Positions 1 to 64,000 of a stretch of 64,000 nucleotides of DNA are shown here, one piece after another. The stretch's first letter is position 1, and each line of letters opens with the position of its first letter. Both the position numbers and the translations under genes were made by a program. The notes under the pieces were generated by a model. The model did no database searches, was not told the origin of the DNA, and saw only the letters and a list, made by a program, of their open reading frames with translations. The stretch comes from Planctomycetota bacterium. GTDB taxonomy: Bacteria > Planctomycetota > SZUA-567 > H5-PLA8. Where the stretch lies: NCBI GenBank assembly GCA_027493525.1, contig JAOSKN010000004.1, positions 14,868 through 78,867 on the forward strand, read 5' to 3'.

Positions 1-23
1 AGTTCTCCCGCCGCTGCGGCGAG

Positions 24-1103
24 ATGGGCCTCTACGACCGCGCCATCGACCACCTGCGCATGGCCGAGGCCGTCGATCCGCGCGTGAAGGAGACGAGCAA
101 GGAATATTACGAGGAGCTGCTGAACAAACACGCCGACAAGGAGGCCGAGAAGCTGTACCTGAGCCTGCTGCGCGACTACTACGGCGGCTCGTACGAGCGC
201 GCGCTGGACAAGATCGAGCTGCTCAAGTCGAACTTCCCGAACAGCCCGTACTACACCAAGGTGGACGGCCTCTCGCCGCAGATCGAAAAGGAGTACCTCG
301 CCGACTTCTCGAAGAATGTAATCCGGATGTACTACACCCTGACGCTCGACCTGATCCGCGAGCAGTTGTCCAAGCGCGTGCCGGTGGACGCGAAAGGACG
401 AATGCTCCCGACGCTGCCCGGGAAGCTGGTCACGACGACGAAGAACCACATCTTCCGCGGAAAGCTGCTGGCCGAAACGGCGGATACGCTCACGCTCCAG
501 GACGGCGAAATGCGCGTGGACATCCCCAAGAAGTACATCATGACCCTGCGCGACGTGGACCTCTCGGCGCAAGGGGCCGCGCGCATGGAAGGCCCGACCT
601 TCGCGTACATGAAGCGCTACGTGACCGACAAGAACGGCGGCCTGGGCAAGGACCTGCTCAAGCGCATCGCGCAGGCGCTGCGCTCGAAAGAGGAGCGCGT
701 CAAGGACGCCTGGGAAGGGCGCTTCAACCGCACGGCCAAGTACGACGGCACGCAGGTCGTGAAGACGCCGATCTACACGACGCTGCACACCGCCGACTAC
801 GGCCCCGGCGCGTGGCTCCGCGACGGCAGCGGCGTGCCCGAGCCCGAGGGCAACACTTTCGCCGACAACTCCGACGACCCCGAAGTCTGGTGGCGCGCGC
901 AGCCCAGCGGCGTGCGCGAGCAGGTGCTAAAAGCCTTCGCCGCGGAGGCGCTCTTCCGCGTGAAGAGCCAGTTCGGGGACACTTGTTCGCAGTGCGGCGG
1001 GCGCGGGGTGATGGAAATTTTCAACACGCAGGGCAGCACGGCCTACACGCGCTGCCCGGCCTGCCGCGGGCGCGGGGCGGCGCGCGTGATCAACTACGAA
1101 TGA
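24..1103 (+). CDS. Hypothetical protein with C-terminal DnaJ-type zinc finger (CxxCxGxG x2); probably 5'-truncated by the window edge
   Basis: Long ORF with normal amino-acid composition. C-terminus has CSQCGGRG and CPACRGRG. The frame is open to nt 3, so the true start may lie upstream. Shares architecture with 40231..41244. Confidence 0.7.
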   Translation: MGLYDRAIDHLRMAEAVDPRVKETSKEYYEELLNKHADKEAEKLYLSLLRDYYGGSYERALDKIELLKSNFPNSPYYTKVDGLSPQIEKEYLADFSKNVIRMYYTLTLDLIREQLSKRVPVDAKGRMLPTLPGKLVTTTKNHIFRGKLLAETADTLTLQDGEMRVDIPKKYIMTLRDVDLSAQGAARMEGPTFAYMKRYVTDKNGGLGKDLLKRIAQALRSKEERVKDAWEGRFNRTAKYDGTQVVKTPIYTTLHTADYGPGAWLRDGSGVPEPEGNTFADNSDDPEVWWRAQPSGVREQVLKAFAAEALFRVKSQFGDTCSQCGGRGVMEIFNTQGSTAYTRCPACRGRGAARVINYE

Positions 1104-1196
1104 GCGCGCGCCCCGCTCGAAATCCTCCGGAAGTTGCGGATCATGCGCGTCCCTGGGCCGTCTCCAAGGAGAGCCACCGGCCCCTGGAGACGCCGC

Positions 1197-2111
1197 ATGC
1201 CCGTTCGATTCCTCCTGCTCGCCTGTCTGGGTTCGTGCCTGGCGCCACGCGGCGCCCTCGCGGCCGAGCCGGAACCCGCCGCCGCTCCGGAGCACGCCGC
1301 GAAGCTGCTCGGCTGCTGGCAGGCCGAGGACCCCAAGTTCCGGATCCGCTTCGAGCCCCGGCGCGCCGGCTTCGACCTCGACGGCGAGGTCCAGGCGTGC
1401 GGCGTGAGCTACGAAGCCGGCGCGTTCACGACCGTCAGCATGGGCCGCGCGCGCAGGTTCGCGTACGCCTTCGACGGCGAAACGCTGCGCCTGGACCTCG
1501 GCGACGGCGCGCGGAACTGGACGAGGCTGGCGCGGGTCCCCGAGACGCTGAACTTCGACCCGCTGCCGCTGGGCGAGGCCAAGGCGCTGCCGGCCGAGCG
1601 CGTCAAGGCGCTGCAGGAGGAGCTGCTGAAGCGCGGCGCCGAGGACCAAGCCGTGCGCACGAACCCCGAACGCAGGGCGGACTGGAGCCGAGTGGACGCC
1701 GAGAACACCGCGTGGCTGATGAAGCTCGTCCAGGAGGTCGGCTGGATCGACGCCGAACGCTTCGGGCCGGAGGTGAGCAACCAGGCGTTCCTGCTCGTCC
1801 AGCACAGCATGAACCCGCGCCTGATGCAGGCGGCGCTCCCCGAGATCGAGAAAGACACCAAGGCGGGCAGCATCGACGCGCAGTCCTTCGCGCTGCTCCA
1901 CGACCGCTTGAGCCTGATGCTCGGCGGCAAGCAGCGCTTCGGCACGCAGATCGGCGCCAACGAGCAAGGCGAGGCCGTCGTGCTGCCGCTCGAGGACCGC
2001 GCCAAGGTCGAGCAGCTCCGCAAGGAGATCGGGCTCTTCCCGCTGAAGGATTACCTGGCGATGTTCGAGAAGATGGGCCGCGGAAAGGTGAAGTTCGCCG
2101 ACGACGAGTAG
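1197..2111 (+). CDS. Secreted hypothetical protein
   Basis: ORF 1134..2111. The internal ATG at 1197 gives signal peptide MPVRFLLLACLGSCLAPRGALA. Non-biased composition. No family recognised with confidence. Confidence 0.65.
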   Translation: MPVRFLLLACLGSCLAPRGALAAEPEPAAAPEHAAKLLGCWQAEDPKFRIRFEPRRAGFDLDGEVQACGVSYEAGAFTTVSMGRARRFAYAFDGETLRLDLGDGARNWTRLARVPETLNFDPLPLGEAKALPAERVKALQEELLKRGAEDQAVRTNPERRADWSRVDAENTAWLMKLVQEVGWIDAERFGPEVSNQAFLLVQHSMNPRLMQAALPEIEKDTKAGSIDAQSFALLHDRLSLMLGGKQRFGTQIGANEQGEAVVLPLEDRAKVEQLRKEIGLFPLKDYLAMFEKMGRGKVKFADDE

Positions 2112-2123
2112 CCTGCGGCGGCG

Positions 2124-2651
2124 TCAGCCGCCGGGCTGCGCGGCCTCGTCCCGCGGGACCGGCGGGGCTTCCGCCGGCAGCGTCTTGCCCGACCCGCCGA
2201 TCCCGCCCGGCACGGAGGCCGGCGGCGGGGCGCCCACCAGGTAGAGCGGCGGCGAACCGTCGGCGCAATCCACGCGCAGCTCGTCGATGGTCCAGGCGCC
2301 GTTCGCCCGCGTCGCGCGCACGATCGCGGAGCCCTGGCCCTGGGGCCCCGAGATGCCGAAGTCCAGCGCGGCGCTCCCCGAGGTATTAGAAACCTGGATG
2401 TTCCCGCTCACCGACCACGCGGCTTCAATGGGCGCGCCGAGTTTCGCGCGCACGCGCGGGTCGGCCTTGATCTGCTTCAACGCCGACTGGTACGGCGTGC
2501 TGGACTTCATCGAATAGAAGATGGCCGAGAGTACGCCGAAGCAGCCGCCGGCCGAGAGCAGCAGCAGCGCGGCGCAGCCCACCGGCAGCAGCCAGCCGTG
2601 CCGCGCGAGGAGTCCCGGAGGGACCGGGCGGGAAACCGCCTGCTGGGTCAT
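2124..2651 (-). CDS. Membrane-anchored Coa1-like (cytochrome oxidase assembly protein 1 family) protein
   Basis: Single N-terminal TM helix, then SSTPYQSALKQIKADPRVRAKLGAPIE...GNIQVSNTSGSAAL...ANGAWTIDELRV, the pattern typical of bacterial Coa1-domain proteins. Confidence 0.55.
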   Translation of the reverse strand: MTQQAVSRPVPPGLLARHGWLLPVGCAALLLLSAGGCFGVLSAIFYSMKSSTPYQSALKQIKADPRVRAKLGAPIEAAWSVSGNIQVSNTSGSAALDFGISGPQGQGSAIVRATRANGAWTIDELRVDCADGSPPLYLVGAPPPASVPGGIGGSGKTLPAEAPPVPRDEAAQPGG

Positions 2652-2720
2652 GCGCGCATTCTACTCCCGGAGTACCGCGCCGCGAAAGTTCCCGACCCCT
2701 GCTGTGACCCGTTACCGCCG

Positions 2721-3654
2721 TCAGGGCTGGGCAAGGCGCGCGAGCGCCTCGGCCGGCGTGCGCCCCGCCGCGTCCCGGGCCAGCGGTTCGGCGCCGGCGT
2801 CGAGGAGTAATTCCATCGCGGCGGCCCGCGCCTTGTACGCGGCCGCATGCAGCGGCGTGCGGCCCTGCTTGTCCGCCGCGTCGAGCGCCGCGCCGCGCTT
2901 GAGCAGCAGCTTCAGCAGTTCATCGAAGCCCGCTTCGGCGGCAAGGTGCAGGGGGCGTCCGCCCCGAGCGGGTTCGGGCGTTTACGTTCGCGCCGCGCTT
3001 GAGCAGCAGTTCGGCGAGGTTCTTCGCGTTGGCGCGGGCGGCCTCGTGCAGGGGGGTCTCGCCGCCGCCGGAGCGCGCATCGACGGCCGCGCCGCGTTCG
3101 AGCAGCAGGTTCGCGACATCCTTCGCGCCGTAGGCGGCGGCCCAGTGCAAAGGCGTGACGCCGCTGGCGGCGCGGGCGTCGACCTCGGCCCCGGCCTCGA
3201 GCAGCCTCCGGGCGAGGCCGGCCTCGGCCTCGACCGCCGCGCGATGCAGCGCCGTCCCGGCGTTGCTCTGCGCGTCCAAGTCCGCGCGCTGCGCCAGCAG
3301 CCAGGCGACGGCGGCCTCTTGATGCGCGCGCACGGCGGCGATGAGCGGGGTCTCGCCGTTCCCGTTGGGCGCGTCCAGGTCCGCGCCTTCCCGATGCAGC
3401 CACGCCAGCACGTCCTTCCGCCCGCCCCGCGCGGCGGCATGCAGCGGCGTGTTGCCGCCGGGGTCGGCTTCCTTCAGCCGCTCGGGCGAGGCGGCCAGCA
3501 GCGCTTTGACGCGCTTGAGGTCGCCGCGCTCCGCGGCTTCGTGCAGGTCCGGCTCCAGCGCCCGGGCCGGGATGGAAAACAGTTGCAAGAGCGCGAGGAG
3601 TGGAAGTAAGCGCACGCCTGTTTTCGCTCCAGAATATCCGTTTCGGCTCAGCAT
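2721..3654 (-). pseudogene. Secreted ankyrin-repeat protein, split by a +1 frameshift in a G5/C5 run
   Basis: Repeated G-TPLH-AA...G......LL..GA motifs, with signal peptide from the ATG at 3654. ORF 2920..3720 ends prematurely. Ankyrin repeats (TPLHLAAEAGFDELLKLLLKRGAALDAADKQGRTPLHAAAY...) continue in another frame to the stop at 2721. The switch is at the G5 run 2951-2955. Confidence 0.8.
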
Positions 3655-3771
3655 TGAGCTTGCTTGCGCGCGCGTAAAGTGGAGAAAGGCCCGTGGAGGC
3701 CGGGGCTTCGGTGTACGCAACGGGCGCGGATGGACCTTCGCCGGACTCGTGGCCTTTCAGGAAAACCCGAC

Positions 3772-4875
3772 ATGACGCGCCAGCCTTTCGACCCAAAGAC
3801 TCCCTGTGCCGCGCTGCTGCTCGCGGCCTGCGCGAGCCTGGCCGCCGGCGAGGAGCCCGCCTTCCGGCGCGGGGTCAACGCGGCCGGCCCCGAGTTCGGC
3901 GGCGCGCTGCCCGGCAAGGTCCACAAGGATTACACCTTCAACAACGAGGCCACCTTCAAATACTTCGCCGAGAAGGGCCTCGACCTGTTCCGCGTGCCGC
4001 TCAAGTGGGAGCGCCTGCAAACCGAACTTGGCGGCGAACTCGACGCGGAGTACCTCCAGCACCTGAAGCAGAACGTGGCGTGGGCCAAGGCGCACGGCGG
4101 GCAGGTGCTCCTCGACCTGCACAACTACGGGCGGCGGCGCGTGAAACTCGGCGAGGCCTGGAAGAGCGTCGTCATCGACGTGGAAGTCGAGGGCGAGGTC
4201 CGCGTCACGCGCGCCCATTTCGTGGACATCTGGCTCAAGCTCTCCAAGGAGTTCAAGGACGAGCCGGCCGTCTGGGGCTACGGGCTGATGAACGAGCCGC
4301 ACGACATGGGCACGTCCGACTGGAAGGCGATCTCGAACGCCGCGGTCAAGGCGCTGCGCGATTCCGGCGACTTAAAAACGATCCTCGTCGCGGGCCTGCA
4401 CTGGTCCAACTCCGCGGACTGGGGCAAGCACAACGGCCCGAAGAGCTGGATCGACGACCCCTCCGGGCGCTTTCTGTACGAAGCGCACTGCTACTTCGAT
4501 TCCGACCGCAGCGGGTCTTACAAGAAATCCTACGAGGAGGAACTCAAGCGCGACCCTGACCTCGCCCGCGTCGGCGTGCGGCGGCTCAAGGACTTCGCGG
4601 ACTGGTGCAAGGAGAACAAGGTCGGCGGGTTCCTCGGCGAATTCGGCGTCCCGCGCGACGATCCGCGCTGGTATACCGAAGTCCTCAAGAACTTCATGCG
4701 CGGCCTCGACGAAGCCGGCATGGGCGGGACGTACTGGGCCGCCGGGATCTTCTGGGGCGATAACTATAAGCTGAGCGTCCATCCCGCCGAGAAGTTCACC
4801 CAGGACCGCCCGCAGCTCGCCGTGTTGCTCGAACATCTCGCGCCACGGCAGGGGACAGGGGACAGGGGACAGTAA
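3772..4875 (+). CDS. Glycoside hydrolase family 5 (cellulase-like), secreted
   Basis: RGVNAAGPEFG, LDLHNYGR, acid/base motif LMNEPH and nucleophile motif GEFG. Signal peptide from the ATG at 3772. The last codons (GTGDRGQ*) lie inside a heptamer array. Confidence 0.85.
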   Translation: MTRQPFDPKTPCAALLLAACASLAAGEEPAFRRGVNAAGPEFGGALPGKVHKDYTFNNEATFKYFAEKGLDLFRVPLKWERLQTELGGELDAEYLQHLKQNVAWAKAHGGQVLLDLHNYGRRRVKLGEAWKSVVIDVEVEGEVRVTRAHFVDIWLKLSKEFKDEPAVWGYGLMNEPHDMGTSDWKAISNAAVKALRDSGDLKTILVAGLHWSNSADWGKHNGPKSWIDDPSGRFLYEAHCYFDSDRSGSYKKSYEEELKRDPDLARVGVRRLKDFADWCKENKVGGFLGEFGVPRDDPRWYTEVLKNFMRGLDEAGMGGTYWAAGIFWGDNYKLSVHPAEKFTQDRPQLAVLLEHLAPRQGTGDRGQ

Positions 4876-5116
4876 GCAGTGAACAGTAAGCAGTGAACAG
4901 TAAGCAGTGAACAGTAAGCAGTGAACAGTAAGCAGTGAACAGTGAACAGTGAACAGTGAACAGTAAGCAGTGAACAGTGAACAGTGAACAGTGAACGGCA
5001 CACTAAATAGCAGCTTGCGGTAACTATAAAGGGGCCATGCTTTGCATGTCCATTTCATTCCACCGTTCACCGTTGACTGTTCACCGCTGACTGTTCACCG
5101 TTGACTGTTCACCGCT
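4849..5116. repeat. Inverted pair of 7-bp-period tandem arrays (CAGGGGA/CAGTAAG/CAGTGAA units, ~70-bp spacer, then CCGTTCA/CTGTTCA/CCGCTGA units)
   Basis: Direct reading: 4849-4996 is about 21 heptamers, and 5060-5116 is about 8 heptamers of the complementary type. Lies between GH5 (+) and the HAD gene (+). Confidence 0.95.
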
Positions 5117-5197
5117 GTTTTCCGCATGGCGCATGAAATTCCGCTGGCCGGCGGCTTACCATGGGGGTATAGTGTACTAGTTCACTAGGAGCCACCC

Positions 5198-5926
5198 ATG
5201 CCGCGCTACCGCGCCGTCTTTCTCGACTTCGGGAACACCCTGGCGCCGGAGAACCCCGTGCCGCTGCCCGCGCGGCTGCGGCGGACCTGCGCGGAGCGAT
5301 TCCCGGGCTTGCGCCTGAGCCTGCCCGACGAAGACGCGGCCTTGCAGCGCCTGCATCGAAGCTGCTCCGAGCGCGCCGGCTGGCCGGTTCATCCCGAGAC
5401 CAACGAAGGATACGAGGCCTTCTATACGCGCTGGGCGCGCGCGCTGCTCGAGGCGCTGGGCCTGCCGGCCGGGGAGAGCGAGCAGGTCGCCGCGGAGTTC
5501 GGGGAGGCCTTCCGCGACCTGTCCGACTCCACGCGCGTCCCCTACCCCGATTGCGTCGAGACGCTTGACCGGCTCGCGCGCGCCGGCTGCCGGCTCGCGG
5601 TGATCTCCAACAACGACGGCCGGCTCTTGCGGCGGATGACCTACATGGGCCTGGCCGGGCGCTTCGAGTTGATCGCGGACAGTTCGATCGTGCGCAGCAG
5701 CAAACCCGACGCGGGAATTTTCATGCGCGGCCTGGAGGGCCTGGGCGTCGCGCCGGCGGAGGTGCTCCACGTCGGCGACCTTTACGGCCCCGACGTGATC
5801 GGCGCGGGCCGCCTGGGCATCGACGCGGCGTGGCTGCGGCGCGGCGACCCGGAGCCGGCGGAACCTTCGCACGCGCCGAAGTACGTCATCGAACAATTGG
5901 CCGAGCTGCCGGCGCTGGTGGGGTAG
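5198..5926 (+). CDS. HAD-superfamily hydrolase (subfamily IA-like)
   Basis: N-terminal FLDFGNTL (motif I variant), ISNNDG, SSKPD and HVGDLYGPDVIGA motifs. Confidence 0.75.
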   Translation: MPRYRAVFLDFGNTLAPENPVPLPARLRRTCAERFPGLRLSLPDEDAALQRLHRSCSERAGWPVHPETNEGYEAFYTRWARALLEALGLPAGESEQVAAEFGEAFRDLSDSTRVPYPDCVETLDRLARAGCRLAVISNNDGRLLRRMTYMGLAGRFELIADSSIVRSSKPDAGIFMRGLEGLGVAPAEVLHVGDLYGPDVIGAGRLGIDAAWLRRGDPEPAEPSHAPKYVIEQLAELPALVG

Positions 5927-5962
5927 CGCTTGGATTGGGCAATGACAAATAGCCTAGTCGTT

Positions 5963-6000
5963 CCTGTTCACCGTTCACCGTTCACTGTAGACCGTTCACT
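5963..6000. repeat. Short heptamer array (CTGTTCA/CCGTTCA units) overlapping the 3' end of the minus-strand gene
   Basis: cctgttcaccgttcaccgttcactgtagaccgttcact. It encodes the C-terminal ...STVNGER* of 5968..7068. Confidence 0.9.
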
Positions 6001-7068
6001 CGTCTCCAACTCCCCTCCCCCGCTCTTCCGCCCGCCGAAGATGTAAAACGGCCCGGCGACGGTAATCCGCAGCAGCAGGGCCAGGATGTGGAAGGCGAAG
6101 GCGAGGGCGCCCCCGGCGCCGGCGGGCTGGCTGAGCAACTCCACAAAGAGGTTTTCAAACGCGAATTCGCCGAAGCCGAAGCCGCCGGCAAAACCGAAGA
6201 CGTTGATGAACAGGGCGATCGGAATGACGACCATGCCCGCCGAAAGGTCGAAGTGCAGGCCCATCCCCTGCGCCAGCGCCAGGACGGAAACGCACCAGAC
6301 GGCGTGGTTGAGCACGGAGAGCGCGAGCGTGGCGAGGATCAGCCCGGGCTTCTGGCTCAGGCTCGAGAAGCCCTGATAGATCTTCTCGAACTTCTCGGGA
6401 AAGGGCAGCTTGCCCATCAGCTTCTGGCGCAGCGCGCTCCGGCGGGCCCAGGGGGAGGCCAGCAGCGCCAGCACGAGCAGCGAACCGGAGCAGATCGCGA
6501 GCAGGATGTCGCGGACGTGGACCAGGCGCGGGTCGGCGGCGATCGTCTCCCCGCCCAGCAGGCAGGCCAGCAGCCCGAAACAGAGCAGCCCCCAGAGGCC
6601 CATGATGCGGTCGAGGAGCACGCAGAGCGCCGCGACGCCGCGGCGCCCTTTCCCGTAGGCCTGGGCGACGTACAGCATCTTCATCAGGTCGCCGCCGGTG
6701 CCGGGCGTCGCCACGTTCCAGAATTCGCCGATCATCGTCCAGAGCACCGCGCGGCCGAGCGAGCACGGCAGCTCCAGGCCGCCGAGCAAGACCTTGAAGC
6801 GCAGCGACGAGATGAAGAAGCTCGGCAGCACGAGCAGCACGCTCGCCCCGACCCAGTTCCAGGATTGAGGCTTCAGCTTCCGGAAATCGATGCTGCCGGT
6901 GAAGTACAGCGCGGACATGATCGCGACGGCCAGGCCGAGCTTGAACAGCGTATGGTTCACCACGCGCCCGGCGGCCTTGAGCGCCCGGACGGTGGGGTGC
7001 CCCGTTCCGGAGGCGTCGGGACGATCGGATGGCGGCGGAGCGTCGCTCATCGGCGCGGATGCGTCCAT
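5968..7068 (-). CDS. Flippase-like / lysylphosphatidylglycerol-synthase TM-region family membrane protein
   Basis: Multi-pass membrane protein (about 8 TM helices) with ...LRFKVLLGG...WNVATPGTGGDLMKMLYV... typical of the UPF0104/LPG_synthase_TM family. Start chosen at the ATG at 7068; the upstream part of the ORF is Arg-rich noise. Confidence 0.6.
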   Translation of the reverse strand: MDASAPMSDAPPPSDRPDASGTGHPTVRALKAAGRVVNHTLFKLGLAVAIMSALYFTGSIDFRKLKPQSWNWVGASVLLVLPSFFISSLRFKVLLGGLELPCSLGRAVLWTMIGEFWNVATPGTGGDLMKMLYVAQAYGKGRRGVAALCVLLDRIMGLWGLLCFGLLACLLGGETIAADPRLVHVRDILLAICSGSLLVLALLASPWARRSALRQKLMGKLPFPEKFEKIYQGFSSLSQKPGLILATLALSVLNHAVWCVSVLALAQGMGLHFDLSAGMVVIPIALFINVFGFAGGFGFGEFAFENLFVELLSQPAGAGGALAFAFHILALLLRITVAGPFYIFGGRKSGGGELETSERSTVNGER

Positions 7069-7241
7069 GGGAAGGCACCACGCTAAACGACGGCATCGAA
7101 ACGCGAAACGTAAAACGTGAAATGGACCGCTGGCCCGGCCGCGAAGGCAAGCGCGGCATTCATGCGAGAAAAGTTCGCGCAGACGGCGCGATTCGGACGC
7201 AGGTGGACGTAAAAAGAGGAAGCGCGCGCGGTAGGCGGGCC

Positions 7242-7988
7242 TTATTTCTTCCGCTGCTCGAAGAGCCACGCCCACAGCTCCGCGGTGGCGTAGGCTTGCG
7301 ACCAACTGTTGTGCTCGACCCCGGGATATTCCGTGTACTTCACCGCGCCTCCGGCCTTCTCCAGGGCGGCCTTCAGGTCGCGCGAGTACGTCACCGGCAC
7401 GACCCCGTCCTTTTCGCCGTGAAAGGCCCAGATCGGCACCTTGGCGAGCCGTTCCGCGTCCTCGGTGCTCCACGCCCCGCAGATCGGGACGGCCGCCGCG
7501 AAGAGTTCCGGGTGCCGTGCCGCAGCGCCCCAGGCGCCCATCCCGCCCATCGACTGCCCCGTCACGTAGACTCGCGCCGGGTCAATCGGCTCCCGCGCCA
7601 GCTTCTCCTTCAGGGCTTCGATGACCTGCGCCAGGCGCTCGACCTTCTTCCCCATGCGGCCGAGTTTCTCCTTCATCGCCGGCGTATCGGGAAAGGCCCA
7701 AAGTTCGTCCGCGCCGAACTTGGGCGCCATCACGAAGCAGGGGAACTTCTCCTGCATCGGGGTTTCGGCGAGGACCTTGGCCGCCTCGCTGCCGCCTCCG
7801 GCCCCATGCAGGCACAGCACCAGCGGATACTTCTCGCCGGGTTTGAGCGCCTTGGGCGCCAGCCAGCGGTACGCCAGGTCCACGCCGCCGGCGCCGCGGA
7901 AGGTCTGTTCGGTCAAGCCCCCTCCCCTCTTTTCTCGCGCGGCTTCTTCTCCCCGCCCCACGCCGGCGCCAGCGCCAGCAGAAGGCAC
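7242..7988 (-). CDS. Alpha/beta-hydrolase (carboxylesterase / prolyl-oligopeptidase-type serine hydrolase)
   Basis: LVLCLHGAGG, nucleophile elbow GQSMGG, FHGEKDGVVP and VEHNSW. A good signal peptide (MSDLRLAVLAGCLLLALAPAWG, ATG near 8020) sits just upstream in another frame, suggesting a frameshift between 7915 and 8000. Confidence 0.8.
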   Translation of the reverse strand: MPSAGAGAGVGRGEEAAREKRGGGLTEQTFRGAGGVDLAYRWLAPKALKPGEKYPLVLCLHGAGGGSEAAKVLAETPMQEKFPCFVMAPKFGADELWAFPDTPAMKEKLGRMGKKVERLAQVIEALKEKLAREPIDPARVYVTGQSMGGMGAWGAAARHPELFAAAVPICGAWSTEDAERLAKVPIWAFHGEKDGVVPVTYSRDLKAALEKAGGAVKYTEYPGVEHNSWSQAYATAELWAWLFEQRKK

Positions 7989-8135
7989 CCCGCGAGGACG
8001 GCAAGACGAAGGTCGGACATGGGGCGGCCTCCCGAGCGGACTTTATAACGATACCCGGTATAATACATCGATTCGAACGCCCGCGCAATACCGCTCCGCA
8101 TACCGCTTTCCCGCGACCCAGGGCGCCGCATGCCT

Positions 8136-8426
8136 GCGTCACGTGACGCAAGATCCCGCGCCGCAGGGTCCAGCATCACGTGACGCTGCCTCACGGGATG
8201 CCGCGGCGCCAGGCACAGGGAGGGAACTTCCCGCGATTCGGCCTGCGGCGGCGCGGCGTCCCGTGACGATGCTTCATGCAGCGCCGCGGAGTGGAGTATG
8301 GGCTCCCGCACAGCAAAGCGCCGGGGTGCGGAGGACCGTTTGAAGGGCAGAGGGGACGCGGGATGCCGCAGGGCGGAGAAAAAAATCGCGGAAACCTTCA
8401 AGCCGCCGTCCCGCGCTGCCGATGCC
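8136..8426. repeat. Cluster of ~14-nt GC-rich palindromic REP-like units (GCGTCACGTGACGC and variants)
   Basis: Units at 8136-8149 (perfect palindrome), 8173-8186, 8188-8201, 8256-8272, 8353-8366 and 8406-8426. Located in the divergent spacer between the esterase and parA. Confidence 0.75.
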
Positions 8427-8634
8427 TGTACTGTACCGGTGAGGAACGCGGCGCCGTCAGGCCGACCCACTCGAAACTCGATGTTTAACGAGGTCCAGGG
8501 GCTCGGGCGACCGAACCCCCCACGGTTTCCCGGCCCCTGGACCCCACCCCCCGAGGACAGCCCGCGAAGGCCGCGCGTCGTCCCGCCCCCGGCGGGCCGC
8601 CGCCTTACCGCGCCGGGCCGGAGGAACCGCCTCG

Positions 8635-9453
8635 ATGAAGACCGTCGCCGTGATCAACCAGAAGGGCGGTACGGGCAAGACCACCACCGCCGTCAACCTC
8701 GCCGCGGCCTGCGCCGCGCGCGGCTACTGGGTCCTGCTGGTGGACCTCGACCCGCAGAGTTCGGCCGCCTACAGCCTGGGCCTGGACCCCGCGCGCGAGC
8801 CGGCCACGCTGGCCCGCGCGATCCTCGACGAGCGCCCGCTCGTGGACATGATCCGCACCACCGGCATCGAAGGCGTCGAGGTCGTCCTTGGCGGGCCGGA
8901 ACTGGCGACGCTCGAACTGCGCATCAAGAATCCGCTCACCGCCGTCCGCGTCCTGGCGCGACTGCTCGAACCGGTCAAGCCCGCCTACGACCTCTGCATC
9001 ATGGACGCCCCTCCGGCGCTCTCGCTGATGTTCACCAACGCGCTCAGCTCCGCCGACGGGCTGCTCGTGCCGGTCACGCCGTCCTTTCTTTCCGCGAAGG
9101 GCCTCGAAGCGCTGATGGCCACCATCGACGAGGCCCGCGCGGACTTGCAGGTCAACCCCGAACTCCTCGGCATCGTGCTGACGATGGTCGACAAGCGCCT
9201 GGCGCTGGACAAGGAAGTCGAAGCCAACCTGCGCTCGGTCTTCGGCGCCAAGGTCCTGGAACAGACGATCCGGCTCACCGTGCGCCTGAAAGAGGCCCCC
9301 GGGCACTTCCGCTCGATCTTCACCCACGCGCCGGGCAGCTCCGGCGCGCAGGACTACGACGCGCTCGCCGACGAGGTGCTCGCCCGGCTGAAGCTCCCGG
9401 TCCGGCAGGAGAAGGAAACAGAGGTTATCGAGGTCTCGGCGGCGGGAGGGTAG
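8635..9453 (+). CDS. parA: ParA/Soj-family partition ATPase
   Basis: Deviant Walker A, KGGTGKTT. VLLVDLDPQ motif. SD GGAGGAA lies upstream of the ATG. Confidence 0.9.
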   Translation: MKTVAVINQKGGTGKTTTAVNLAAACAARGYWVLLVDLDPQSSAAYSLGLDPAREPATLARAILDERPLVDMIRTTGIEGVEVVLGGPELATLELRIKNPLTAVRVLARLLEPVKPAYDLCIMDAPPALSLMFTNALSSADGLLVPVTPSFLSAKGLEALMATIDEARADLQVNPELLGIVLTMVDKRLALDKEVEANLRSVFGAKVLEQTIRLTVRLKEAPGHFRSIFTHAPGSSGAQDYDALADEVLARLKLPVRQEKETEVIEVSAAGG

Positions 9454-9464
9454 GGGCCTCTAAT

Positions 9465-9847
9465 CTGTGATCTGTGGTCTGTGATCTGTGGTCTGTGGTC
9501 TGTGATCTGTGATCTGTGGTCTGTGATCTGTGGTCTGTGATCTGTGGTCTGTGATCTGTGGTCTGTGATCTGTGGTCTGTGATCTGTGGTCTGTGATCTG
9601 TGGTCTGTGATCTGTGGTCTGTGATCTGTGGTCTGTGATCTGTGGTCTGTGATCTGTGGTCTGTGATCTGTGGTCTGTGATCTGTGGTCTGTGATCTGTG
9701 GTCTGTGATCTGTGGTCTGTGATCTGTGGTCTGTGATCTGTGGTCTGTGGTCTGTGATCTGTGGTCTGTGATCTGTGGTCTGTGATCTGTGGTCTGTGGT
9801 TCGTAGCACAGATTACAGATTACAGATTACAGAATACAGATTACAGG
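9465..9847. repeat. 336-bp microsatellite (about 48 CTGTGAT/CTGTGGT heptamers), 6-nt spacer, then a 41-bp inverse array (ACAGATT units)
   Basis: Read directly. It is the longest array in the window and starts 12 nt after the parA stop. Confidence 0.97.
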
Positions 9848-10429
9848 CCCTTGGAAATCGCACATGAGACGCGCGCTTCGTTGCCTTCTGATCCTTCCCT
9901 CCTTGCCGCGCTCCCGGGTTGCGCCGAATTCGACGGGCCGGCGCGCGGGCGCGAGGCCGAGCCGGTGCTTTTGGACTCGCTCCACTTCGGCGACCCGGCG
10001 GCGCGGCAGCGGGACGGCGCGGCCCCGCGTCTTCAGGACCACGAACCGAATGCCGGAATCACCCTTCGGGAGGAACAGGCGCATGGCTGAGTCGCACGGA
10101 ACGGCGGCGCGGGCGACCGCGGCGGAACCTGGGGCGGGGGAGGGTGGAGCGGGCGCGCGCGCGGCGGCTCGGGCCTCTTCAACCTCTATCGCTCCCTCGG
10201 CGGCACAGAGCAGCCCGCGAACGGCCCCGCGCCGGCCGGCGCCTCGCGCGCCGCGCGGCTCCTGACGCCCGCCGAGCCCACCGCGCCCGAGGTCGTCCAG
10301 GGCTCGAACGGGAACGGCCGGCACGCCGCGCCGCCGCCGGAGCAGCCCGCCGCGCCTTCGGTCGAACCGCCCGCCGCAAGCCCGGCCCCTCCGGCTCCCG
10401 CCGAACCCGCGGCCAGGATCGGGAAACGA

Positions 10430-10789
10430 GTGGCCGGAAACCGGAAGTCCTCCGCGCGGCCCGAGGACCTCGCCCGACGCCTGCGCGAGGCGCGGCAGCG
10501 CAAGCAATTCAAGCGCCGCGTGCGCGGGGAGGATTACGAACAGGTCACGGTGATCCTCGACCGGGACCTCTATATGGAACTCGACCGCCGCCTGGGCGAC
10601 CTCAGCGCGGCCAGCGACGGCGTCAAAGTCTCGCGGAGCATGTTCGTCCGCGCGCTGTTGCGGGGGTTCCTCGCGAGCGGCCCGCGCCTGGACCTCGACG
10701 GCCTCTTCACCCCCGATCCGCGCAACCCGGACGAACTCGCGGTGATCGAGGAAGCGCTCGTCGAACGGCTTGCAGGCAAGTCGGCGTAG
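10430..10789 (+). CDS. Ribbon-helix-helix (CopG/ParG-like) DNA-binding protein
   Basis: VTVILDRDLYMELDRRL...SRSMFVRALLRGFL fits a beta-strand-helix-helix pattern. The frame is open upstream to 10091 (Pro/Ala-rich). An SD-preceded ATG at 10083 is in another frame, so an N-terminal extension or frameshift is possible. Confidence 0.55.
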   Translation: MAGNRKSSARPEDLARRLREARQRKQFKRRVRGEDYEQVTVILDRDLYMELDRRLGDLSAASDGVKVSRSMFVRALLRGFLASGPRLDLDGLFTPDPRNPDELAVIEEALVERLAGKSA

Positions 10790-10925
10790 GCCGCGGCCGG
10801 GAGGCGGGACAAAACAAGTAACTGATCCCGGCGCGCAGGGCACCAATAGAATGGGGCTGAAGAGGAAGGCATGGCGAACCGTCCGTAAGACAGCAGGGCA
10901 TCTATTGACTACGTAAGGGGCGGCC

Positions 10926-12558
10926 ATGCGTCGAAACAAAGCCACGGAGGCGGTGCGCTGGGCGCTCGCGCTCGCGGCATGCTGCGCCGGGGCGGGGGAG
11001 CTGCGCGCGGCCGATCTGAAGCCGGCGCTCGAAAAGAAGCTCGCCGAGGTGCTCCAGGAGCCCGTCGCCATCGGCGCCTACCGGCTCGGCCTGGACCCCC
11101 CGCTCGCCGTCCTCGAGAACCTGCGCATCGGCGAGGCCGTGCCCGAAACCGGCGGGCATCCGCTGGCCGAAGTCGAGCGCCTCACGGTCGAATACATCCC
11201 CTCCGCGCTGCTCCTGGGCGGGACCTTCTTCAAGTCGATGGAATTTTCGGGCGCGCATTTTTACGTCGGCGCCGACCGGCGCGGGCACAGCAATTTCCAG
11301 GCGTTCCTCGAGAAGCTGCTCGCGCGGCGCGAGAAAGAGGCCGACCTTCCGGGGCTCGGCGACCTGAACTTCCGCGGCGTGGCGCTCACCTTTTACGCCC
11401 CCAAGGACTTGACCGCGCCGCGGGGCGAACTCGCCCCCGACCCCGTCACCGTGCGCTTGGCCGCGCTGAGCCTGCGCAATCTCTCGGCGCCCCAGCCGAA
11501 GCGATCCCGCGCGCGCGCCGGCGCCCGATCCGTGGATCAAGCTCGCCTTCGAAGAGCTGGTCGTGGACGCGCCCATCGCGGGGCGCGAGCCCGCCAACGC
11601 GCAGACCGCGCGCGGGGAGGTGCTCCGCGAGGGCCTGCGCGTCGCGCGCGGTGAGGCCGAGCTGCGCACGGAGGCCGGCCGCCCCAAGCTGCTCATGCTC
11701 CGCCGCGTGAAACTCGAGGCGCTCCGCGCGCGAAGCTACCTGCCCAGCCCCGGCGAGGCCGAGACCCTCGCGCGCATCTGGAACACCCTCCGCGTCGGCC
11801 TGGCCGGCAAGCCCGGCGAGCGCGCCGAACCCGCCGGCGGCTGGTCGGTCTACCTGTACGACCTCAAGGCCGAGGGCGGCCTCGTCGAGTTTGCCGGGCC
11901 GGATCCCCACGGGCGCACGGCCTACTGGCGCCTGGACGACCTGATGCTCGAGACGCAACAGTTCGGCGTCGGCCCGCTCGCCCGCTCGCCCAAGGACCGT
12001 CCCGGCTTCCTCAGGCTGGAATCCCCCACCGCCAGCAGCGAAGGCAACGGGCGCGTGCGCATGGAATGGAAGCGGCTCAGCGGCAGCCACCCGGAATGGA
12101 CCTACCTGCTCGAACTCGAACTCCGCGGCCTGGCGCTCCCCGCGCTCAGCACCCGCCTGGGCAATAAGGCCGACGCCGGCTTCGTCCGCGGGGACCTCGA
12201 CGCGAAATTCTCTGGCCCAACCGTCGCCGGCCGCCTCGACTGGTCCGGCTCCCTCACCGTCAGCCAGGACACGCAACTCGCCGATCCCGGCCGTTCCGAA
12301 CGGCGCTCGCGCAGCCTCCAACGCCTGGCCACCGGCGAGCCCATCCAACCCATTCTCATCACCGGCACGCTGCAGGATCCGCGCATCGAGGTGCCCGACT
12401 ACGCGAAGCACGCGCTGCAAGAGGTCTTCGACGGGATCGTGGACAACAAGGTCACGCGTTTCGTCGGCGACGTGGTGGGAAGCACCGTCCGCGGCGTTGG
12501 AAAGGTGCTGGAGCGCGTCCCCGTCCTCGGCCCGCTCTTTGGCGGAGATGACGAATAG
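10926..12558 (+). pseudogene. AsmA-like / DUF748-like envelope protein, split by a frameshift
   Basis: Signal peptide in ORF 10926..11654. The sequence continues sensibly in ORF 11563..12558, whose frame stays open upstream (...PAPDPWIKLAFEELVVDAPI...). The frame switch is near the C4 run 11490-11493. Confidence 0.6.
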
Positions 12559-12595
12559 AGTTCCGAGTTCCGAGTTCCGAGTTCCGAGTTCCGAG
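12559..12595. repeat. Heptamer array (AGTTCCG x5)
   Basis: agttccgagttccgagttccgagttccgagttccgag, immediately after the stop codon at 12556-12558. Confidence 0.95.
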
Positions 12596-12674
12596 ATGGT
12601 TTGTATTGTAACTTATTTACTATATTATAGTTACATGAAAAAATAAAAGCGTTTACAGCCCTCTCTCCGCTGGT

Positions 12675-12682
12675 GTATATAC
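12675..12682. promoter_or_regulatory. Candidate GntR/HutC-type operator core (GTATATAC) upstream of the regulator gene
   Basis: The palindrome GTATATAC fits the GT-M-TA-K-AC type consensus. It lies 36 nt upstream of the ATG at 12718 in a locally AT-rich spacer. Confidence 0.3.
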
Positions 12683-12717
12683 CACTATAAGACCATAATA
12701 GGACCAATGTAGAAACC

Positions 12718-13845
12718 ATGAAAGCCACGCTCGCCGGACGCCAATCTCGAACCGACCAAGCCGCCGTGCGCCTGCGTTCGCAGTTGTCGCAAGGGCGCGT
12801 GGAGCCCGGCGCGTTCCTGCCGGCCGAGCGCGAATTGAGCGCGCGGCTGGGCGTCAGCCGCGTCACGGCGCGGCGCGCGCTGGCGCAGCTCGTGGACGAG
12901 GGGCTGCTCGAAGCCGTGCCGCACCAGGGCCACCGCGTCCGGGCCTCGAAGCACGAGGATTCCGGGGGCGCGCTCGCGTACGTCCTGGCCAGCGCCGAGT
13001 CCGACGCGGCCTGGGATTTCACGCACGAGCAGTTGCTCGCGGCGTTCCACCGCGTGCTGCTGGACGAGAACCGGCCCGCGCTGGCGCTTGGCGCCAAGGG
13101 GCGCGGCGCGGCGGAGTTGCTGGCCGAACTGAAGGCCCGGGGCGCGTGGGGCGTGGCGCTGGATTCCAGCCGCGCGGATCTCGCCGAGGCCTTCGCGGTA
13201 AGCGGCATGCCCTGCGTCGTCGTCGACGCCTACGTCGAGCACCCCGCGCTGGACGTGGTCCTGCAGGACAACTTCAACGGCGCGCGGCAGGCCGCCGCGT
13301 GGCTGGCCGCGCGCGGTCCGCGCGTCGCGTGGCTCGGCCCGCGCGTCGGCTTCGCGCACTACCGCGAACGGTACGCCGGCGCGCTGGCGGGGCTGGCCGA
13401 AGCCGGCATCGAGCCGGCTCCCGAGAACCTCGCCGTGCTGCCCAGCCACGACGATGCCGAGGCCGCGGCGACATGGGTCCGCGAGGCCTTCGCGCGCCCC
13501 GCGAACCGCCGGCCCACGGGGCTGCTCTGCATGTGGCAGGCGCTCGGGCACGCGGTCCTCGAGGCGCTGCGCGCTTGCGGAATCAAGCCGGGCCGCGACG
13601 TCGAACTCGTCGGTTGGGCCACCGAGCGCGAGTACCGCGAGCGCTGGGCGCCGGCCTTCCTGGACTCCGGCGCCGGCACGGTCCCCGCCACGATCGTCTG
13701 GCGTCCCGAGGACTTGGCGCGGCTGACCCTCTCGCGGCTCAAGGCCCGCGCGGCCGACCCGCGCCTGCCGGCCTGCCGCATCGACGTCAAGACGCGCCTC
13801 ATCGAGCCTCGCCCGGCCGTGCGCGCCGTGCGGGACGGGGCCTAA
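12718..13845 (+). CDS. GntR-family transcriptional regulator with LacI/PBP1-type sugar-binding domain
   Basis: N-terminal wHTH (PAERELSARLGVSRVTARRALAQLVDEGLLEAVPHQGHRV), followed by a periplasmic-binding-protein-like domain. Confidence 0.85.
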   Translation: MKATLAGRQSRTDQAAVRLRSQLSQGRVEPGAFLPAERELSARLGVSRVTARRALAQLVDEGLLEAVPHQGHRVRASKHEDSGGALAYVLASAESDAAWDFTHEQLLAAFHRVLLDENRPALALGAKGRGAAELLAELKARGAWGVALDSSRADLAEAFAVSGMPCVVVDAYVEHPALDVVLQDNFNGARQAAAWLAARGPRVAWLGPRVGFAHYRERYAGALAGLAEAGIEPAPENLAVLPSHDDAEAAATWVREAFARPANRRPTGLLCMWQALGHAVLEALRACGIKPGRDVELVGWATEREYRERWAPAFLDSGAGTVPATIVWRPEDLARLTLSRLKARAADPRLPACRIDVKTRLIEPRPAVRAVRDGA

Positions 13846-13881
13846 GCGGAAGGCGAATCACGTGCCCATTTGGAGGAGCGA

Positions 13882-16218
13882 ATGATGCCGCGAGCCTGCC
13901 TGATCCTTCTTGTGCTGCCGCTGGCGGGCCTGGCGTTGACGGCGCGCGCCTCGGAGTCCGCCAATGCGTGGGCGAAGGTCGCCGAAAACCAGATCGGGCG
14001 GCGCGTCTCGCCCGGCCTGCTCTGGCTCGACAAGCCCGGCGCGTTCGTGCTGCTCGGCGGGATGGTGGACCACCAAGTCAAGGACCCGCAACCCTACGAC
14101 ATCATGCGCTGGGACGAGGCCGCGCGCGGCTGGCGGAACGAACTTCCCGAAGCCGCCAAGGCGCGCGGCGGCACGACCGGCCCCGTCTCGAATCCCGGCT
14201 TCAAGACGCCCTACTTCGAGATGCAGGACAAGGACGGCCTCGCCCGGCCGCACCCCTACCACATGAAGATGTACTATCAGTACGCCCATGCGCCCTGGGA
14301 CGGCAAGGTCTACGCCCTGATCTGCGGGCGCACGCTCGCGTACGATCCCGCCGCGCGCGCATGGCGGGACCTTCAGCCGGCCGAAGCGCCCGCCCCGGCG
14401 ACGCGGAGTTACAAGGAGTCGCTCTGCTGGGGCGCGCTGGCCGCCGACCCGGTGAACGAGGAACTCGTCCTCTTCGGCGGCGCGCTCTCGAACGAACGCG
14501 GCGGGCCGGGGACGTGGGTCTACGCGACGAAGACCAACGCCTGGCGCAAGCTCGAGCTTCCGGTTCAGCCGCCCGTCCGCGCGCTCGCGCCCATGGCCTT
14601 CGACGCCAGGGAGAAGAAAATCGTCCTCTTCGGCGGCGACCGGCTCGACCAGCTTTACGCCGATACGTGGGGCTACGACTGCGCCTCGCGGACCTGGGAA
14701 GAGCGCAAGCCCCCGGTCTCGCCCGCGCCGCGCTTCGGTCACGCGCTCGTCTACCTCCCCAAGGCCGGCCAGGTTCTGCTGCTGGGCGGGAAGACCTACA
14801 CCTCCTCGACCGCCTACCAAGCGACACTTTACAAGCCGCTGCCCTTCGAGGCCTGGACCTACGACGTCGCGGCCAACGTGTGGACGAAACTGAAGACCGC
14901 GGGCGAACCCGCGCAGCGCGCCAACCGCCCGCTGGCCGCGGCCGCCAACGCGCGCGACGAGGTCATGCTCCTAGCCGACGCCTGGGGTTCGAAGAACGCC
15001 GACGAGACCTGGCTCGCCGCCTTCGACGCGAAGCAGGCCGACGCCGAGGGGACCGCGCAGGGCGTGCCGCCCGGGACGCTGGAATTCCGCTCCGAGAGCT
15101 ACGACCCGGCGTGGTACGAGGCCGAGACGCCCGCGCCCGACCCGGCGGCCTTCTCGAAGTTCCTGGCCGAACTGCCCGCCAATGCCTTCGTAGAGGTCAA
15201 GGCCCCCAAGTGGCCGCTCAACCGGCAGGGCGGCGGCTGGAGCACCGTCGCGCTCGACACCGACGGCGACCGGCTCCTGCACATCGGCGGCGGACACAGT
15301 TCCTACTTCGGGAACGACGTCGCGCATTTCGACCTGAAGACCGGGCGCTGGTCGATCTCCTGCCGCCCGCAGTTCGCGCTGGAGTTCAACTACGACTTGA
15401 GCGGGCCCGGCGAGTGGGCCTTCAACGGCGCGCCTTGGGGCAATCATAATTACAAAGCCTACGCCTACGACCCGGCCACCAAGCGCATGGTCCTCGCCAA
15501 GAGCGTGACGATGTTCTACGACCCGGAGCGGAAATGCTGGCCGTTCGAGGAGACCTTCGAGACCCGGCCCTTCGCCGGCTCCAAGTACGTGACCTTCCTC
15601 TGCCCGACGCCGCATGGCCTGTATGCGTGGGGCAAGTTCAGCGAACACGGCAAGGATCCGGGCCTCTTCCGGCTCCGCGGCGGCAAGGCCTGGGAGCAGG
15701 TCAAGACGAGCGGCGAAGCGCTGCCCGTGCCCGTCTGCGACAAGGGTTCGACGCTCGTCTACGACTCGAAGCGCGACCGCTTCCTTTTCACCAGCGTCTT
15801 CGGCGCGAAGACCGGGGAGGGGGTCGGGCAGGTCTGGAGCTGCGCGCGCGAAAGCGGCGCAGTGCAGGCGCTGAACCCCCAGGGTGCGGGCGAGATCAAG
15901 GCCCCGCGCTGGGCGCGCGAGGCCGTCTACCTGCCCGGCGCCGACGCCATGCTCTGCGGCAGCGCGATCCAGCATGGCGAAAAACTCCTCACGCCCTGCT
16001 ACGACGCAACGGCCAACGCCTGGTATCTCGCCGACCTGCCCGGCGCGGCGGAGGCTTTCAACGGCGGCAAAACCGCCGCCGGCTGCGGCGTGGACCTGGG
16101 GCTCGCCTACGACGCGTCGCGCGGCCTGGTCTGGGCCGTCTCCTGCAAGCTCCATCCCGGCGCGTTGAAGGTGCTGCGCTTCGACGCGGCGAGCGCGGCG
16201 AAGACGGAACTGAAGTAG
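13882..16218 (+). CDS. Secreted Kelch-repeat (galactose-oxidase-like beta-propeller) protein
   Basis: Signal peptide MMPRACLILLVLPLAGLALTARA. Recurrent ...LVLFGG / IVLFGGD / VLLLGGK ... W Kelch-like blades. GGAGGAG SD lies before the ATG at 13882. Confidence 0.8.
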   Translation: MMPRACLILLVLPLAGLALTARASESANAWAKVAENQIGRRVSPGLLWLDKPGAFVLLGGMVDHQVKDPQPYDIMRWDEAARGWRNELPEAAKARGGTTGPVSNPGFKTPYFEMQDKDGLARPHPYHMKMYYQYAHAPWDGKVYALICGRTLAYDPAARAWRDLQPAEAPAPATRSYKESLCWGALAADPVNEELVLFGGALSNERGGPGTWVYATKTNAWRKLELPVQPPVRALAPMAFDAREKKIVLFGGDRLDQLYADTWGYDCASRTWEERKPPVSPAPRFGHALVYLPKAGQVLLLGGKTYTSSTAYQATLYKPLPFEAWTYDVAANVWTKLKTAGEPAQRANRPLAAAANARDEVMLLADAWGSKNADETWLAAFDAKQADAEGTAQGVPPGTLEFRSESYDPAWYEAETPAPDPAAFSKFLAELPANAFVEVKAPKWPLNRQGGGWSTVALDTDGDRLLHIGGGHSSYFGNDVAHFDLKTGRWSISCRPQFALEFNYDLSGPGEWAFNGAPWGNHNYKAYAYDPATKRMVLAKSVTMFYDPERKCWPFEETFETRPFAGSKYVTFLCPTPHGLYAWGKFSEHGKDPGLFRLRGGKAWEQVKTSGEALPVPVCDKGSTLVYDSKRDRFLFTSVFGAKTGEGVGQVWSCARESGAVQALNPQGAGEIKAPRWAREAVYLPGADAMLCGSAIQHGEKLLTPCYDATANAWYLADLPGAAEAFNGGKTAAGCGVDLGLAYDASRGLVWAVSCKLHPGALKVLRFDAASAAKTELK

Positions 16219-16237
16219 AAGGCCGGAGGCCGCGCCC

Positions 16238-17311
16238 TCACGCCTCCCTGATCTCGCGCGGCTGCTGCTGCGTCAGGCAGTGCAGCGTGCCGTATCCGAG
16301 CACCAGGTCCACCGCGTGAATCCCGATCACCGGCCGGTCGAAGAGTTCGCCGAGGATCCCCAGCGCCTCGCGGTCGTTGGAGTCGTTGAAGGTCGGGACC
16401 AGCACCGCCGCGTTGGCGATGTAGAAGTTCGCGTAGCTCGCCGGCAGCCGGACGCCGCCATGGTAGAGCGGATGGGGCATCGGCAGGTGAACGACGTTCA
16501 GCTTCGAGCCGTTCTCCAGCCGCGCGCCTTGCAGGCGCTCGCGGTTCTCCTGCAGGGCCTTGTAGTTCCGGTCGCGCCGGTGCTCTTCCTGAATCAACAC
16601 GACGGTGTCGCGGTTGACGAAGCGGCAGAGGTCGTCCACGTGCCCGTGGGTGTCGTCGCCGGCGATGCCGTGGCCCAGCCAGATCGTGTTGCGCACGCCG
16701 AAGGCGCGCTCGAAGACGGCCTCGTAATCCTTGCGCGTGAACCCGGGGTTGCGCACCTGCACGCGCGGATCGAGCAGGCACTCCTCGGTGGTCAGCAGCG
16801 TGCCGCGCCCGTTGACGTCGATGGCGCCGCCTTCGAGGACCACGTGCCGGCCGCGCAGGGTCACCGGCAGGCAGCGCAGGCGCAGGGCTCGCGCGGCGCG
16901 CGCGGCGATCTTCAGATCCTTGCGGTATTTCGAGTAGCGCGCCCAGGCGTTGAAGCGGAAGCCGGCGATGGCGAGTTTCCCGCGCCGCCCGCGCCGCACG
17001 AATATCGGCCCGAAGTCGCGCGTCCAGCCGCGGTTCGTCCGCCAGCGGTGGAAGCGCACGCGCTTGAGGTCCGCGCGCGCGGCCTCCAGCACGCGCCGGG
17101 CGCGGGCCTCGTGCGCGGCGTTCTCGACCAGCAGGCGCAGGTCCTCGCCGCGCGTCACGTGCCGCGCGATCTCGCCGTAGACCCACGGAATCGCCGCGAA
17201 CTTCCCGGGCCAGTCGGCGTTGTGGTGCGGCCAGCCCATCCACGTTGCCGCATGCCGCTTCCATTCGGCGGGCATGTAGAGCGCATCGTCGTTTCGTGAG
17301 GCGCGGCTCAT
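16238..17311 (-). CDS. aguA: Agmatine deiminase
   Basis: YMPAEWKRHAATWMGWPH, GDDTHGHVDD, and C-terminal catalytic-Cys motif GTLHCLTQQ. The start ATG overlaps the aguB stop (ATGA). Confidence 0.9.
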   Translation of the reverse strand: MSRASRNDDALYMPAEWKRHAATWMGWPHHNADWPGKFAAIPWVYGEIARHVTRGEDLRLLVENAAHEARARRVLEAARADLKRVRFHRWRTNRGWTRDFGPIFVRRGRRGKLAIAGFRFNAWARYSKYRKDLKIAARAARALRLRCLPVTLRGRHVVLEGGAIDVNGRGTLLTTEECLLDPRVQVRNPGFTRKDYEAVFERAFGVRNTIWLGHGIAGDDTHGHVDDLCRFVNRDTVVLIQEEHRRDRNYKALQENRERLQGARLENGSKLNVVHLPMPHPLYHGGVRLPASYANFYIANAAVLVPTFNDSNDREALGILGELFDRPVIGIHAVDLVLGYGTLHCLTQQQPREIREA

Positions 17312-18210
17312 ACGGGGCCGTCCAGGAACCGCCGCTCCAGCCCGCCGTAGGCGTCGATGCGCCGGTCGCGCAGGAAGGGCCACTCGCGCCGCGTCCGCTC
17401 CACGCGCGCCAGGTCGATCTCCGCGACGAGGATCTGCTCCTTGTCGTCCGCCGCCTCCTCCACGATCGAACCGAACGGGTCGCACAGGAAACTCGTGCCC
17501 CAAAAAACCAACCCGTCGCCGCCGGCCGCTGGCTTCTCGTGCCCGATCCGGTTCACCGCCGCGACGTACACCCCGTTCGCGATCGCGTGCCCGCGCTGGA
17601 CCGTGCGCCACGCGTCGAGCATCTCCAGGCCTTCCATGCTCCGCAGCAGCTTGGGATGCCAGCCGATCGCCGTGGGATAGAACAGCACCGGCGCGCCTTG
17701 CAGCGCCGTCAGCCGCGCGGCCTCCGGATACCACTGGTCCCAGCAGATCAGCGTGCCGAGCTTCCCGGCGCGCGTCTCGATCGCCTGGAAACCCAGATCG
17801 CCCGGCGTGAAATAGAACTTCTCGTAGAAGCCCGGATCGTCGGGAATGTGCATCTTCCGGTAGCGTCCGGCCAGCCGCCCGTCGGCGTCGAGCACCGCGA
17901 CGGTGTTGTGATAGAGCCCCTCCGCGCGCTTCTCGAAGAGCGAGGCGATGACGACGACCTGCCGCGCCCGCGCGACCTGCGCCAGCGCTTCCGTGCTCGG
18001 CCCGGGCACCGTCTCGGCGAGGTCGAAGGCTCCGAGGTCCTCCGTCTGGCAGAAGTACGGCCCGCGGAAGAGTTCCGGCAGGCAGACGACTTGCGCGCCT
18101 TTCGCCGCGGCCTCTTCGACCTTCGCGCAGGCCTTGGCGAGGTTCTCCGCCGGATCGGCGCTCATCCCCATCTGCACCAGGCCGACGGTGAAATTCCGTG
18201 ACGCGCTCAT
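17308..18210 (-). CDS. aguB: N-carbamoylputrescine amidase (CN-hydrolase family)
   Basis: VCLPELF, RYRKMHIP and the catalytic-Cys motif ICWDQWYPE. Confidence 0.9.
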   Translation of the reverse strand: MSASRNFTVGLVQMGMSADPAENLAKACAKVEEAAAKGAQVVCLPELFRGPYFCQTEDLGAFDLAETVPGPSTEALAQVARARQVVVIASLFEKRAEGLYHNTVAVLDADGRLAGRYRKMHIPDDPGFYEKFYFTPGDLGFQAIETRAGKLGTLICWDQWYPEAARLTALQGAPVLFYPTAIGWHPKLLRSMEGLEMLDAWRTVQRGHAIANGVYVAAVNRIGHEKPAAGGDGLVFWGTSFLCDPFGSIVEEAADDKEQILVAEIDLARVERTRREWPFLRDRRIDAYGGLERRFLDGPV

Positions 18211-18320
18211 GCGGGCCTCCCGTCCCGTGCTTGAAGGGGCTGGCTTCGAGAATAGCCGATTCGGGCGGCCGGGAAAGGCGCGGGCGGGGGATTCCCGGGT
18301 ACTTTACCCGCGCTTGGAAC

Positions 18321-20111
18321 TTACGCGTCCAGCGTTTCCTGCAGTTCGAGCCAGCGCGCCTCGGATTCTTCGAGCACCGTACAGGCCTTCTCGTGCTCGG
18401 CCTTGAGCCGTTCGGTCTCCTCCGGGTTCGAGGCCTTCTCGAGCTGCGCCTCCAGTTCGGCCTTGCGCGCGCCGTACTTCTCGATTTTCCGTTCAAGCGA
18501 CTGGATCTCGCGGCGGGTCTCGTACTCGCGCCGCGACCGAGCCTTCCGTTCCTCCTTCGTCTCGTCGGGGCGCTCGGCCTTGCCGGGCCTGGCCTTGCGC
18601 AGCGCGTCGCGTTCGCGCTCGCCGGCCTCGATCTCCTTCTCGACCTTGTAGCGGTACATCTCGAAGTCGCCGGGCAAGTGCACGGCGCGCCCGTCGCGGA
18701 CCTCGATCACGTTCGTGGCCACGCGCGCGGTGAAGGCCCGGTCGTGGCTCGTAAAGACCACCGTGCCCTTGTAGCCGGTCAGCGCCTCGGCGAAGGCGTC
18801 CACCGTCTCCACGTCCAGGTGGTTGCCGGGCTCGTCGAGGACCAGCACGTTGTAGCCGCCGAGGAGCAGGCCGGCGAGGCACGCGCGGGCGCGCTCGCCG
18901 CCGCTCAGGATCCGGATCGGCTTCTTCACGTCGTCGCCGCGGAAGAGGAAGCTCCCCGCGACGTTCAGCACGACTTGGTGCGTGCACGCGCCCGCCGCGC
19001 AGCCGGCCAGGTAGTCCTCGACCGTGCTCTCCTCCGGCAGCGTCGTGTAGACGTGCTGCGCGTACGTGCCGACCTCGCAGCCGTGCCCCCACTTCGATTC
19101 GCCGGCCTTCGGCGGCAGCGAGCCGACCAGCGAGCGCAGCAGCGTCGTCTTGCCCTCGCCGTTGTCGCCGACCACCACGACGCGCTCGCCGTGGTGGATC
19201 TCCAGGTCGATGCCCTTCGCGATGGTGCGCTCGGGATAGCCCACGTCGAGCCCCCGCGCGCGCAACGCGACGCCGTGGCGCTTCTCGACCTGCGGCACGC
19301 GCACGTACGCGGTGGCTTCGTCGCTTTCGATCTCGATCGTCTCCAGCCGCTCGAGCTGCTTGGCCTTGCTCCGCGCCTGGCTGGCGGTGTTGGCGTGCGC
19401 GCGGTTCTTGGCGATGAAGCGTTCGAGTTGCTTGCGCTTGGAAAGAATCGCCGCGTTGGCTCGCTCGTCGTGCTCCTTCCGCTCCAGTTCGTACTCCAGG
19501 TACGCGTCCACGTCGCCGGGATAGTGCGTCAGCTTCCCGCGCGAGAGCGCCAGCGTGTGTTCGCAGGTGTCCTTCAGGAACGTCCGGTCGTGGCTCACGA
19601 TCAGCGCGCCGCCGCGGAACGTCTTGAGGAAGTGCTCCAGCAGGATCTGCGTGCGCAGGTCGAGGAAGTTCGTGGGCTCATCGAGGATCAGCAGGTTCGG
19701 CTCCTGCAACAGCAGCGCGGCGAGCTTCACGCGCGTCTGCCAGCCGCCGGAGAGCTGCCGCACCGGGCCGTTGAGGAACTCGTTCTTGATCTCGAAGCGC
19801 CCGGCGACCTCGCCGCACTTCCAGTCCGGCTGCCCGGTGTCGCGCATCAGGAACGCGAGGACGCTCTCGCCCGCCTGGAACGGATCGTGCTGCCGCAGGT
19901 AGCCGATCCGCAACTGCGGGTGCCGCACCAGTTCGCCCGAGTCGAGTTCCTCCTCGCCCAGCAGCACGCGGCAGAGCGTGGACTTGCCCGAGCCGTTGCG
20001 CCCGATCAGCCCGACCTTGCGCTCGTCGTCGAGCGCGCACGAGGCCCCGTCCAGCAGCGCGCGCGCGCCGTAGCGCTTCAGGCCGTCTTTCAGTTGCAGC
20101 AGGATGGGCAT
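18321..20111 (-). CDS. ABC-F family ATPase (two ABC cassettes, no TM domain)
   Basis: Walker A GRNGSGKST and GDNGEGKTT. Signature motifs LSGGWQTR and LSGGERAR. Charged coiled-coil C-terminus. Confidence 0.9.
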   Translation of the reverse strand: MPILLQLKDGLKRYGARALLDGASCALDDERKVGLIGRNGSGKSTLCRVLLGEEELDSGELVRHPQLRIGYLRQHDPFQAGESVLAFLMRDTGQPDWKCGEVAGRFEIKNEFLNGPVRQLSGGWQTRVKLAALLLQEPNLLILDEPTNFLDLRTQILLEHFLKTFRGGALIVSHDRTFLKDTCEHTLALSRGKLTHYPGDVDAYLEYELERKEHDERANAAILSKRKQLERFIAKNRAHANTASQARSKAKQLERLETIEIESDEATAYVRVPQVEKRHGVALRARGLDVGYPERTIAKGIDLEIHHGERVVVVGDNGEGKTTLLRSLVGSLPPKAGESKWGHGCEVGTYAQHVYTTLPEESTVEDYLAGCAAGACTHQVVLNVAGSFLFRGDDVKKPIRILSGGERARACLAGLLLGGYNVLVLDEPGNHLDVETVDAFAEALTGYKGTVVFTSHDRAFTARVATNVIEVRDGRAVHLPGDFEMYRYKVEKEIEAGERERDALRKARPGKAERPDETKEERKARSRREYETRREIQSLERKIEKYGARKAELEAQLEKASNPEETERLKAEHEKACTVLEESEARWLELQETLDA

Positions 20112-20202
20112 GGCCGGATCCCGGATCGCAAAATCGAGTTGAGAAGTCTACGGGGAATGCGGAGAAGGCAAAGGGAAAGCGAAGGGCGGGGCCGCTTCGC
20201 CG

Positions 20203-20376
20203 TCACGGCTTGCCGCGCTTCGCCTTCCCGGCCTGCTCCAGCGCGTCGAGCCGCTTCTCGATGGAGAGCAGCTTGTCCAGGATCAGCGCGTGCACGTACA
20301 CGGCGTCCATGCCGACGGGGCTGTCTTTGCTGGCGATCTTCGCGATCAGGTCTTGCAGTTCCTGCTTGGCTTTCAT
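20203..20376 (-). CDS. Small hypothetical protein (57 aa), translationally coupled to rfbB
   Basis: MKAKQELQDLIAKIASKDSPVGMDAVYVHALILDKLLSIEKRLDALEQAGKAKRGKP. Its ATG overlaps the rfbB stop (ATGA). Non-biased composition. Confidence 0.45.
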   Translation of the reverse strand: MKAKQELQDLIAKIASKDSPVGMDAVYVHALILDKLLSIEKRLDALEQAGKAKRGKP

Positions 20377-21422
20377 GTTCCCGACCCTCCCCGGTCGCCG
20401 TACTGCCGCTCGTAGTACTTGAGATACTCGCCGCTCTTGATCGCGCGCCACCAGCCCTCGTGCTCGCGGTACCAGCGCACGGTCTCGGCGAGCCCGTCCT
20501 CGAACTTCACGCGCGGCGACCAGCCCAGTTCCCGCGTGGCTTTGCCATGGTCGATCAAGTACTTGCGGTCGTGGCCGGGGCGGTCCTTCACGTGGGCGAT
20601 GAAGCTCTCGTCGCGCCCGGTAAGCTTCAACAGCAGCTTCGTGATCGCGAGGTTCTCGGCCGGGTTGCTCCCGCCCAGGTTGTAGACCGCGCCGCTGGCG
20701 CCCCGTTCGAGCGCCGCCAGCACGCCGCGGCTGTGATCGTCGCAATGAATCCAGTCGCGAACCTGCTTCCCGTCGCCGTAGACCGGGACGAGCTTGCCTT
20801 CGAAAAGGTTCGTCGTGAAAAGCGGGATCAGCTTCTCGGGGAACTGGTGCGGACCGTAGTTGTTGCTGCAGCGCGTAATGACCGTATCGAGCCCGAACGT
20901 GTGATGGTAAGCCGCCACGAGCATATCGGCGCCGGCCTTGCTCGCCGCGTATGGGCTGTTGGGCTTCAGTGGCGTCGACTCGGTGAACGGCTTCCCGTCG
21001 TCGGCGCTCCCGTACACCTCGTCGGTGCTCACCTGCAGAAAGCGCGGCGCGCGCCCGGCGTTCCTTTCGCCGTAGGCGCGCACGGCGTCCAGGATCACCT
21101 GCGTGCCGGCCACGTTGGTCAGGACAAAGGGCGTCGCGTCGAGGATGCTGCGGTCCACGTGCGACTCGGCGGCGAAATTCACGAGCGCCTCGAACGGCGC
21201 GCCGAGCGCGGCATCGGACAGCAGCGCCGGCCAGAGCGCCTTGTCCCCAATGTCCCCCTTCACGAAGCGATACCCGGCGTGGTCCCGCGCCGCGTCGAGG
21301 TTCGCCAGGTTGCCGCAATAGGTGAGCGCGTCGAGGACCGTGACCGCGTGCCCCGCGCCGAGCGCCAGGCGCGCGAAACTCGAACCGATGAACCCGGCGC
21401 CGCCGGTGACGAGCAGTCGCAA
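20373..21422 (-). CDS. rfbB: dTDP-glucose 4,6-dehydratase
   Basis: LLVTGGAGFIGS, STDEVYG and YAASKAGADML (YxxxK). Start set at the TTG at 21422, because the upstream part of the ORF is Arg/Ala noise. Confidence 0.9.
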   Translation of the reverse strand: MRLLVTGGAGFIGSSFARLALGAGHAVTVLDALTYCGNLANLDAARDHAGYRFVKGDIGDKALWPALLSDAALGAPFEALVNFAAESHVDRSILDATPFVLTNVAGTQVILDAVRAYGERNAGRAPRFLQVSTDEVYGSADDGKPFTESTPLKPNSPYAASKAGADMLVAAYHHTFGLDTVITRCSNNYGPHQFPEKLIPLFTTNLFEGKLVPVYGDGKQVRDWIHCDDHSRGVLAALERGASGAVYNLGGSNPAENLAITKLLLKLTGRDESFIAHVKDRPGHDRKYLIDHGKATRELGWSPRVKFEDGLAETVRWYREHEGWWRAIKSGEYLKYYERQYGDRGGSGT

Positions 21423-21439
21423 GGGGCGGGCTCCCGGGT

Positions 21440-21991
21440 TTACGCCTTGAACAGCGGCTCCAGCGCCAGCTCGAACCCCGGCAAGAGCGGCGAGACCAGC
21501 GCGTCCTTCTCGTAAAAGTAAGTTTGCGGCTTCGTCGGCTCTTCCCGCGGGCGGTACAGCTCCACGCGCCGCGCCTCGAGGTCCACGTACCACAATTCGA
21601 CGACGCCATGGCGCGTGTAGAGTTCGCGCTTGACCGTAAGATCCTTCTCGCGTGTGCTGGGCGAGAGGACCTCGACGCACAGGTCCGGCGCGCCGAAGAT
21701 GCCTTTTTCCCGAATGATGCCTTCGCGAGCCTTCGAGATGAAGACGATGTCGGGCTGCACGACTTCCTGTTCGGTCAGGATCACATCCAGCGGCGCGAAA
21801 AGGACGGTTCCCAATCGCTTAGACTCGACATGGCCCGTCAACCGATGAGCAATGCCGGCAACGACCTTCTGATGCCGCGGCGTCGGCGCAGGCGCCATCA
21901 TCACGAGTTCCCCCGCGAGCAGTTCGTAGCGCGCCCCGTCGTCGGGGAGCGCGCAGTAATCGGCATAGGTGAGCCTGGTTGCCGTGCTCAT
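21440..21991 (-). CDS. Uma2-family (DUF820) putative endonuclease
   Basis: YELLAGELVMMAPAPTPRHQ...QPDIVFI...PDLCVEVLSPST...K...Y...GV.E.W.VD pattern. Confidence 0.85.
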   Translation of the reverse strand: MSTATRLTYADYCALPDDGARYELLAGELVMMAPAPTPRHQKVVAGIAHRLTGHVESKRLGTVLFAPLDVILTEQEVVQPDIVFISKAREGIIREKGIFGAPDLCVEVLSPSTREKDLTVKRELYTRHGVVELWYVDLEARRVELYRPREEPTKPQTYFYEKDALVSPLLPGFELALEPLFKA

Positions 21992-22011
21992 GGCTTGAAC
22001 CTCCGGGAGGA

Positions 22012-23220
22012 TTATACCCCCGGAACCTCCACGCCCTCAACAAACACCCGCCGCACCGCCAGCTCCCGGTCCAGCATCAGCACGTCCGCGCGCTTGCCGG
22101 CCTCCAGGCTGCCGACCTCGCCCGCGATCCCGGTCCGTTCGGCCGGCGTCAGGCTGCCCATGCGCGCGGCGTCGGGGAGGCTCACGCCGGCGAGGCGGTG
22201 CATTCGCGCGACCATCGCGTCCATGCCCACGACGCCGCTGGCCAGCCCGTGCCCGGGCTGGAAGCCGACCTTCCCGTCGGACTCGAACCACTCCCCGTCG
22301 CTCGCCGGCCCGAAGCGGTAGCGCCCCGGCGGCATGTCCACCGCGCGGTTGGCGTCCGTGACCAGCAGCAGCCGCTGCGGGCCCTTCATGAAGTGCGCGT
22401 ACTCGAGCAGCTCCGGCGCGAGGTGGATCCCGTCGGCGATCACCTCCGTGCTCATCTCCTCGTGCCGGAGCACGAACTGCTCCATGCTCCCCTGCATCGG
22501 CGTCCCGAAGCGCTCGCGCAGGGAAGGGACGGAACTCATCGCGCACCAGAAGTGATCGACATGCCGCATGCCGGCATCGAAGGCGCGCTTCATCTCGGTC
22601 CAGCTCGCGTCGCTGTGTCCGCAGGTGACGAGGCAGCCGCGCTTGCGCGCTTCGCGGCAGAAGTCCTCGACGCCGGGCAATTCGGCCGCGCAGGTGGCGA
22701 CCTTCACCAGGCCGGTCTCGAACGCCGCGCGGTACTCGGCGGAATCCGGATCCCGCCGCCCGGCCGGGTTGTGGCAGCCGACCTTCGGCGCGGCGAAGTA
22801 CGGCCCGTAGAAGTGCACGCCCGCGATCCGCGCGCCCTGCGCGGGCGCCCAGCCGTCGCGAACCTCGCGGCAGGCCTCCAGCATCGCGCGAATCTGCTCG
22901 CGGCTCCCGGTCGTCGTCGTGGGGAAGATCGTCGTCGTGCCGTGACGCGTGTGGCAGCCGACCGCGGCCCGCACGGCCTCGGCCGTCCCGTCCATGAAGT
23001 CCGCGCCCGCGCCGCCGTGGACGTGAATGTCGAGATACCCCGGCCCGAGATACCCGCCGCCCGCGTCGATCCGTTCGGCGCCGGCGGGGCAGGGGAGGGC
23101 CGCGCGCGCGTCAACGGCCTTGATCCGCCCGCCTTCGGCGAGCAGCGCCGCGTCCTCGATCAGCCTGTCGGGCAGGATGGCGGTGGCGTTGGAGAAGTAC
23201 AGGGGCGGTGGGAAGGGCAT
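22012..23220 (-). CDS. nagA: N-acetylglucosamine-6-phosphate deacetylase (amidohydrolase)
   Basis: GYLDIHVHGGAGADFMDG, HLAPE and LVTDA motifs. Confidence 0.85.
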   Translation of the reverse strand: MPFPPPLYFSNATAILPDRLIEDAALLAEGGRIKAVDARAALPCPAGAERIDAGGGYLGPGYLDIHVHGGAGADFMDGTAEAVRAAVGCHTRHGTTTIFPTTTTGSREQIRAMLEACREVRDGWAPAQGARIAGVHFYGPYFAAPKVGCHNPAGRRDPDSAEYRAAFETGLVKVATCAAELPGVEDFCREARKRGCLVTCGHSDASWTEMKRAFDAGMRHVDHFWCAMSSVPSLRERFGTPMQGSMEQFVLRHEEMSTEVIADGIHLAPELLEYAHFMKGPQRLLLVTDANRAVDMPPGRYRFGPASDGEWFESDGKVGFQPGHGLASGVVGMDAMVARMHRLAGVSLPDAARMGSLTPAERTGIAGEVGSLEAGKRADVLMLDRELAVRRVFVEGVEVPGV

Positions 23221-23235
23221 GGGCGGGCTCGCGCT

Positions 23236-23967
23236 TCAGGGTTGCGTTTCACTCATGATCTCGTTCGCCCGCAGCAGGCTCGGAAACGTCCCCGCGTCGG
23301 TCCACTCGCCCGGCAGGCGGTCCCAGAGCATCTCGCCGCGGCGGATATAGTCGTTGTTGACGTCCGTGATCTCCAGTTCGCCCCGCGCCGATGGCTTCAG
23401 CGTGCGGACCACGTCGAAGACGCGGCAATCGTAGAAGTACATCCCCGTCACAGCGAGGTTCGTCTTGGGCTGCCTGGGCTTCTCCTCGACGGCGACGACC
23501 TTTTCGCCGTCGGGCGAAAGCTCCGCCACGCCGTAGCGCCCGGGGTCGGGGACTTCCTTCAATAGGATCAGCGCGCCGGAGTTCTGCCGCGCGAAGCGCC
23601 CGGCATATGGCGTCAGCGGCGCGGTGAAGATGTTGTCGCCGAGGATCACGCAGCAATGGTCGCGGCCCACGAAGTCCGCGCACAAGCCCAGCGCCTGCGC
23701 GATGCCCCCGGCCTCGTCCTGGACCCGGTACGTGAAGCGCGCGCCGTACTCGCGGCCCGAACCGAGCAGGCTCACGATCGCGCCCATGTGTTCCGGCCCG
23801 GTAATCACCATCAGGTCGGTGATCCCGGCCTCCACCAGCTTCCCCACCGGATGCAGGATCATCGGCCTGTTGCCGACGGGAAGAAGGTGCTTGTTGGTCA
23901 CCTTCGTCAGCGGCATCAGCCGGGAACCCGTCCCGCCGGCCAGGATCACGCCTCGAATGCCGTGCAT
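23236..23967 (-). CDS. Sugar-phosphate nucleotidyltransferase (short glucose-1-phosphate thymidylyltransferase-like)
   Basis: VILAGGTGSRLMPLTKVTNKHLLPV signature and ILGDNIF. ATG at 23967; an alternative start is at 23997. Confidence 0.85.
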   Translation of the reverse strand: MHGIRGVILAGGTGSRLMPLTKVTNKHLLPVGNRPMILHPVGKLVEAGITDLMVITGPEHMGAIVSLLGSGREYGARFTYRVQDEAGGIAQALGLCADFVGRDHCCVILGDNIFTAPLTPYAGRFARQNSGALILLKEVPDPGRYGVAELSPDGEKVVAVEEKPRQPKTNLAVTGMYFYDCRVFDVVRTLKPSARGELEITDVNNDYIRRGEMLWDRLPGEWTDAGTFPSLLRANEIMSETQP

Positions 23968-24088
23968 GCATGCCCCCTTAGGCGTATCTTGCGCCACGCC
24001 GACTCAAGCTCAAGTAGCGTTCGAGCGCAGGCTTCTGACGAGAATTGGAGCCGGTCCGAAGCGCGGGCGAATCGCCCGCGAGGGCTGA

Positions 24089-24124
24089 TTGACATATTGA
24101 TGTATTTGATGTATGTCTAGACAT
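24089..24124 (+). promoter_or_regulatory. Candidate vapBC promoter and operator
   Basis: TTGACA (24089-24094), 17-nt spacer, TATGTC (24112-24117). A perfect 12-bp palindrome ATGTCTAGACAT (24113-24124) overlaps the -10 and the start. Direct repeat TGATGTAT x2. Confidence 0.45.
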
Positions 24125-24376
24125 ATGAGAACGACCATCCGGCTCGATGAAAACCTCCTGCTCGAAGCCAAACGATATGCCGCCCGGCGGCGCAAGACCC
24201 TCACGGCCGTAATCGAGGAATCCTTACGCGAGACCCTGGCCCGCCAGCACTCCGGAATCAAAGCGCAACCTGTTAAGCTGCCTATATTTAAGGGTCGAGG
24301 CCTGCAACCGGGCATCGACCTGGACGACTCGGCGGCGCTCCTCGAAGCCATGGATGATCCGCGTGCATCTTCTTGA
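24113..24376 (+). CDS. vapB: VapB-type antitoxin (ribbon-helix-helix)
   Basis: MRTTIRLDENLLLEAKRYAARRRKTLTAVIEESLRE. Overlaps the downstream PIN gene by 23 nt. Start may be 24125. Confidence 0.8.
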   Translation: MSRHMRTTIRLDENLLLEAKRYAARRRKTLTAVIEESLRETLARQHSGIKAQPVKLPIFKGRGLQPGIDLDDSAALLEAMDDPRASS

Positions 24377-24797
24377 TGTCAACGTGCTCGTGTACGCCTA
24401 TCGAGCCGATGCGCCGCGACATGACGTTTACCGCGTCTGGCTGGAGCGCCTGGTCAATGGCGACGAATCCTTCGCGGTTGCGGATCTGGTCTTCTCGGGC
24501 TTCCTGCGAGTCGTAACCCATCCCAAAGTCTTCAATCCGCCCAGTCCCTTGGACAAGGCGCTGGCCTTTGTAAACATCCTTCGTGCGCGCCCGAACTTCG
24601 TCGCGCTCGCACCCGGCGCGCGGCACTGGGAACTCTTCGTCCGCCTCTGTGAGACCGGGCAGGCCAAGGGCAATCTCGTCCCGGATGCCTACCTCGCGGC
24701 ACTGGCCATCGAGTCGGGCTGTACCTGGGTTACGTCCGATGGCGACTTCGACCGCTTCCCCGGCCTTCGAGTCCTCCATCCCCTTCATGATTCGTAA
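24354..24797 (+). CDS. vapC: VapC-type PIN-domain toxin
   Basis: LLDVNVLV (first acidic residue), LVPDAYLAALA and TSDGDFDRF. About 147 aa. Confidence 0.85.
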   Translation: MIRVHLLDVNVLVYAYRADAPRHDVYRVWLERLVNGDESFAVADLVFSGFLRVVTHPKVFNPPSPLDKALAFVNILRARPNFVALAPGARHWELFVRLCETGQAKGNLVPDAYLAALAIESGCTWVTSDGDFDRFPGLRVLHPLHDS

Positions 24798-24840
24798 GCC
24801 TGAACAAGAAGGGGAGGGGACTCAAAACCCCCACCCATAA

Positions 24841-25020
24841 CAGCCCCTTGACACCCTAACACGTCCAATTTGACCCTAAGCCCTGGATGTTAGGGTATAA
24901 CACTTGGCCTTTATTGATGTTGTTATCCATAACGCGCTATAAATACTCTCTTAAATACTAACGCCTTACGCCCGACCCGGCCTGGAGGCCGGGGTCGGCG
25001 AGGCCTACGATTTTTAGGTG
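24841..25020. other. Locally AT-rich spacer with short iteron-like repeats and a GC hairpin, directly upstream of the primase-helicase
   Basis: ACCCTAA x2 plus inverted TTAGGGT, TAACAC x2, AAATACT x2, then hairpin cgcccgacccggcc-tgga-ggccggggtcggcg. GC is clearly below the window average. Confidence 0.5.
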
Positions 25021-25022
25021 AG

Positions 25023-27954
25023 GTGCCCGCACATGGCAAGCTCGTTTCAGGGGGGCTCCTGGACGAGATCTATCAACGGCTCGACCCGCGCCGCCTGTTC
25101 CAGAAATTGGAACTGACCGAACGCGGCGCGCGCTTCACCGGACGCTGCCCAAGCTGCGGGCAGAAGAGCCTCTACGTCCTGCGCTACGATCCGCGCTATC
25201 CGGGACTGAAGGCGCGCTGCAACCGGCTCAACCATTGCGGCTTCGCGCTCTCCGCCTGGGATTACCTTCGGCAGGTCGAGGGCGTCGCCGAGGCCGACGT
25301 CCTGCGCACCCTCGCCGAGCGCGCCGGCGTCGACCTGTCGAAGCGCAAAGGGGCCGATCCCGAGCGGGCCGCGGAGGCCTGGCGCCGGCGCGAGCGCCGC
25401 GCGGCGCTCTGCGAGCGCTTCTGGACTTGGGCGACCGAACGGCTTTGGGCGGAAGCGCGCCATCCGGAGAGCGAAGCGGCCCGCACCGTCGCTTTCCTGG
25501 AGGCGCGCGGGTACGGCGAGCCCCTCGCCCGCGCGATGGGGCTCGCCTACCTTCCGCCCGCCGAGCAGGCGCGGGCCTTTCTGAGCGGGGGAGCCGGGGT
25601 CCGGGGTCCGGACTCCGGAGGACGCGGCGCCGCCAAGCCCGCACGGGGACCTTCAGGGCCTGCCGTTCCTGGATCCAGCTTTCGAGCGCCGCGACGCCGC
25701 GGGCGCGCGGATCTACACCCTGGCCATTCCCTATCCCGAACTGCGCAGCCTCGTCGCCCGCGCGACCGTCGCCGACTTGCCCGACGACGCGCCCAAGTAC
25801 CGGTATCCGAAGGGCCTCAAACTCGACGCGCCCGCCTATCTCCGCGCCGTGGACCGCCGCAAGGCCGTCGTCGTGGTCGAAGGTTTCCTGGACGCCGCCC
25901 TGGCCCACGCGCTGGCGGGAGGAGAAGCGGCAGGCTCCGCACCGCCCGGAACCCAGCCCCCGGAACCCAGCCCCCGGCTTCTCGGCCAGCTCGTCGCGAC
26001 CGGGACCAACCGCCTCAACCGCGCGCAGCTCGAAGCCCTCCAACGCGCGGGCGTCCGCGAACTGGTCCTCTGCTTCGACGCCGACGACCCGGACCCCGCG
26101 CGCGGCGCCGGCGCCCGGGGCACGCTCGAGACCCTCGACCGCCTCGCCGAGGCCGGGACGTTCTTCCCGCGCGTCCTGCGCCTGCCCGCCGAACTGGGCT
26201 GCAAGGACCCCGACGAGCTGCTCACCCGGCACGGCGCGGAGGTCTTCGAAGGCCTCTTCGAGACGCACACGCGGAGCGAAGCCGAGTTCCGCGCGGAGGT
26301 GCTGCTGGGACTCGGAACGGCTCACCACAGAGGCACAGAGGACGCAGAGGGCCACAGAGGGGAGTCTGGGAACGGCACGGCCGCCGCCGTTTCCCCCCTC
26401 CCTTCACGGGAGGGTGCAGGGGGAGGGCCTGAACAGGAAAATTCCTTGTCCCCCGGTGTCCGGCCCCCGGCGTCCGGCCCCCGCATCGAAGCGGTTCTCG
26501 CCGCGCTGGCCGAGGCGCTGGAACGCGAAGCCGCGCGCCCCGCGCGGGCGCTCTTCGTCGCCGAGCTGACGCGCCTAGTCGCGGCGGGGCTGGGGCTCGA
26601 CGAGGCCGCGCTCGCCGCGCGGCTCGAACCGTTCCGCGCCCTGGCCGCGCAGCGCCGCCGCGCGGAGCTGCTCCAGCGGGCCGCGCTGGAGGTCCAGACC
26701 GGGCTGGGCGGCTCGACGCGCGAGGCCGCGCCCGGCGAAGAAGCGCTGGCGCGCGCGGAAAGCGCGCTCCGCGAGGGGCTCGAACGCGCCGCCGCGCTGC
26801 GCGCCGATGCCGGGCTCAAGGACGTCCTCGCCCCGGTCAGCCTCGGCGGGTATCGTGCGGCGGTGCTGGAGCGCCCCGATTTTCTCGAGACGCCCTATCG
26901 CAAGCTCGACGAGGCCGCTGCGATCCACCCCGGCCGTATTACCCTCGTCGCCGCGCGCCCCAGCCACGGCAAGACGACCTTTCTTCTTAATCTGCTCGTC
27001 CACTGGCTGAAGGTTTACCCCGAACGCCGCTTCGTGTACTTCAGCTACGACGGCCCGCGCGAGCAGCTCCTCAGCCAGCTCGTCAGCCGCGTCACGCGCC
27101 GTTACGCCCTGCGCGAGGTCGAGGACGCGCTTCGCGGCGACGTCGATCCCGGGTCGCACCCGGAAGCCGAAGAACTCGCCGAACGCACCCGCGCGGCGCT
27201 GGCCTGGCTGGAGGCGCAGGGGCTCGAGCGCCGCCTCTTTATCGTGGACCGCGCGCTGAGCGCCGGCGAACTCGGCCGCGCCGCGAAGGCCATCGCCGCG
27301 GGCGGGCCGCTGGGCGCGATCATGGTCGATTACATCCAGCAGGTCCGCCCCGACCGCGGCGCCGGCAAGGCGCTCGACTCGCGCCAGCGCGAAGTCGGCT
27401 ACGTCTCGCGCACGCTCCAGGCGCTCGCCCAGGAACTCGGCGTCCCCGTCGTCGCCGCGGCGCAGCTCAACCGCGTCAGCGAATCCACCGGCAAGACCGA
27501 CCGCCCGCGCCTCTGGCAACTCCGCGAGGCCGGCGACCTGGAGCAGGACGCGACCACCGTCTACGGGCTCTACAATCATCACCAGGCCGCCGCCGAGGCC
27601 CAGCCCTTCGACGACGGCGCCCCAGCGACCATGGGCCTCAGCGCCTGGAGCGGCGGGCCGGTGCTGGGCCTGAAAACGAACGGGAACGGCAACGGGCACG
27701 CCAGGAAGAACCCGCGCCGCAAGCGCACCGAGACCGAAGCCCTCATGGACGCGCTCAACCCCCAGGTCGATACGGCCGTCCTCGCCGCCGCCGGCCGCTG
27801 GACCGCTCCCGGCGCGCTCCGTTCGGTGGCCCTCGACGTGGAGGTCCTCAAGGCCCGCCACGGTCGCACCCACGCCCGCGTCGCCCTGACCTACGACCTC
27901 ATCGCCAATCACATCACCGACGGGCGCAGCGACGGGGAAGGGGAACTCCAGTAA
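25023..27954 (+). pseudogene. Primase-helicase fusion (Zn-finger + Toprim primase, DnaB-family helicase domain), frameshifted by a 7-bp tandem duplication
   Basis: N-terminal CPSCGQKS...CNRLNHC zinc finger. Toprim-like VVVVEGFLDA...LVLCFDADD. Helicase motifs AARPSHGKTTFLLN (Walker A), IMVDYIQQV (Walker B) and AAAQLNRVSE. The frame switches at CCGGGGTCCGGGGT (25594-25607). Confidence 0.8.
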
Positions 27955-28111
27955 GGCTGTGATCTGTAATCTGTATTCTGTGATCTGTAACAGCAAGACG
28001 GGATCCGATAAGGCTGTGATCTGTAATCTGTATTCTGTAATCTGTAACAGCAAGACGGGATCCGACAGATCGCCGATCACCGACCACAGATCACAGACTA
28101 CAGATTACAGG
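27955..28111. repeat. Two copies of a 58-bp unit built from CTGTGAT/CTGTAAT heptamers, followed by an inverse ACAGAT-type array
   Basis: aaggctgtgatctgtaatctgtattctgt[g/a]atctgtaacagcaagacgggatccga occurs twice, then ...ccacagatcacagactacagattacagg. Starts right after the stop at 27952-27954. Confidence 0.95.
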
Positions 28112-28191
28112 CCGTTGAAAGGTGGTCGAATAATCGGAGAAAAAGGCAACTCCGGATAGTGTATCAACCGCAAACGAGGGAGGTTTGCCCA

Positions 28192-29805
28192 ATGCGGATG
28201 CTGATGCTGCTGGCGGCGGGATGCTGTGCCACGCAGGCCCTGGCCGCGGCCTGGCCGCCTCCGGAGCGGCTTCTCGACTGGAAGCCCGGCGTGGCCGGCG
28301 GCATCCCCGAAATCCCGGTGGCCATAGCGCTGAAGCCCGCCGACCTGCCTGCCGACGGAAAGACCGACGCTTCCGCCGCGATTCAGAAAGCCATCGACGC
28401 GGTCCAGGTCCCCGGCGCGGTGCTCCTGCCGGAAGGCGCCTTCCGCCTCGAAAAGCGGCTCAGCCTCCGAAGCGGCGTCGTGCTGCGCGGCGCGGGGCTC
28501 GATAAGACCCGCCTCGTCGTCAACGCGCCCAACTCGACTTCAGGCGGGAGCGTCGAAATGCGCGGCGAGAAGGGCGGGGAGGAGTTCGCCATCGCCTCCG
28601 GCGCCGCGCTGAACTCCACCCGGATCACCCTCGCCGCCGCCGCCGGCCTCCAGCCCGGCGCGCTGGTCTGGGTCTACGCCGACAACGACCCCGCGCTCAT
28701 GTATACCAAGCCCGAGTGGAAGCAGAATTGGGCCGAGAACTCCATGGGCCAGGTGCTCCACGTGAAAGCCGTCCAGGGCGCGGACGTGACCCTCGATACG
28801 CCGCTCTACCTCGACTACAAGGCCGAATTCAAGCCGCGCCTGCGCGTCCTGTCCCCGATCCGCCGCGCCGGCCTCGAAGACCTCCACATCCTGCGCGAGG
28901 ACCGGGCCGAGGATTCCATCGTCGGCATCTTCTACGCCGAGGACTGCTGGGTGCGGAACGTCGAGACCGAGCGCTGCATGCGCTACCACATCGACATCCG
29001 CGCCAGCCGCCGCGTCACCGTCGAGAGCTGCTACGCGCATCACGCCCACGACCGCGGCGGCGGCGGGCACGGCTACGGCATCGAGATGACCGGCTGCGCC
29101 TCCGACTGCCTCGTCTGGAACTGCGTCCTGCACTCGCTGCGCCATGCCATGATCGTCCAGGTCGGCGCCAACGGCGGCGTCTACGCCTACAACTTCTCGT
29201 TCGACACCGCCGGCAGCGACAACGCGGGCAAGGCCTGGTGGCACTCCAACGACGTCTCCATCCACGGGCATTATCCCTACGCCCTGCTCTTCGAAGGCAA
29301 CGTCGTCCAGTGCATTGGGGTGGGGGACTATTGGGGCCCGGCCGGCCCGCGCATGACCTTCTTCCGCAACCGCATCGCCGCGCCCGAGAAGGAAGCCGAC
29401 CTCGCCGCTTACGCCAAGCTCGGCATCCACCCCAACAAGAGCGACCCCTGGCCGCGCTTCCAGATGAACCTCACCGTCAAGGACTCCTCCCACGGCTGCA
29501 ACGTCATCGGCAACACCTTCACCGACGGCGCGCCGCTCAAGATCGATCCGAGCTGCAAGGACACGCTCGCGGAAGGAAACCTCTTCGACGGGCAGCTCAA
29601 GTGGAACCAGGCCCAGCCCTGCCCGCTTCCCGCCTCGCTCTTCCTGAAGGAGAAGCCCGCCTTCTGGGGCGAGAAGCCCTGGCCGGCCATCGGCGCCGAC
29701 GTGGACGCCAAGGGCATGACGCCGATCCCGGCGCAGGATTGGTACGCGCGGATCAAGCGGGCCGGGAAGGGCGTGCCTTTTTTTAAAGTGAACAGTAAAC
29801 AGTGA
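28192..29805 (+). CDS. Secreted right-handed beta-helix protein (pectate-lyase superfamily / Pectate_lyase_3-like)
   Basis: Signal peptide MRMLMLLAAGCCATQALA after SD GGGAGG. DGKTDASAAIQKAIDA...LLPEGAFRL is typical of Pectate_lyase_3. The C-terminal ...KVNSKQ* is encoded by a heptamer array. Confidence 0.8.
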   Translation: MRMLMLLAAGCCATQALAAAWPPPERLLDWKPGVAGGIPEIPVAIALKPADLPADGKTDASAAIQKAIDAVQVPGAVLLPEGAFRLEKRLSLRSGVVLRGAGLDKTRLVVNAPNSTSGGSVEMRGEKGGEEFAIASGAALNSTRITLAAAAGLQPGALVWVYADNDPALMYTKPEWKQNWAENSMGQVLHVKAVQGADVTLDTPLYLDYKAEFKPRLRVLSPIRRAGLEDLHILREDRAEDSIVGIFYAEDCWVRNVETERCMRYHIDIRASRRVTVESCYAHHAHDRGGGGHGYGIEMTGCASDCLVWNCVLHSLRHAMIVQVGANGGVYAYNFSFDTAGSDNAGKAWWHSNDVSIHGHYPYALLFEGNVVQCIGVGDYWGPAGPRMTFFRNRIAAPEKEADLAAYAKLGIHPNKSDPWPRFQMNLTVKDSSHGCNVIGNTFTDGAPLKIDPSCKDTLAEGNLFDGQLKWNQAQPCPLPASLFLKEKPAFWGEKPWPAIGADVDAKGMTPIPAQDWYARIKRAGKGVPFFKVNSKQ

Positions 29806-30003
29806 GCAGTAAACAGTAACGGCTTCATCAACTAAAGTACCGTTCACCGTTCACCGTTCACCGTTCACCGTTCACCGTTCACCGTTCACCGTTTACCGTT
29901 TACCGTTTACCGTTTACCGTTTACCGTTTACTGTTTACTGTTTACTGTTTACTGTTTACTGTTTACTGTTTACTGTTTACTGTTTACTGTTTACTGTTTA
30001 CCG
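29788..30003. repeat. Inverted heptamer arrays: short GTGAACA/GTAAACA arm, 20-nt spacer, then a long (about 160 bp) CCGTTCA, CCGTTTA, CTGTTTA arm
   Basis: Read directly. It spans the convergent stops of 28192..29805 (+) and 29998..30994 (-). Confidence 0.97.
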
Positions 30004-30994
30004 CCAATCGATCACCACGCCCACGAAGCTCCGGTCCTTCGCGCGCAGCCTTTCGTAAACCTCCGTGGCGTCGGCGGGCTTGATGCGGTGGCTGACCAGG
30101 TGCGCGACCTTCAAGCGCCCGTCGCGGATTCCCTCCATCGTCGCCGTCCGGTTCAGCGCCATCGTGTACGGATAATACGGGTTCTCCTCGACGGGCACCT
30201 TCGGCTGGTGCGCGCCGATCAGCGTCAGCTCGCGGTGGATCAAATCCAGGTCGATCCGGAACGAGACCGGCTCGTAGACCGCCGAGGCCAGCACCAGCCG
30301 CCCGCGCAGCGCGAGGATCGAGATGGCCGTCTCGTACGCGCGATGATTGGCTGCGGCCTCGATGCAGCAGCTCACGCCCTTCCCGCCGGTCAGCGCCTTC
30401 ACGCGCGCCGCCGCGTCTTCCTGGCTCACGTCCACGACCGCGTCCGCGCCGAGTTCCTTCGCCATTTCGAGCCGCTTCGCGTCGGCGTCCAGCGCGATCA
30501 GCGGGCGCGCGCCGCATTGCCGGGCCAACTGCAAGATCAGGCTCCCCACCACGCCCTGGCCCACGATCGCGGTGGGCTCCAGCAGCCGCGGCGCGCCGCG
30601 TTCGACGATGTGATAGGCGACGCTGCCGAGCACCCCCAGCGTCGCGAGCGCCGGGTCGAGCCTCTCGGGCACGGGGGAGCAGGTTCACGCCGTTGGCCGG
30701 GATATTCGACGCCGAGGCGTGCGCGGCCGACGAGAGCACCCGCTGCCCGGCCGGCACCCCGCGCACCTCCGCGCCCACGGCCTCCACGATCCCGACGTGC
30801 GAATAGCCGATGTCGAGCGGCCTCCCTTCCTTCGCGGCCTCGTTGAGCTGCGCGATCTCGGTCCCGATCGAGATCTCCGTCCACTCCGTCCGCACCCGCG
30901 CCTCGTTGGGCTTCGGCGGCGGAAGCGGCTCCTCGATCACGACCACCCGCTTCCCATCGAACCGGAGCCGTCGTCGCGTCGTGGGCAAGGTCAT
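29998..30994 (-). pseudogene. Zinc-type medium-chain alcohol/polyol dehydrogenase, split by a +1 frameshift in a G5 run
   Basis: The N-terminal part (ORF 29984..30994) is sensible up to ...ANGVNLLP. The C-terminal part (ORF 29998..30672) carries Rossmann motif IVGQGVVGSLILQLA. The junction is at G5 30673-30677 (NLLP|VPERLDP). Confidence 0.8.
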
Positions 30995-31011
30995 GCGCGC
31001 ATCCCCTGGAG

Positions 31012-31109
31012 GCCTGTAATCTGTATTCTGTTATCTGTGATCTGTATTCTGTACTTTCAGTGTTCCGTGCTCCGAATCAGATCACAGATCACAGATTACA
31101 GATTACAGG
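31012..31109. repeat. Inverted heptamer arrays (CTGTAAT/CTGTATT arm, 24-nt spacer, ACAGATC/ACAGATT arm)
   Basis: cctgtaatctgtattctgttatctgtgatctgtattctgtac...cagatcacagatcacagattacagattacagg. Lies downstream of minus-strand gene 31103..32260. Confidence 0.95.
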
Positions 31110-32260
31110 CACAGGCTCTCCCCTACCGCCTTCCGGCCCTTCTCCGTCAGCGCGAAGTCGCCGCGCTCCGGGTCGGCGAACCACTCGCGGCCCCCGTGCC
31201 CAATCACGTTTCGCTCGAAAACCACCGTCGCGTCGCTGGCCAGCGGCCCCAGGAGCACATTCCCGTGGCAGCGCGTGCCGGGGTTGCCCATGTGGAACTG
31301 CACCGCGAAGAAGCGGTTGATGCCGGGATCGAAGACGATGTTGCCGTGAACGTCGATCTCCGGCGAGCCGCAGACCTCGATGGCTTTGCCCGCGCCGCAG
31401 CAGAAGCGATTGTCGCGGATCGTGCCGCCGCTCACGCCGGGCACCGTCTGGCTGGGGTTGCCGAAGGAGATTCCGCGGTCGCAGCCGACGAAAAGATTCC
31501 GCTCGCAGACCACCCCCGACGAGCCGACCCAGACGAAGATCCCCGCGCGCCCGCCGCCGTTCGCGCCGCGGATCCCGACAAAGGCGTTGTCCGAGAAGCG
31601 CCAGTCCTTAAGGCCCATGCAGTCGATGCCCGAGATGTAATCGCCGTCGAAGCCGTCCTCGCGGTCGGTCTTCACGTGGTCGCAGAGGAAGAGGCAGTGC
31701 CGCACGCGCCCGTTGGCGGGGCGCACGGCCTCGACCTTCTCCGCGGGATAATTCCTCTCGCCCAGGTCGCGGTCGTCGGGGCGCGCCGGGTGCGTGCCCT
31801 TCAGCCCGCGCACCCAGATGTTGTGGAACTTCACGTTGTAGACGTTGAGCCCGTGCACCTCGCTGTCGCCGTAGAACATCACCGCGTACTTGGGCGAGTT
31901 CCGGAACGTCACGTCGGCGATGGTCACGTTCCGCGCGCGCTTCAGGCGCAGGATCGCCGGCGCGTGCCCGCCGGGGTGGTAACCCTGCGTCAGGTCCGCG
32001 CCCTCGCCGTCGATCACCACCGCTTCGCGGTTCCCGCTGGCCGAGCGCACCGTCACGTCGCTCTGCGCGAGCAGCATGTCCCGCGGGACGCGGTAATGGC
32101 CGTCATCGAGCAGGATCGTCGAGTGCGCCTTCGCGTCGAGCAGCGCCGCGTGCAGCTCCGCGCCGGTCTTGACGCGCACGACGACGCCCTCGGGCGGGGG
32201 GAGCGGCTCGGCCGGCCGCACGTGCTTCAGGATCGCGTCCACGTCGAAATCGCAGGGCAT
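31103..32260 (-). CDS. Right-handed parallel beta-helix repeat protein (possible polysaccharide lyase/hydrolase)
   Basis: Repetitive ...N..F....G...G... turns (NIWVRG, NAFVGIRG, CERNLFVGC, RDNRFCCG, VHGNIVFD, CHGNVLLG). ATG at 32260. Confidence 0.65.
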   Translation of the reverse strand: MPCDFDVDAILKHVRPAEPLPPPEGVVVRVKTGAELHAALLDAKAHSTILLDDGHYRVPRDMLLAQSDVTVRSASGNREAVVIDGEGADLTQGYHPGGHAPAILRLKRARNVTIADVTFRNSPKYAVMFYGDSEVHGLNVYNVKFHNIWVRGLKGTHPARPDDRDLGERNYPAEKVEAVRPANGRVRHCLFLCDHVKTDREDGFDGDYISGIDCMGLKDWRFSDNAFVGIRGANGGGRAGIFVWVGSSGVVCERNLFVGCDRGISFGNPSQTVPGVSGGTIRDNRFCCGAGKAIEVCGSPEIDVHGNIVFDPGINRFFAVQFHMGNPGTRCHGNVLLGPLASDATVVFERNVIGHGGREWFADPERGDFALTEKGRKAVGESLCL

Positions 32261-32374
32261 GGCGGGGCCTCCGGGGGCGGTTCGGGACTGAGTATCGGGG
32301 ACTGCGGACCGAGTAAAAAGTAAGAAAAGTACCTCAGCCACTCAGTCCTCAGTCCTTGAACCGCAGTCCTGCCG

Positions 32375-32806
32375 TCAGTCCTCCGCCGCGCCGCGCCCTC
32401 GCATCTGCTTGATCCTGCTCCGGTGCTTCTTCGCGCCCAGCCGCCGCTCCCTGCTCCCCGCGCTCGGCCGCGTGCGCTTGCGCTTCCGCGGCCGCTGCAG
32501 CCCCTGCCGCAGCAGGTCCTCCATCCGCGCAAGCGCGTCCTCCACGTTCCGCGCCTGCTCGCGGTAGCGGCTGCTCACCACCTGCACGCGCCCTTCGGCG
32601 TCGATCCGCGCACCCAGCGCCGCGCGCAGCCGTTCCAGGTCCTCCGCCGGGAGAAACCCCGCCGCGCCCGCCAGGTCCAGCCGCACGTCGGCCTTCGTCG
32701 CGACCTTGTTCACGTTCTGCCCGCCCGGCCCGCCGGAGCGCGAGAACGTCACCGAGAGCAGCCGCGCCGGCAGCGTCAGGGCGGGGGAGAGGATCAGGTC
32801 GCGCAT
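32375..32806 (-). CDS. arfB: Alternative ribosome-rescue factor ArfB (peptidyl-tRNA hydrolase, ICT1/YaeJ family)
   Basis: GGQ motif in SGGPGGQNVNKVATK, a basic C-terminal tail, about 140 aa. Confidence 0.9.
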   Translation of the reverse strand: MRDLILSPALTLPARLLSVTFSRSGGPGGQNVNKVATKADVRLDLAGAAGFLPAEDLERLRAALGARIDAEGRVQVVSSRYREQARNVEDALARMEDLLRQGLQRPRKRKRTRPSAGSRERRLGAKKHRSRIKQMRGRGAAED

Positions 32807-32930
32807 GGGCGGCAGCTTTCCGGTTTACGGGCGCAATTCAAAAACGTGAAACGTGAAAAGAAACGACCCAGTGACCTTCCCCACGAAAAGTGTAGTCCTC
32901 ACGTTTCACGCCTCCCCCTACAATATCCCC

Positions 32931-33464
32931 ATGCCGACGGCGTGCGCCTGCTTCTTTTCCGGCTGGCTCGCGGGAATTTTCCTCGAGTACGCCCTGCATT
33001 GGATCATGCACCGCTTCGCGCTCGGCTTCCACATCGGGCATCACCGCGAGTTCTTCCACCTCCCGCCGCGCGCCGTCGCCGTGCGCACCCTCGACCCGCG
33101 CCTGGACCTGCTCTTCTTCGCCGCCGTCCTGGCCGTCTGCTCGCCGCTGATGCTCGTCTGGCCCTGGTGGGCGGTTACGCTCGTCTGGGCCGGCGCGCTC
33201 TGGCATGTGGTGTTCGTCTACGAAGCCTGCCACGCGCTGATGCATCACGAAGCCTGGCTGCCCAAGGTTCTTCGCGAAAGCCGCGCCTTCCGCTGGTGGC
33301 GCGGCTGCCACTTCGAGCACCACTTCCACGCGCCGGCGGCTAATTTCAGCGTCACCTGCCCCTGGCTGGACATCCTTTTCAGGACCTACGCCCCGCCGCG
33401 GCCGTCGTACGCCGAGTTGCCGCACCCCAAGCTGCGCCCGGAGGGCGACGGCATTACCGTGTAG
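32931..33464 (+). CDS. Fatty-acid hydroxylase / sterol desaturase superfamily membrane protein
   Basis: His boxes HWIMH, HIGHH, HALMHH and HFEHH, with hydrophobic segments. Confidence 0.65.
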   Translation: MPTACACFFSGWLAGIFLEYALHWIMHRFALGFHIGHHREFFHLPPRAVAVRTLDPRLDLLFFAAVLAVCSPLMLVWPWWAVTLVWAGALWHVVFVYEACHALMHHEAWLPKVLRESRAFRWWRGCHFEHHFHAPAANFSVTCPWLDILFRTYAPPRPSYAELPHPKLRPEGDGITV

Positions 33465-33604
33465 CCTGTGATCTGTAATCTGTAATCTGTAATCTGTAAC
33501 CAGCGAGCAGGGAATGGGTTGCGATGATCGCCTAAAGCATGCGTCTGCTTACAGAATACAGAATACAGAATACAGATCACAGATCACAGATCACAGATCA
33601 CAGG
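33465..33604. repeat. Inverted heptamer arrays (CTGTGAT/CTGTAAT arm, about 47-nt spacer, ACAGAAT/ACAGATC arm)
   Basis: Read directly. Starts 1 nt after the stop at 33462-33464. Confidence 0.95.
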
Positions 33605-33678
33605 CTCCAGGTTCTCCGGAAGCAAAACGCCCTCAGGACGAGTCCTCCTATCAGGGGCAATCCGCAAGGGGGGTGCGC

Positions 33679-34946
33679 ATGCGACGGAACGGGCCGGGAG
33701 CCTGGGCGGCGGCCGTGTTGGCGCTCTGCGGCGGCGCCGCGCTTCAAGCCGCGCAGCCGGCCGCCTCGAACCGCGAGGCGCAGCTCAAGCAGACCCTCGC
33801 CGACGGCTTCGCGCAGCTCGCCGAGTTCGCCCGCGGGAAGCGGCTCTGGGCCGAGGCCAAGACGCACCTGGCCGAAGCCGAGGCGCTCGACGCGGCGGCC
33901 CCCGCGTGAAGTCCCTCAAGGCGCAGGCCGAGGGTTCCGACGAACCCGCCGAGGGCGCGCGCGCGGCCTACGAATCCCAGCTTAAGCGCTTCGCCCCGAT
34001 CCTCGCGGGCTACCTCCGCGAGCTGGCCGACGTCGCGAAAAACGACGGGGCCTCAGTCAAGCCCCTCCTCCGCGCCTACGAACTCGACCCCGCCGCCACC
34101 GAAGGCGCGCTCGCCCGCTGCGTCGCCGAACTCCAGAAAAAGGAAGACTGGCCGCGCGCCGCCGAAGTCCTCGCCGGCGCGCAGCGCGTAAAGCCCGACG
34201 AGCGCCGCGCGCAACTGCTCCTGGACCTGGAGTTCAAGGCCGCCGAGAAGGAACCGCTCCTGCGCAAGGCCAAGGACCACCCGCTGCGCTACTACCTCAG
34301 CCTGCCCAAGGGCTGGCAGCGCGGGAAGAAGTACCCCATCCTCGTTACCGTCGACGGTGCCGGCTGCAACTTCCTCGGCAGCGCCCGCAGCTACACCAGC
34401 CGCCGCGGCGACGAACCGTACATCGTCGTCGCCCCCTGCACCTTCATCAACACCTCCAACCACGCCCGCGGCAACTACGCGATGTACAGCGACGAGGAAT
34501 GGAAACGGATCCAGGAACTCCCCGGCAGCGCCGCGACCTTCGATCACGACGGGCTCCTTAAGGTGCTCGACGACGTCCGCGCGGACTTCGGCGGCGAAGA
34601 GAAGTTCTACATGACCGGCTTCAGCGGCGGCGGGAACCTCACCTGGATCATGATCTTCTTGCACCCGGAAATGCTCGCCGCCGCCGCGCCCGCCTGCCCC
34701 AACTGCATCCCGCTGCGCAAGGTCTCCGACCACGAGGCCCGCAAGACCCTTCCCGTCCACGTGTACCAGGGCGACAAGGACCAGTTCCTCGCCACGATCC
34801 TGGAGCCCCAGTGGCGGCTGGTGCAGGCCATGGCCAGGGCCGGCGGCTTCGAGAAGATCGACCGCGAGATGCTCCCCGGCGTCGGGCATTCGCCGTGCGT
34901 CGAGAAGGTGTTGGGATATTTCAACGGCATTCGAAAAGGTAAATGA
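33679..34946 (+). pseudogene. Secreted alpha/beta-hydrolase (esterase/depolymerase-like), apparently split by a frameshift at a C5 run
   Basis: A signal-peptide ORF (MRRNGPGAWAAAVLALCGGAALQA...) ends at 33909. ORF 33906..34946 continues in the adjacent frame, with nucleophile elbow GFSGGG and ...VHVYQGDKD... The junction is at C5 33899-33903. Two separate genes remain possible. Confidence 0.6.
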
Positions 34947-35067
34947 GCGCGAGCCCCAAGCCTCTACTCCGAGCGACCTTGCACCCGGCATCGCCCCGCG
35001 TTACCCTCTCCCGCGCTTTGCCGGTTGCACTTGCGTTTCCATCAACCTGCCGACCAAGGAGTCGCAC

Positions 35068-35562
35068 ATGCCGAAGAAAGACAAGGCCCGCACCAAGGGC
35101 AAAGTGGACAAGCAGACCCGCAAGATCATCGAGGAACTGATCGTCTCGTATTGGATGGAAATGGAAACCGTCCTCAGCTACATCTGCAATTCGGTGAACC
35201 TCGACGGCGTCCGCGCCGAGGAGATCAAGAAGTCGCTCCAGGTGGACATCCAGGCCGAACTCGGACACGCCACCCAGCTCGCCCGCCGCATCAACGTCCT
35301 CGGCGGCGTCGTCCCCGGCAGCATGGACTTCCGCGCCATGCAGAAGTCGCTCCAGCCCCGCGCGGACACCACCGACGTCGCCGCCGTCATCCGCGGCGTG
35401 ATCGAGGCCGAGAACGGCGCCATCGCCCAGTACCGGAAGATCATCAAGCTCTGCGACGGCTTCGACTACGCGACGCAGGACCTCTGCATCACGCTCCTCG
35501 AGAACGAGGAAGCCCACCGCCGCGAGTTCATCGGCTTCCTGACCGAGTACGAGAAGAAGTAA
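35068..35562 (+). CDS. Ferritin-like (bacterioferritin/Dps-fold) protein
   Basis: Four-helix pattern with E...GH..QLARRI..LGG and EAENGAI..Y...I and ENEEAHRREF. Confidence 0.6.
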   Translation: MPKKDKARTKGKVDKQTRKIIEELIVSYWMEMETVLSYICNSVNLDGVRAEEIKKSLQVDIQAELGHATQLARRINVLGGVVPGSMDFRAMQKSLQPRADTTDVAAVIRGVIEAENGAIAQYRKIIKLCDGFDYATQDLCITLLENEEAHRREFIGFLTEYEKK

Positions 35563-35582
35563 CCGCGCCCTCAAATCAGCCC

Positions 35583-35622
35583 TGAGCGGCAACAGCACGG
35601 CATGCCTTGCTGTTGCCGCTCA
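35583..35622. terminator. Bidirectional stem-loop between convergent genes
   Basis: Perfect 15-bp stem, tgagcggcaacagca / tgctgttgccgctca, with a 10-nt loop. No U-tract. Followed by a short ACAGATT array. Confidence 0.55.
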
Positions 35623-35640
35623 CCGAGCACAGATTACAGA

Positions 35641-36636
35641 TTACCGCGCCGTCTTCACCGGCCGCCTCCGCTCCGCCGACCGGTACGCCGCCTCCGTCAG
35701 CCGCGCGACCTCCAGCGCGTACAGAGGCGGTTCGTACCCCTTCTTGCCCTGGATCCAGCCCACGAACGCGGCGTCCGGCGTGTCCGGCTTGTAGCTCTTC
35801 GGCGGCTCCGTCGGCTCGTTGTTGACCAGGAAGCTCCTTACGCTCCATTGGTGCAAGTGGATCACGATCGACCCGGCCGTCGTATGGATCGCCAGCCGCT
35901 CGTCGTGCCGCACCGCGTTGCCGATGGTGTTCAGCGAGAGCAGCGCGCCGTTCTTGCAGCGCACCGCCGCCGCCGTATTCACGTCCACGAAGCGCCCGTG
36001 GAAGTCCACCAGCGCGCTCACCTCCGTCGCCTGCGCCCCGGTCAGGAACAGCGTGGCGGCCACCAGGTGGCTTCCCGTGTCCATGAACATCCCGCCGCCG
36101 GACTGCTTGGGATCGAGCCGCCAGATCTTCTTCGGGTTGCCCTTGCCCTTCCCGCCCCAGCCCTGCGTCACGAAGGCCACCACCCCGCGCACCTCCCCGA
36201 ACTTGCCCGAGCGCAGCAGGTCGCGGACGTAGCGGTACACCGGCATGTGGTGCCGCTGGTAGCTGACGTGCAGGATCCGCTTCTTCCGCTTCGCCAGCGC
36301 CAGCAGCGCCTTCGAGTGCGCGCTCGAGATCGTCAGCGGCTTCTCGACCAGCACGTGCACCCCCGCGTTCAGCGCGTCGCGGATCTGCGCGAAGTGCTGG
36401 TTGTGCGGCGTGCTGATCAGCACCCCGTCCAGCGGTTCGCGCTTCAGCAGCTCCTTGTAATCCCCGTACAGGTTCAACGGCTTGCCCCACTCGGCGATGC
36501 ACGCCTCGGCGTTCGCCCGGAACGGATCGCACGCCGCGACCAGCTCGGCCCCCGGGATCGCCTTCAGCCGCGGGATGTGCGACCGCCGCATGTTGTTCCC
36601 GCAACCGATGAGGGCCAGACGCACGCGCTTCGCCAT
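35641..36636 (-). CDS. Gfo/Idh/MocA-family NAD(P)-dependent oxidoreductase
   Basis: N-terminal Rossmann motif RLALIGCGNNMRRSHIP. EKP motif (LVEKPL). Confidence 0.85.
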   Translation of the reverse strand: MAKRVRLALIGCGNNMRRSHIPRLKAIPGAELVAACDPFRANAEACIAEWGKPLNLYGDYKELLKREPLDGVLISTPHNQHFAQIRDALNAGVHVLVEKPLTISSAHSKALLALAKRKKRILHVSYQRHHMPVYRYVRDLLRSGKFGEVRGVVAFVTQGWGGKGKGNPKKIWRLDPKQSGGGMFMDTGSHLVAATLFLTGAQATEVSALVDFHGRFVDVNTAAAVRCKNGALLSLNTIGNAVRHDERLAIHTTAGSIVIHLHQWSVRSFLVNNEPTEPPKSYKPDTPDAAFVGWIQGKKGYEPPLYALEVARLTEAAYRSAERRRPVKTAR

Positions 36637-36711
36637 GGGGTCGGATCTCCGGGCCGTGAATGAAAGGATGAAGCGTTAAACGCTAATCCGGTTACAAAGC
36701 TTGGCAAACTA

Positions 36712-36874
36712 AGTTCCGAGTTCCGAGTTCCGAGGATCGGGTCTTTACCGCAGAGCACGCAGAGAGCGCGGAGGGGGCGAAATAGAAAAGGCAGTTCTCC
36801 GCGTGCTTTGCGTTCTCTGCGGTTCAAATCAGTTCCGAGTTCCGAGTTCCGAGTTCCGAGTTCCGAGTTCCGAG
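36712..36874. repeat. Two direct AGTTCCG arrays flanking a 77-bp imperfect palindrome built from CGCAGAG-type units
   Basis: Arrays at 36712-36734 and 36831-36874. Palindrome at 36747-36823 (accgcagagcacgcagagagcgcggag ... ctccgcgtgctttgcgttctctgcggt). Sits in a divergent promoter spacer. Confidence 0.9.
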
Positions 36875-36903
36875 GTTTGGTCCGCCGCGCCGCTCGACCC
36901 GCA

Positions 36904-37389
36904 ATGGAAAGGCTCCGCATGTCCGAACCCCGGCTTCCCGCGCCCGAACCTCAACGCACGGCCACCTCCGAACTCGTGATCTCCGGCGGGCTCTTGTTCG
37001 GCGTGGCGGCCGGCTGGTTCGTCTTTCAGGCCCACTATGTCGAGCCCAAGCTTGACCTGTTCAAGGCCCTTGCCGTGGACCTCCCCGCGCCGACCGTCCT
37101 GGCGCTGGCCCTGCATCGGACGGAATGTCAGGCGGGGGTCGGCGCGCTCGTGGCGTTCGTCCTGGTGCTGGGGTTTATCCGGCGCAAGGCCTGGGCCGCC
37201 TGGCTTCTCACGGGGGGCCTCTGCGTGGTCATGATGCTCAGCTTCGCGTCCATCGAGTTGACCGCGCAGAAGATCCTCGAGGCCTTGCGGCGCGCACATC
37301 CGCAATGGATCGAGAACCTCAAGCGGGACCTTGAGGAAGAGCAGCCGTCCAGGCCGGCGGAGAAGACCTCGGCCGCGCCTGCGCCCTGA
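36904..37389 (+). CDS. Hypothetical membrane protein (3-4 TM helices)
   Basis: ATG at 36904 follows the repeat. Hydrophobic segments LVISGGLLFGVAAGWFVF, VGALVAFVLVLGFI and LLTGGLCVVMMLSF. No family recognised. Confidence 0.55.
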   Translation: MERLRMSEPRLPAPEPQRTATSELVISGGLLFGVAAGWFVFQAHYVEPKLDLFKALAVDLPAPTVLALALHRTECQAGVGALVAFVLVLGFIRRKAWAAWLLTGGLCVVMMLSFASIELTAQKILEALRRAHPQWIENLKRDLEEEQPSRPAEKTSAAPAP

Positions 37390-37507
37390 CGGCGTACAGT
37401 CCAATTCCAGACGCAAGCAGCTCGGCACGGGGCCGCTTCGCGGACCCGTGGCGCAGGCCATGAAAGCGAAGTCGCCGTTTCACGCGCCCGGCCTACAATG
37501 CCCCGCC

Positions 37508-38812
37508 ATGCCCCCACCGCGCTTCCTGGCCCTCGCCGCGCTCTGCGCCTGCGCCCTCGCCGCTTCGGCCCGCGCCGGCGAGGACGCCCCGCCGCCGCCG
37601 CGCCTCCTGGCCCAGGCCCAGGAACAAGCCGTCGTCGCCGCGCTGCAAGGGGAGTGGATCGCCGAGGTGGGCAAGGAGAACGTCCTGCTCGTCTTCCGCG
37701 AGGACCGCGGCTTCAGCCTCGAAGAAGCGCGCGGGACCTACGCCTTCAAGGGCGACAAGCTGGAGCTGACCTCCGGCTCGAACGCCGTCGCCTACGCCTA
37801 CGAGCTGGCCGGCAACCAGTTGACCCTCAGCGGCGCCGACCTGCCCAAGCCGCTCAAGTTCACCTACCGCCCCGCGCTCGCGCGCCTCTGGGGCGGGCTC
37901 TTCGAGGTCACCTGGGAATCGGCGAGCCGCAAGTTCATGCGCTGCGTGGCTGTCGTGGGCATCGCCTTCGCCGCGTGGCTCCTCATCGTGCTCCTGCGCT
38001 TCGTCAGCATGCTCCTGGTCTTCGGCGAGTGGGGCCCGCTGCGCTTCATCTTCCGCTATCACAAGAACCGTACCATCACGATCCACCGCCTGGTCCTGAA
38101 CGTCGCCAAGTACGTCGTCTGCTTCGTCGCGCTGGGTTATGTGCTCTCCGAACTCGGGATCAACTACACGGCCTACCTCGCCTCGCTCTCCGTCATCGGC
38201 CTGGCGATCGGCTTCGGCTCCCAGGGCCTGGTCCAGGACATGGTCACCGGCTTCTTCATCATCTTCGAGGGCCAGTTCGACGTCGGCGACATGGTCGAGA
38301 TCTCCGGCCAGACCGGCGTCGTCCGCGACCTGGGCCTGCGCATGACCAAGCTCGCCAACTACCAGGGCCAGACCGTCGTGATCCCCAACCGCAACATCGC
38401 CGTCGTGGGGAACTACACCCGCGGGGGCCTGGAGTCCTTCGTCGACGTCGCCGTGGCCGACGCCCAGGCCGCCGCGCGCGCCGGGCCCCTCGTCGCCGCC
38501 CTCGCCGCCGAACTGACCCGCCAGTTCGACGGCATCGTCCTGGAGCCCCCCGAGGCGCTCGGCGAGGTCGCGCTCGCGACCGGCGAGCGCTTCGTCCGCG
38601 TCCAGCTCACCATCTGGCCCCAGCAGCAGTGGTTCATCGACCAGCAATTCGTCCCGCGCCTCCGCGAGGCCTTCAAGCGCGAGGACCTCGAGATCCCCGG
38701 CGACCGCGTCGTCGCCTTCTACCGCCGCCCCGACACCAACGACGTCCGCCCCTCCGCCCGCGGCTTCACCTCCATCCTCGGCCGCGCCCTCAGCGACAAG
38801 CACGAGCACTGA
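37508..38812 (+). CDS. Mechanosensitive ion channel (MscS family) with an N-terminal secreted domain
   Basis: Signal peptide MPPPRFLALAALCACALAASARA. MscS core motifs IGLAIGFGSQGLVQDMVTGFFIIFEGQFDVGDMVEI and VVIPNRNI. Confidence 0.85.
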   Translation: MPPPRFLALAALCACALAASARAGEDAPPPPRLLAQAQEQAVVAALQGEWIAEVGKENVLLVFREDRGFSLEEARGTYAFKGDKLELTSGSNAVAYAYELAGNQLTLSGADLPKPLKFTYRPALARLWGGLFEVTWESASRKFMRCVAVVGIAFAAWLLIVLLRFVSMLLVFGEWGPLRFIFRYHKNRTITIHRLVLNVAKYVVCFVALGYVLSELGINYTAYLASLSVIGLAIGFGSQGLVQDMVTGFFIIFEGQFDVGDMVEISGQTGVVRDLGLRMTKLANYQGQTVVIPNRNIAVVGNYTRGGLESFVDVAVADAQAAARAGPLVAALAAELTRQFDGIVLEPPEALGEVALATGERFVRVQLTIWPQQQWFIDQQFVPRLREAFKREDLEIPGDRVVAFYRRPDTNDVRPSARGFTSILGRALSDKHEH

Positions 38813-39077
38813 GTACCGTGCCGCCGCAAGGCGGAGCGGTCTTGCTTGGGCTCGTTGTTGTGGCTCCGCGTCCCGCAAAAGGTGTGAACCACCCCCGCAC
38901 CTCGTGCAACTGCCCCGCCTGTACGACTTTCTTCCCACCATTCCCAAAGTATGCAAAAAGACCTTCGACGAAACGCCCCATGAACACCGTCAGAACCGCG
39001 AGTGGCATTTTAGGCGCGCTCCGCGAGAATGGCGGGGCCGCGCCTGCGCTTCCCGCTTTCCACTGGAGGATGGGTCC

Positions 39078-39986
39078 ATGCGTTCGATCCGTTGGGCGTT
39101 TGCCGTGCTGGCCGCCATGCTCTGCCTCGCCGGCGCGCGCGCCGAAGACAAGCTCTGGACCGAAGACTTCGCCGCCGCCCTCGAGAAGGCCGAAAAGGAC
39201 AAGAAGGACGTGCTTCTCGACTTCACCGGCTCCGACTGGTGCCATTGGTGCGTCCAGTTGAAGGGCGAAGTCTTCGACCAGGAGGCCTTCAAGAAGGCCG
39301 CCCCCGAGCACTTCGTCCTCGTTGAACTCGACTTCCCCCGCGGCAAGGAACAGAACGAGGCCGTCAAGCAGCAGAACAAGATGCTCGCGCAGACCTTCGG
39401 CATCGAAGGCTTCCCCACCGTCATCCTCCTTGACGGCAAGGGCCGCCCCTACGCCAAGACCGGCTACCAGCCCGGCGGGGCCGAGAAGTTCCTCGAACAC
39501 CTCGCCGGCCTGCGCCAGAAGCGCGCCGCCCGCGACGAACTCTTCGCCAAGGCCGACGCCGCGCAGGGCGCCGAGAAGGCCAAGCACCTCGACGAGGCTC
39601 TCCAGACCGTCAGCGCCCAGGTTGGGAGCCTCGCCGGCTACGACGAAGTCGTCGAGCAGATCCTCGCCGCCGACGCCGAGAACCAGGGCGGCTTCAAGAC
39701 CAAGTACGGCGGCCTGAAGACCCTCAAGGATCTGGAATCCGAACACGCCAAGGGCGCCGAGACCGCGGCCGTGATGGCCAAGCTCGACGAGTTTCTCGCC
39801 GAGACCAAGCCCGCCGGCGACCTTCTTCAGCGCGCCCTGCTCCAGAAGGCCATGCTCCTCAACGACGTTCGCGTCAAAGAGATGGTCGCCAACCTCAAGC
39901 AGGCCCTCGCCGCCGCGCCCGAAGGCCCCAAGGCCCAGGAGATCCAGGGCATCCTCATGCAGTTGGGCGCCCAGCCCGACCAGTAA
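39078..39986 (+). CDS. Secreted thioredoxin-fold protein (CxxC: WCHWC)
   Basis: Signal peptide MRSIRWAFAVLAAMLCLAGARA. VLLDFTGSDWCHWCVQL...GFPTVILLD. Helical C-terminal extension. Confidence 0.8.
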   Translation: MRSIRWAFAVLAAMLCLAGARAEDKLWTEDFAAALEKAEKDKKDVLLDFTGSDWCHWCVQLKGEVFDQEAFKKAAPEHFVLVELDFPRGKEQNEAVKQQNKMLAQTFGIEGFPTVILLDGKGRPYAKTGYQPGGAEKFLEHLAGLRQKRAARDELFAKADAAQGAEKAKHLDEALQTVSAQVGSLAGYDEVVEQILAADAENQGGFKTKYGGLKTLKDLESEHAKGAETAAVMAKLDEFLAETKPAGDLLQRALLQKAMLLNDVRVKEMVANLKQALAAAPEGPKAQEIQGILMQLGAQPDQ

Positions 39987-39996
39987 CCGCGCCATT

Positions 39997-40055
39997 GGTA
40001 GCGCCGGCGTCCTCGCCGGCTCGCGCGGGCGTCCCGCCCGCGCGTCTTCCAGTTC
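39997..40055. repeat. REP-like GC hairpin pair (GCCGGCG-TCCT-CGCCGGC; CGCGCGGGCG-TCC-CGCCCGCGCG)
   Basis: Perfect 7-bp and 10-bp stems, read directly. The same units recur at 41323-41345, 50489-50604, 59229-59278 (reverse) and 61383-61440. Confidence 0.85.
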
Positions 40056-40230
40056 TCCCTGTCCCGACCCCCCGCGCCAACTTGCACGATTCTACGCTCC
40101 GCCCGCATAAACCCGGCCGCGCCTCGGAACCTCCGAACTAAGCGCAATTTATCCCCGATAAAGACGGTCAGCCGGAGTACCCTTTTGCGTTAAGATCTAT
40201 CGAACAGACCTCCCATGGAGCACGCACTAC

Positions 40231-41244
40231 GTGACCTTGCACCGGCTGACTTGCCTCGTCCTGCTCCTGGCGCTGCTCCCGCTCCGCCCCGCCGCCGCCG
40301 ACCTGATCGTCTTCCTCGACGGCCGCACGCTCGAAGGCGAGATCGTCGGCGACGACGGCGAGTACTACACGATCCAAGGCCGCTTCGGGAAGACCAAGAT
40401 CCTCAAGCGCGAGGTCCGCGAGATCCAGAAGGTCCTCTCGCCGCGCGAGGAGTTCGAATCCCGTCAGGCCACACTTGAGAAATCCGAGAAGCAGAAGAAC
40501 GCCGACGCCTGGGCGGACCTGGCGAAGTTCGCCGCCTCCAAGCAGCTCGACCAGCAGGCCAAGGCCGCCTGGGAGCACGCGCTCAAGTGCGACGAAGACC
40601 ACCTCGCCGCGCGCGAGGCCCTCGGCTTCGTCCGCTACCTCGGCGCCTGGGTGCCCCTCGAAGAAAAAATGAAAGCCGAAGGCAAGGTGAAGCACGGAGA
40701 GCGCTGGGTCACCCCCGAAGAAGCCCAGGCTCAGGACGCGCCGGCGATCAAGCTGGAGACCCCGCCCACGCCCGTCCCCGGCGAAGTCGGCGCCGCCGCG
40801 GCCGCCGCTCAGCCCCAGCCGTGCGCCTACTGCAAGGCCACCGGGTTCGCGCGCTGGTTCCCCTGCCAGGAGTGCAAGAGTTCCGGCAAGCCCGGCTACG
40901 TGAACCTCGGCGAACGCCACAGCCTCTGCCCGCGCTGCGCCGGCCGGGGCGAATTGCCGGCCCTCCGCTGCGTCCGCTGCAACGGCGCCGGCCGCGTCGA
41001 GCCCCAGTATCCGCGCACTGCCGGCGGCATCGTCGTGCCGCGTGGCTACAAAGAGTGCGCCCCCTGCAACGGCACCGGCGGCGCCGATTTCAAGGAGTGC
41101 CCCCGCTGCGTCAAGACCCGGCCCCGCGGGTTCCTCAACTTCGGCGACCGCTTCGAGCCCTGCTCGCAGTGCGGCGGTGAAGCCAAGGTCCCCACCAAGC
41201 GCTGTCCGACCTGCGCCGGCGCCCAAGTCGTCAAGAGCCCATAA
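40231..41244 (+). CDS. Secreted protein with about 8 DnaJ-type CxxC(xGxG) zinc-finger units
   Basis: Signal peptide (GTG start) MTLHRLTCLVLLLALLPLRPAAA. CPRCAGRG, CVRCNGAG, CAPCNGTG, CSQCGG, CPTCAG and others. The N-terminal IVFLDGRTLEGEIV...ILKREV module resembles part of 24..1103. Confidence 0.75.
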   Translation: MTLHRLTCLVLLLALLPLRPAAADLIVFLDGRTLEGEIVGDDGEYYTIQGRFGKTKILKREVREIQKVLSPREEFESRQATLEKSEKQKNADAWADLAKFAASKQLDQQAKAAWEHALKCDEDHLAAREALGFVRYLGAWVPLEEKMKAEGKVKHGERWVTPEEAQAQDAPAIKLETPPTPVPGEVGAAAAAAQPQPCAYCKATGFARWFPCQECKSSGKPGYVNLGERHSLCPRCAGRGELPALRCVRCNGAGRVEPQYPRTAGGIVVPRGYKECAPCNGTGGADFKECPRCVKTRPRGFLNFGDRFEPCSQCGGEAKVPTKRCPTCAGAQVVKSP

Positions 41245-41262
41245 TCTTCTCGCCGCGGCATC

Positions 41263-41345
41263 GTGCCACGGGTTGGCGCAGCCGCCCCGTGCCTCACGCG
41301 GAGCCCCGGCATCCCGCCGTTCGTAGCGCCGGCGTCCTCGCCGGC
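41263..41345. repeat. REP-like units (GTGCCACGGGTYGGCGCAGCCGCCCCGTGCC plus GTAGCGCCGGCGTCCTCGCCGGC)
   Basis: Near-identical copies at 50574-50604, 59157-59188 (reverse), 59280-59300 (reverse) and 61359-61405. Confidence 0.85.
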
Positions 41346-41515
41346 ATTTGCCGCCCCCGCCCGCCTGAAAAATTCACGCTGTAAACACCGGCAACCCCGC
41401 CAACCTCCAGGCGCTTGCGGCGCGACCCGCTTAACCTCGCGTGTTTGTCCGCCGCAAGGCCGCCGCGCGCGGCGTATACTTCCCACCGGGCACACGCAAC
41501 GGGGGAGCAACCCGC

Positions 41516-42250
41516 ATGGCCGACCGACTGAACGTCCTGCTCACCGGCGCCGCCGGCCGCGTCGGGCAGATGCTCCTCCCGTCCTTCAAGGAACGCTACG
41601 CGCTCCGCGCCTTCGACCGCGTCCCGGTCCCCGGCGATCCCGCCGCGCTCCGGGGCGACCTTGAAGATGCCGAGGGCCTGCGCCAGGCCATGGCCGGCGT
41701 CGACGTGCTGGTCCACCTCGCCGCGGACCCCAATCCCTTCGCGAAGTTCCGCGAGGAACTCGTCGGCCCCAACATCGTCGGCCTCTACAACGCCTTTCAG
41801 GCCGCCGTCGAGGCCAAGGTCCGCCGCGTCGTCTACGCCAGCAGCGTCCAGACTGTGATGGCGCGCCCCTTCGAGACCGACTCGGTGGACGTGAACGACC
41901 CGCCGCGCCCGCATACGCTCTACGGCGCGACCAAGCACTTCGGCGAGGTCCTGGGGCGCTGGTTCCACGACCACCATCCGCTCGAGTTCGTCGCGCTACG
42001 CCTCGGCGGAACCTGCAAGGCCAAGCCCGAGGGCTTCGCCTGGAAGAGCGAAGCGCCGTGGAACTGGCTCAGCGACCGCGACGCCGTCCAGCTCTTCACC
42101 AAGGCCATCGAGACCCCCGGCGTCGGCTTCCTCGTGGCCTTCGGGCGCAGCAAGACCGTTCGCGAGTACATGAGCCTCCGCACCGCCCGCGAAGTCCTCG
42201 GCTACGAGCCCCAGGACGACGTCCGCGCGCACCTCCCGCCGCGCGAGTAA
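41516..42250 (+). CDS. NAD-dependent epimerase/dehydratase-family protein
   Basis: LLTGAAGRVGQ Rossmann motif. YGATKHFGE (YxxxK). Confidence 0.8.
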   Translation: MADRLNVLLTGAAGRVGQMLLPSFKERYALRAFDRVPVPGDPAALRGDLEDAEGLRQAMAGVDVLVHLAADPNPFAKFREELVGPNIVGLYNAFQAAVEAKVRRVVYASSVQTVMARPFETDSVDVNDPPRPHTLYGATKHFGEVLGRWFHDHHPLEFVALRLGGTCKAKPEGFAWKSEAPWNWLSDRDAVQLFTKAIETPGVGFLVAFGRSKTVREYMSLRTAREVLGYEPQDDVRAHLPPRE

Positions 42251-42350
42251 ATAGACAGGGAAAGTGAGACGCTAATGCTGCCTAAAAAGCGAATTCCGAC
42301 CCCCATCCCGGCGAAATCCTGCGCGAAGAGTTCCTGGCGCCGCTGGGCCT

Positions 42351-43732
42351 GGGGTATTGTCAAAAGTTGTGGATGGCGAGAGGAGAATCATGCGGCGTTT
42401 TCCTTGATGCCGTCCACGAAACGGATGCCTCGAATCACGTCTTCCAGCAGCTTATGGCCGTTTAGTTTCCGCCAGCGCTTCTCGGCAACCTGAGCGAGTT
42501 TGAACACCATCGCCAGCGTGGCTTGGCGCGTGCCGCAGCCTTTGGTCTTGTGCGTCCGCAAGCGCACCGTGGCGAAGGCGGACTCGATCGGGTTCGTCGT
42601 TCTCAGATGCGCCCAATGCTCGGCGGGGAAATCGTAAAACGCCAACAGCGCGTCTTGGTCCTTGAGCAGACACTCGACCGCCTTGGGATGCTTGGCTTGG
42701 TACGTCGCCACGAACGCATCGAACGCTGCCTGCGCATCCTTGCGCGTCTGGGCCATCCAGATCTGATGCAATTTCTCCTTGGCTGAAGGCTGTAATTTCT
42801 TGGGCAGGCCGTTCAGCACATTCATCGTCTTGTGAACCCAGCAACGCTGCACCCGGCACTTGGCAAAGGCTTTCGGAAGCGCCGCCCAGAAGCCCAACGC
42901 ACCGTCGCCGATGGCCAGGTCCGGGCCGTTCTTCAAGCCGCGCGCTTTCAGGTCCGTCAAGACCTCAAGCCAGGACTGTTCGCTCTCCCGCACGCCGTCA
43001 TGCACGGCGACCAGTTCCTTCTTGCCGTCGGCCGTGGCCCCCATGACCACCAGGATGCACGAGCGGTCTTCCTCCAGGCGGACGTTGAAGTAGATGCCGT
43101 CCACCCACAGATACACGTAGCGCTTGCCCGCCAAGGACCGCCGGTTCCAGCTCGCGTACTCGGAGGCCCAGACGTCCTTGATCCGCGTGATCGTATTGGC
43201 CGAAAGCCCCTTGGCTTGCGGCCCCAACAGCGCGCTCAGCGCCTCCGGAAAGTCCTGCGTGGAGATGCCCTTCAAATAGAGCCACGGGATCAGGTCTTCC
43301 ATGCTCTTGGTCCGGCGCAAATAGGGCGGCAGAATCTTGCTCGTAAAGGGCTCTCGCTCGTCCGAGGGGCGCCGGTCTTCCACGCGCGGCTGCGCTACGC
43401 GTACGGCGCCGATGCCCGTCTGGATCGTTCGTTCCGGCAGGTAGCCGTTGCGCACCACCACGCGATGCCCGCGCTCGTCCCGCGCCCGCTCGAAACGCTG
43501 GAGGTATTCTTCCACCTCCGCGTTCAGCGCCGCGGCTAGCAAGCGCTGCGCGCCTTCGTTCAGGATGTGAGTAAGCACGTCCCGGCTGGACGCTTGCGGA
43601 TCGAGCGAAACCGTCGTACCCTGGCTCATGTGGCGTATCCTCCTGCCCTTGTGGGCGTGGTGGCCTTAGATCTCCACCAAGGATACGCCGCACTTTTCTT
43701 TCTCGCTCATCCACAACTTTTGACAATACCCC
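42351..43732 (-). mobile_element. IS256-family insertion sequence (1382 bp) with perfect 25-bp terminal inverted repeats and an 8-bp target-site duplication
   Basis: IRs: GGGGTATTGTCAAAAGTTGTGGATG (42351-42375) and its exact reverse complement (43708-43732). TSD CTGGGCCT at 42343-42350 and 43733-43740. Confidence 0.95.
42388..43629 (-). CDS. IS256-family (Mutator-type) transposase
   Basis: 413 aa. ...RNGYLPERTIQTGIGAVRVAQPRV...YLWVDGIYFNVR...QRCWVHKTMNVL...TTNPIES... are typical of Transposase_mut. Confidence 0.95.
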   Translation of the reverse strand: MSQGTTVSLDPQASSRDVLTHILNEGAQRLLAAALNAEVEEYLQRFERARDERGHRVVVRNGYLPERTIQTGIGAVRVAQPRVEDRRPSDEREPFTSKILPPYLRRTKSMEDLIPWLYLKGISTQDFPEALSALLGPQAKGLSANTITRIKDVWASEYASWNRRSLAGKRYVYLWVDGIYFNVRLEEDRSCILVVMGATADGKKELVAVHDGVRESEQSWLEVLTDLKARGLKNGPDLAIGDGALGFWAALPKAFAKCRVQRCWVHKTMNVLNGLPKKLQPSAKEKLHQIWMAQTRKDAQAAFDAFVATYQAKHPKAVECLLKDQDALLAFYDFPAEHWAHLRTTNPIESAFATVRLRTHKTKGCGTRQATLAMVFKLAQVAEKRWRKLNGHKLLEDVIRGIRFVDGIKENAA

Positions 43733-44075
43733 CTGGGCCTCTCCCAGGTGGACCTCGCGCGGCATCTCAACACCTCCGTCCAGCGCGTCAACGAAGTCGT
43801 AACCGGCAAGCGCGGCGTAACGCCCGAGTTGGTCTGGCTCCTGGCCGGTGCGTTGGGCGCTACCCCCGGATTCTGGATCAACCTGCAGACTCAGTACGAT
43901 CTGGCGCGCGCGCGCCCGGCGAAGGCCGTCCGCCCCATCCGCTTTGTTTCGTAGCGCCGCCGTCCCGCCCGCGCGGCTTCAGTTTTTCCGTACCGCAGGC
44001 GTTCCGTAGGCTCATGTACCTTCAAAAGCCGTACTTGAATTCCGCTCCGCGCGCCCCGCGTCTCCGCGGTGGATC

Positions 44076-44891
44076 TCAAACCTCCAGCGCCAGCCCGTCG
44101 TGCCCGACGAACACCTCGCCCCCGAAGCCCGCGCGGACCTGCGCGCCCAGTTTCGCGCAGATCTCCGGGTCCTCGCTCCAGTCCTCGATGACCAGGTGCT
44201 TCAAGACCACGCGCTTCACGCCGGCCTTCGAAGCCAGCTCCGCGACGGTCTGCGGGTTCATGTGCCACGCGCCCCACTCGCGCGCGGCGAGGAACTCCCG
44301 CGTCCCGCTGCACTCGACGCAGAGCAGCTCCGCGCCACGGCAAAATTCGACCAGCCGCGGCGAAGGCTCGGTATCGCTGGTGACGACGATTCTTTTGCCG
44401 TCCAGCTCGAAGCGGAAATTGATGTTCGGCAAATGCCCGTGCTCGGTGAAGAGCGCCTGCGCCTCGTACTGCGGCGTCGAGCGGAACGCGCCCTCGCGCG
44501 CGATCTCCGTCACGTCCCACTCCATCCCCGCCGGGTCCTTGCCGTGGCTGAGCCGGCTCGCGATGTCCATCGCGTAGGCCTCGCGCACGCCCTTCTCGAG
44601 GAACTCGCGCGTGCCGGGCGGCCCGTAAATCGCCAGCCGGTGCGTGCGCCCGTAGACCCAGCTTAAAAGGATGAGCTGCGCGAGGTCGCAGACGTGGTCG
44701 AAGTGCAGGTGGCTCAGGAAGACCGTATCGATCCGCGCGAGGTCGAAGCCGCAGTTCTTCAAGCCCTGCACGGCCCCGCGCCCCTGGTCGATGACGAGCG
44801 TCTCGCCGGCGCAGCGCAGCGCCTGGCACGTCCCGCCGCGCCGAGGATTCGCCCGCACCGCCCCGGAACCCACGAGAGTGAAGGTTGGCAT
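44076..44891 (-). CDS. MBL-fold metallo-hydrolase
   Basis: HLHFDH (HxHxDH) motif. ATG at 44891 (MPTFTLVGSG...). Upstream ORF extension rejected. Confidence 0.8.
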   Translation of the reverse strand: MPTFTLVGSGAVRANPRRGGTCQALRCAGETLVIDQGRGAVQGLKNCGFDLARIDTVFLSHLHFDHVCDLAQLILLSWVYGRTHRLAIYGPPGTREFLEKGVREAYAMDIASRLSHGKDPAGMEWDVTEIAREGAFRSTPQYEAQALFTEHGHLPNINFRFELDGKRIVVTSDTEPSPRLVEFCRGAELLCVECSGTREFLAAREWGAWHMNPQTVAELASKAGVKRVVLKHLVIEDWSEDPEICAKLGAQVRAGFGGEVFVGHDGLALEV

Positions 44892-45224
44892 GCGGAAGAC
44901 AGTAACCTGCGCATGCGCATCGGCAACCGGCAAGCTGCCGTCCCTGGACGGAGCTTGGCAGGCCTTTGAGAATAAACGAAGTAGCGGTATTCTTCGCCGA
45001 GGTGAAGTGAGGTGGCATCGCACGACAGTAATCTGTGTTCTGCAATCTGTAAACCAAGTGGGCAGGGTTGAGCCTCCGCAGCTCGCTACAAAGCGGGCCA
45101 TGGTTTGACCTCTCACTTTGGTGCGAACCGTTGCCCAAGGAAGACTCTTGTCAACGGTTAGAAAGCGCCTCAAGATGAAAGGCCTGTTGGCGGCCAACAG
45201 GTGGTAATCGGTCAGGAATAATTC

Positions 45225-45494
45225 ATGCCCGCTATTTCAATGTTCTATGGGATTGTGGTGTCCCTGTATTTTTTGGACAACCGGCGGCACAACCGCCCTC
45301 ATATCCACGCACGATATCAGGATCAAGAAGCCGTCATCTCCATCCCAGAAGGAGAAATCCTGGAGGGCGCGCTTCCTCCTGGTAAAATGAGGTTGGTGCT
45401 GGCATGGATTGAAATCCACCAGGAGGAGTTGACGGCTGATTGGCAACTCGCGGTGGCGGGACAACGGCCATTCAAAATAGAGCCCCTGAGGTGA
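45225..45494 (+). CDS. DUF4160-domain protein
   Basis: MPAISMFYGIVVSLYFLDNRRHNRPHIHARYQDQEAV...LVLAWIEIHQEEL is the characteristic DUF4160 pattern. Confidence 0.85.
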   Translation: MPAISMFYGIVVSLYFLDNRRHNRPHIHARYQDQEAVISIPEGEILEGALPPGKMRLVLAWIEIHQEELTADWQLAVAGQRPFKIEPLR

Positions 45495-45497
45495 GCG

Positions 45498-45743
45498 ATG
45501 AATCCTCGCGTAAAAACGGTCGCGGCCAAGCAAAACTATGTACTTGAGCTCGTTTTTTCCAACGGCGAGGTAGGCACGTTCGACTGTGCGCCGTATCTGA
45601 ATTTTGGGGTTTTCAGCGAGCTTCAAGACCCCACGTATTTCGCGCAAGCGCGCGTTGAAGGCGGAACCGTCGTTTGGCCGAACGAGCAAGATATCTGCCC
45701 CGACACCCTGTACGAAGCATCGACAAAACTGACTTCCAAGTAA
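45498..45743 (+). CDS. DUF2442-domain protein
   Basis: ...YVLELVFSNGEVGTFDCAPYL..GVFSEL.D...F....V..GTVVWPNEQDICPDTLY. Lies 3 nt after the DUF4160 gene. Confidence 0.85.
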   Translation: MNPRVKTVAAKQNYVLELVFSNGEVGTFDCAPYLNFGVFSELQDPTYFAQARVEGGTVVWPNEQDICPDTLYEASTKLTSK

Positions 45744-45787
45744 TCGGGCGGGTCCCCGGCGGGTGGCTCGTGCGGCGAACGCGGGTG

Positions 45788-45812
45788 GCCCCCATAACGC
45801 CGTTATGGGGGC
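45788..45812 (+). terminator. Perfect 11-bp stem / 3-nt loop hairpin downstream of the DUF4160-DUF2442 pair
   Basis: gcccccataac-gcc-gttatgggggc. No U-tract. Confidence 0.4.
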
Positions 45813-46070
45813 GCCGAAGGCGATGGCAACCTCATGGAGCACGGACGCACGCCGGTGAAGCTGGCTTTGCCCTGAGTGGCCCATCCGAATATCGTCGCTG
45901 GTTTGGCCCGTGAGAGTTCTGCGTTAGGCCACATACAGCGGAGCCGTCGGCGGGTGGGCAGGCGGCCGGTAGGCATGGGTGCCAAGGAGCAAGCGCCCGT
46001 TTGCTTGCTCCTTGCTGATGCGCCAGCGGCACAACTTGACTCACCCGCGCCGCCATGAAGGAACGCTGCG

Positions 46071-46412
46071 ATGCCTCGATACCTGATTTCGTTCAATGAC
46101 GGCTCGATGGATCATATTCCCGACGCGGATTGGCCGGCGGTGGGCGAGGCTTCGCATCAGGTGGTTCGGGAGGCCAAGGCCGCGGGCGTCTGGATCTTCG
46201 GCGCCGGCGTGCAGCGCCAGCAAGCGGCCGTGGTTGCGACGGACGGGACCGTCGCACTCGGACCGGTACCGGAGACCAAAGCGGTGATCGGCGGGTTTGC
46301 GATCATCGAGGTTGCGTCACGCGAGGAGGCGCTCGATTGGGCCGCCAGGTTCGCCGCCGCGTGCCGCTGCGCGCAGGAAGTTCGCGAGATCATCTTCGAT
46401 CCGGAGTCCTGA
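46071..46412 (+). CDS. YciI-family (YCII-related) protein
   Basis: MPRYLISFNDGSM......EAKAAGVWIFGAGV....A.VV..DG.V..GP.PETK.VIGGFAIIEV.SREEALDWAA. About 113 aa. Confidence 0.8.
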   Translation: MPRYLISFNDGSMDHIPDADWPAVGEASHQVVREAKAAGVWIFGAGVQRQQAAVVATDGTVALGPVPETKAVIGGFAIIEVASREEALDWAARFAAACRCAQEVREIIFDPES

Positions 46413-46548
46413 GCGGAGGTTGCTGGAGCGTGCGGCTTGGCCATACATTCAAGCCGCCGTCTGGAGCGCCGCCGCCGATCCGGAACGCAAGGACGCTCGA
46501 CACCTTGCCACCGAGCGCCGTCCGCGAGCAGTACGTGGAGGGAAGCCC

Positions 46549-46889
46549 GTGAGGCTGCCTGGCGTTGAACGCGCGGAGGTGGACGCGTCCAAAGTCCGCG
46601 ATTACCTGCTTTCCGCCGCGCATCCCGTCGGAGGTTCAAGTGCGCCTTCTTCGCGCGCCTGGGCTACTCGGCGAACGACTGGCAATTGCTCGCCGCCGAC
46701 CTGCGGCGCCATGCGCTGGACCATCCGGCGGTTGCGTCCGAGCGGAACGAGTACGGGCAGAAGTACGAAATTCGTGGTAGAATCGAAGAACCGGCCGGAA
46801 GGGCGGCAACCCTCGTCGCCGTTTGGATCGTGCTTTACGGCGAGGATTTTCCCCGTTTGGTGACGGCCTTCCCGGGAGCGCGAACGTGA
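46549..46889 (+). pseudogene. DUF6883-domain protein, frameshifted
   Basis: GTG at 46549 after GGAGGG. ...KVRDYLLSAAHPVGG then a frame switch at T2 46635-46636 to FKCAFFARLGYSANDWQLLAADLRRHAL...YEIRGRIEEPAGRAATLVAVWIV...PRLVTAFP. The stop overlaps the next start (GTGA). Confidence 0.65.
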
Positions 46890-47098
46890 GATTCAAGGAA
46901 CTCCAGGCCGTTGTCCTGAACCGGGACCTTCCCGAGCACAGGCTCCGAAAAGGCGACCTTGGAGCCGTGGTGCGCGTCTACGAGCCGGACGGGCTGGAAG
47001 TCGAATTCGTCAGCGCGTCCGGGAGGACCGCGGAGTTACGGTCATGGACGCCGATACCGACAAGATTGACGAAGCCGTTTTGGCGCTGCTCTATTTGA
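46886..47098 (+). CDS. DUF4926-domain protein
   Basis: (V)RFKELQAVVLNRDLPEHRLRKGDLGAVVRVYEPDGLEVEFVSASGRT is the classic DUF4926 pattern. The C-terminal end is uncertain because it overlaps the next ORF by 55 nt. Confidence 0.7.
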   Translation: MRFKELQAVVLNRDLPEHRLRKGDLGAVVRVYEPDGLEVEFVSASGRTAELRSWTPIPTRLTKPFWRCSI

Positions 47099-47271
47099 CG
47101 CTTCACCACAAAGAAAGAGCTTGGAAGTCCTTCGATTGGGATGCCATGAACCGGCTCCACGAGAAGGGCTTCATCTCCGATCCGGTCAGGAAAGCGAAAT
47201 CCGTTTTCTTGACGCCGGAGGGCCTGCAGGAATCGGAGCGCCTGTTCAAGAAGCTCTTTGCAAAGGACTAA
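47044..47271 (+). CDS. DUF6429-like small protein
   Basis: IDEAVLALLYLTLHHKERAWKSFDWDAMNRLHEKGFISDPVRKAKSVFLTPEG pattern. Confidence 0.65.
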   Translation: MDADTDKIDEAVLALLYLTLHHKERAWKSFDWDAMNRLHEKGFISDPVRKAKSVFLTPEGLQESERLFKKLFAKD

Positions 47272-47309
47272 GAGGCTCTCTAACACCCGGCCCGGGTGGA
47301 AGTGTAGTT

Positions 47310-47354
47310 CACAGATTACAGATCACAGATTACAGATTACAGATTACAGATCAC
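47310..47354. repeat. Heptamer array (ACAGATT/ACAGATC x6), single arm
   Basis: cacagattacagatcacagattacagattacagattacagatcac. Located between convergent genes. Confidence 0.95.
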
Positions 47355-48304
47355 TGATTTCCCCCGTCCACCGGCACCAGAATAAGCCCCCGCGTCGTCC
47401 CGTTCCCCTCGCCGGCCGGGGTCTCGGGGACGAAGGGATTCTCCGCCTGGGTGACGGGCGCTTCCACGGGCGGGGATTCGGCACTCGGCGCGGGCGCTTC
47501 CGGCGGCGGCACGAACGCCGCGACCGGCGCCGGAACGGGCGCGGTCGCCTTCGCGTAGTCCTCGGCCGTGAGCATGAAAAACCGGTTGTCCGCGGTGAGG
47601 AAGACCACGAAGCGCGCGGCGTCGGTCGCGCCCGGCGTGAGTCCGAATTCGCGCTTCGGATCGACGCAGCCCAGGATCAGCGTCCGGTCGTCCGGCTGCG
47701 CTTGCCCCTTCAGGACCTTTTCGATGGCCAGCGTCAGGCGGTGCTGGTTCGCGCCCTGCTCCAGGCCCTGCACGCGCATCGTCCACACGTCGTCGGCCTG
47801 CGCGAAATGCCCCGCCGTCCCGTCCTCGAACTGGCTGAGGTGCGAAAGCCCCAGGCTCGGGAAGAGCCGCAGCCGCGGATTCGGCTCGCTCGCCACGACG
47901 GGCCGCTCGGTCTTCGCCGGCGCGGGCTCCTTCGGCGCGACAGGTTCTTTCACCGGGGCGGGCTGAGGGGCCTCGGCGGGTTGCGCGGGCGCCGTGCTCG
48001 TCTTCGCCGGCGCGGCCTCGGTTTGCGGCTTGGACACCGGCGCCGCGGTCGGAGGCGCCCCGCGCCCGAGCAGCACGAACGCCGCCAGCCCCACCGTCGC
48101 GGCCAGCGCCAGCCCCGCCAGCACCAGCGGCGTGGCGCTCGTCTTCGGCGCCGCCGCGAACCGCTCGCGCCCGTCCTCGCGGTCCAGCCGCTCGCGGCGG
48201 CCGGCGCGCGGCGCGCGCGTCTTGCGCACCGGCTCGTGACGGCGCAAGCCGCCCTGGCGCGGCAGGCGGTGGTAAACGCGGGAACTGTCGGCGGCGGCGG
48301 GCAT
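47351..48304 (-). CDS. Membrane-anchored Pro/Ala-rich hypothetical protein
   Basis: ATG at 48304 (MPAAADSS...). TM segment TPLVLAGLALAATVGLAAFVLL, a Pro-rich linker, then a globular domain (...FEDGTAGHFAQADDVWTMRVQGLEQG...). No family recognised. Confidence 0.55.
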   Translation of the reverse strand: MPAAADSSRVYHRLPRQGGLRRHEPVRKTRAPRAGRRERLDREDGRERFAAAPKTSATPLVLAGLALAATVGLAAFVLLGRGAPPTAAPVSKPQTEAAPAKTSTAPAQPAEAPQPAPVKEPVAPKEPAPAKTERPVVASEPNPRLRLFPSLGLSHLSQFEDGTAGHFAQADDVWTMRVQGLEQGANQHRLTLAIEKVLKGQAQPDDRTLILGCVDPKREFGLTPGATDAARFVVFLTADNRFFMLTAEDYAKATAPVPAPVAAFVPPPEAPAPSAESPPVEAPVTQAENPFVPETPAGEGNGTTRGLILVPVDGGNQ

Positions 48305-48345
48305 GGCAATCTCGCTTTCTTCTTCGGGCCTCGGACTCTGGCGCT

Positions 48346-48408
48346 GGAACTCGGAACTCGGAACTCGGAACTCGGAACTCGGAACTCGGAACTCGGAACT
48401 CGGAACTA
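48346..48408. repeat. Heptamer array (GGAACTC x9)
   Basis: Read directly. Reverse complement of the AGTTCCG arrays at 12559 and 36712. Confidence 0.95.
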
Positions 48409-48587
48409 CTCTATTTGAGCCTTTCGACGCCCCCGCCATTACGGCCGGATACCGACCTTCAAGCAAACTTCGCTTTCATACACGTTTTGTACGAGGTGCG
48501 CGCGGGCCCCCTCTCCCTCTGGGCGAGGGGCCGGGGGTGAGGGCGGTCACGCTTCGGTCTTCGCTTGCCTCTCAGCGCGGACCGAGC

Positions 48588-49025
48588 TTAGAAGAAGAGG
48601 CGCTCCGCGGACAAAAGAAGCGCGAGAATGCCCGGCAGGATCAAGGTAAACAGCCCCCAGAGCGAACCTCCGGCAATGTAATTAAGCGCGGACAAGCGAG
48701 TCATATTCCCCTTTGCGCGACTTGCTTCGCGATTCAGCATGCCAATGTATCCGCCGGCGAGTTGCCCCAGGGCCATGCCCAGTGCGAGCACCAGCAGCAA
48801 ATCGCGTTGTGACGCGCCAGCTTCCGAGAAGGCGGTCGCGGCGACAAGCTGCGTAGGTACCATGCTCACCACCTGCGCCCAGAGATCGGTGAGCCGGAAC
48901 TGGAAGCGCCACGGCGAGTCGCCGAGCCGTATGCGGTAGCGGTAAATCAGGAGGGCAAATAGCGCGACGGACAGCACGGCCCAGATCGCCGCGAAGAGCA
49001 ACACCCCGACCGTGCGCTGCGCCAT
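48588..49025 (-). CDS. Hypothetical membrane protein (4 TM helices)
   Basis: 145 aa. Hydrophobic segments VGVLLFAAIWAVLSVALFALLI, LLLVLALGMALGQLAGGYI and GGSLWGLFTLILPGILALLL. Confidence 0.55.
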   Translation of the reverse strand: MAQRTVGVLLFAAIWAVLSVALFALLIYRYRIRLGDSPWRFQFRLTDLWAQVVSMVPTQLVAATAFSEAGASQRDLLLVLALGMALGQLAGGYIGMLNREASRAKGNMTRLSALNYIAGGSLWGLFTLILPGILALLLSAERLFF

Positions 49026-49122
49026 GCCCCCATTCTATCCCGGCCCCTACCGCGCGTGACGCGCACTTCCTGTTTACTGTTCACTGCTTACTGATTACTG
49101 TCATGTGCCCCGGAGGGACATC

Positions 49123-50475
49123 ATGCGCCTGACCATCGTCGGAACCGGCTACGTGGGGCTCGTCGCCGGCACCTGCTTCGCCGAATCCGGCCACGACGTG
49201 CTCTGCCTCGACATCGACCAGGCCAAAATCGAGCGGCTAAAGAAGGGCGAACTGACCATCTACGAGCCCGGCCTGCTGGACCTCTTCCAGCGCGGCACGC
49301 GCGAGGGCCGGCTGAACTTCTCGACGTCCTGCGCCGAGGCCGTCCGGCACGCGCGCGTCTTCTTCCTCTGCCTGCCCACGCCGCCCGCCGAAGACGGCTC
49401 GGCCGACGTGAAGTACGTCCTCGGCGCGGTCGCCGGCCTCGCGCGCGAACTCGCCAGGCTCGACGCCGACCCCAACGCCTCGCCCGCGAAGAGTTCCCAT
49501 CAGCTCCGCGTGCCGCTCTTCGTCTGCAAGAGCACCGTCCCGGTCGGCACCTCCGCGAAGGTCCGCGCTGCCGTCGCCGCCGCCTACCCCGGGCCCTTCG
49601 CCGTCGCCAGCAACCCCGAGTTCTTGAAGGAAGGCGCGGCCGTCGAGGACTTCCTCAAGCCCGACCGCGTCGTCATCGGCGCCGACGAGCCCGCCGCCGC
49701 CAAGACCCTGGAGGCGCTCTACGAGCCCTTCTGCCGCTCCGGCGCGCCGATCCTGCAGATGGACCCGGCCAGCGCCGAACTGACCAAGTACGCGGCCAAC
49801 TGTTTCCTCGCCGCGAAGATCAGCTTCATGAACGAGATCGCGCGCCTCTGCGAAGCCACCGGCGCCGACGTCGAACTCGTCCGCAGAGGCATCACCGCCG
49901 ACGCGCGCATCGGCAAGGCCTTCCTCTTCCCGGGCCTCGGCTACGGCGGCTCGTGCTTCCCCAAGGACACCCGCGCCCTCGCCGCCACCGCCCGCGCGCT
50001 GGGGCTGCGCGCCTCCATCGTCGAGGCCGCCGAAGCCGTCAACGACGCGCAGAAGACGATCCTGGTCCCCAAGATCCTCAAGCATCTCGGCCCCAGCCCC
50101 AAGGGCCGCGCGGTCGGCCTCTGGGGCCTGGCCTTCAAGCCCCGCACCGACGACATCCGCGAGGCGCCCGCGCTGGCCATCGTCGAACGGCTTCTCGACG
50201 CGGGCGTCAAGGTCCGCGCCTTCGACCCCGAGGCCATGGCCAACGTCCGCGCGCTCTTCGGGGAACGCATCCACTACGCCAAAAACCCCTACGACGCCCT
50301 CGATGGCGCCGAAGCCCTCGTCCTCGTCACCGAGTGGAACGAGTTCCGCTCGCCCGACTGGGAGCGCGTCAAGCAGCTCCTCAAACGCCCCGCCGTCTTC
50401 GACGGACGCAACCTCTTCGATCCCGCCGAAATGAAGGAACTGGGCTTCGAATACTGGGGTATCGGAAGGAAGTAA
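49123..50475 (+). CDS. ugd: UDP-glucose 6-dehydrogenase
   Basis: IVGTGYVGLVAGTCFAESGHDV. Catalytic motif GYGGSCFPKD. LAFKPRTDDIREAP. Confidence 0.92.
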   Translation: MRLTIVGTGYVGLVAGTCFAESGHDVLCLDIDQAKIERLKKGELTIYEPGLLDLFQRGTREGRLNFSTSCAEAVRHARVFFLCLPTPPAEDGSADVKYVLGAVAGLARELARLDADPNASPAKSSHQLRVPLFVCKSTVPVGTSAKVRAAVAAAYPGPFAVASNPEFLKEGAAVEDFLKPDRVVIGADEPAAAKTLEALYEPFCRSGAPILQMDPASAELTKYAANCFLAAKISFMNEIARLCEATGADVELVRRGITADARIGKAFLFPGLGYGGSCFPKDTRALAATARALGLRASIVEAAEAVNDAQKTILVPKILKHLGPSPKGRAVGLWGLAFKPRTDDIREAPALAIVERLLDAGVKVRAFDPEAMANVRALFGERIHYAKNPYDALDGAEALVLVTEWNEFRSPDWERVKQLLKRPAVFDGRNLFDPAEMKELGFEYWGIGRK

Positions 50476-50488
50476 TTGCGGCCTGCTA

Positions 50489-50604
50489 CCGTAGCGCGGG
50501 CGACTCGCCCGCCGTCGTAGCTGGAGCGCCGGCATCCCTGCCGGCGGGACCGCGAGCATCCTGCTCGCCCTACGTGCCACGGGTCGGCGCAGCCGCCCCG
50601 TGCC
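50489..50604. repeat. Array of four REP-like GC hairpins
   Basis: GCGGGCG-ACT-CGCCCGC, CGCCGGCA-TCCC-TGCCGGCG, GCGAGCA-TCC-TGCTCGC, then the GTGCCACGGGTCGGCGCAGCCGCCCCGTGCC unit. Confidence 0.85.
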
Positions 50605-50674
50605 GAACGGCCTGCGCCCGTACGGCCTTCCACTCGCAAGCGGCTCCGGGTGTTTGGGGAAGACCGCCTGGCGC

Positions 50675-51571
50675 TCAATCCACGCTCACTTCCCACAGAA
50701 TCGGACAGTGGTCCGAAAGCTTTGCCAACTTCCGGCCGTACATCACCTCGCAGCGCGTCAGCCGCCGGGCGAGGGCGGGGGAGAGCCAGACGTAATCGAT
50801 CCGCCCTTCCGGGATGGTGCTGGGGATGGTGTGCCCATCCTCCCGCGGATGCAGCTTGCGGAAGCCGTCGATCCAGCCCTCGCGCCGAAGGTGCGCGATC
50901 ACTTCCGTGCGCACGTCGGCGAAGTCCTTCATCCGCCGCACGCGCACCGGGATCCGCATCCACGCCGTCGGATTCTTCACGTCGCCGTAACCGTACAGCC
51001 CGCTGAGCCCCACGAACTCGAAGCGCGAACGGATCATCGCGTTGCGGTTCAGGTCGAGCTTGTTGCGCAGCTTCAGCCGCACGCCCAGGTACGTGTCGCC
51101 CTCGGCGACGCTGTTCAGGTCGCCGGTCAGCGAGCAGAACCCCGAACGGTAGGGCTTCATCACGCGGGTCAGCGTCCGCATTTCCACCAGCCGCGCTTTC
51201 TCTTCGAACGGATTCAAGTGCGTGTTGAAGAAGTGCCACGTCCGCCCGCCCGGCAGCGGCAGCCGCAGTTCCTGGTAGCCCAGATGGAAAGGGTCCTGGT
51301 CGTCGTGCGCGATGGCTTCGGCGCCGTTCACGCGCGTCAGGATCGCCGGCTGATAGCCGTGCTGCGTCCAATACGGGAAGGCCTGCATCTTCAGCGTGCG
51401 CGCGGCATGGCGCAGGAGTTTCTCCCCGCGCGCGTGCCAGCCGTTGCATTCCTGCAGCGCCACCACGTCCGGGCGCACCGAGCGGATGTGCCGCAGGATG
51501 CCCTCCAGCCGCCCGTCCATGCCGCCCTCAAGCAGGTTCCACGTCAGTACGCGCAGGCGGGAGGTGGGCAT
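50675..51571 (-). CDS. Endonuclease/exonuclease/phosphatase (EEP) family protein
   Basis: LRVLTWNLLEGG, VVALQEC, LTGDLNS and SDHCPI motifs. Confidence 0.8.
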   Translation of the reverse strand: MPTSRLRVLTWNLLEGGMDGRLEGILRHIRSVRPDVVALQECNGWHARGEKLLRHAARTLKMQAFPYWTQHGYQPAILTRVNGAEAIAHDDQDPFHLGYQELRLPLPGGRTWHFFNTHLNPFEEKARLVEMRTLTRVMKPYRSGFCSLTGDLNSVAEGDTYLGVRLKLRNKLDLNRNAMIRSRFEFVGLSGLYGYGDVKNPTAWMRIPVRVRRMKDFADVRTEVIAHLRREGWIDGFRKLHPREDGHTIPSTIPEGRIDYVWLSPALARRLTRCEVMYGRKLAKLSDHCPILWEVSVD

Positions 51572-51651
51572 TTAGGCGCGCTCCGGATCGGGATTCGAGA
51601 TCCGACGATCATGTCCGCGGTCCGCCGCCCGTCAATGCCGTATGATCCGCC

Positions 51652-54600
51652 CTACTTCCCAAAGTCCGCCCGCGGATCGTACCCCGGCGGCCGGAAGCTC
51701 GGGTCGTTCACGATCCAGACCTGCTCCAGCGCGTGCACCTGCCCCTTCTCGATCGTGGGATCGAACGAGAGCTTCAGCGTGTGCTTCCCGGCGGACAGCT
51801 CGAAGACGTCCTGCCCGCCCGCGCCGCCCAGGACCACGCGGTCGCTGAAGACCTTCTCCGCGCCCAGCTTCGGCGGGTTGAACGTGCTGCTCATCTCGCG
51901 CCCCGGCGCGCGCAGCCGCCAGGTCTGCGGCTTCCCGTCGTCGAGCGCCACGCGCAGATGCAGCCGCCCCGTCGCGCCGGGCGCGTAGCGCGCCCAGATC
52001 GCGTATCGCCCGGCCTCGCGAACTTCGAAAGGCAGTTCCAGCGCCTTCCAGTCGGCGTCGTCCGGCTTGGCCTTCTCCGCGGCGGCCTTCGGCGCGAGCA
52101 TCGCCAGCCCGCCGCGCTGCACGGCCTCGAACGCCGCGCCGGCCTGCGCGGGGTCGGGCTTGAGTTCCAGCAGGACCGGCTTTTCCTGTTCGGGAATCTT
52201 GACCGAGACCCGCGCGGCGTCGCCTCTGTTGCCGCGCGTGTCCACCGGAACGAGTTCGTAGACGACCGTGAGGCCGGGCTTCAGGTCCCAATCGCGGAAC
52301 TCCTGCGGCTGCGACGCCAGCGCCGCGCCGAGCGTGTGCTGGTGCGGGCCCGGTGTAGACGCCGCGCGATCCGGCGCCTGCTCGCGGACCTCGACGTACG
52401 CCAGATTCGCGACGGCCGGCGGCGTCCACGTCAGCGTCACCACGCCGCGTTCGTCGCGCGCGGCCTTGGCGTTCGTTACCGGCGGCGGGGGCGCGAAGCG
52501 CTCGTCCACGGAACCCGGCGCGGGCTCGTAATTCGGATCGCCCGTCACGATCAGCGCATCGACGACCTTCTCTTTCGGCAACTCGAAGCGCACGCCGTCG
52601 CCGGCGGCCTCGAAGCCGGCCGCAAGCGCTTCCCAATGCCACGTCCCATCGTCTTTCTGGCAACGCGCGAAGGCCTTCACCTTTCCCGCCGGGACCGCCA
52701 CCCCCTTCCACGTCAACGTGGGTGCCTCCTTCTCCGCCGCCGAGGCCTGCCAATAGTGCGCCGCGCGGCAGCCCGCCGCGTGCCCGTCGAAGCGCAGCCG
52801 CGCCGTGCGGCTCCGCTCGGCCAGCGCCGCCGGCAGATACAGGTTCTCGGGGCTCGCGTCGCCCGGCGCCTTCACGACGGGGCTCAAGAGTCCCTCCAGG
52901 CCGCTCCACTCGCGCATCGCGACCATGAACCGCGTCCGGCCTTCCGCTTTCCCGCTCCAATGCGTCTCCTTGATCGGATCCTTATTCAGCGCCACGAATT
53001 TCTCGTTCGGTTTGGCCCCGTAAATCACATATCCGGCGCACTCCTTGGAACGCGCGGGCGCTTCCCACACGAGCTTCACCTCGCCGCCGGCCGCTTCGAG
53101 CTTCAACCCCCGCACCGGATCGGGCGCGCGCGCCACGACGAAATACACGTCCCCGTCGCCCAACTGATCGCTGACCCACGCCACCTTCGTCGCGTCCGGG
53201 CTGGCCGTCGTGTAGGTGTTCGTCATCCACGAGTTCCGCGAGGTGTAATAGCCGCAGAGCCGCAGCACCGTCGCGCAGTCCTCGCCGTCCACCAGCAGAT
53301 GCTGGCTCGCCACGTCGCCGCCGGTCCCGTTGACCAGCCACCAGCGCCCGCCGTCGACCAGATGCCCGTAATCGGTCGGCAATTCCTCTTTGAAATAGGC
53401 GAAGATCTTCACGAGGTCGCCGGCCTTCCAGTCGGTCAGCCCCGCCGGCTGCACCGTCGTCAGGCCCTCGTAATGCCGCAGCGAGCGCCCGCCTCCTCCG
53501 CCGGCATGGCTTCCGCTCATTTCGTAGCCCAGGCGCGTCTCGTTCGTCTTGAGGTCCAACTCCCAGGACTCGTACGTGTAGCAGTTGTGCCATTGCAGCG
53601 TCGTGTCGTCCTTGGCGAAGCGCACGCCCTTAAGGCGCGTCTTGAGCCGGATCGGCGTGATGCGCTTTTCCGGTTCGGCCTCGGGATCGAGGAGCCACAC
53701 GTTCGGCGTCCCGCGCAGCCCCACGACGGCCCGCTCGCCGTGCTCCGCCGGCGCCAGTTCGCGCACGTCCCATTTCCCGTCGCACGCGAGCTTGCCCCAT
53801 TCGCGCTCCTCGCCCGTCGCCGCGTCGAAGCGGTAGAAAACGAAATCCGCCTCCGGCTTGCGCCACTGCACGCGGTAGCCGTAGGTGACGTTCTCGAATT
53901 TCCGGCTGGGCCATTGCCCGTGATAGTCGGGCAGCGCCTTGGTCTCCGCGCCGCCGGCCGTGGGCTGCCAGCGCCCGGCGAAGTGATCGAAGACCTTTCG
54001 CCCGTCCAGCCCGCCGGCCGTGCGGAAGTAGCGCCCTTCGCGCGTCCAGCCCAGTTTCGTGTCGCCGGCGCTGAAGGCCTGGTCGCCCGGCTGGCACGTC
54101 AGCCGCCAGACGAGCCCCCCGCTGAGCGTGTCGCGGTAGGCGGCGAGCTGACCCTCGGCCTCCGGCAGCCGCGAGCGCCCCGCGCGCGCGTTCAGCGCCT
54201 CCAGCCCGTGATACGGCTTCGCCGTCCGGTTCCACTTCGGATACGCCACCGGCGGCGGCAGCAGCGCCGCGCGCTCTTCCTCGTTCAGCTCGCTTAAAAA
54301 ACGGATCGAATCGAACGTGCACGCGCCCGAGGTGTTCAGGAACTCCAGCGTCAGCACCAGGTCCCGCGTCTCGCCGTACGGCGAGTTCTTCAGGTCGAAG
54401 ACGTGCAGCCCCGTCGTGTAGCAGACCGGGATCCAGCGCCCGCATACGGCCAGCTTGACCATCGTGCCGCGCTCGTCGAGTTTCACCGCGACGTAGCGGT
54501 ACGTATCCAGGTCGATCTTCCGCCCGTAGTTCTTCTTGATCCCGGTGTTCGACTCGAACGGCTTTTCCGGCCACTCCGGCCAGTCCGCGCGCTTCATCTT

Positions 54601-54813
54601 CATGGCGCTGCCCAGCGCCCCGCAGACCGTCTCGAAGCGCACCGTCCCGCCTTCGGCCTTCATCTGCTTCAGCGGCGCGCCGTACGCGACCGCCCAGCCT
54701 TCGGCGCTGTCGAAGGGTTCCTCGAACCCCACGCGCCCCTCGCCGGCCGTAGCGCCCAGCGCAAGCCCAATCGACAACCCAAGGATACTGAACAAGTTAA
54801 GGGTGGGGGACAT
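51652..54813 (-). CDS. Large secreted protein (about 1054 aa), beta-propeller-like core plus Fn3/CBM-like C-terminal modules; function unknown
   Basis: Signal peptide MSPTLNLFSILGLSIGLALGATA (ATG 54813). Non-biased composition throughout. TolB/oligogalacturonate-lyase-like segment (...SPDATKVAWVSDQLGDGDVYFVV...). Assignment is tentative. Confidence 0.6.
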   Translation of the reverse strand: MSPTLNLFSILGLSIGLALGATAGEGRVGFEEPFDSAEGWAVAYGAPLKQMKAEGGTVRFETVCGALGSAMKMKRADWPEWPEKPFESNTGIKKNYGRKIDLDTYRYVAVKLDERGTMVKLAVCGRWIPVCYTTGLHVFDLKNSPYGETRDLVLTLEFLNTSGACTFDSIRFLSELNEEERAALLPPPVAYPKWNRTAKPYHGLEALNARAGRSRLPEAEGQLAAYRDTLSGGLVWRLTCQPGDQAFSAGDTKLGWTREGRYFRTAGGLDGRKVFDHFAGRWQPTAGGAETKALPDYHGQWPSRKFENVTYGYRVQWRKPEADFVFYRFDAATGEEREWGKLACDGKWDVRELAPAEHGERAVVGLRGTPNVWLLDPEAEPEKRITPIRLKTRLKGVRFAKDDTTLQWHNCYTYESWELDLKTNETRLGYEMSGSHAGGGGGRSLRHYEGLTTVQPAGLTDWKAGDLVKIFAYFKEELPTDYGHLVDGGRWWLVNGTGGDVASQHLLVDGEDCATVLRLCGYYTSRNSWMTNTYTTASPDATKVAWVSDQLGDGDVYFVVARAPDPVRGLKLEAAGGEVKLVWEAPARSKECAGYVIYGAKPNEKFVALNKDPIKETHWSGKAEGRTRFMVAMREWSGLEGLLSPVVKAPGDASPENLYLPAALAERSRTARLRFDGHAAGCRAAHYWQASAAEKEAPTLTWKGVAVPAGKVKAFARCQKDDGTWHWEALAAGFEAAGDGVRFELPKEKVVDALIVTGDPNYEPAPGSVDERFAPPPPVTNAKAARDERGVVTLTWTPPAVANLAYVEVREQAPDRAASTPGPHQHTLGAALASQPQEFRDWDLKPGLTVVYELVPVDTRGNRGDAARVSVKIPEQEKPVLLELKPDPAQAGAAFEAVQRGGLAMLAPKAAAEKAKPDDADWKALELPFEVREAGRYAIWARYAPGATGRLHLRVALDDGKPQTWRLRAPGREMSSTFNPPKLGAEKVFSDRVVLGGAGGQDVFELSAGKHTLKLSFDPTIEKGQVHALEQVWIVNDPSFRPPGYDPRADFGK

Positions 54814-54944
54814 GGCCGCTCCTATCTGCATACATGCAGTCATGAAATTGCCTACACCGGGAGGGCGGGGTCGTAGGAGCAAATTCTACGCGCTCCATAG
54901 GGTGGGCTTGATTATAATATCATCACATGATATCTAGTGGGGGT

Positions 54945-55208
54945 ATGAACAGCAAGGCCCGCAGAACCTTGGCGGAGATTTTCGAGGACCCCGTAAGAGG
55001 CGATGTGCGCTGGGACGCGGTCGAAGTCCTGTTGAAACGTCTGGGCGCGACGATTACCGAAGGTCGAGGATCGCGGGTCAGGGTCGCGCTGAACGGCGTC
55101 CGCGCCGTCTTTCACCGGCCGCATCCTCAACCCACCGCGGATAAGGGCGCGCTGAAGTCGGTGCGTTTGTTTCTCGTGAATGCGGGGATCGGTCCGGCGC
55201 ACGAGTAG
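54945..55208 (+). CDS. hicA: HicA-family toxin
   Basis: MNSKARRTLAEIFEDPVRGDVRWDAVEVLLKRLGATITEGRGSRVRVALNGVRAVFHRPHP matches the long HicA subtype pattern. A TATAAT (54913-54918) and the 7-bp inverted repeat ATATCAT-cac-ATGATAT lie upstream. Confidence 0.75.
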   Translation: MNSKARRTLAEIFEDPVRGDVRWDAVEVLLKRLGATITEGRGSRVRVALNGVRAVFHRPHPQPTADKGALKSVRLFLVNAGIGPAHE

Positions 55209-55219
55209 AGGAAACGAGC

Positions 55220-55573
55220 ATGCTCAAATACAAAGGCTATTACGGCAAGGCGCAGTACGACCCTGAAGCCGGCCTTTTGCACGGCGAGGTTCTAGGGCTG
55301 CGCGACGTGGTCACCTTCCAGGGCAAGAGCGTCGCGGAGATCGAACGCGCCTTCAAGGATTCCGTGGACGACTATCTCGATTTCTGCGCCTCGCGCGGCG
55401 AATCCCCCGAGAAGCCGGTCACCGGGAAGCTGCCGCTGCGGCTTAACCTGGCAACCCATCGCGAGCTCGCGATCTACGCCCGGCTGCATAACGTCAGCCT
55501 GAATGCGGCCATCAACGAATTGCTCGATGCCGCCCTCAACGAACGTTTGAGCGGCCAAGCCGCGCGCAAATAA
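55220..55573 (+). CDS. hicB: HicB-family antitoxin
   Basis: MLKYKGYYGKAQYDPEAGLLHGEVLGLRDVVTFQGKSVAEIERAFKDSVDDYLDFC...GKLPLRL...H. RHH-like C-terminus. Confidence 0.8.
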   Translation: MLKYKGYYGKAQYDPEAGLLHGEVLGLRDVVTFQGKSVAEIERAFKDSVDDYLDFCASRGESPEKPVTGKLPLRLNLATHRELAIYARLHNVSLNAAINELLDAALNERLSGQAARK

Positions 55574-55635
55574 CCCCTTCTCTGTGTGCTCTGCGCCCTC
55601 TGCGGTTGAATCCAGCGCTCCGCGCTCTCTCGAAC

Positions 55636-58517
55636 CTATTCCTTCTTGTCGTCCCCCGCCGCGCCCAGCCGCTTCATGGCCCCCTGCGCGTCGCGGGCCT
55701 CGCGGCTCTCCGAAGCCCCCGCCGCCAGCCGCGAGAGGATCTCCCGCGCCGCCGGCGTGCCGTTGCGCTCCAGCGCCGCCAGCGCGCGCGCGCGCCGCAG
55801 CAGGTCCGGCGAACTCGGCGTCGGGCTCTCCAGCGCCGCCAGCACCGCCTTGGCGCGGTTCTTGATCTCCAGCGACTCGGACGCCTCCGCGGCCTTGCGC
55901 AGCGCCGACTCCGCCGCGCGCCCCAGCAGCTCCAGCTTCTTCGAGGCCTCGTCGCGCTGGTTCACGTCGTCGCTGTCGAGCTGCGCCAGCAGTTGCCCCA
56001 GCTCGCCCTCCGGCGGCGGCGCCAGCTCCAGCATCCGCCCCAGGAACTTCGCCGCGCCTTCGCCGCCGGCCGCCAGCTTCCAGACCGCCGCCCAGGCCGC
56101 GCCGGCCTCGCCGGACAGCTCGCCCCACAGCCCTTTCAGCGCCTCCTCGTCCCCGGCCGTCTCCGGCAGCGCCGCCTTCAGCACCGCCTCCGGCGTCGCC
56201 CAGACCAGCGCCGTGGTATCCTGGTGCCCGGTCGCCAGCCGCGTCCCGTCGGCGCTCGCCGCCATGCACAGGATCCGGTTCTTCCCGAACTGCCGCGACA
56301 TCGCCATCTTGACCGCCGCCGGGCCGGCCGCCTGCAAGCGCTCCAGTTCCTTGTCCTCCGCCGGATCGGAAGGGCTCGCCTCCAGCTTCGCCAGTTCCGC
56401 GCCCGTCGCCATGTTCCAGAAGCGCAGCGCCCCGTCCATCCCCGCCGTCGCCAGCACCTTCCCGCCGGGCAGGAACGCCAGGCCCGTCTGGTACGGCGCC
56501 GGCGTCTGGAGCAGCAGCACGTCCTGCCCGCTCGCCAGTTCCACGATCCGCACCCCGGGCTGGCCGCCTTCGGCCTTCCCATTGCCCGCCGCGCCCGCGC
56601 GCAGCGGGTTGTTTCCGTCGCCCAGGCCCATCGTCACCAGCAGCCGCGAGTCCGGCGAGAGCGCCAGGCAGTTCGGCGAGAGCCGCCCCAGCGTGTACTC
56701 GCACACCGCCTCGCCCGTCGCGGCCTCGAAGAAACCCACCGCCCCGTCGTAGCTCGCGGTGATGAACAGGCTCCCGTCCGGCGCGTAGGCCAGGCTGCCC
56801 ACGTTCTGCCCCGGCGCCGCGACGTCCGCGAGCTTCTTCCCCGTCTTCGTCTCGTACAGGTGCACCTGCTTGTTCGAACTCGCCACCGCCAGCCGCCCGC
56901 CGTCCGGCGAGAAGCACAGCGCCGTCGGGAAGCCCGGCAGGTTCTCCAGCTTCGCGCCTTCCTTTCCGCTCTCGGCCTCCAGCAGCTTCACCGTCTTGTC
57001 GAAGCCGCACAGCGCCAGCAGCGCGCCGTCCTTCGAGAGCGCCGCCATCCGGTAGCGCTGCCGGTGCACCTTCGCCTCCCCCGACTTCCGCGGGTCCCGC
57101 GCCTCCTCCACCGACCAGAGCCGCACCGTCCCGTCGTTGCTCCCCGTCAGCACCCGGTCGCGGTCCGCCCCGAAGGCGATCTGCGCGATCTGCGAAGCAT
57201 GGCCCGGCGGGTCCACCAGCGCCTTCCCCGCCTCCGCGTCCCACAGGCTGATCACCTGCGTCGAGACCGCCAGCGTCTTCCCGTCCGGCGCCAGCTCCAT
57301 CTGGTTCACCGCCTGCGGGCTGGCCTGGAAGCGCTGCACCTGCTTCTTGCCCGGATACTCCCAGACCGTCACGAACCCGTCGTTGCCCCCGCATACCAGC
57401 CGCTTCCCGTCGGCGCTGAAGATCAGGTGCCGGACCCCCGTGCCCTTCTCCGGGAGTTCCATCGTCTGCTCGCCCGTCTCCAGCGAAATGAAGCGGATCT
57501 TTCTTGTCCCAGCTCCCCACCGCCAGGCCCGCCCCGTCCGGCGTCAGCGCCACCGCCGACGGGTACGCCTTGTCCGGCAGGTCGAAGACCTCCAGCTCCT
57601 TCCCGTCCTTCGCGTCGTACGCGTAGACCTTCCGGTCGCTGCCCACCCCGATCAGCTTCTGCCCGTCCGCCACGAACGCCGCGCTCATGAAGCGCTGCTT
57701 GTCCAGCGCGATCTTCTGCCGCACCGCCCCCGTTTCCAGGTCCAGCAGCAGCAGCCCGTTGTTCGTCTGCGCCGCCCCCGACTTGCCGTCCTGTGAGCAG
57801 AACACCTTCATCACGTGCTCGCCTTCGACCTGAATCCGGCCCGTCTCCTTCAGCGTCTCCGCGTCGAGCTTCCTCAAGCTCTGGTCTTGCAGGCTCAGCA
57901 GCAGCGTCTTCCCGCCGGGCAGGAGCTGGAGCCCCAGCGGGTTGATCGGAAGCTCCACCCGCCGCAGCTCGTCCCCCGTCGCCGCGTCCCACTCCCGCAG
58001 CGTCATGTCGTGCCCGCACGAGACCAGCCGCTTCCCGTCCCCGCAGAAGCGCCAGCCCCCCGATGTATTGCATGTGCCGCAGCTTCAGCGAACCCAGCCG
58101 CGCCAGCGCGCCCGGCGGAAGCGCCGCCGCCGGCGGCGCGATCGGCTCGGGCAGCGGCGGGCTCTCGGCCTTCTCTTCGCCGTCCTCGCCCTTGGGCTGC
58201 TCGTCCCCGTCCGCCCGCTTCACCGCCTCCACGGCCGCGCCTTCCACGCGCGCCTCGGCCTTCACCCCCTGCGCGGGCGGCGCCTTCGCCTCCGCCGGCT
58301 TCTCCGCCTCCTTCGCGGGCTCCGGCGCCTTCACCGGCTCGGGCTTCGGCGGCGGCGCCGGGTCGGCGTTGCCCTCGCCCGCCCAGCCCCACGCCGAGAA
58401 ACTCAGCGCGAGGGCCAGGAGCGCCCGCGCGGACCCTTGCACGGAGCAGGGCAGGGGACGGGTCGCCGCACTCCGCAACGCGACCTGGCCTGGACCGCGA
58501 TCCTGTCGCTGACGCAT
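55636..58517 (-). pseudogene. Secreted WD40/beta-propeller repeat protein with HEAT-like C-terminus, split by two single-base homopolymer frameshifts
   Basis: SD AAGGAG plus ATG 58517, signal peptide, then a PAEK-rich linker. WD-like blades run across three ORFs (57423..58643, 55292..58006, 55636..57462). Junctions are at C6 58056-58061 (IGG|WRFCGDGKRLVSCGHD) and T3 57500-57502 (WDKK|IRFISLETGEQ). Confidence 0.8.
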
Positions 58518-58920
58518 CGCCGACTCCTTGAAAAATGAGCACCGCGACCACTCTAGAGTCTGAGAAGCCATGGAGCAACGCCGCGTGAAGCCGGGCCGGT
58601 GGGCCTCATCAGAAAGGAACCCGCAACGCCCCGATTGCTGCACGCCCTCGACCTTCCATCGTTATAAGGAAGCGCCGCGAACGCCGCCTCTGCCGCCCTG
58701 GCTTCGAACGTCGCGCCACTCGGCCGCCTTCGGCCCTAAGCCCAGACCCGTTCCCGAGCCTGAGAACCAAAAGCATTAAGCGTGTAAACCTATACAAAGA
58801 AATATGTAACAATTCTATTGATAACCGATAAAACTACCCCGGCTCGTGGATTATATTCCTTCTACACGCCTCCTTGAAAGGGCCGCATATGGATCCCTGC
58901 TCTCGCCGACGCCGCGTCCG

Positions 58921-59310
58921 TAGGGACGCGACGAAAATAGCCCAGCCTTTCAAGGCTGGGACCATGAACGCCGCGTCACGAACTCAGTCCCGCAGGGACG
59001 GCTGAGGGGTACGCGCCCGCCGCCGAGCGGCAACGGCGATTGTTCATCGTTCATGGTCCATTCATCATCGTTCATCGACGGCCCAAGGGGCCGGGCCACT
59101 CGGGCAATGAACAATGGAAAATGAACGTTGAACGATGACCCATCGCCGTTCATCGCCCGGCACGGGGCGGCTGCGCCGACCCGTGGCACGCAAGCGAGCA
59201 GGATGCTCGCGGTACGGGAAGAACCAGAAGACGCGCGGGCGGGACGCCCGCGCGAGCCGGCGGGGACGCCGGCGCTACAGCGGCTGCGCCGACCCGTGGC
59301 ACTTGCGGGC
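58921..59310. repeat. Composite repeat block: X unit (GGGACGCGACGAAAATAGCCCAGCCTTTCAAGGCTGGGAC...CAGTCCCGCAGGGACG), a 125-bp palindromic ATGAACG-heptamer element, and REP hairpins
   Basis: X unit 58921-59000 recurs at 61468-61550. Palindromic element 59031-59155 recurs at 62336-62462. REP hairpins at 59157-59300. Confidence 0.85.
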
Positions 59311-59326
59311 AAGGTGCCCGCGGTCC

Positions 59327-60373
59327 TCAATACTTCACCCCCAGCTTGATGCTGTGCTGCGGCTCCGAATCGATCTTCGGGTACTCCGTCAGCAGGCTCT
59401 CGAAGGGCACCACCGGATCGACGATCGGCACGCCGTCGATCTTGCCTTCCTGGATCAGCCGCCAGCACGTCTCGTACACGCGAGAGTTGTCCCAGCGCGG
59501 GTGGTCGCGGTCCGGCTGGCTGCACGCGCGGCTGAAGACGATCTTCGGGAGGTTGTGGTGCGCCTCCGCGCCCAGGTCCAGCCCCGCCCCGTACGGCGAA
59601 GGCGCCGCGCCGGCCACCACCGTCCCGCCGTAGGCCACGCCGCGGATCGCCGCCTGCAAGGCCTGCCAGCTCGCGCTGTACTCGATCGCCACGTCCACCC
59701 CGCGCCCGCCGGTCTGTTCCTTCAGCAGTCGCCCCACGTCGGCGCCCTTCGCGTCGAGCACCGCGTCGGCGCCGCACGTCTTCGCCGCCTCCAGCCGCCG
59801 CGGGAGCATGTCCACCGCGAAGACCGGATACGCGCCGGCCAGCTTGGCGAGCTGGACCACGATCAGCCCGATCGCGCCCAGCCCGAAGACCGCCACCGCG
59901 TCCCCGATCCGCACCTGCCCGTCGCGCAGCGCCGCGAGCGCGAAGTCGGCCGGGTCCATGCACACCGCCGACTGCCACGGCACCCCCGCCGGCAGCTTCC
60001 ACGCCGTCTGGAATTCGCCCCCCGCGTTCTTCTTCACCACCGTCTCGCGGAAGCCGCTGTAGCAGAGCACCCGGTCGCCCACCGCGAAGCGCTCCGCCGC
60101 CGCGCCCTTCTCGACGACTTCCCCGACGAGCATGTTCCCCACCGTCGGCTTGCCCCACGCCGCGCCCGTCTCCTCGGGCTTCTCGAAGAGATGCAGCGCC
60201 TCGCTGTAGCGCCCGCGCTCGTGCATGCGCCCCTTGTAGACGTTCATCTCCGTGCCGTGCTTCGCCGCCGCGAATTCCGCCTTGATCCGAATCTCGTCGG
60301 CCGCCAGCGCGGGCTCCGCGTACTCTTCCCAGGCCAGTTCCCGCGGCGCGGGCACCACGATCCGCTTCGGCAT
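59327..60373 (-). CDS. Zinc-type medium-chain dehydrogenase/reductase
   Basis: MPKRIVVPAPRELAWEEY.... Rossmann motif VFGLGAIGLIVVQLAKLAGA. Confidence 0.8.
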   Translation of the reverse strand: MPKRIVVPAPRELAWEEYAEPALAADEIRIKAEFAAAKHGTEMNVYKGRMHERGRYSEALHLFEKPEETGAAWGKPTVGNMLVGEVVEKGAAAERFAVGDRVLCYSGFRETVVKKNAGGEFQTAWKLPAGVPWQSAVCMDPADFALAALRDGQVRIGDAVAVFGLGAIGLIVVQLAKLAGAYPVFAVDMLPRRLEAAKTCGADAVLDAKGADVGRLLKEQTGGRGVDVAIEYSASWQALQAAIRGVAYGGTVVAGAAPSPYGAGLDLGAEAHHNLPKIVFSRACSQPDRDHPRWDNSRVYETCWRLIQEGKIDGVPIVDPVVPFESLLTEYPKIDSEPQHSIKLGVKY

Positions 60374-60426
60374 CTCGATTTCTCCTCGTATCCCGGAGTC
60401 CGGATACCGGCCCCCGGACCCCGCCC

Positions 60427-61236
60427 TCAATGCTTCGGAAACAGGAACACCGGCCGTTCGCCCACCCGCGCCGCGCCGCGCTGCCGCAGCAGCCCCGTCA
60501 GCTCCGGGAACTTCGCCAGGCAGAAGCCGTCGAGAAACAGCGCGCCGCCCGGCGCCACGCGCGGCGCCAGCCGCTCCAGCAGCCGCTGCGCCTTGTCCGC
60601 CACGAAGTACCCGATGAAGTTCCGGCACAGCACCGCGTCGAACGGCTTGGCCTGGTCCGGCAGCGGCAGCGCGAAGGCGTTGCCCACTTCGAAGTGAATC
60701 CTCGCGAGCACCTCCGCCGAGACCTTCCCCGGCGTCTCCAGGTGCTCCACCGGGAACCCGAAGGTCAGCCGCCCGCTCCGCGCCGACTCCACCAGCGCCG
60801 GCTGGATGTCGAAGGCGTGGATCTCGAAATCGAGCTTCCGCTTCAGCAGGAACGCCGCGACCGTGAACGCCTCGTCGCCCAGGCTGCACGGGACGACCAG
60901 CACCCGCGCCTTCCGCCCCTGCACGTGCGGCAGGATCTCGCGGTCCAGCGCCTCCAGTTCGCCCTCGGTGAAGCGGAAGAGCGTCGTCTCGGGCGTGATC
61001 AGGTTCGCCAGCACCTTTTCGCGCAGCGTCATCTTCGCGAAGACGTCCGCCCCCGCGTGCCGCTGCCCGCGGCAGCCGTCCAGCATCCGCCGCTCGAACG
61101 CCGTCAGGTCCGCCGCCCCGTTCAGCGCCGCGAGCAGCTCCGAGACGTAACGCGAGTGCGGATCCAGCTCCGCGTGCGCGTGCTCGATGTAGCGCCGGAC
61201 TTCGGCCAGATCTTTGAAAGCGGCGGCTTCGGGCAT
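60427..61236 (-). CDS. CheR-like SAM-dependent methyltransferase
   Basis: ETTLFRF....L.......RVLVVPCSLGDEAFTVAAFL....FEIHAFDI....ESAR.G......FDAVLCRNFIGYF fits the CheR MTase-domain pattern. No other chemotaxis genes are nearby. Confidence 0.6.
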   Translation of the reverse strand: MPEAAAFKDLAEVRRYIEHAHAELDPHSRYVSELLAALNGAADLTAFERRMLDGCRGQRHAGADVFAKMTLREKVLANLITPETTLFRFTEGELEALDREILPHVQGRKARVLVVPCSLGDEAFTVAAFLLKRKLDFEIHAFDIQPALVESARSGRLTFGFPVEHLETPGKVSAEVLARIHFEVGNAFALPLPDQAKPFDAVLCRNFIGYFVADKAQRLLERLAPRVAPGGALFLDGFCLAKFPELTGLLRQRGAARVGERPVFLFPKH

Positions 61237-61285
61237 CGGGACAGTCTGCCAAGCCTTGCCGCGGATGCAATGGAACTACCAAAAA

Positions 61286-61700
61286 CTGTAATCAGTGATC
61301 AGTGATCGGACGCGATGTAATGAACGTGGGTCGATCCTCGGGTGTCGCGCCCGCAGCCGTGCCACGGGTCGGCGCTGCCGCCGTAGCGCCGGCGTCCCCG
61401 CCGGCTCGCGTGGGCGTCCCGCCCGCGCGTCTTCCAGTTCATCCCGTTTCGCCCGCCGCCGCGTCCCCCAGGGACGCGACGAAAATAGCCCAGCCTTTCA
61501 AGGCTGGGACCGTGAGCGCCGCCCCACAAGCCCAGTCCCGCAGGGACGACTGAAGCGCAGGCGTACCCCGCAGCCGTCCCTGCCGAGCATCCTCCAACGT
61601 GCTGGCTGGGTACAAGTTGCAACCGCTTGCGTTGACTTGCTGCGGCATGTTCCATAGGCTCTGGATTTACTAGGCCGCACGAATGCGGTCGAATACATGT
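61286..61700. repeat. Composite repeat block ending in copy 1 of a ~190-bp leader element (61511-61700)
   Basis: Short CTGTAAT/CAGTGAT array, REP hairpins 61359-61440, X unit 61468-61550. The leader is >90% identical by eye to 62477-62667. Confidence 0.85.
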
Positions 61701-61713
61701 TTGATGCTTCGTC

Positions 61714-62091
61714 ATGAGCGCCATCGCACATTCCAACTTTGAGACTTTCGCAGAGGGATTTGTGCGAGCGTATTGGCAGACCATCAAGAGCGGCGCTTTC
61801 TCGATGCCTCCACATGAGCCAGTGGAGGAGAGCATCGAGGAGTTGCTCTCCGAGGTTTCCCATCGGACGGAGTTTCAGCGCGACGGCAGTTTGCACGAGC
61901 TTCACATGGAGAACGCGCACGGAGATTGGTGGCGGTTTTCGTTTCGAGCCAGCGGAGGTCGCTGGGAGTTGGTTGGAGCATCAGCCCGTTCGGACAGCGA
62001 GATTCCGCACGACCTACTTGGTTCAGTCTACTCGCATCATTTTGCGCCTATGCTTCGCCATGTTGAGAGAGTCACGAATGAACGCATCTAA
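61714..62091 (+). CDS. Orphan hypothetical protein (125 aa)
   Basis: Non-biased, lower-GC ORF starting 13 nt after leader copy 1 (MSAIAHSNFETFAEGFVRAYWQTIKSGAF...). No family recognised. Confidence 0.55.
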   Translation: MSAIAHSNFETFAEGFVRAYWQTIKSGAFSMPPHEPVEESIEELLSEVSHRTEFQRDGSLHELHMENAHGDWWRFSFRASGGRWELVGASARSDSEIPHDLLGSVYSHHFAPMLRHVERVTNERI

Positions 62092-62139
62092 CCATGCGCT
62101 GCAGCGAACCCGGGCTGGTGGCGCTGACTGAGGTTGGTT
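62086..62139 (+). other. attC-like imperfect palindrome 1 (weak)
   Basis: ATCTAAC (fits RYYYAAC and overlaps the stop codon) ... GTTGGTT. Internal arms ctGCAGCGaacc / ggCGCTGAc pair with a bulged base. Overall pairing is modest. Confidence 0.3.
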
Positions 62140-62335
62140 TGTGATCTGGTGCCACTGCGCTGCGGTACTCCGCAGCCAGTGCGAGGCGCGCACCCCGGAT
62201 TTAACTCGCACGTAGACCCGAATGAAGTAACTTGAGTGGGCCACGCGATCCGGACGGCGAAGCACGGGCTGCCTACAGCCGCAGCCAGCGGCGCCAGTTC
62301 CTGAAAGGCACAAGGCGAGGCGAAGGGTGACAGTG

Positions 62336-62667
62336 CCACCAGCCCGATGAACGACAATTGGTCATCGTTCAACGTTCATTTCCCATTGATCATTGCCGAG
62401 TGGACCGGCCCACGGGACTGTCGATGAACAATGACGAATGGACAATGAACGATGAGCCATGGCCGTTGCCGTTCAAGCGGCCGTCCCGCCCCACAAGCCC
62501 AGTCCCGCAGGGACGACTGAAGCGCAAGCGTCCCCGAAGTCGTCCCTGCCGAGCATCCTCCAATGTGCTGGCTGGGTACAAGTTGCAACCGCATGCGTTG
62601 ACTTGCTGCGGTATGTTCCATAGGATCTGGATCTACTAGGCCGCACGAATGCGGTCGAATACATGTT
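62336..62667. repeat. Second copy of the 125-bp palindromic heptamer element (62336-62462) plus copy 2 of the ~190-bp leader (62477-62667)
   Basis: Direct comparison with 59031-59155 (reverse complement about 85% identical) and with 61511-61700. Confidence 0.85.
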
Positions 62668-63027
62668 ATGCCTCACTTGCCGTCCAACCTCGCTGAGCAC
62701 ATGGCGGAGTACTTCAGCCGCGATGCGCGACATTGGCCGGGCGCCCGAGCCGACCACCGGGCGCGGTTGATCGCGCTAGCGTTCGATGACGCGACGGCTT
62801 GGTACGTCGCGCCACTGACTCAAGCGTGGAGCACCCTTCTTGCGACGGGATATACCGCGGAGCACGGATCAACGATCGCGTTGACAACGCCCGGCCAAGA
62901 CACCGACGCTATATTGCGATTTCGCGAGCAACGGCACGCTGAGACGAACGACAGAGGTTTGGCGTATGAACTTAGCTTCGCGTCGTCGGAGGATGTCTGG
63001 CCCGGCTGGTTTTCACTCGAAGCGTGA
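62668..63027 (+). CDS. Orphan hypothetical protein (119 aa)
   Basis: The ATG immediately abuts the end of leader copy 2 (MPHLPSNLAEHMAEYFSRDARHWPG...). Composition is not Arg/Pro-noise. No family recognised. Confidence 0.5.
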   Translation: MPHLPSNLAEHMAEYFSRDARHWPGARADHRARLIALAFDDATAWYVAPLTQAWSTLLATGYTAEHGSTIALTTPGQDTDAILRFREQRHAETNDRGLAYELSFASSEDVWPGWFSLEA

Positions 63028-63028
63028 G

Positions 63029-63129
63029 GCATAACCAGCCGTTGCAGCGGACCGGGCGGGCGTCGCGGTCCTCGTGATTCGAGAGTGCGTCCGGTGCCCG
63101 CCCGGCCGCTGAACGTCGATCCGTTAGGC
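63029..63129 (+). other. attC-like imperfect palindrome 2 (101 bp)
   Basis: GCATAAC ... GTTAGGC (fits GTTRRRY). Arms ccgttGcagcggAccgggcgggc / gcccgcccgg-ccgctg-aacg give about 20 bp of pairing with two single-base bulges. Starts 2 nt after the stop codon. Confidence 0.4.
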
Positions 63130-63187
63130 GCCCAAGATGCCGCCCGGATCGCCTCTGCGCCCCTCCGTGCCTCCGTGGTAAGCCGTT

Positions 63188-63270
63188 CAATCGTCAATCC
63201 GCAATCGTAAATCGTAAATCTTCCCCGCACCCATACGCGAACTATCCCTCGGAACTCGGAACTCGGAACT
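63188..63270. repeat. Heptamer arrays (AATCGTC/AATCGTA type, then GGAACTC x3)
   Basis: caatcgtcaatccgcaatcgtaaatcgtaaatc ... ctcggaactcggaactcggaact. Ends 2 nt before the stop of the S1/P1 nuclease gene. Confidence 0.9.
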
Positions 63271-63272
63271 TC

Positions 63273-64000
63273 CTACTCCCCCAACGCCGCATTCAACAGC
63301 TTCGCCAGCCGCACCCCCGCCGCGTAAAGCTGCCGCTCCACAAGATCCTTGTTCGCCGCGAAGTACGCGTCGCCCAGCAGCACCGGCCGTTCGGAGACCG
63401 GCACGTTCTGGTACACCCGCTCGCGCGCGAAGCCGTGGCTCTCCGTCGTCCAGGCGTCCGGGTCGCCCTCCGCCAGCTTCGCGGCCTGGTCCTTGAATTG
63501 CGCCTCCAGCGCGCCCGCGTAATCCTTCGCGTTCGATTCGCCAAGGCACGCGCGGACCAGGTGGATGTCCCAGACCTGGTGCAGGTTGCTCTTCTCGCCT
63601 TCTTTCTTCCACCAGACCTGCGCCAGGTTCCCGCCCTTGTCCGTCCCCGGCTTCCCGTCGATCTGGAGCTCCCGCGTACCGCAGTGCAGCGGCATGTGCA
63701 GATCCCCGGCGAAGTGGATCAGGAACTTGAGCGCCTCGAGCTTCTCCTCGTCCTTGAGTTCGGCGTTCGCCAGCCGCTTCGCGAACTCCTTGAGCTTCTC
63801 CGTGACGCACGGCCGCGCGCCGTGCTTCTCCGGCTCGTACCGCTCGTCGGCCAGCGGGATGTCCACGTAGTGCCAGCTCGCCGTCTCGCGCCGCTCCAGC
63901 CGCACGAAGTCCGCCCAGTTCGAGACGCTCGCCAGCGACTCGCCCGCGCCCAGCAGCGCCAGCACCCGCGCGCGCGCCTTCTCGGTCAGGTGCAACTGCG
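63273..64000 (-). CDS. S1/P1-family nuclease (5' end beyond the window)
   Basis: WHYVDIP and FLIHFAGDLHMPLHCG zinc-ligand motifs. The N-terminal WG..GH region and signal peptide are missing, so the gene continues past nt 64000. Confidence 0.85.
   Translation of the reverse strand, partial: QLHLTEKARARVLALLGAGESLASVSNWADFVRLERRETASWHYVDIPLADERYEPEKHGARPCVTEKLKEFAKRLANAELKDEEKLEALKFLIHFAGDLHMPLHCGTRELQIDGKPGTDKGGNLAQVWWKKEGEKSNLHQVWDIHLVRACLGESNAKDYAGALEAQFKDQAAKLAEGDPDAWTTESHGFARERVYQNVPVSERPVLLGDAYFAANKDLVERQLYAAGVRLAKLLNAALGE

Follow-up and report, generated by a model that had tools for sequence, protein, structure and literature searches.

The window, by which we mean the whole 64-kb stretch of Planctomycetota DNA analysed here, contains 28 tandem arrays with a strict period of 7 nt, which cover 1,588 nt at a density of about 0.44 arrays per kb (Table 1). 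A lag-7 self-match scan returned 32 regions (1,697 nt in total), four of which were GC-rich low-complexity coding sequence and were set aside to leave the 28 arrays. Dinucleotide-preserving shuffles (n = 100) averaged 1.8 lag-7 regions covering 46 nt and never gave more than 5 regions, and the density is far above chance, as the preliminary description had stated. When the window was scanned in this way at other lags, only a few arrays appeared at 4-6 and none at 8-13. All 18 loci listed in that description were found by TRF and direct reading to contain heptad features, and two weak arrays absent from it (7096-7122 and 32840-32863) were added. The arrays at 35629, 45026 and 61291 consist of 2-3 units only. 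Unit identity falls to 68% in the degenerate arrays at 59042-59143 and 62336-62455, which represent two copies of a single dispersed 137-nt palindrome.

Intergenic DNA holds 93% of the bases in the 28 arrays, against 20.6% of the window. The 3' ends of 12 genes lie 0-10 nt from an array or within one, and seven genes have a stop codon supplied by an array. The arrays are concentrated at gene 3' ends as proposed, but several occupy 5' or divergent regions (36712-36874, 48346-48407, 49070-49101, 31014 and 32840).

Table 1. Heptad arrays and associated palindromes of the window (x, number of units)
Position	Strand	Feature	Units and context
4849-4996	+	A1 left arm	CAGGGGA x3.4, then CAGTAAG/CAGTGAA x18; encloses stop TAA (4873-4875) of GH5 gene
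5061-5116	-	A1 right arm	8 units complementary to family A, TTCACCG/TTGACTG (other strand CGGTGAA/CAGTCAA); 64-nt spacer between arms
5961-5999	-	Single family-A array	GTTCACC x5; covers last codons and stop (5968-5970) of minus-strand LPG-synthase-like gene
7096-7122		Weak array	CGAAACG x3.7; 5' intergenic region
9458-9800	-	B1 long arm	TCTGTGA/TCTGTGG, 48 units; 14-nt higher-order repeat x24 at 9464-9800, 97% identity; begins 4-9 nt past ParA-like gene stop
9808-9846	+	B1 short arm	ACAGATT x5.6; spacer 7 nt; last 93 nt of pair fold at -58.6 kcal/mol, z = -10.3
12558-12595	-	Single family-C array	GAGTTCC x5.4, 100% identity; immediately 3' of TAG stop; no fold (z = 0.09)
27947-28060	-	B2 left side	57-nt tandem duplication, each copy CTGTGAT/CTGTAAT x5 plus spacer; begins at DnaB/Toprim gene stop (27954)
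28065-28110	+	B2 right arm	ACAGATC-type x6.6
29787-29819	+	A2 short arm	CAGTGAA/CAGTAAA x4.7; encloses stop TGA (29803-29805) of gene 28192-29805
29838-30003	-	A2 long arm	23.7 units, TTCACCG x7, TTTACCG x6, then TTTACTG x10; encloses convergent ADH gene stop (29998-30000)
31014-31053	-	B3 left arm	CTGTAAT x5.7; 19 nt upstream of ADH gene start (30994, minus strand)
31078-31108	+	B3 right arm	CAGATCA x4.4; encloses beta-helix gene stop (31103-31105); B3 hairpin -56.8 kcal/mol, z = -11.2
32840-32863		Weak array	AAACGTG x2.4; divergent promoter region
33466-33499	-	B4 left arm	CTGTAAT x4.9; 1 nt past TAG stop (33462-33464)
33550-33603	+	B4 right arm	ACAGAAT x3.9 plus ACAGATC x4.6; spacer 50 nt
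35629-35644	+	Short array	ACAGATT x2.3; provides GFO oxidoreductase gene stop (35641-35643); adjoins ordinary GC-rich hairpin (35583-35622)
36712-36734	-	Family-C array	AGTTCCG x3.3; divergent region between GFO gene and gene 36976-37389
36750-36825		9-nt-period palindrome	No heptad array; fold -50.8 kcal/mol
36831-36874	-	Family-C array	AGTTCCG x6.3; direct relative to 36712 array, no inverted pair
45026-45055	-	Three imperfect units	TAATCTG-like; under TRF and lag-7 thresholds
47311-47359	+	Single family-B array	ACAGATT x7; encloses stop (47351-47353) of minus-strand gene 47351-48304; fold not significant
48346-48407	+	Single family-C array	GGAACTC x8.9, 100% identity; 38-42 nt upstream of start at 48304; no fold
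49070-49101	-	Imperfect array	CTGTTTA x4.6; 21 nt before UDP-glucose dehydrogenase start (49123), just upstream of ribosome-binding site
59019-59155		Family-D palindrome	GTTCATC... / ...CAATGAA arms, degenerate heptads
61291-61307	+	Short array	ATCAGTG x2.4; upstream of CheR-like gene
62345-62481		Family-D palindrome, second copy	Dispersed 137-nt element; 85% identity to first copy over 138 nt, loop included, inverted orientation
63187-63220	-	Array	TCAATCG/TAAATCG x4.9, 81% identity
63248-63270	+	Family-C array	CTCGGAA x3.3; ends 2 nt from S1/P1 nuclease gene stop (63273-63275); unit family unrelated to 63187 array, no inverted pair

At least three unrelated unit families stand side by side in the window, with 2 to 48 units per array. 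The same units recur at separate loci without common flanks (AGTTCCG at five loci and CAGAYYA at nine), and conserved flanks were not found around the single arrays of the window. The CGCAGAG heptad family previously assigned to 36750-36825 is discarded, as this segment has a 9-nt period. Unit variants drift as blocks inside one array; such blocks in the A2 long arm, the 14-nt repeat of B1 and the 57-nt duplication of B2 are signs of slippage.

Inverted pairs were recognized at eight of about 20 loci (4849/5061, 9463/9808, 27955/28065, 29787/29838, 31014/31078, 33466/33550, 59042/59105 and 62336/62422), that is, at about half and not at most of them as described earlier. These pairs fold into imperfect stems of 30-45 bp (-42 to -96 kcal/mol, z from -3.5 to about -11), while single arrays gave z near 0 and neither single nor direct arrays fold. 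The numbers of units in the two arms are grossly unequal (21 and 8 in A1, 48 and 5.6 in B1, 4.7 and 23.7 in A2), so the arms are not kept equal in length. All four family-B pairs have the common outer termini GC-CTGTRATCTGT ... ACAGATYACAG-GC, and the loops of A and B pairs are unrelated. When both strands were folded, the more stable RNA strand did not track the direction of transcription. Three scans of the window for a hairpin followed by a U-tract returned 12, 12 and 8 sites, where shuffled sequence would give 13.3, 12.6 and 15.2 (32 in total against about 41), which bears out the earlier remark that canonical terminators are essentially absent. GC-rich dispersed hairpins occur at other gene 3' ends of the window.

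Sister Planctomycetota MAGs have 13 orthologues in common with the window (55-81% amino-acid identity), and no arrays were found in the approximately 21 kb of them examined, nor in the relatives L118, L129 and L115-L117. The region of L118 orthologous to 49070-49101, upstream of UDP-glucose dehydrogenase, carries no array. Ahead of the GFO gene, the orthologous divergent region is array-free and 222 nt long in relatives, but in the window it extends over 339 nt and includes two arrays. After the ferritin gene, a sister MAG has a hairpin with a T8 tract, whereas the window has a hairpin without a U-tract and then an array. The array-free relatives suggest that the arrays were gained in a lineage-specific manner. 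A search for a contig of the same species as the window genome found none.

Arrays of the same unit family as in the window (CAGTRAW) were found in a siphovirus-type prophage (L232-L235, with relatives L236 and L237; 61% GC), a description of which was not found in the literature searched. As in the window, the order is stop codon, array, short loop, complementary array and ribosome-binding site, the arrays begin 0-6 nt past stop codons, and higher-order modules occur (53 nt, comparable to the 57-nt duplication). Unlike in the window, nearly every intercistronic gap is filled, with pairs in 11 of the 13 gaps of the co-directional tail module, and the hairpins have a common loop, AAAGGCAAAGGCAAAAG. 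Five metagenome assemblies made independently of one another contain these arrays in identical form. Two assemblies compared over 15,128 nt differed solely by a 35-nt (5-unit) indel within an array; this is direct evidence, in a sister system, of change by 7-nt steps, although the indel could be an assembly difference. Among three related prophages, the intercistronic positions of the arrays are kept while the units, homogeneous within each genome, change from CAGTAAT to CAGTGAG to CAGAAAA; this conservation of position hints at a function or a directed copying process.

The arrays had not been recognized as a described class of element, but heptanucleotide SSRs are already known from Xanthomonas, cyanobacterial STRRs, Beggiatoaceae and Chloroflexus. 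The cyanobacterial STRRs, including the Nostoc GGGGA(C/T)T repeats, resemble those of the window in that several heptamer families are dispersed intergenically in one genome; neither inverted pairs nor fusion to stop codons is reported to be typical of them. The window unit CAGTCAA (5061-5116) is a rotation of STRR3 CAACAGT, and CAGGGGA differs from GGGGACT by one base. Since control scans showed that many heptamers form arrays, this likeness is probably coincidental. A universal CAG core was looked for in other genomes and not found (present in 9 of 44 arrays, with 6.2 expected).

In many prokaryotes, no class of long SSR is more abundant than the heptanucleotide one (Mrazek 2007, cited in PMC4679880 and PMC4692102). 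The GGGAATC repeats of Xanthomonas (Rehm et al. 2015, PMC4692102) have the same architecture as the arrays of the window: 89-93% are intergenic, they lie 28 nt from the upstream ORF versus 160 nt from the downstream ORF, and 70-75 of about 185, or some 40%, are in inverted (convergent) arrangements with hairpin or cruciform potential. Arrays comprise 2-26 copies and differ in length and sequence from one related species to another, and no function was found in that study (PMC4692102). They differ in being a single G-rich, G-quadruplex-capable family, whereas the window holds several non-G-rich families (only CAGGGGA x3 is G-rich), in density (about 0.04 against 0.44 arrays per kb) and in host phylum, and the window arrays enclose stop codons. 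The TAACTGA repeats of Beggiatoaceae, cyanobacteria and Bacteroidetes (MacGregor 2015, PMC4679880) are likewise intergenic heptamer arrays with genome-specific abundance and a sporadic phylogenetic distribution without a known spreading mechanism, and 7-nt-step indels occur between strains; unlike those of the window, they have mostly 2-6 copies directly upstream of starts, with one inverted set only. The pairs of the window probably work like the enterobacterial REP/BIME and ERIC elements; both are imperfect palindromes dispersed at 3' ends or between cistrons, in intergenic DNA that is usually transcribed, and the 137-nt family-D palindromes resemble ERIC in size. However, REP and ERIC are not built of tandem heptads, and REPs are moved by RAYT transposases, whereas the window shows neither such a gene nor a conserved tetranucleotide.

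The arrays are best explained, with a probability of about 0.6 for the explanation as a whole, as slippage-driven heptanucleotide SSRs (long SSR/STRR-like) that fill permitted non-coding space, with the pairs forming extragenic hairpins. Slipped-strand mispairing or unequal exchange would lengthen and shorten the arrays by 7 nt at a time, and by 14 and 57 nt as well, and a few unit families (CAGTRAA, CAGAYYA and CGGAACT) may have spread to many loci in one lineage. Selection would keep the arrays to non-coding DNA, and expansion would therefore run until a constraint is reached, be it the place where the upstream gene functionally ends or the promoter or ribosome-binding site of the following gene. 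Units of families A and B, read in the sense orientation, include TGA or TAA, so that an array could take the place of the native stop. As RNA or single-stranded DNA, paired loci would form long imperfect hairpins with many pairing registers. By analogy with REP/BIME and ERIC, the inverted pairs would most likely serve as hairpins at 3' ends or between cistrons and influence the ends and the stability of mRNA; they do not resemble canonical terminators, and the single arrays are probably without a dedicated function. The earlier suggestion of slippage-prone hypervariable loci gains indirect support from the variant blocks, the 14- and 57-nt repeats, the absence from sister genomes and the 5-unit indel of the prophage. 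Slippage alone leaves the period of 7 unexplained, as well as the recurrence of identical units at separate loci without common flanks and the retention of array positions in related prophages while units change.

It is possible, though rather improbable, that the inverted pairs are the working terminators or mRNA 3'-end stabilisers of this lineage, selected in place of hairpin-plus-U-tract terminators. The 12 gene 3' ends that abut arrays, the long stems with z down to -11, canonical sites no commoner than in shuffles, the GC-rich hairpins at other 3' ends and the array that follows a hairpin without a U-tract after the ferritin gene are consistent with this. Against it, single or direct arrays without a fold make up about half of the loci, arrays lie 19-42 nt upstream of starts and in divergent promoter regions, and the B3 pair stands between co-directional genes, 19 nt from the downstream start. 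In addition, efficient terminators in 11 of 13 gaps would block the co-directional tail module of the prophage, arm lengths are grossly unequal, the more stable strand does not follow transcription, and sister genomes manage without arrays. The unfolded single arrays, the 5' and divergent arrays and the prophage arrays rule out unconventional termination as the general role, which had been among the roles first suggested.

The arrays are unlikely to be platforms for a protein that reads 7-nt units of DNA or RNA, another of the roles first suggested; such a protein could be an RNA chaperone of the cold-shock-domain or S1 type, and the unit families would co-evolve with it. Cold-shock domains contact about 6-7 nt. 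Identical units at many loci without conserved flanks would fit such a platform, as would the prophages with kept positions and units that differ between but not within genomes. Deletion of heptamer repeats in Nostoc altered promoter output and a binding partner was postulated (bioRxiv 10.1101/2022.06.06.494920), and Csp, S1 and CsrA have been proposed as binders of TAACTGA repeats (PMC4679880). However, the unrelated unit families within one window, the wide range of copy number, the drift of units in blocks and the failure to find a universal CAG core in other genomes argue against a platform, and the genes of the window yielded no candidate protein.

Equally doubtful is the idea that the inverted pairs are mobile MITE-, REP- or ERIC-like palindromes with incidental heptad arms, disseminated by a transposase or RAYT-type enzyme whose gene lies elsewhere in the genome. 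The two family-D copies with 85% identity, present among other dispersed modules, the common termini of the family-B pairs, the duplicated 57-nt module, two heptad hairpins with a near-identical loop and flank on contig L193 and the common loop of the prophage hairpins point to mobility, but target-site duplications are not visible, the loops of A and B pairs are unrelated and single arrays are without conserved flanks. Moreover, the sole transposase of the window is of the IS256/Mutator type, no Y1/RAYT gene is present in the window, and mobility would leave the 7-nt tandem structure unexplained. Assembly artefacts are most improbable: the 338-nt array at 9463-9800 exceeds the length of short reads, so that its copy number is uncertain, but variant-unit patterns are specific to each locus, arrays of the same kind occur at more than 114 public genome loci, complete isolate chromosomes included, and the prophage arrays agree among independent assemblies.

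What is new here is the Planctomycetota host, the roughly ten-fold higher array density, the array-free sister MAGs, and the prophage that carries arrays of the same unit family and a 35-nt indel. The array-free close relatives provide a way to find the cause of the repeats.

Tandem Repeats Finder (TRF) reported period 7, with 14 and 21 as its multiples, in the window, and listed such arrays at every locus named in the preliminary description, in agreement with direct reading of the sequence. A self-match scan of the window at lag 7 recovered 32 regions totalling 1,697 nt, whereas 100 shuffles that preserved dinucleotide frequencies averaged 1.8 regions and 46 nt, and the same scan gave no arrays at lags 8-13 and few regions at lags 4-6. 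Four of the 32 lag-7 regions were GC-rich coding low complexity and were set aside, leaving 28 arrays in DNA of ~68% G+C. Known RNA families and tRNA-derived elements were rejected as an identity for the arrays: searches of the window yielded no Rfam match at gathering score and no tRNA. The arrays are real, heptameric, intergenic and lineage-specific.

Units were written with C first, and their recurrence was counted in the window alone. A few families recurred across many loci: family A (CAGTGAA, CAGTAAG, CAGTAAA, CGGTGAA and CAGTCAA) at ~6 loci, family B (CAGATCA, CAGATTA, CAGACCA and CAGAATA) at ~9 and family C (CGGAACT) at 5, besides the degenerate family D (CGATGAA and CAATGAA) and the minor units CAGGGGA, CGATTGA and CGTGAAA. 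CGCAGAG, previously listed as a further heptad family, was a misreading of a palindrome with a 9-nt period. Variant units were clustered in blocks inside arrays (for example TTCACCG × 7, then TTTACCG × 6, then TTTACTG × 10), and a 14-nt higher-order repeat of 24 copies with 97% identity and a 57-nt duplication including both array and spacer were also present. Family-C arrays had nothing in common beyond the repeat itself. No window array contained four or more runs of at least three G, the arrangement expected of a G-quadruplex, and G-runs were confined to the CAGGGGA array.

Array bases were 93% intergenic, against an intergenic share of 20.6% for the window as a whole, and arrays made up 11% of the window's intergenic DNA. 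The claim that they stand at gene ends held in part: 12 gene 3′ ends were located inside or 0-10 nt from an array, but arrays were also found in 5′ and divergent regions. Many arrays abut or supply stop codons, and in seven supported genes the stop codon itself was within an array unit. For the GFO oxidoreductase gene, a 75%-identical orthologue was equal in length (331 aa), and the window array (TAATCTG × 2.3) started exactly at the conserved stop position. Within the window, the stop-bearing orientation of family-A and family-B arrays faced the incoming gene in all ten cases. A general rule of stop orientation was rejected, as it failed in other genomes (loci L016 and L018) and some units were free of stops on both strands; the pattern in the window probably goes back to a small number of ancestral arrangements in this genome. 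Coordinates of these and the other features are collected in the table.

Coordinates of arrays, other repeats and genes in the window, and of the inverted pairs in contig L193
Feature	Coordinates	Remarks
Stop codons within array units (seven supported genes)	4873, 5968, 29803, 29998, 31103, 35641, 47351	
CAGGGGA × 3.4 array	4849-4872	three G-runs
Array in divergent region	36712-36874	
Arrays upstream of start codons	31014, 48346, 49070	19-42 nt upstream
Palindrome with 9-nt period	36750-36825	flanked by two direct AGTTCCG arrays
GC-rich hairpin module	39998-40077, 59209-59302, 61383-61462	recurs at gene 3′ ends
Second GC-rich hairpin module	41262, 50573, 61358	at gene 3′ ends
Mosaic of non-heptad dispersed modules	58893-59326, 61349-61701, 62345-62667	
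Further non-heptad dispersed modules	39998-40077, 41262-41298, 43954-43996, 50549-50605	
Region with no convincing gene	61.3-63.2 kb	
Zinc-type alcohol dehydrogenase (ADH) gene	29984-30994 (-)	split across two reading frames: ADH_N in 29984..30994, ADH_zinc_N in 29998..30672
IS256/Mutator-family transposase	42388-43578 (-)	in sister MAGs, an epimerase gene here directly convergent with a GDP-mannose-dehydratase-like gene
Scattered genes of mobile-element type (ParA-like ATPase, Uma2 endonuclease, PIN toxin, DnaB/Toprim helicase-primase, HicB antitoxin)	8635-9453, 21440-21991, 24354-24797, 25777-27954, 55220-55573	
99-nt tandem repeat	2989-3205	within CDS of ankyrin-repeat protein, 2920-3615 (-)
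43-nt dispersed repeat	56218-58049	WD40-repeat gene region
Strongly AT-rich stretch of 120 nt	12600-12720	between AGTTCCG array and GntR/LacI-type regulator gene
L193 inverted pairs	1660-1965; 2984-3086; 4562-4696	

Inverted pairs, in which complementary units lie close by on opposite strands, were found at 8 loci with spacers of 7-64 nt, and their arms were 54-94% Watson-Crick complementary, though often very unequal in length (21 versus 8, 48 versus 5.6 and 4.7 versus 23.7 units). The pairs are able to form long hairpins: as RNA they were predicted to fold into imperfect stems of 30-45 bp with energies of -42 to -96 kcal/mol and z-scores of -3.5 to -11, whereas single arrays (AGTTCCG, and the array at 47311) gave z-scores near 0. 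Selection of a strand for hairpins at the RNA level was considered and rejected, the more stable strand having no relation to the direction of transcription.

Canonical terminators were, as originally described, essentially absent from the window, with hairpin-plus-T-tract sites numbering 12, 12 and 8 against 13.3, 12.6 and 15.2 expected from shuffles. The array hairpins themselves lacked the intrinsic (Rho-independent) form, being followed by GGCCC, GGCAC, GGCTCC and similar sequences with no T-run, and the terminator scanner placed no terminator-like site on the heptad pairs in the window; its three sites in the region 58941-59254 were flanking or module-Y hairpins. By position, gene ends that abut arrays would suit terminators, yet five loci were 5′ or divergent. 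The inverted pairs would instead serve as extragenic hairpins comparable to REP or ERIC elements.

Of the traits of a MITE or IS-derived element, a conserved interior with shared terminal inverted repeats was seen in the two family-D copies. The two family-D "arrays" were copies of one 137-nt palindrome (85% identity over 138 nt) and sat in a mosaic of repeated modules at 58.9-62.7 kb. Four family-B pairs shared termini only (outer ends GC-CTGTRATCTGT ... ACAGATYACAG-GC, with differing loops), the loops of A and B pairs were unrelated, and a conserved interior was absent from single arrays. Direct repeats of the kind left by target-site duplication did not flank the B or D elements in the window, and no Y1 (RAYT) transposase was found among window ORFs scanned against Pfam. 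The dispersed modules that are not heptad-based, mostly located at gene 3′ ends, included the GC-rich hairpins GCGCGGGCGTCCCGCCCGCGCG and CGTGCCACGGGTYGGCGCAGCC and a module of ~180 nt with 95% identity.

Gene calling relied on GC3, with Pfam as a check, and the best named homologues were from Planctomycetota MAGs. The genes called included those for a GH5 cellulase, a HAD hydrolase, a ParA-like ATPase, a DnaB/Toprim helicase-primase, Kelch, WD40 and ankyrin repeat proteins, agmatine deiminase, an ABC-F protein, UDP-glucose dehydrogenase, an IS256/Mutator transposase and an S1/P1 nuclease. Mobile-element-type genes occur at scattered positions in the window, some of which may represent an integrated element or plasmid-like region. 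The frame split in the zinc-type alcohol dehydrogenase gene indicates a frameshift near 30.7 kb (pseudogene or sequencing error), and both frames terminate on stop codons within the heptad array. The 99-nt and 43-nt repeats are protein repeats unrelated to the heptad arrays. The AT-rich stretch holds a promoter-like match as well as a small palindrome, GTAACTTATTTACTATATTATAGTTAC.

Three sister Planctomycetota assemblies (L238-L240, 65% G+C) had 13 orthologues in common with the window, with amino-acid identities of 55-81%, and no heptad array was found in ~21 kb of them covering ~15 intergenic regions; an ordinary hairpin with a T8 tract was located 3′ of their ferritin gene. GCA_045863855.1 and GCA_015075375.1 are sister MAGs. 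Arrays were likewise absent from the related loci L118, L129 and L115-L117. Three orthologous intergenic regions (upstream of the UDP-glucose dehydrogenase gene, upstream of CheR, and the gap between the GFO gene and its divergent neighbour) carried arrays in the window only. From comparison of these sequences, the absence of arrays in relatives and their restriction to the window's copies of orthologous gaps indicate a recent gain specific to the window's lineage. Alignments of the orthologous intergenic regions, which are highly diverged, only hinted at single proto-units (ACTGATC and CACCTCG) in these relatives, and an attempt to place precise insertion sites was abandoned at this divergence. 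Despite the 13 common orthologues, gene order was heavily rearranged between the window and L238/L239, the only adjacencies kept being CheR-ADH, DnaJ-like-epimerase, and GFO with its divergent neighbour. Arrays occurred in one of these three conserved adjacencies and also in many broken ones, numbers too small for a breakpoint test. A metagenome scan for same-species contigs that could reveal polymorphism returned partial matches only, at 40-51% identity.

Outside this lineage, more than 114 loci with three CAGAYYA units turned up among 185,579 species genomes scanned, and the matches listed included Bacteroidota, Acidobacteriota, Chloroflexota, Streptomyces and Planctomycetia; many of the loci listed also held inverted pairs, further heptamer families and variant units arranged in gradients. 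The notion that family B is a special cross-phylum element was discarded, since arrays are formed by many heptamers: in viral contigs CAGAYYA matched 14 loci and the permuted control CGAAYYA 60. A universal CAG/CTG core fared no better, being present in 9 of 44 other arrays from the 114 loci listed across many phyla, against 6.2 expected. In L193, an IMG/VR contig of 66% G+C, three (GAGTTCG)n...(CGAACTC)n inverted pairs were observed, with a unit one base from that of window family C; two of the three had a near-identical loop and right flank in common, and the arrays abut start codons of minus-strand genes.

The same architecture was seen in a siphovirus-type prophage of ~61% G+C (L232, 1-13935, and its longer copies L233-L235) flanked by bacterial genes and encoding a tail completion protein, tape measure, tail assembly protein and tail protein J. 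In its co-directional tail module, 11 of 13 gaps contained inverted heptad arrays in the layout stop codon, (CAGTRAW)n, short loop, (WYTACTG)n, ribosome-binding site and start, with a conserved loop, AAAGGCAAAGGCAAAAG. The arrays were identical in five metagenome assemblies. Between L233 and L235 the sole difference in 15,128 nt was a 35-nt (5-unit) indel within an array, and it was only in this analogue that copy-number change in 7-nt steps was observed. Two related prophages (L236 and L237, with 71% and 63% tail-protein identity) had arrays in 11 of 16 and 5 of 11 gaps, with the intercistronic positions conserved, and their units were CAGTGAG and CAGAAAA in place of CAGTAAT.

In many prokaryotes, the long SSR class reported to be most abundant is that of heptanucleotide repeats, whose period has been attributed to polymerase slippage (Mrazek 2007, as related in PMC4679880 and PMC4692102). 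The GGGAATC repeats of Xanthomonas resemble those of the window in having inverted pairs and in lying close to the upstream ORF. These Xanthomonas repeats are transcribed, and the study identified no function for them (PMC4692102). Inverted heptamer pairs of this Xanthomonas type are present at eight window loci. TAACTGA repeats are sporadically distributed and differ between strains by 7-nt indels (PMC4679880), (GATAGRA)n satellites occur in Chloroflexus (PMC6749651), and in Nostoc promoter output was altered on deletion of heptamer repeats (bioRxiv 10.1101/2022.06.06.494920). The preliminary description did not recognise the arrays as a described element class, a view that has to be given up, as heptanucleotide repeats were already known and the Xanthomonas repeats have the same architecture. 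With tandem 7-nt units above chance, a non-coding bias and recurring families, the window arrays are LSSR/STRR-like, and they are an unusually dense planctomycetal case of a known, unexplained class.

Such arrays would evolve by slippage or unequal exchange and would expand until halted by selection on coding or regulatory sequence, and units carrying stops would let them take over native stop codons. Beyond this, a lineage-specific trans-acting factor might create, copy or maintain the arrays, which would then be adjustable hairpin modules after stops and between cistrons and not junk; we assign this a probability of a little under one in five. Room for such a factor, perhaps a heptad-binding protein or a replication or repair enzyme with altered properties, is left by the identical units at many loci with no shared flanks, by sister genomes with the same genes free of arrays, and by the three diverged prophages, in which intercistronic positions were kept while units turned over in concert.

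Short-read assemblies will fragment at the arrays, which can also lead gene callers astray. The prophage family, with the same intercistronic architecture, conserved positions and changing units, is small enough for experimental testing, and the main value of the window is the contrast between an array-rich genome and its array-free sister genomes, in which comparison of gene content could expose a causal factor. The window is a useful test case for questions that date back to the STRR work of 1990 and the survey of 2007: why heptamers dominate among the long simple-sequence repeats of many prokaryotes, how one unit comes to fill hundreds of intergenic sites in a genome, and whether the arrays have a function. 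In this lineage array density is extremely high, and the C-termini of seven proteins here are defined by array-borne stop codons.

Follow-up and report, generated by a model that had tools for sequence, protein, structure and literature searches.

Two integron-type gene cassettes without a nearby integrase gene in a planctomycete genome, each preceded by a conserved promoter-like and hairpin module

We analysed a 64,000-nucleotide stretch of DNA (the window) from a Planctomycetota bacterium and find that two of its open reading frames, ORF1 and ORF2, are genuine integron-type gene cassettes with no integrase gene nearby. The region from 61.6 to 63.1 kb is probably a small integrase-less integron-type array in which each of the two cassettes stands behind a copy of one module, here called C, which would be a promoter-bearing junction module or a gene-less cassette. 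As an element the locus is of a known kind (a CALIN or SALIN, see below); its unusual part is the conserved promoter-and-hairpin module C at the crossover point. The features of the region are as follows, in window coordinates.

61345-61510, + strand: repeat module A, REP-like, with more than 90 partial copies in the genome
61511-61581, + strand: repeat module B, a GC-rich hairpin present about 12 times, forming the first part of leader copy 1
61615-61708, + strand: module C copy 1 (84.2 bits with model R2; 15-copy alignment), with a -35-like TTGACT at 61632-61637 and a -10-like TAGGCT at 61655-61660
61673-61690, + strand: hairpin of module C copy 1, GGCCGCA-CGAA-TGCGGTC, followed by GAATACATG and the crossover G at 61699
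61700-62133, + strand: cassette 1, which starts TTTGAT, carries ORF1 and has as its last base the G of the site 1 R'
61714-62091, + strand: ORF1, 125 aa, inside cassette 1
62086-62139, + strand: site 1, a short weak attC of 54 nt with R'' ATCTAAC, L'' GCTGCAGCG, L' CGCTGA and R' GTTGGTT
62111-62344, + strand: repeat D, a 234-nt element bounded by 14-bp terminal inverted repeats (GGCTGGTGGCRCTG...CAGTGCCACCAGCC), in about 20 copies of ~95% identity
62345-62474, + strand: repeat E, palindromic, ~125 nt, with an inverted copy at 59025-59155
from 62486, + strand: second copy of module B, preceding module C copy 2
62581-62674, + strand: module C copy 2 (84.7 bits with R2), with TTGACT-N17-TAGGAT at 62598-62626, a hairpin at 62639-62656 and the crossover G at 62665
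62666-63123, + strand: cassette 2, which starts TTATGC, carries ORF2 and has as its last base the G of the site 2 R'
62668-63027, + strand: ORF2, 119 aa, inside cassette 2, its ATG starting at the third base of the cassette
63029-63129, + strand: site 2, a canonical attC of 101 nt with R'' GCATAAC, L'' GTT[G]CAGCGG[A]CCGGGCGGGC, L' GCCCGCCCGGCCGCTGAAC and R' GTTAGGC

Candidate attC sites were scored with a home-built and roughly calibrated covariance model of 57 positions (R1), made from 12 attC sites (seven from class 1 cassettes, four from metagenomes and one from elsewhere in this genome) with the window's own sites excluded. Over both strands of the 64 kb, R1 found only site 2 and site 1. 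Site 2 scores 31.1 bits, and its E-values of 1.6e-5 in the window and 0.0018 genome-wide (where seven matches have E<=1) are far beyond chance; with its filters off R1 misses this 101-nt site, a window-length artefact. Both strands of site 2 fold into a stem of ~20 bp, made of 4+6+10 bp and interrupted on the 5' arm by two bulged single bases (top-strand G63044 and A63051), with a dG of -31 kcal/mol and z = -3.6 to -3.9, and this geometry matches that of the 12 reference attCs. attC sites are about 57-141 nt long and fold into an R box, an unpaired spacer, an L box with extrahelical bases on the R''-side arm and a terminal loop of variable size, and site 2 agrees with this. Against the consensus of the inversely oriented core sites (R'' RYYYAAC at the 5' end, R' GTTRRRY at the 3' end) its GCATAAC has one deviation and its GTTAGGC is perfect. 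The initial annotation had read site 2, from the letters, as an attC-type palindrome with two extrahelical bases, and the significant score with an independent covariance model and the confirmed fold bear this out. The site is single-copy in the genome, and thus is not a member of a REP or MITE palindrome family; as expected of attC sites, a BLAST search of site 2 against plasmids gave no meaningful match.

Site 1, the only other match of R1 in the window, lies exactly where an attC is expected, and its R'' overlaps the TAA stop codon of ORF1. Its score is weak and non-significant alone (12.3 bits; E = 1.3 in the window and 0.097 over 4.9 kb), and it folds weakly, with a stem of ~7 bp and z = -1.0; of its core sites ATCTAAC is perfect and GTTGGTT has one deviation. 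The 5' half of the site is homologous to the attC of ORF1 homologues at two metagenomic loci (L041 and L042), and its 3' half (L' and R', the 3' 29 nt, from about 62111) coincides with the 5' end of repeat D, copies of which lie mostly at non-cassette places. Thus the proposal that site 1 too is an attC-like palindrome stands as to core sites and position, but the fold is weak, the score does not reach significance and half of the site belongs to a dispersed repeat; conversely, the worry that both palindromes might be ordinary dispersed repeats applies to those 3' 29 nt of site 1 and not to site 2. The arm motif TGCAGCG/CGCTGA pointed out in both sites is indeed common to them, and is present in the attCs of the blaVIM and blaOXA-10 cassettes as well. 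Repeat D was itself considered as the attC of an array and rejected: it is bounded by terminal inverted repeats and lacks R''/R' cores, R1 is silent in D arrays, and D is taken here as a separate repeat.

The ends of the cassettes agree with the sites that close them. Read as its reverse complement, the GCATAAC that forms the R'' of site 2 gives exactly G + TTATGC, the latter being the first six bases of cassette 2. Two C-preceded cassettes on another contig of the genome, at C3:1215 kb and C3:1899 kb, likewise match their R'' without a mismatch. In cassette 1 the start G/TTTGAT has one mismatch to R'' ATCTAAC, whereas the G/TTAGAT of ORF1 homologues is exact. Beyond the crossover of site 2 the next bases are TTAGGC, a canonical cassette start. 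Metagenomic homologues of ORF1 (29, at 52-90% identity) and ORF2 (5, at 55-75% identity) lie within arrays of small same-strand ORFs and share the cassette boundaries seen in the window: the ORF1-homologous cassettes begin G/TTAGATGCT or G/TTAAATGCC and end GCATCTAAC, and an ORF2 homologue (at L035) starts GTT/ATGCC within the R' of the preceding attC and then has GCATAAC. The L035 array lies downstream of an integron integrase (243 bits against the TIGR02249 profile). ORF1 homologues have classical attCs upstream at L041 and L042, a C-like module upstream at L038 and a group II intron fragment adjacent at L036, so that, for ORF1 and ORF2 homologues alike, one cassette turns up in more than one array or setting, as mobility would entail.

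Both ORFs lie at the coordinates first given for them and are, as was said then, lower in GC than their surroundings (0.52-0.62 across 61600-63000 vs 0.68-0.75 in the flanking genes); they are mutually unrelated and each is single-copy in the genome. Neither is present in the 30 relatives compared, with which synteny is limited to a CheR-like neighbour gene, and they are thus not conserved core genes of the locus. The 61.6-63.1 kb stretch sits on an 81-kb contig of an uncultured Planctomycetota genome. A Pfam search gave no match to ORF1 or ORF2. AlphaFold models of the two proteins have pLDDT values of 90 (ORF1) and 82 (ORF2), and a PDB structure search with each returned no match with E <0.02 and only TM-scores <0.45; structure prediction, which had been suggested with immunity-protein-like folds in mind, has thus yielded confident models without a PDB match, and the immunity idea is neither supported nor excluded by them.

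We found no integron integrase gene in the assembly. The best score of the TIGR02249 profile over it was 77 bits against a cut-off of 265, tblastn with IntI1 and the L035 IntI returned only Xer-like genes of ~31% identity, and nothing recombinase-like lies on the rest of the contig (C4); since the assembly is 88% complete, an intI was possibly missed. A complete integron has intI, which encodes a tyrosine recombinase with an extra domain specific to IntI, and attI beside its array, and this locus does not. A CALIN is defined by at least two attC sites within 4 kb and no intI nearby; here two attC sites, of which only site 2 is significant, lie 0.9 kb apart without intI, and with none in the assembly the locus is therefore a small CALIN, or a SALIN once site 1 is left out of account. 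The CALIN-like label of the initial annotation was thus right, and its alternative of a novel cassette system is not, as the system is integron-type. Its central reading, that the ORFs are cassettes with an attC downstream, is upheld by the attC model, the pairing of R'' with the cassette start, the arrays of the homologues, the absence of the ORFs from relatives and the absence of intI.

The shared leader of ~190 bp that had been noticed upstream of both ORFs is present as two copies (61519-61699 and 62486-62665) with 95% identity over 183 nt, and their similarity stops abruptly at ...GAATACATG/TT (G at 61699 and 62665). Module C is the last ~95 nt of this leader, and consists of a conserved TTGAC-N17-TAnnnT promoter-like motif and a covarying hairpin, followed by G/TT; a promoter scan picks TTGACT-17-TAGGAT as a predicted promoter. 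The leader had been singled out as an unusual feature of the locus, and it is real but not private to it, its last ~95 nt being a conserved module that recurs in several genera. Farther upstream, module A contains a terminator-like hairpin on the minus strand (61489-61508). An Rfam scan of 58.5-64 kb gave only sub-threshold Acido-Lenti-1-like hairpins in module A, with 30.7 bits against a 37-bit cut-off at 61462-61508 (minus strand), and nothing on sites 1 and 2, C or D.

When model R2, which describes module C, was scanned over 401 Planctomycetota genomes, it found five copies in this genome and 18 copies in six other genomes, from two families. All 27 C copies run into differing sequences, and in 23 of them C is followed by G/TT and R'-type bases, for example TTAGGC or TTGGGC. 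The hairpin covaries (GGCC..GGTC to GACC..GGTC or GGTT), and 2-3 nt 5' of it stands an R''-like nnnnAAC box in 12 of the 27 copies, a box that is degenerate in this genus (GATTTAC); in the window, L204 and G332 a candidate 5' boundary of C is the R' of a preceding short attC. Of about 21 C loci, 11 are followed on their own strand by a significant attC, and about half have no downstream attC detectable with R1. Tandem C-cassette-C units occur in genomes G007, G332, G002 and G001, and G332 has C within an array that is headed by an intI fragment and contains eight significant R1 attCs (E < 0.01) and one weak one. A 15-mer from C is too short a pattern to be of use, its 120 matches in the genome contigs being almost all chance or coding and none C-like; a longer degenerate pattern found only three true C-like copies in a scan of metagenomes, on short contigs with no detectable attC. 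C was also tried as an ordinary attC and rejected, with no long-range pairing (z = -0.3 to -0.7) and no match to R1.

We suggest that two unrelated single-gene cassettes were once moved by an integron integrase through G/TT crossovers, each cassette beginning with TT and ending in an attC whose R'' pairs with G and the cassette's own first bases. Module C, laid out as a putative sigma-70-like TTGAC-N17-TAnnnT, a 6-7-bp hairpin, an 8-nt spacer and the crossover G, may supply the transcription start for an otherwise promoterless cassette; the ATG of ORF2 starts at the third base of its cassette, and its expression signals must therefore lie upstream. C may in addition be recombination-competent, either as an acceptor site or as a gene-less promoter cassette whose attC-like site is stripped down, and if it is a recombination unit this would explain why its similarity always ends at G/TT. 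The 190-nt leader would be C together with the host REP-like hairpin B, probably duplicated recently, and repeats D and E would be later insertions into the stretch between cassette 1 and the second C. Because no intI is present, the array is probably frozen now. A bolder version of this explanation, which we put forward tentatively and rate as possible rather than probable, sees in C a Planctomycetota-specific family of gene-less, mobile promoter cassettes, with a miniature non-canonical attC, that spreads in integron and integrase-less arrays and installs a promoter exactly at the crossover ahead of the next captured cassette; scattered solo copies could then be additional docking sites served in trans by an integrase from elsewhere.

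That C heads the arrays of the window, C3:1215 kb, C3:1899 kb and C1:1638 kb with no recognisable cassette upstream, that its similarity always ends at G/TT, and that it has no attC-like fold in this genome could all be accommodated if it were an attI-type primary acceptor with a Pc-like promoter, present as solo docking sites (decayed or trans-served mini-integrons), each of which took up one or two cassettes through attC x C recombination. We think this unlikely. An attI is unique and lies between intI and the first cassette, whereas C is multi-copy and tandem, comes after a cassette inside an array in G007, and has no adjacent intI in seven of seven genomes; in G332 its two copies stand in the middle of a long array, at a distance of 9 kb from the intI remnant, and what adjoins that remnant is not C. 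The nnnnAAC box before the hairpin gives the 12 copies that have it an attC-like layout, which also speaks against an attI.

Less likely still, in our judgement, is that C is a dispersed promoter repeat of the host holding a hot secondary site (attG-type, GWT), into which a transient integrase inserted cassettes as in SALINs. This genome is full of dispersed repeats, and integrases do place cassettes into attG sites of genomes, with hotspots among them, where a cassette near a promoter is expressed (Loot et al., bioRxiv 10.1101/2022.09.11.507474); however, no empty C was found, all 27 copies preceding differing sequences that start with R'-type bases, the TTAGGC after site 2 is a canonical cassette start and not arbitrary host DNA, and C is also found within the bona fide array of G332. 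Finally, the locus might have no link to integrons at all and be a REP/MITE-type repeat mosaic around two ordinary orphan genes, with chance or terminator palindromes and a leader that arose when a promoter region was duplicated locally. Modules A, B, D and E are indeed genuine dispersed repeats, half of site 1 is among them and site 1 is non-significant, but site 2 is single-copy and significant, its R''/R' complementarity is exact, the cassette ends are common to homologues in arrays with canonical attCs and IntI, and C and attC are associated across genomes. This last account is already largely refuted, and we give it scarcely any weight.

Cassettes far from the Pc of an integron are usually thought to be silent, and the usefulness of large or integrase-less arrays is an open question. 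If module C is active, it would be a concrete mechanism for the expression of stored cassettes, in integrase-less arrays included, and if the promoter-cassette reading is true, each stored gene would be its own transcription unit. C may, moreover, point to a minimal kind of recombination site that goes unrecognised by current attC models, in which case integron annotation would under-count junctions in Planctomycetota. Elsewhere in this genome a canonical attC (C3:1214705-1214764) is 83-90% identical to fosE/catB3-type class 1 cassette attCs in 3687 plasmid records; attCs so close to those of clinical class 1 cassettes, in the genome of an uncultured planctomycete, bear on the origin of cassettes.

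CALINs and SALINs are, respectively, clusters of attC sites and single attC sites without an integron integrase (Cury et al. 2016, PMC4889954; Loot et al., bioRxiv 10.1101/2022.09.11.507474). Like them, the locus has single-ORF cassettes in one orientation, R''/R' cores with a bulged L stem, no intI, and lower-GC ORFs of unknown function; unlike them, its cassettes are each preceded by a conserved promoter/hairpin module and not by a previous attC or arbitrary host DNA, its spacer has been invaded by dispersed host repeats, and one of its two attCs is degenerate. Gene-less promoter cassettes, non-coding units between crossover points with an attC and promoter activity of their own, are known in sedentary chromosomal integrons (Blanco et al., bioRxiv 10.1101/2023.11.21.568050; Tansirichaiya et al. 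2019, PMC6557892), and C resembles these in being short, non-coding and situated in arrays, in having a predicted sense promoter for the next cassette and in ending at the crossover point. The gene-less cassettes of Vibrio and oral metagenomes, in contrast, are bounded by ordinary attCs and diverse in sequence, whereas C is one conserved family in at least two families of Planctomycetota, and its 3' site is a miniature of ~42 nt (an R''-like box, a bulge-free stem of 6-7 bp, an 8-nt spacer and G/TT) that is missed by the attC model. With an attI and its Pc (class 1 attI1/Pc) C shares a predicted promoter upstream of G/TT and cassettes at exactly one position; unlike an attI it adjoins no intI, is multi-copy and tandem in arrays, and has no similarity to the attI1 of L045. 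Site 2, in turn, is close in its core and arms to the attC of blaVIM, with R'' GCATAAC, L'' GTT[G]CAGC.G[A]C, L' ..GCTGAAC, R' GTTAGGC and both bulges at the same positions, and differs from attCs of the blaVIM/blaOXA-10 type in lacking overall sequence similarity to them and in its longer centre (101 nt vs 72 nt).

The source assembly comprises 7.46 Mb in 6 contigs (67% GC; the window is C4:14868-78867). As initially annotated, the window holds two orphan genes, ORF1 and ORF2, in a region of lower GC content (0.52-0.62 versus 0.68-0.75 in the flanks), with a common leader upstream of both: 61519-61699 and 62486-62665 are 95% identical over 183 nt, and in both copies the similarity breaks off sharply at ...GAATACATG/TT (the slash marks the break point here and below). 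The region around the ORFs is a mosaic of dispersed repeats, which whole-genome BLAST resolved into five modules (A to E), module C being the last ~95 nt of the leader.

Features of the region (R1, our attC covariance model; sites 1 and 2, attC-like palindromes)
60427-61236, minus strand, CheR-like methyltransferase gene, one flank of the finding
61345-61510, module A, >90 partial copies in the genome
61511-61581, module B, ~12 copies
61714-62091, plus strand, ORF1, single-copy in the genome
62086-62139, plus strand, site 1, R1 12.3 bits, E 1.3
62111-62344, module D, 234 nt, 14-bp terminal inverted repeats, ~20 copies at ~95% identity
62345-62474, module E, palindromic, second copy at 59025-59155
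62668-63027, plus strand, ORF2, single-copy in the genome
63029-63129, plus strand, site 2, R1 31.1 bits, E 1.6e-5, single-copy in the genome
63273-63995, minus strand, S1/P1 nuclease gene, the other flank

Neither ORF is a conserved core gene: both are missing from 30 relatives of the genome, and in two same-genus genomes only the CheR-like gene is syntenic. Searches gave 29 homologues of ORF1 (52-90% identity) and five of ORF2 (55-75%), all from metagenomes or MAGs; they stand in series of small ORFs on one strand that have no Pfam match. Both products are predicted to be small alpha/beta proteins (pLDDT 90 and 82, respectively) that belong to no Pfam family, and a structure search with the predicted models gave no significant PDB neighbour. 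These are real ORFs, mobile and outside the core genome. One ORF1 homologue, on a contig of P0024, has a DUF4160/DUF2442 gene pair behind it; the part of the window compared with it, ~43.7-47.4 kb, contains no R1 attC match.

Among the repeats, D has terminal inverted repeats that are perfect over 14 bp, and its divergent copies (C1:1647980, C3:1241894) show compensatory changes in the internal hairpins; no Rfam family matches it, and of D only positions 140-238, the 3' half, turn up in same-genus and other-genus relatives. At C1:1647218-1652256 (L001 7219-12257) four D repeats form an array-like run, and a different low-GC ORF on the same strand follows each of them (149, 359, 229 and 109 aa; GC down to 0.37); an IS256-family transposase interrupts one copy, whose D coordinates overlap by 9 bp. 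This run contains no attC matches; D might lead or delimit gene units of some other kind. The module A hairpin (CCCAGCCTTGAAAGGCTGGG then CTATTTTC; 61462-61508 and 58931-58960, minus strand) gives sub-threshold matches to Acido-Lenti-1 (30.7 and 26 bits, cut-off 37) and looks like an intrinsic terminator.

Since Rfam has no attC family, we built R1 from seven attCs of class 1 cassettes (two plasmids), four from metagenomic arrays and one from elsewhere in the genome, leaving out the window's own sites. Sites were trimmed to 28+29 nt, and the structure is a 7-bp R box and a 13-bp L box with two bulges; covariation backs it, the observed score being reached by 0 of 500 shuffles. With filters off, the window length of this short model misses the 101-nt site 2, a technical artefact. 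Searched on both strands at E<=10, the 64-kb window gives R1 matches at sites 2 and 1 only; genome-wide there are seven matches at E<=1. The match to site 2 has the boundaries first assigned to it, correct to the base, and folding recovered the ~20-bp stem with two single bulged bases (z = -3.6). R1 places a match to site 1 exactly where it was annotated; this match is not significant by itself, the site folds weakly (z = -1.0), and its 3' half coincides with the 5' end of repeat D (L' CGCTGA, spacer CTGAG, R' GTTGGTT). The R'' and L'' of site 1 (ATCTAAC CATGC GCTGCAGCGAACCCGGG) have a homologous counterpart in the 5' half of the attCs behind ORF1 homologues, reading ATCTAAC TATCG GACTGCAACGAACCCCGCG in locus L041; the D terminus serves as partner arm and pairs with an unchanged G[n]T[G]CAGCG bulge pattern over only ~7 bp. 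The end of D may derive from an attC, or D may have inserted into the attC here; degenerate attC is the most fitting label for site 1.

In a cassette, R'' complements the crossover G together with the six bases that open that same cassette. For ORF2, G/TTATGC is the exact complement of R'' GCATAAC; for ORF1, G/TTTGAT has one mismatch to ATCTAAC, and the start in ORF1 homologues, G/TTAGAT, has none. Two more C-preceded cassettes in the genome (C3, 1215 kb and 1899 kb) pair exactly as well (GTTAGGC with GCCTAAC). The cassettes are therefore 61700-62133 and 62666-63123. Their ends are conserved in the homologues: the ORF2 homologue in locus L035 starts GTT/ATGCC within the preceding R' and has GCATAAC after it, and ORF1 homologues start G/TTAGATGCT or G/TTAAATGCC and end GCATCTAAC. 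The L035 row of ORFs follows a tyrosine recombinase with an internal deletion (243 bits against TIGR02249, cut-off 265), and a textbook attC closes its first cassette. The cassette interpretation of the initial annotation is thus supported by the R1 score of site 2, by the pairing of R'' with cassette starts and by the homologues' conserved ends.

In this uncultured Planctomycetota genome, an attC at C3:1214705-1214764 (minus strand, 60 nt) is 83-90% identical to fosE/catB3/aadA-type attCs of clinical class 1 cassettes (3687 plasmid records); its R' reads CTTCATG, a G-to-C change that would freeze the junction. On the NCBI MAG contig L036 (5816-6415; L037 is identical there) an ORF1-homologue cassette changes immediately past R'' (ATCTAAC plus 5 nt) to an ORF on the same strand that has the group II intron maturase domain PF08388, which may be the remnant of an attC-targeting group II intron.

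Of the two options first offered for a cluster without intI in the window, CALIN-like or a novel cassette system, the CALIN-like one is supported. The best TIGR02249 match in the source genome scores 77 bits (cut-off 265), none in 17 genomes of the family exceeds the cut-off, tblastn of the source genome with IntI1 and the L035 IntI found only Xer-like genes (~31% identity), and no recombinase lies on the remainder of contig C4. In the terms CALIN and SALIN, a cluster of attC sites and a single site without integron integrase (PMC4889954; bioRxiv 10.1101/2022.09.11.507474), the locus, with its two sites, counts as a CALIN; without site 1 it would be a SALIN. Its core is an ordinary integrase-less integron array, probably frozen.

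Module C has four parts: a nearly invariant TTGAC; TAnnnT/C 17-18 nt downstream (copy 2 reads TTGACT-17-TAGGAT); a hairpin, GGCCGCA-N4-TGCGGTC, which covaries between lineages; and GAATACATG, ending in the crossover G. With R2, a covariance model of C from 15 sequences, we scanned 401 Planctomycetota genomes. The source genome has five copies (two in the window, and C3:1215100, C3:1899473 and C1:1638007), G001 three, G002 two, G012 six and G007 three; in another family G332 has three and G243 one. In 23 of 27 copies what follows C is G/TT and then a sequence of R' type, in most cases TTAGGC or TTGGGC, and significant attC matches lie downstream on the same strand at 11 of ~21 C loci; three of the five best attC matches in the source genome lie 0.35-0.7 kb behind one of its only five C copies. 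Tandem C-cassette-C units like that in the window also occur in G007, G332, G002 and G001, and an R'-like short-attC end lies 100-530 nt before each internal C in the window, G007 and G332 (G/TTGGTT, C/TTAGCC, G/TCAACC). An R''-like nnnnAAC box stands 2-3 nt 5' of the hairpin in G007, G332, G243 and part of G012; with it, the last ~42 nt of C resemble a stripped-down attC (R'', 6-7-bp stem, 8-nt spacer, R'), a fold found in one copy. In the source genus the box has decayed and reads GATTTAC. On the ENA contig L038 (4440-4550) an ORF1 homologue lies behind a divergent C-like end (hairpin TGCGAA..TTCGCA, then ACTCAATACAATG/TTAGATGC), and the family of junction modules is therefore wider than R2 detects.

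Genome G332 bears on what C is. Two C copies there lie mid-array among eight significant R1 attC matches (E < 0.01) and one weak one, and at the head of the array, oriented divergently, stands an intI fragment with 51% identity to IntI1; the sequence next to this fragment is not C. C therefore belongs to the interior of the array and is not its attI. The G332 locus (L221, C33:8000-27500) is a bona fide Planctomycetota integron with its intI in pieces: residues 11-96 at the array head, a second N-terminal fragment within the array, and residues 97-323 at the end of another contig (C22:80501-81193); the R1 attC matches are on the strand opposite intI. The most economical reading of these sequences is that C would be a gene-less promoter-carrying cassette or junction module, and we infer both its promoter activity and its recombination activity.

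Site 2 has the same bulge positions and arm motif as the blaVIM attC. What stands out is the leader: it holds a conserved module of promoter-like motif and hairpin, seen in several genera, that stops at the point where cassettes cross over. Promoter cassettes have been documented in Vibrio superintegrons and oral metagenomes (bioRxiv 10.1101/2023.11.21.568050; PMC6557892); C differs from them in forming one conserved family and in having a non-canonical 3' site.
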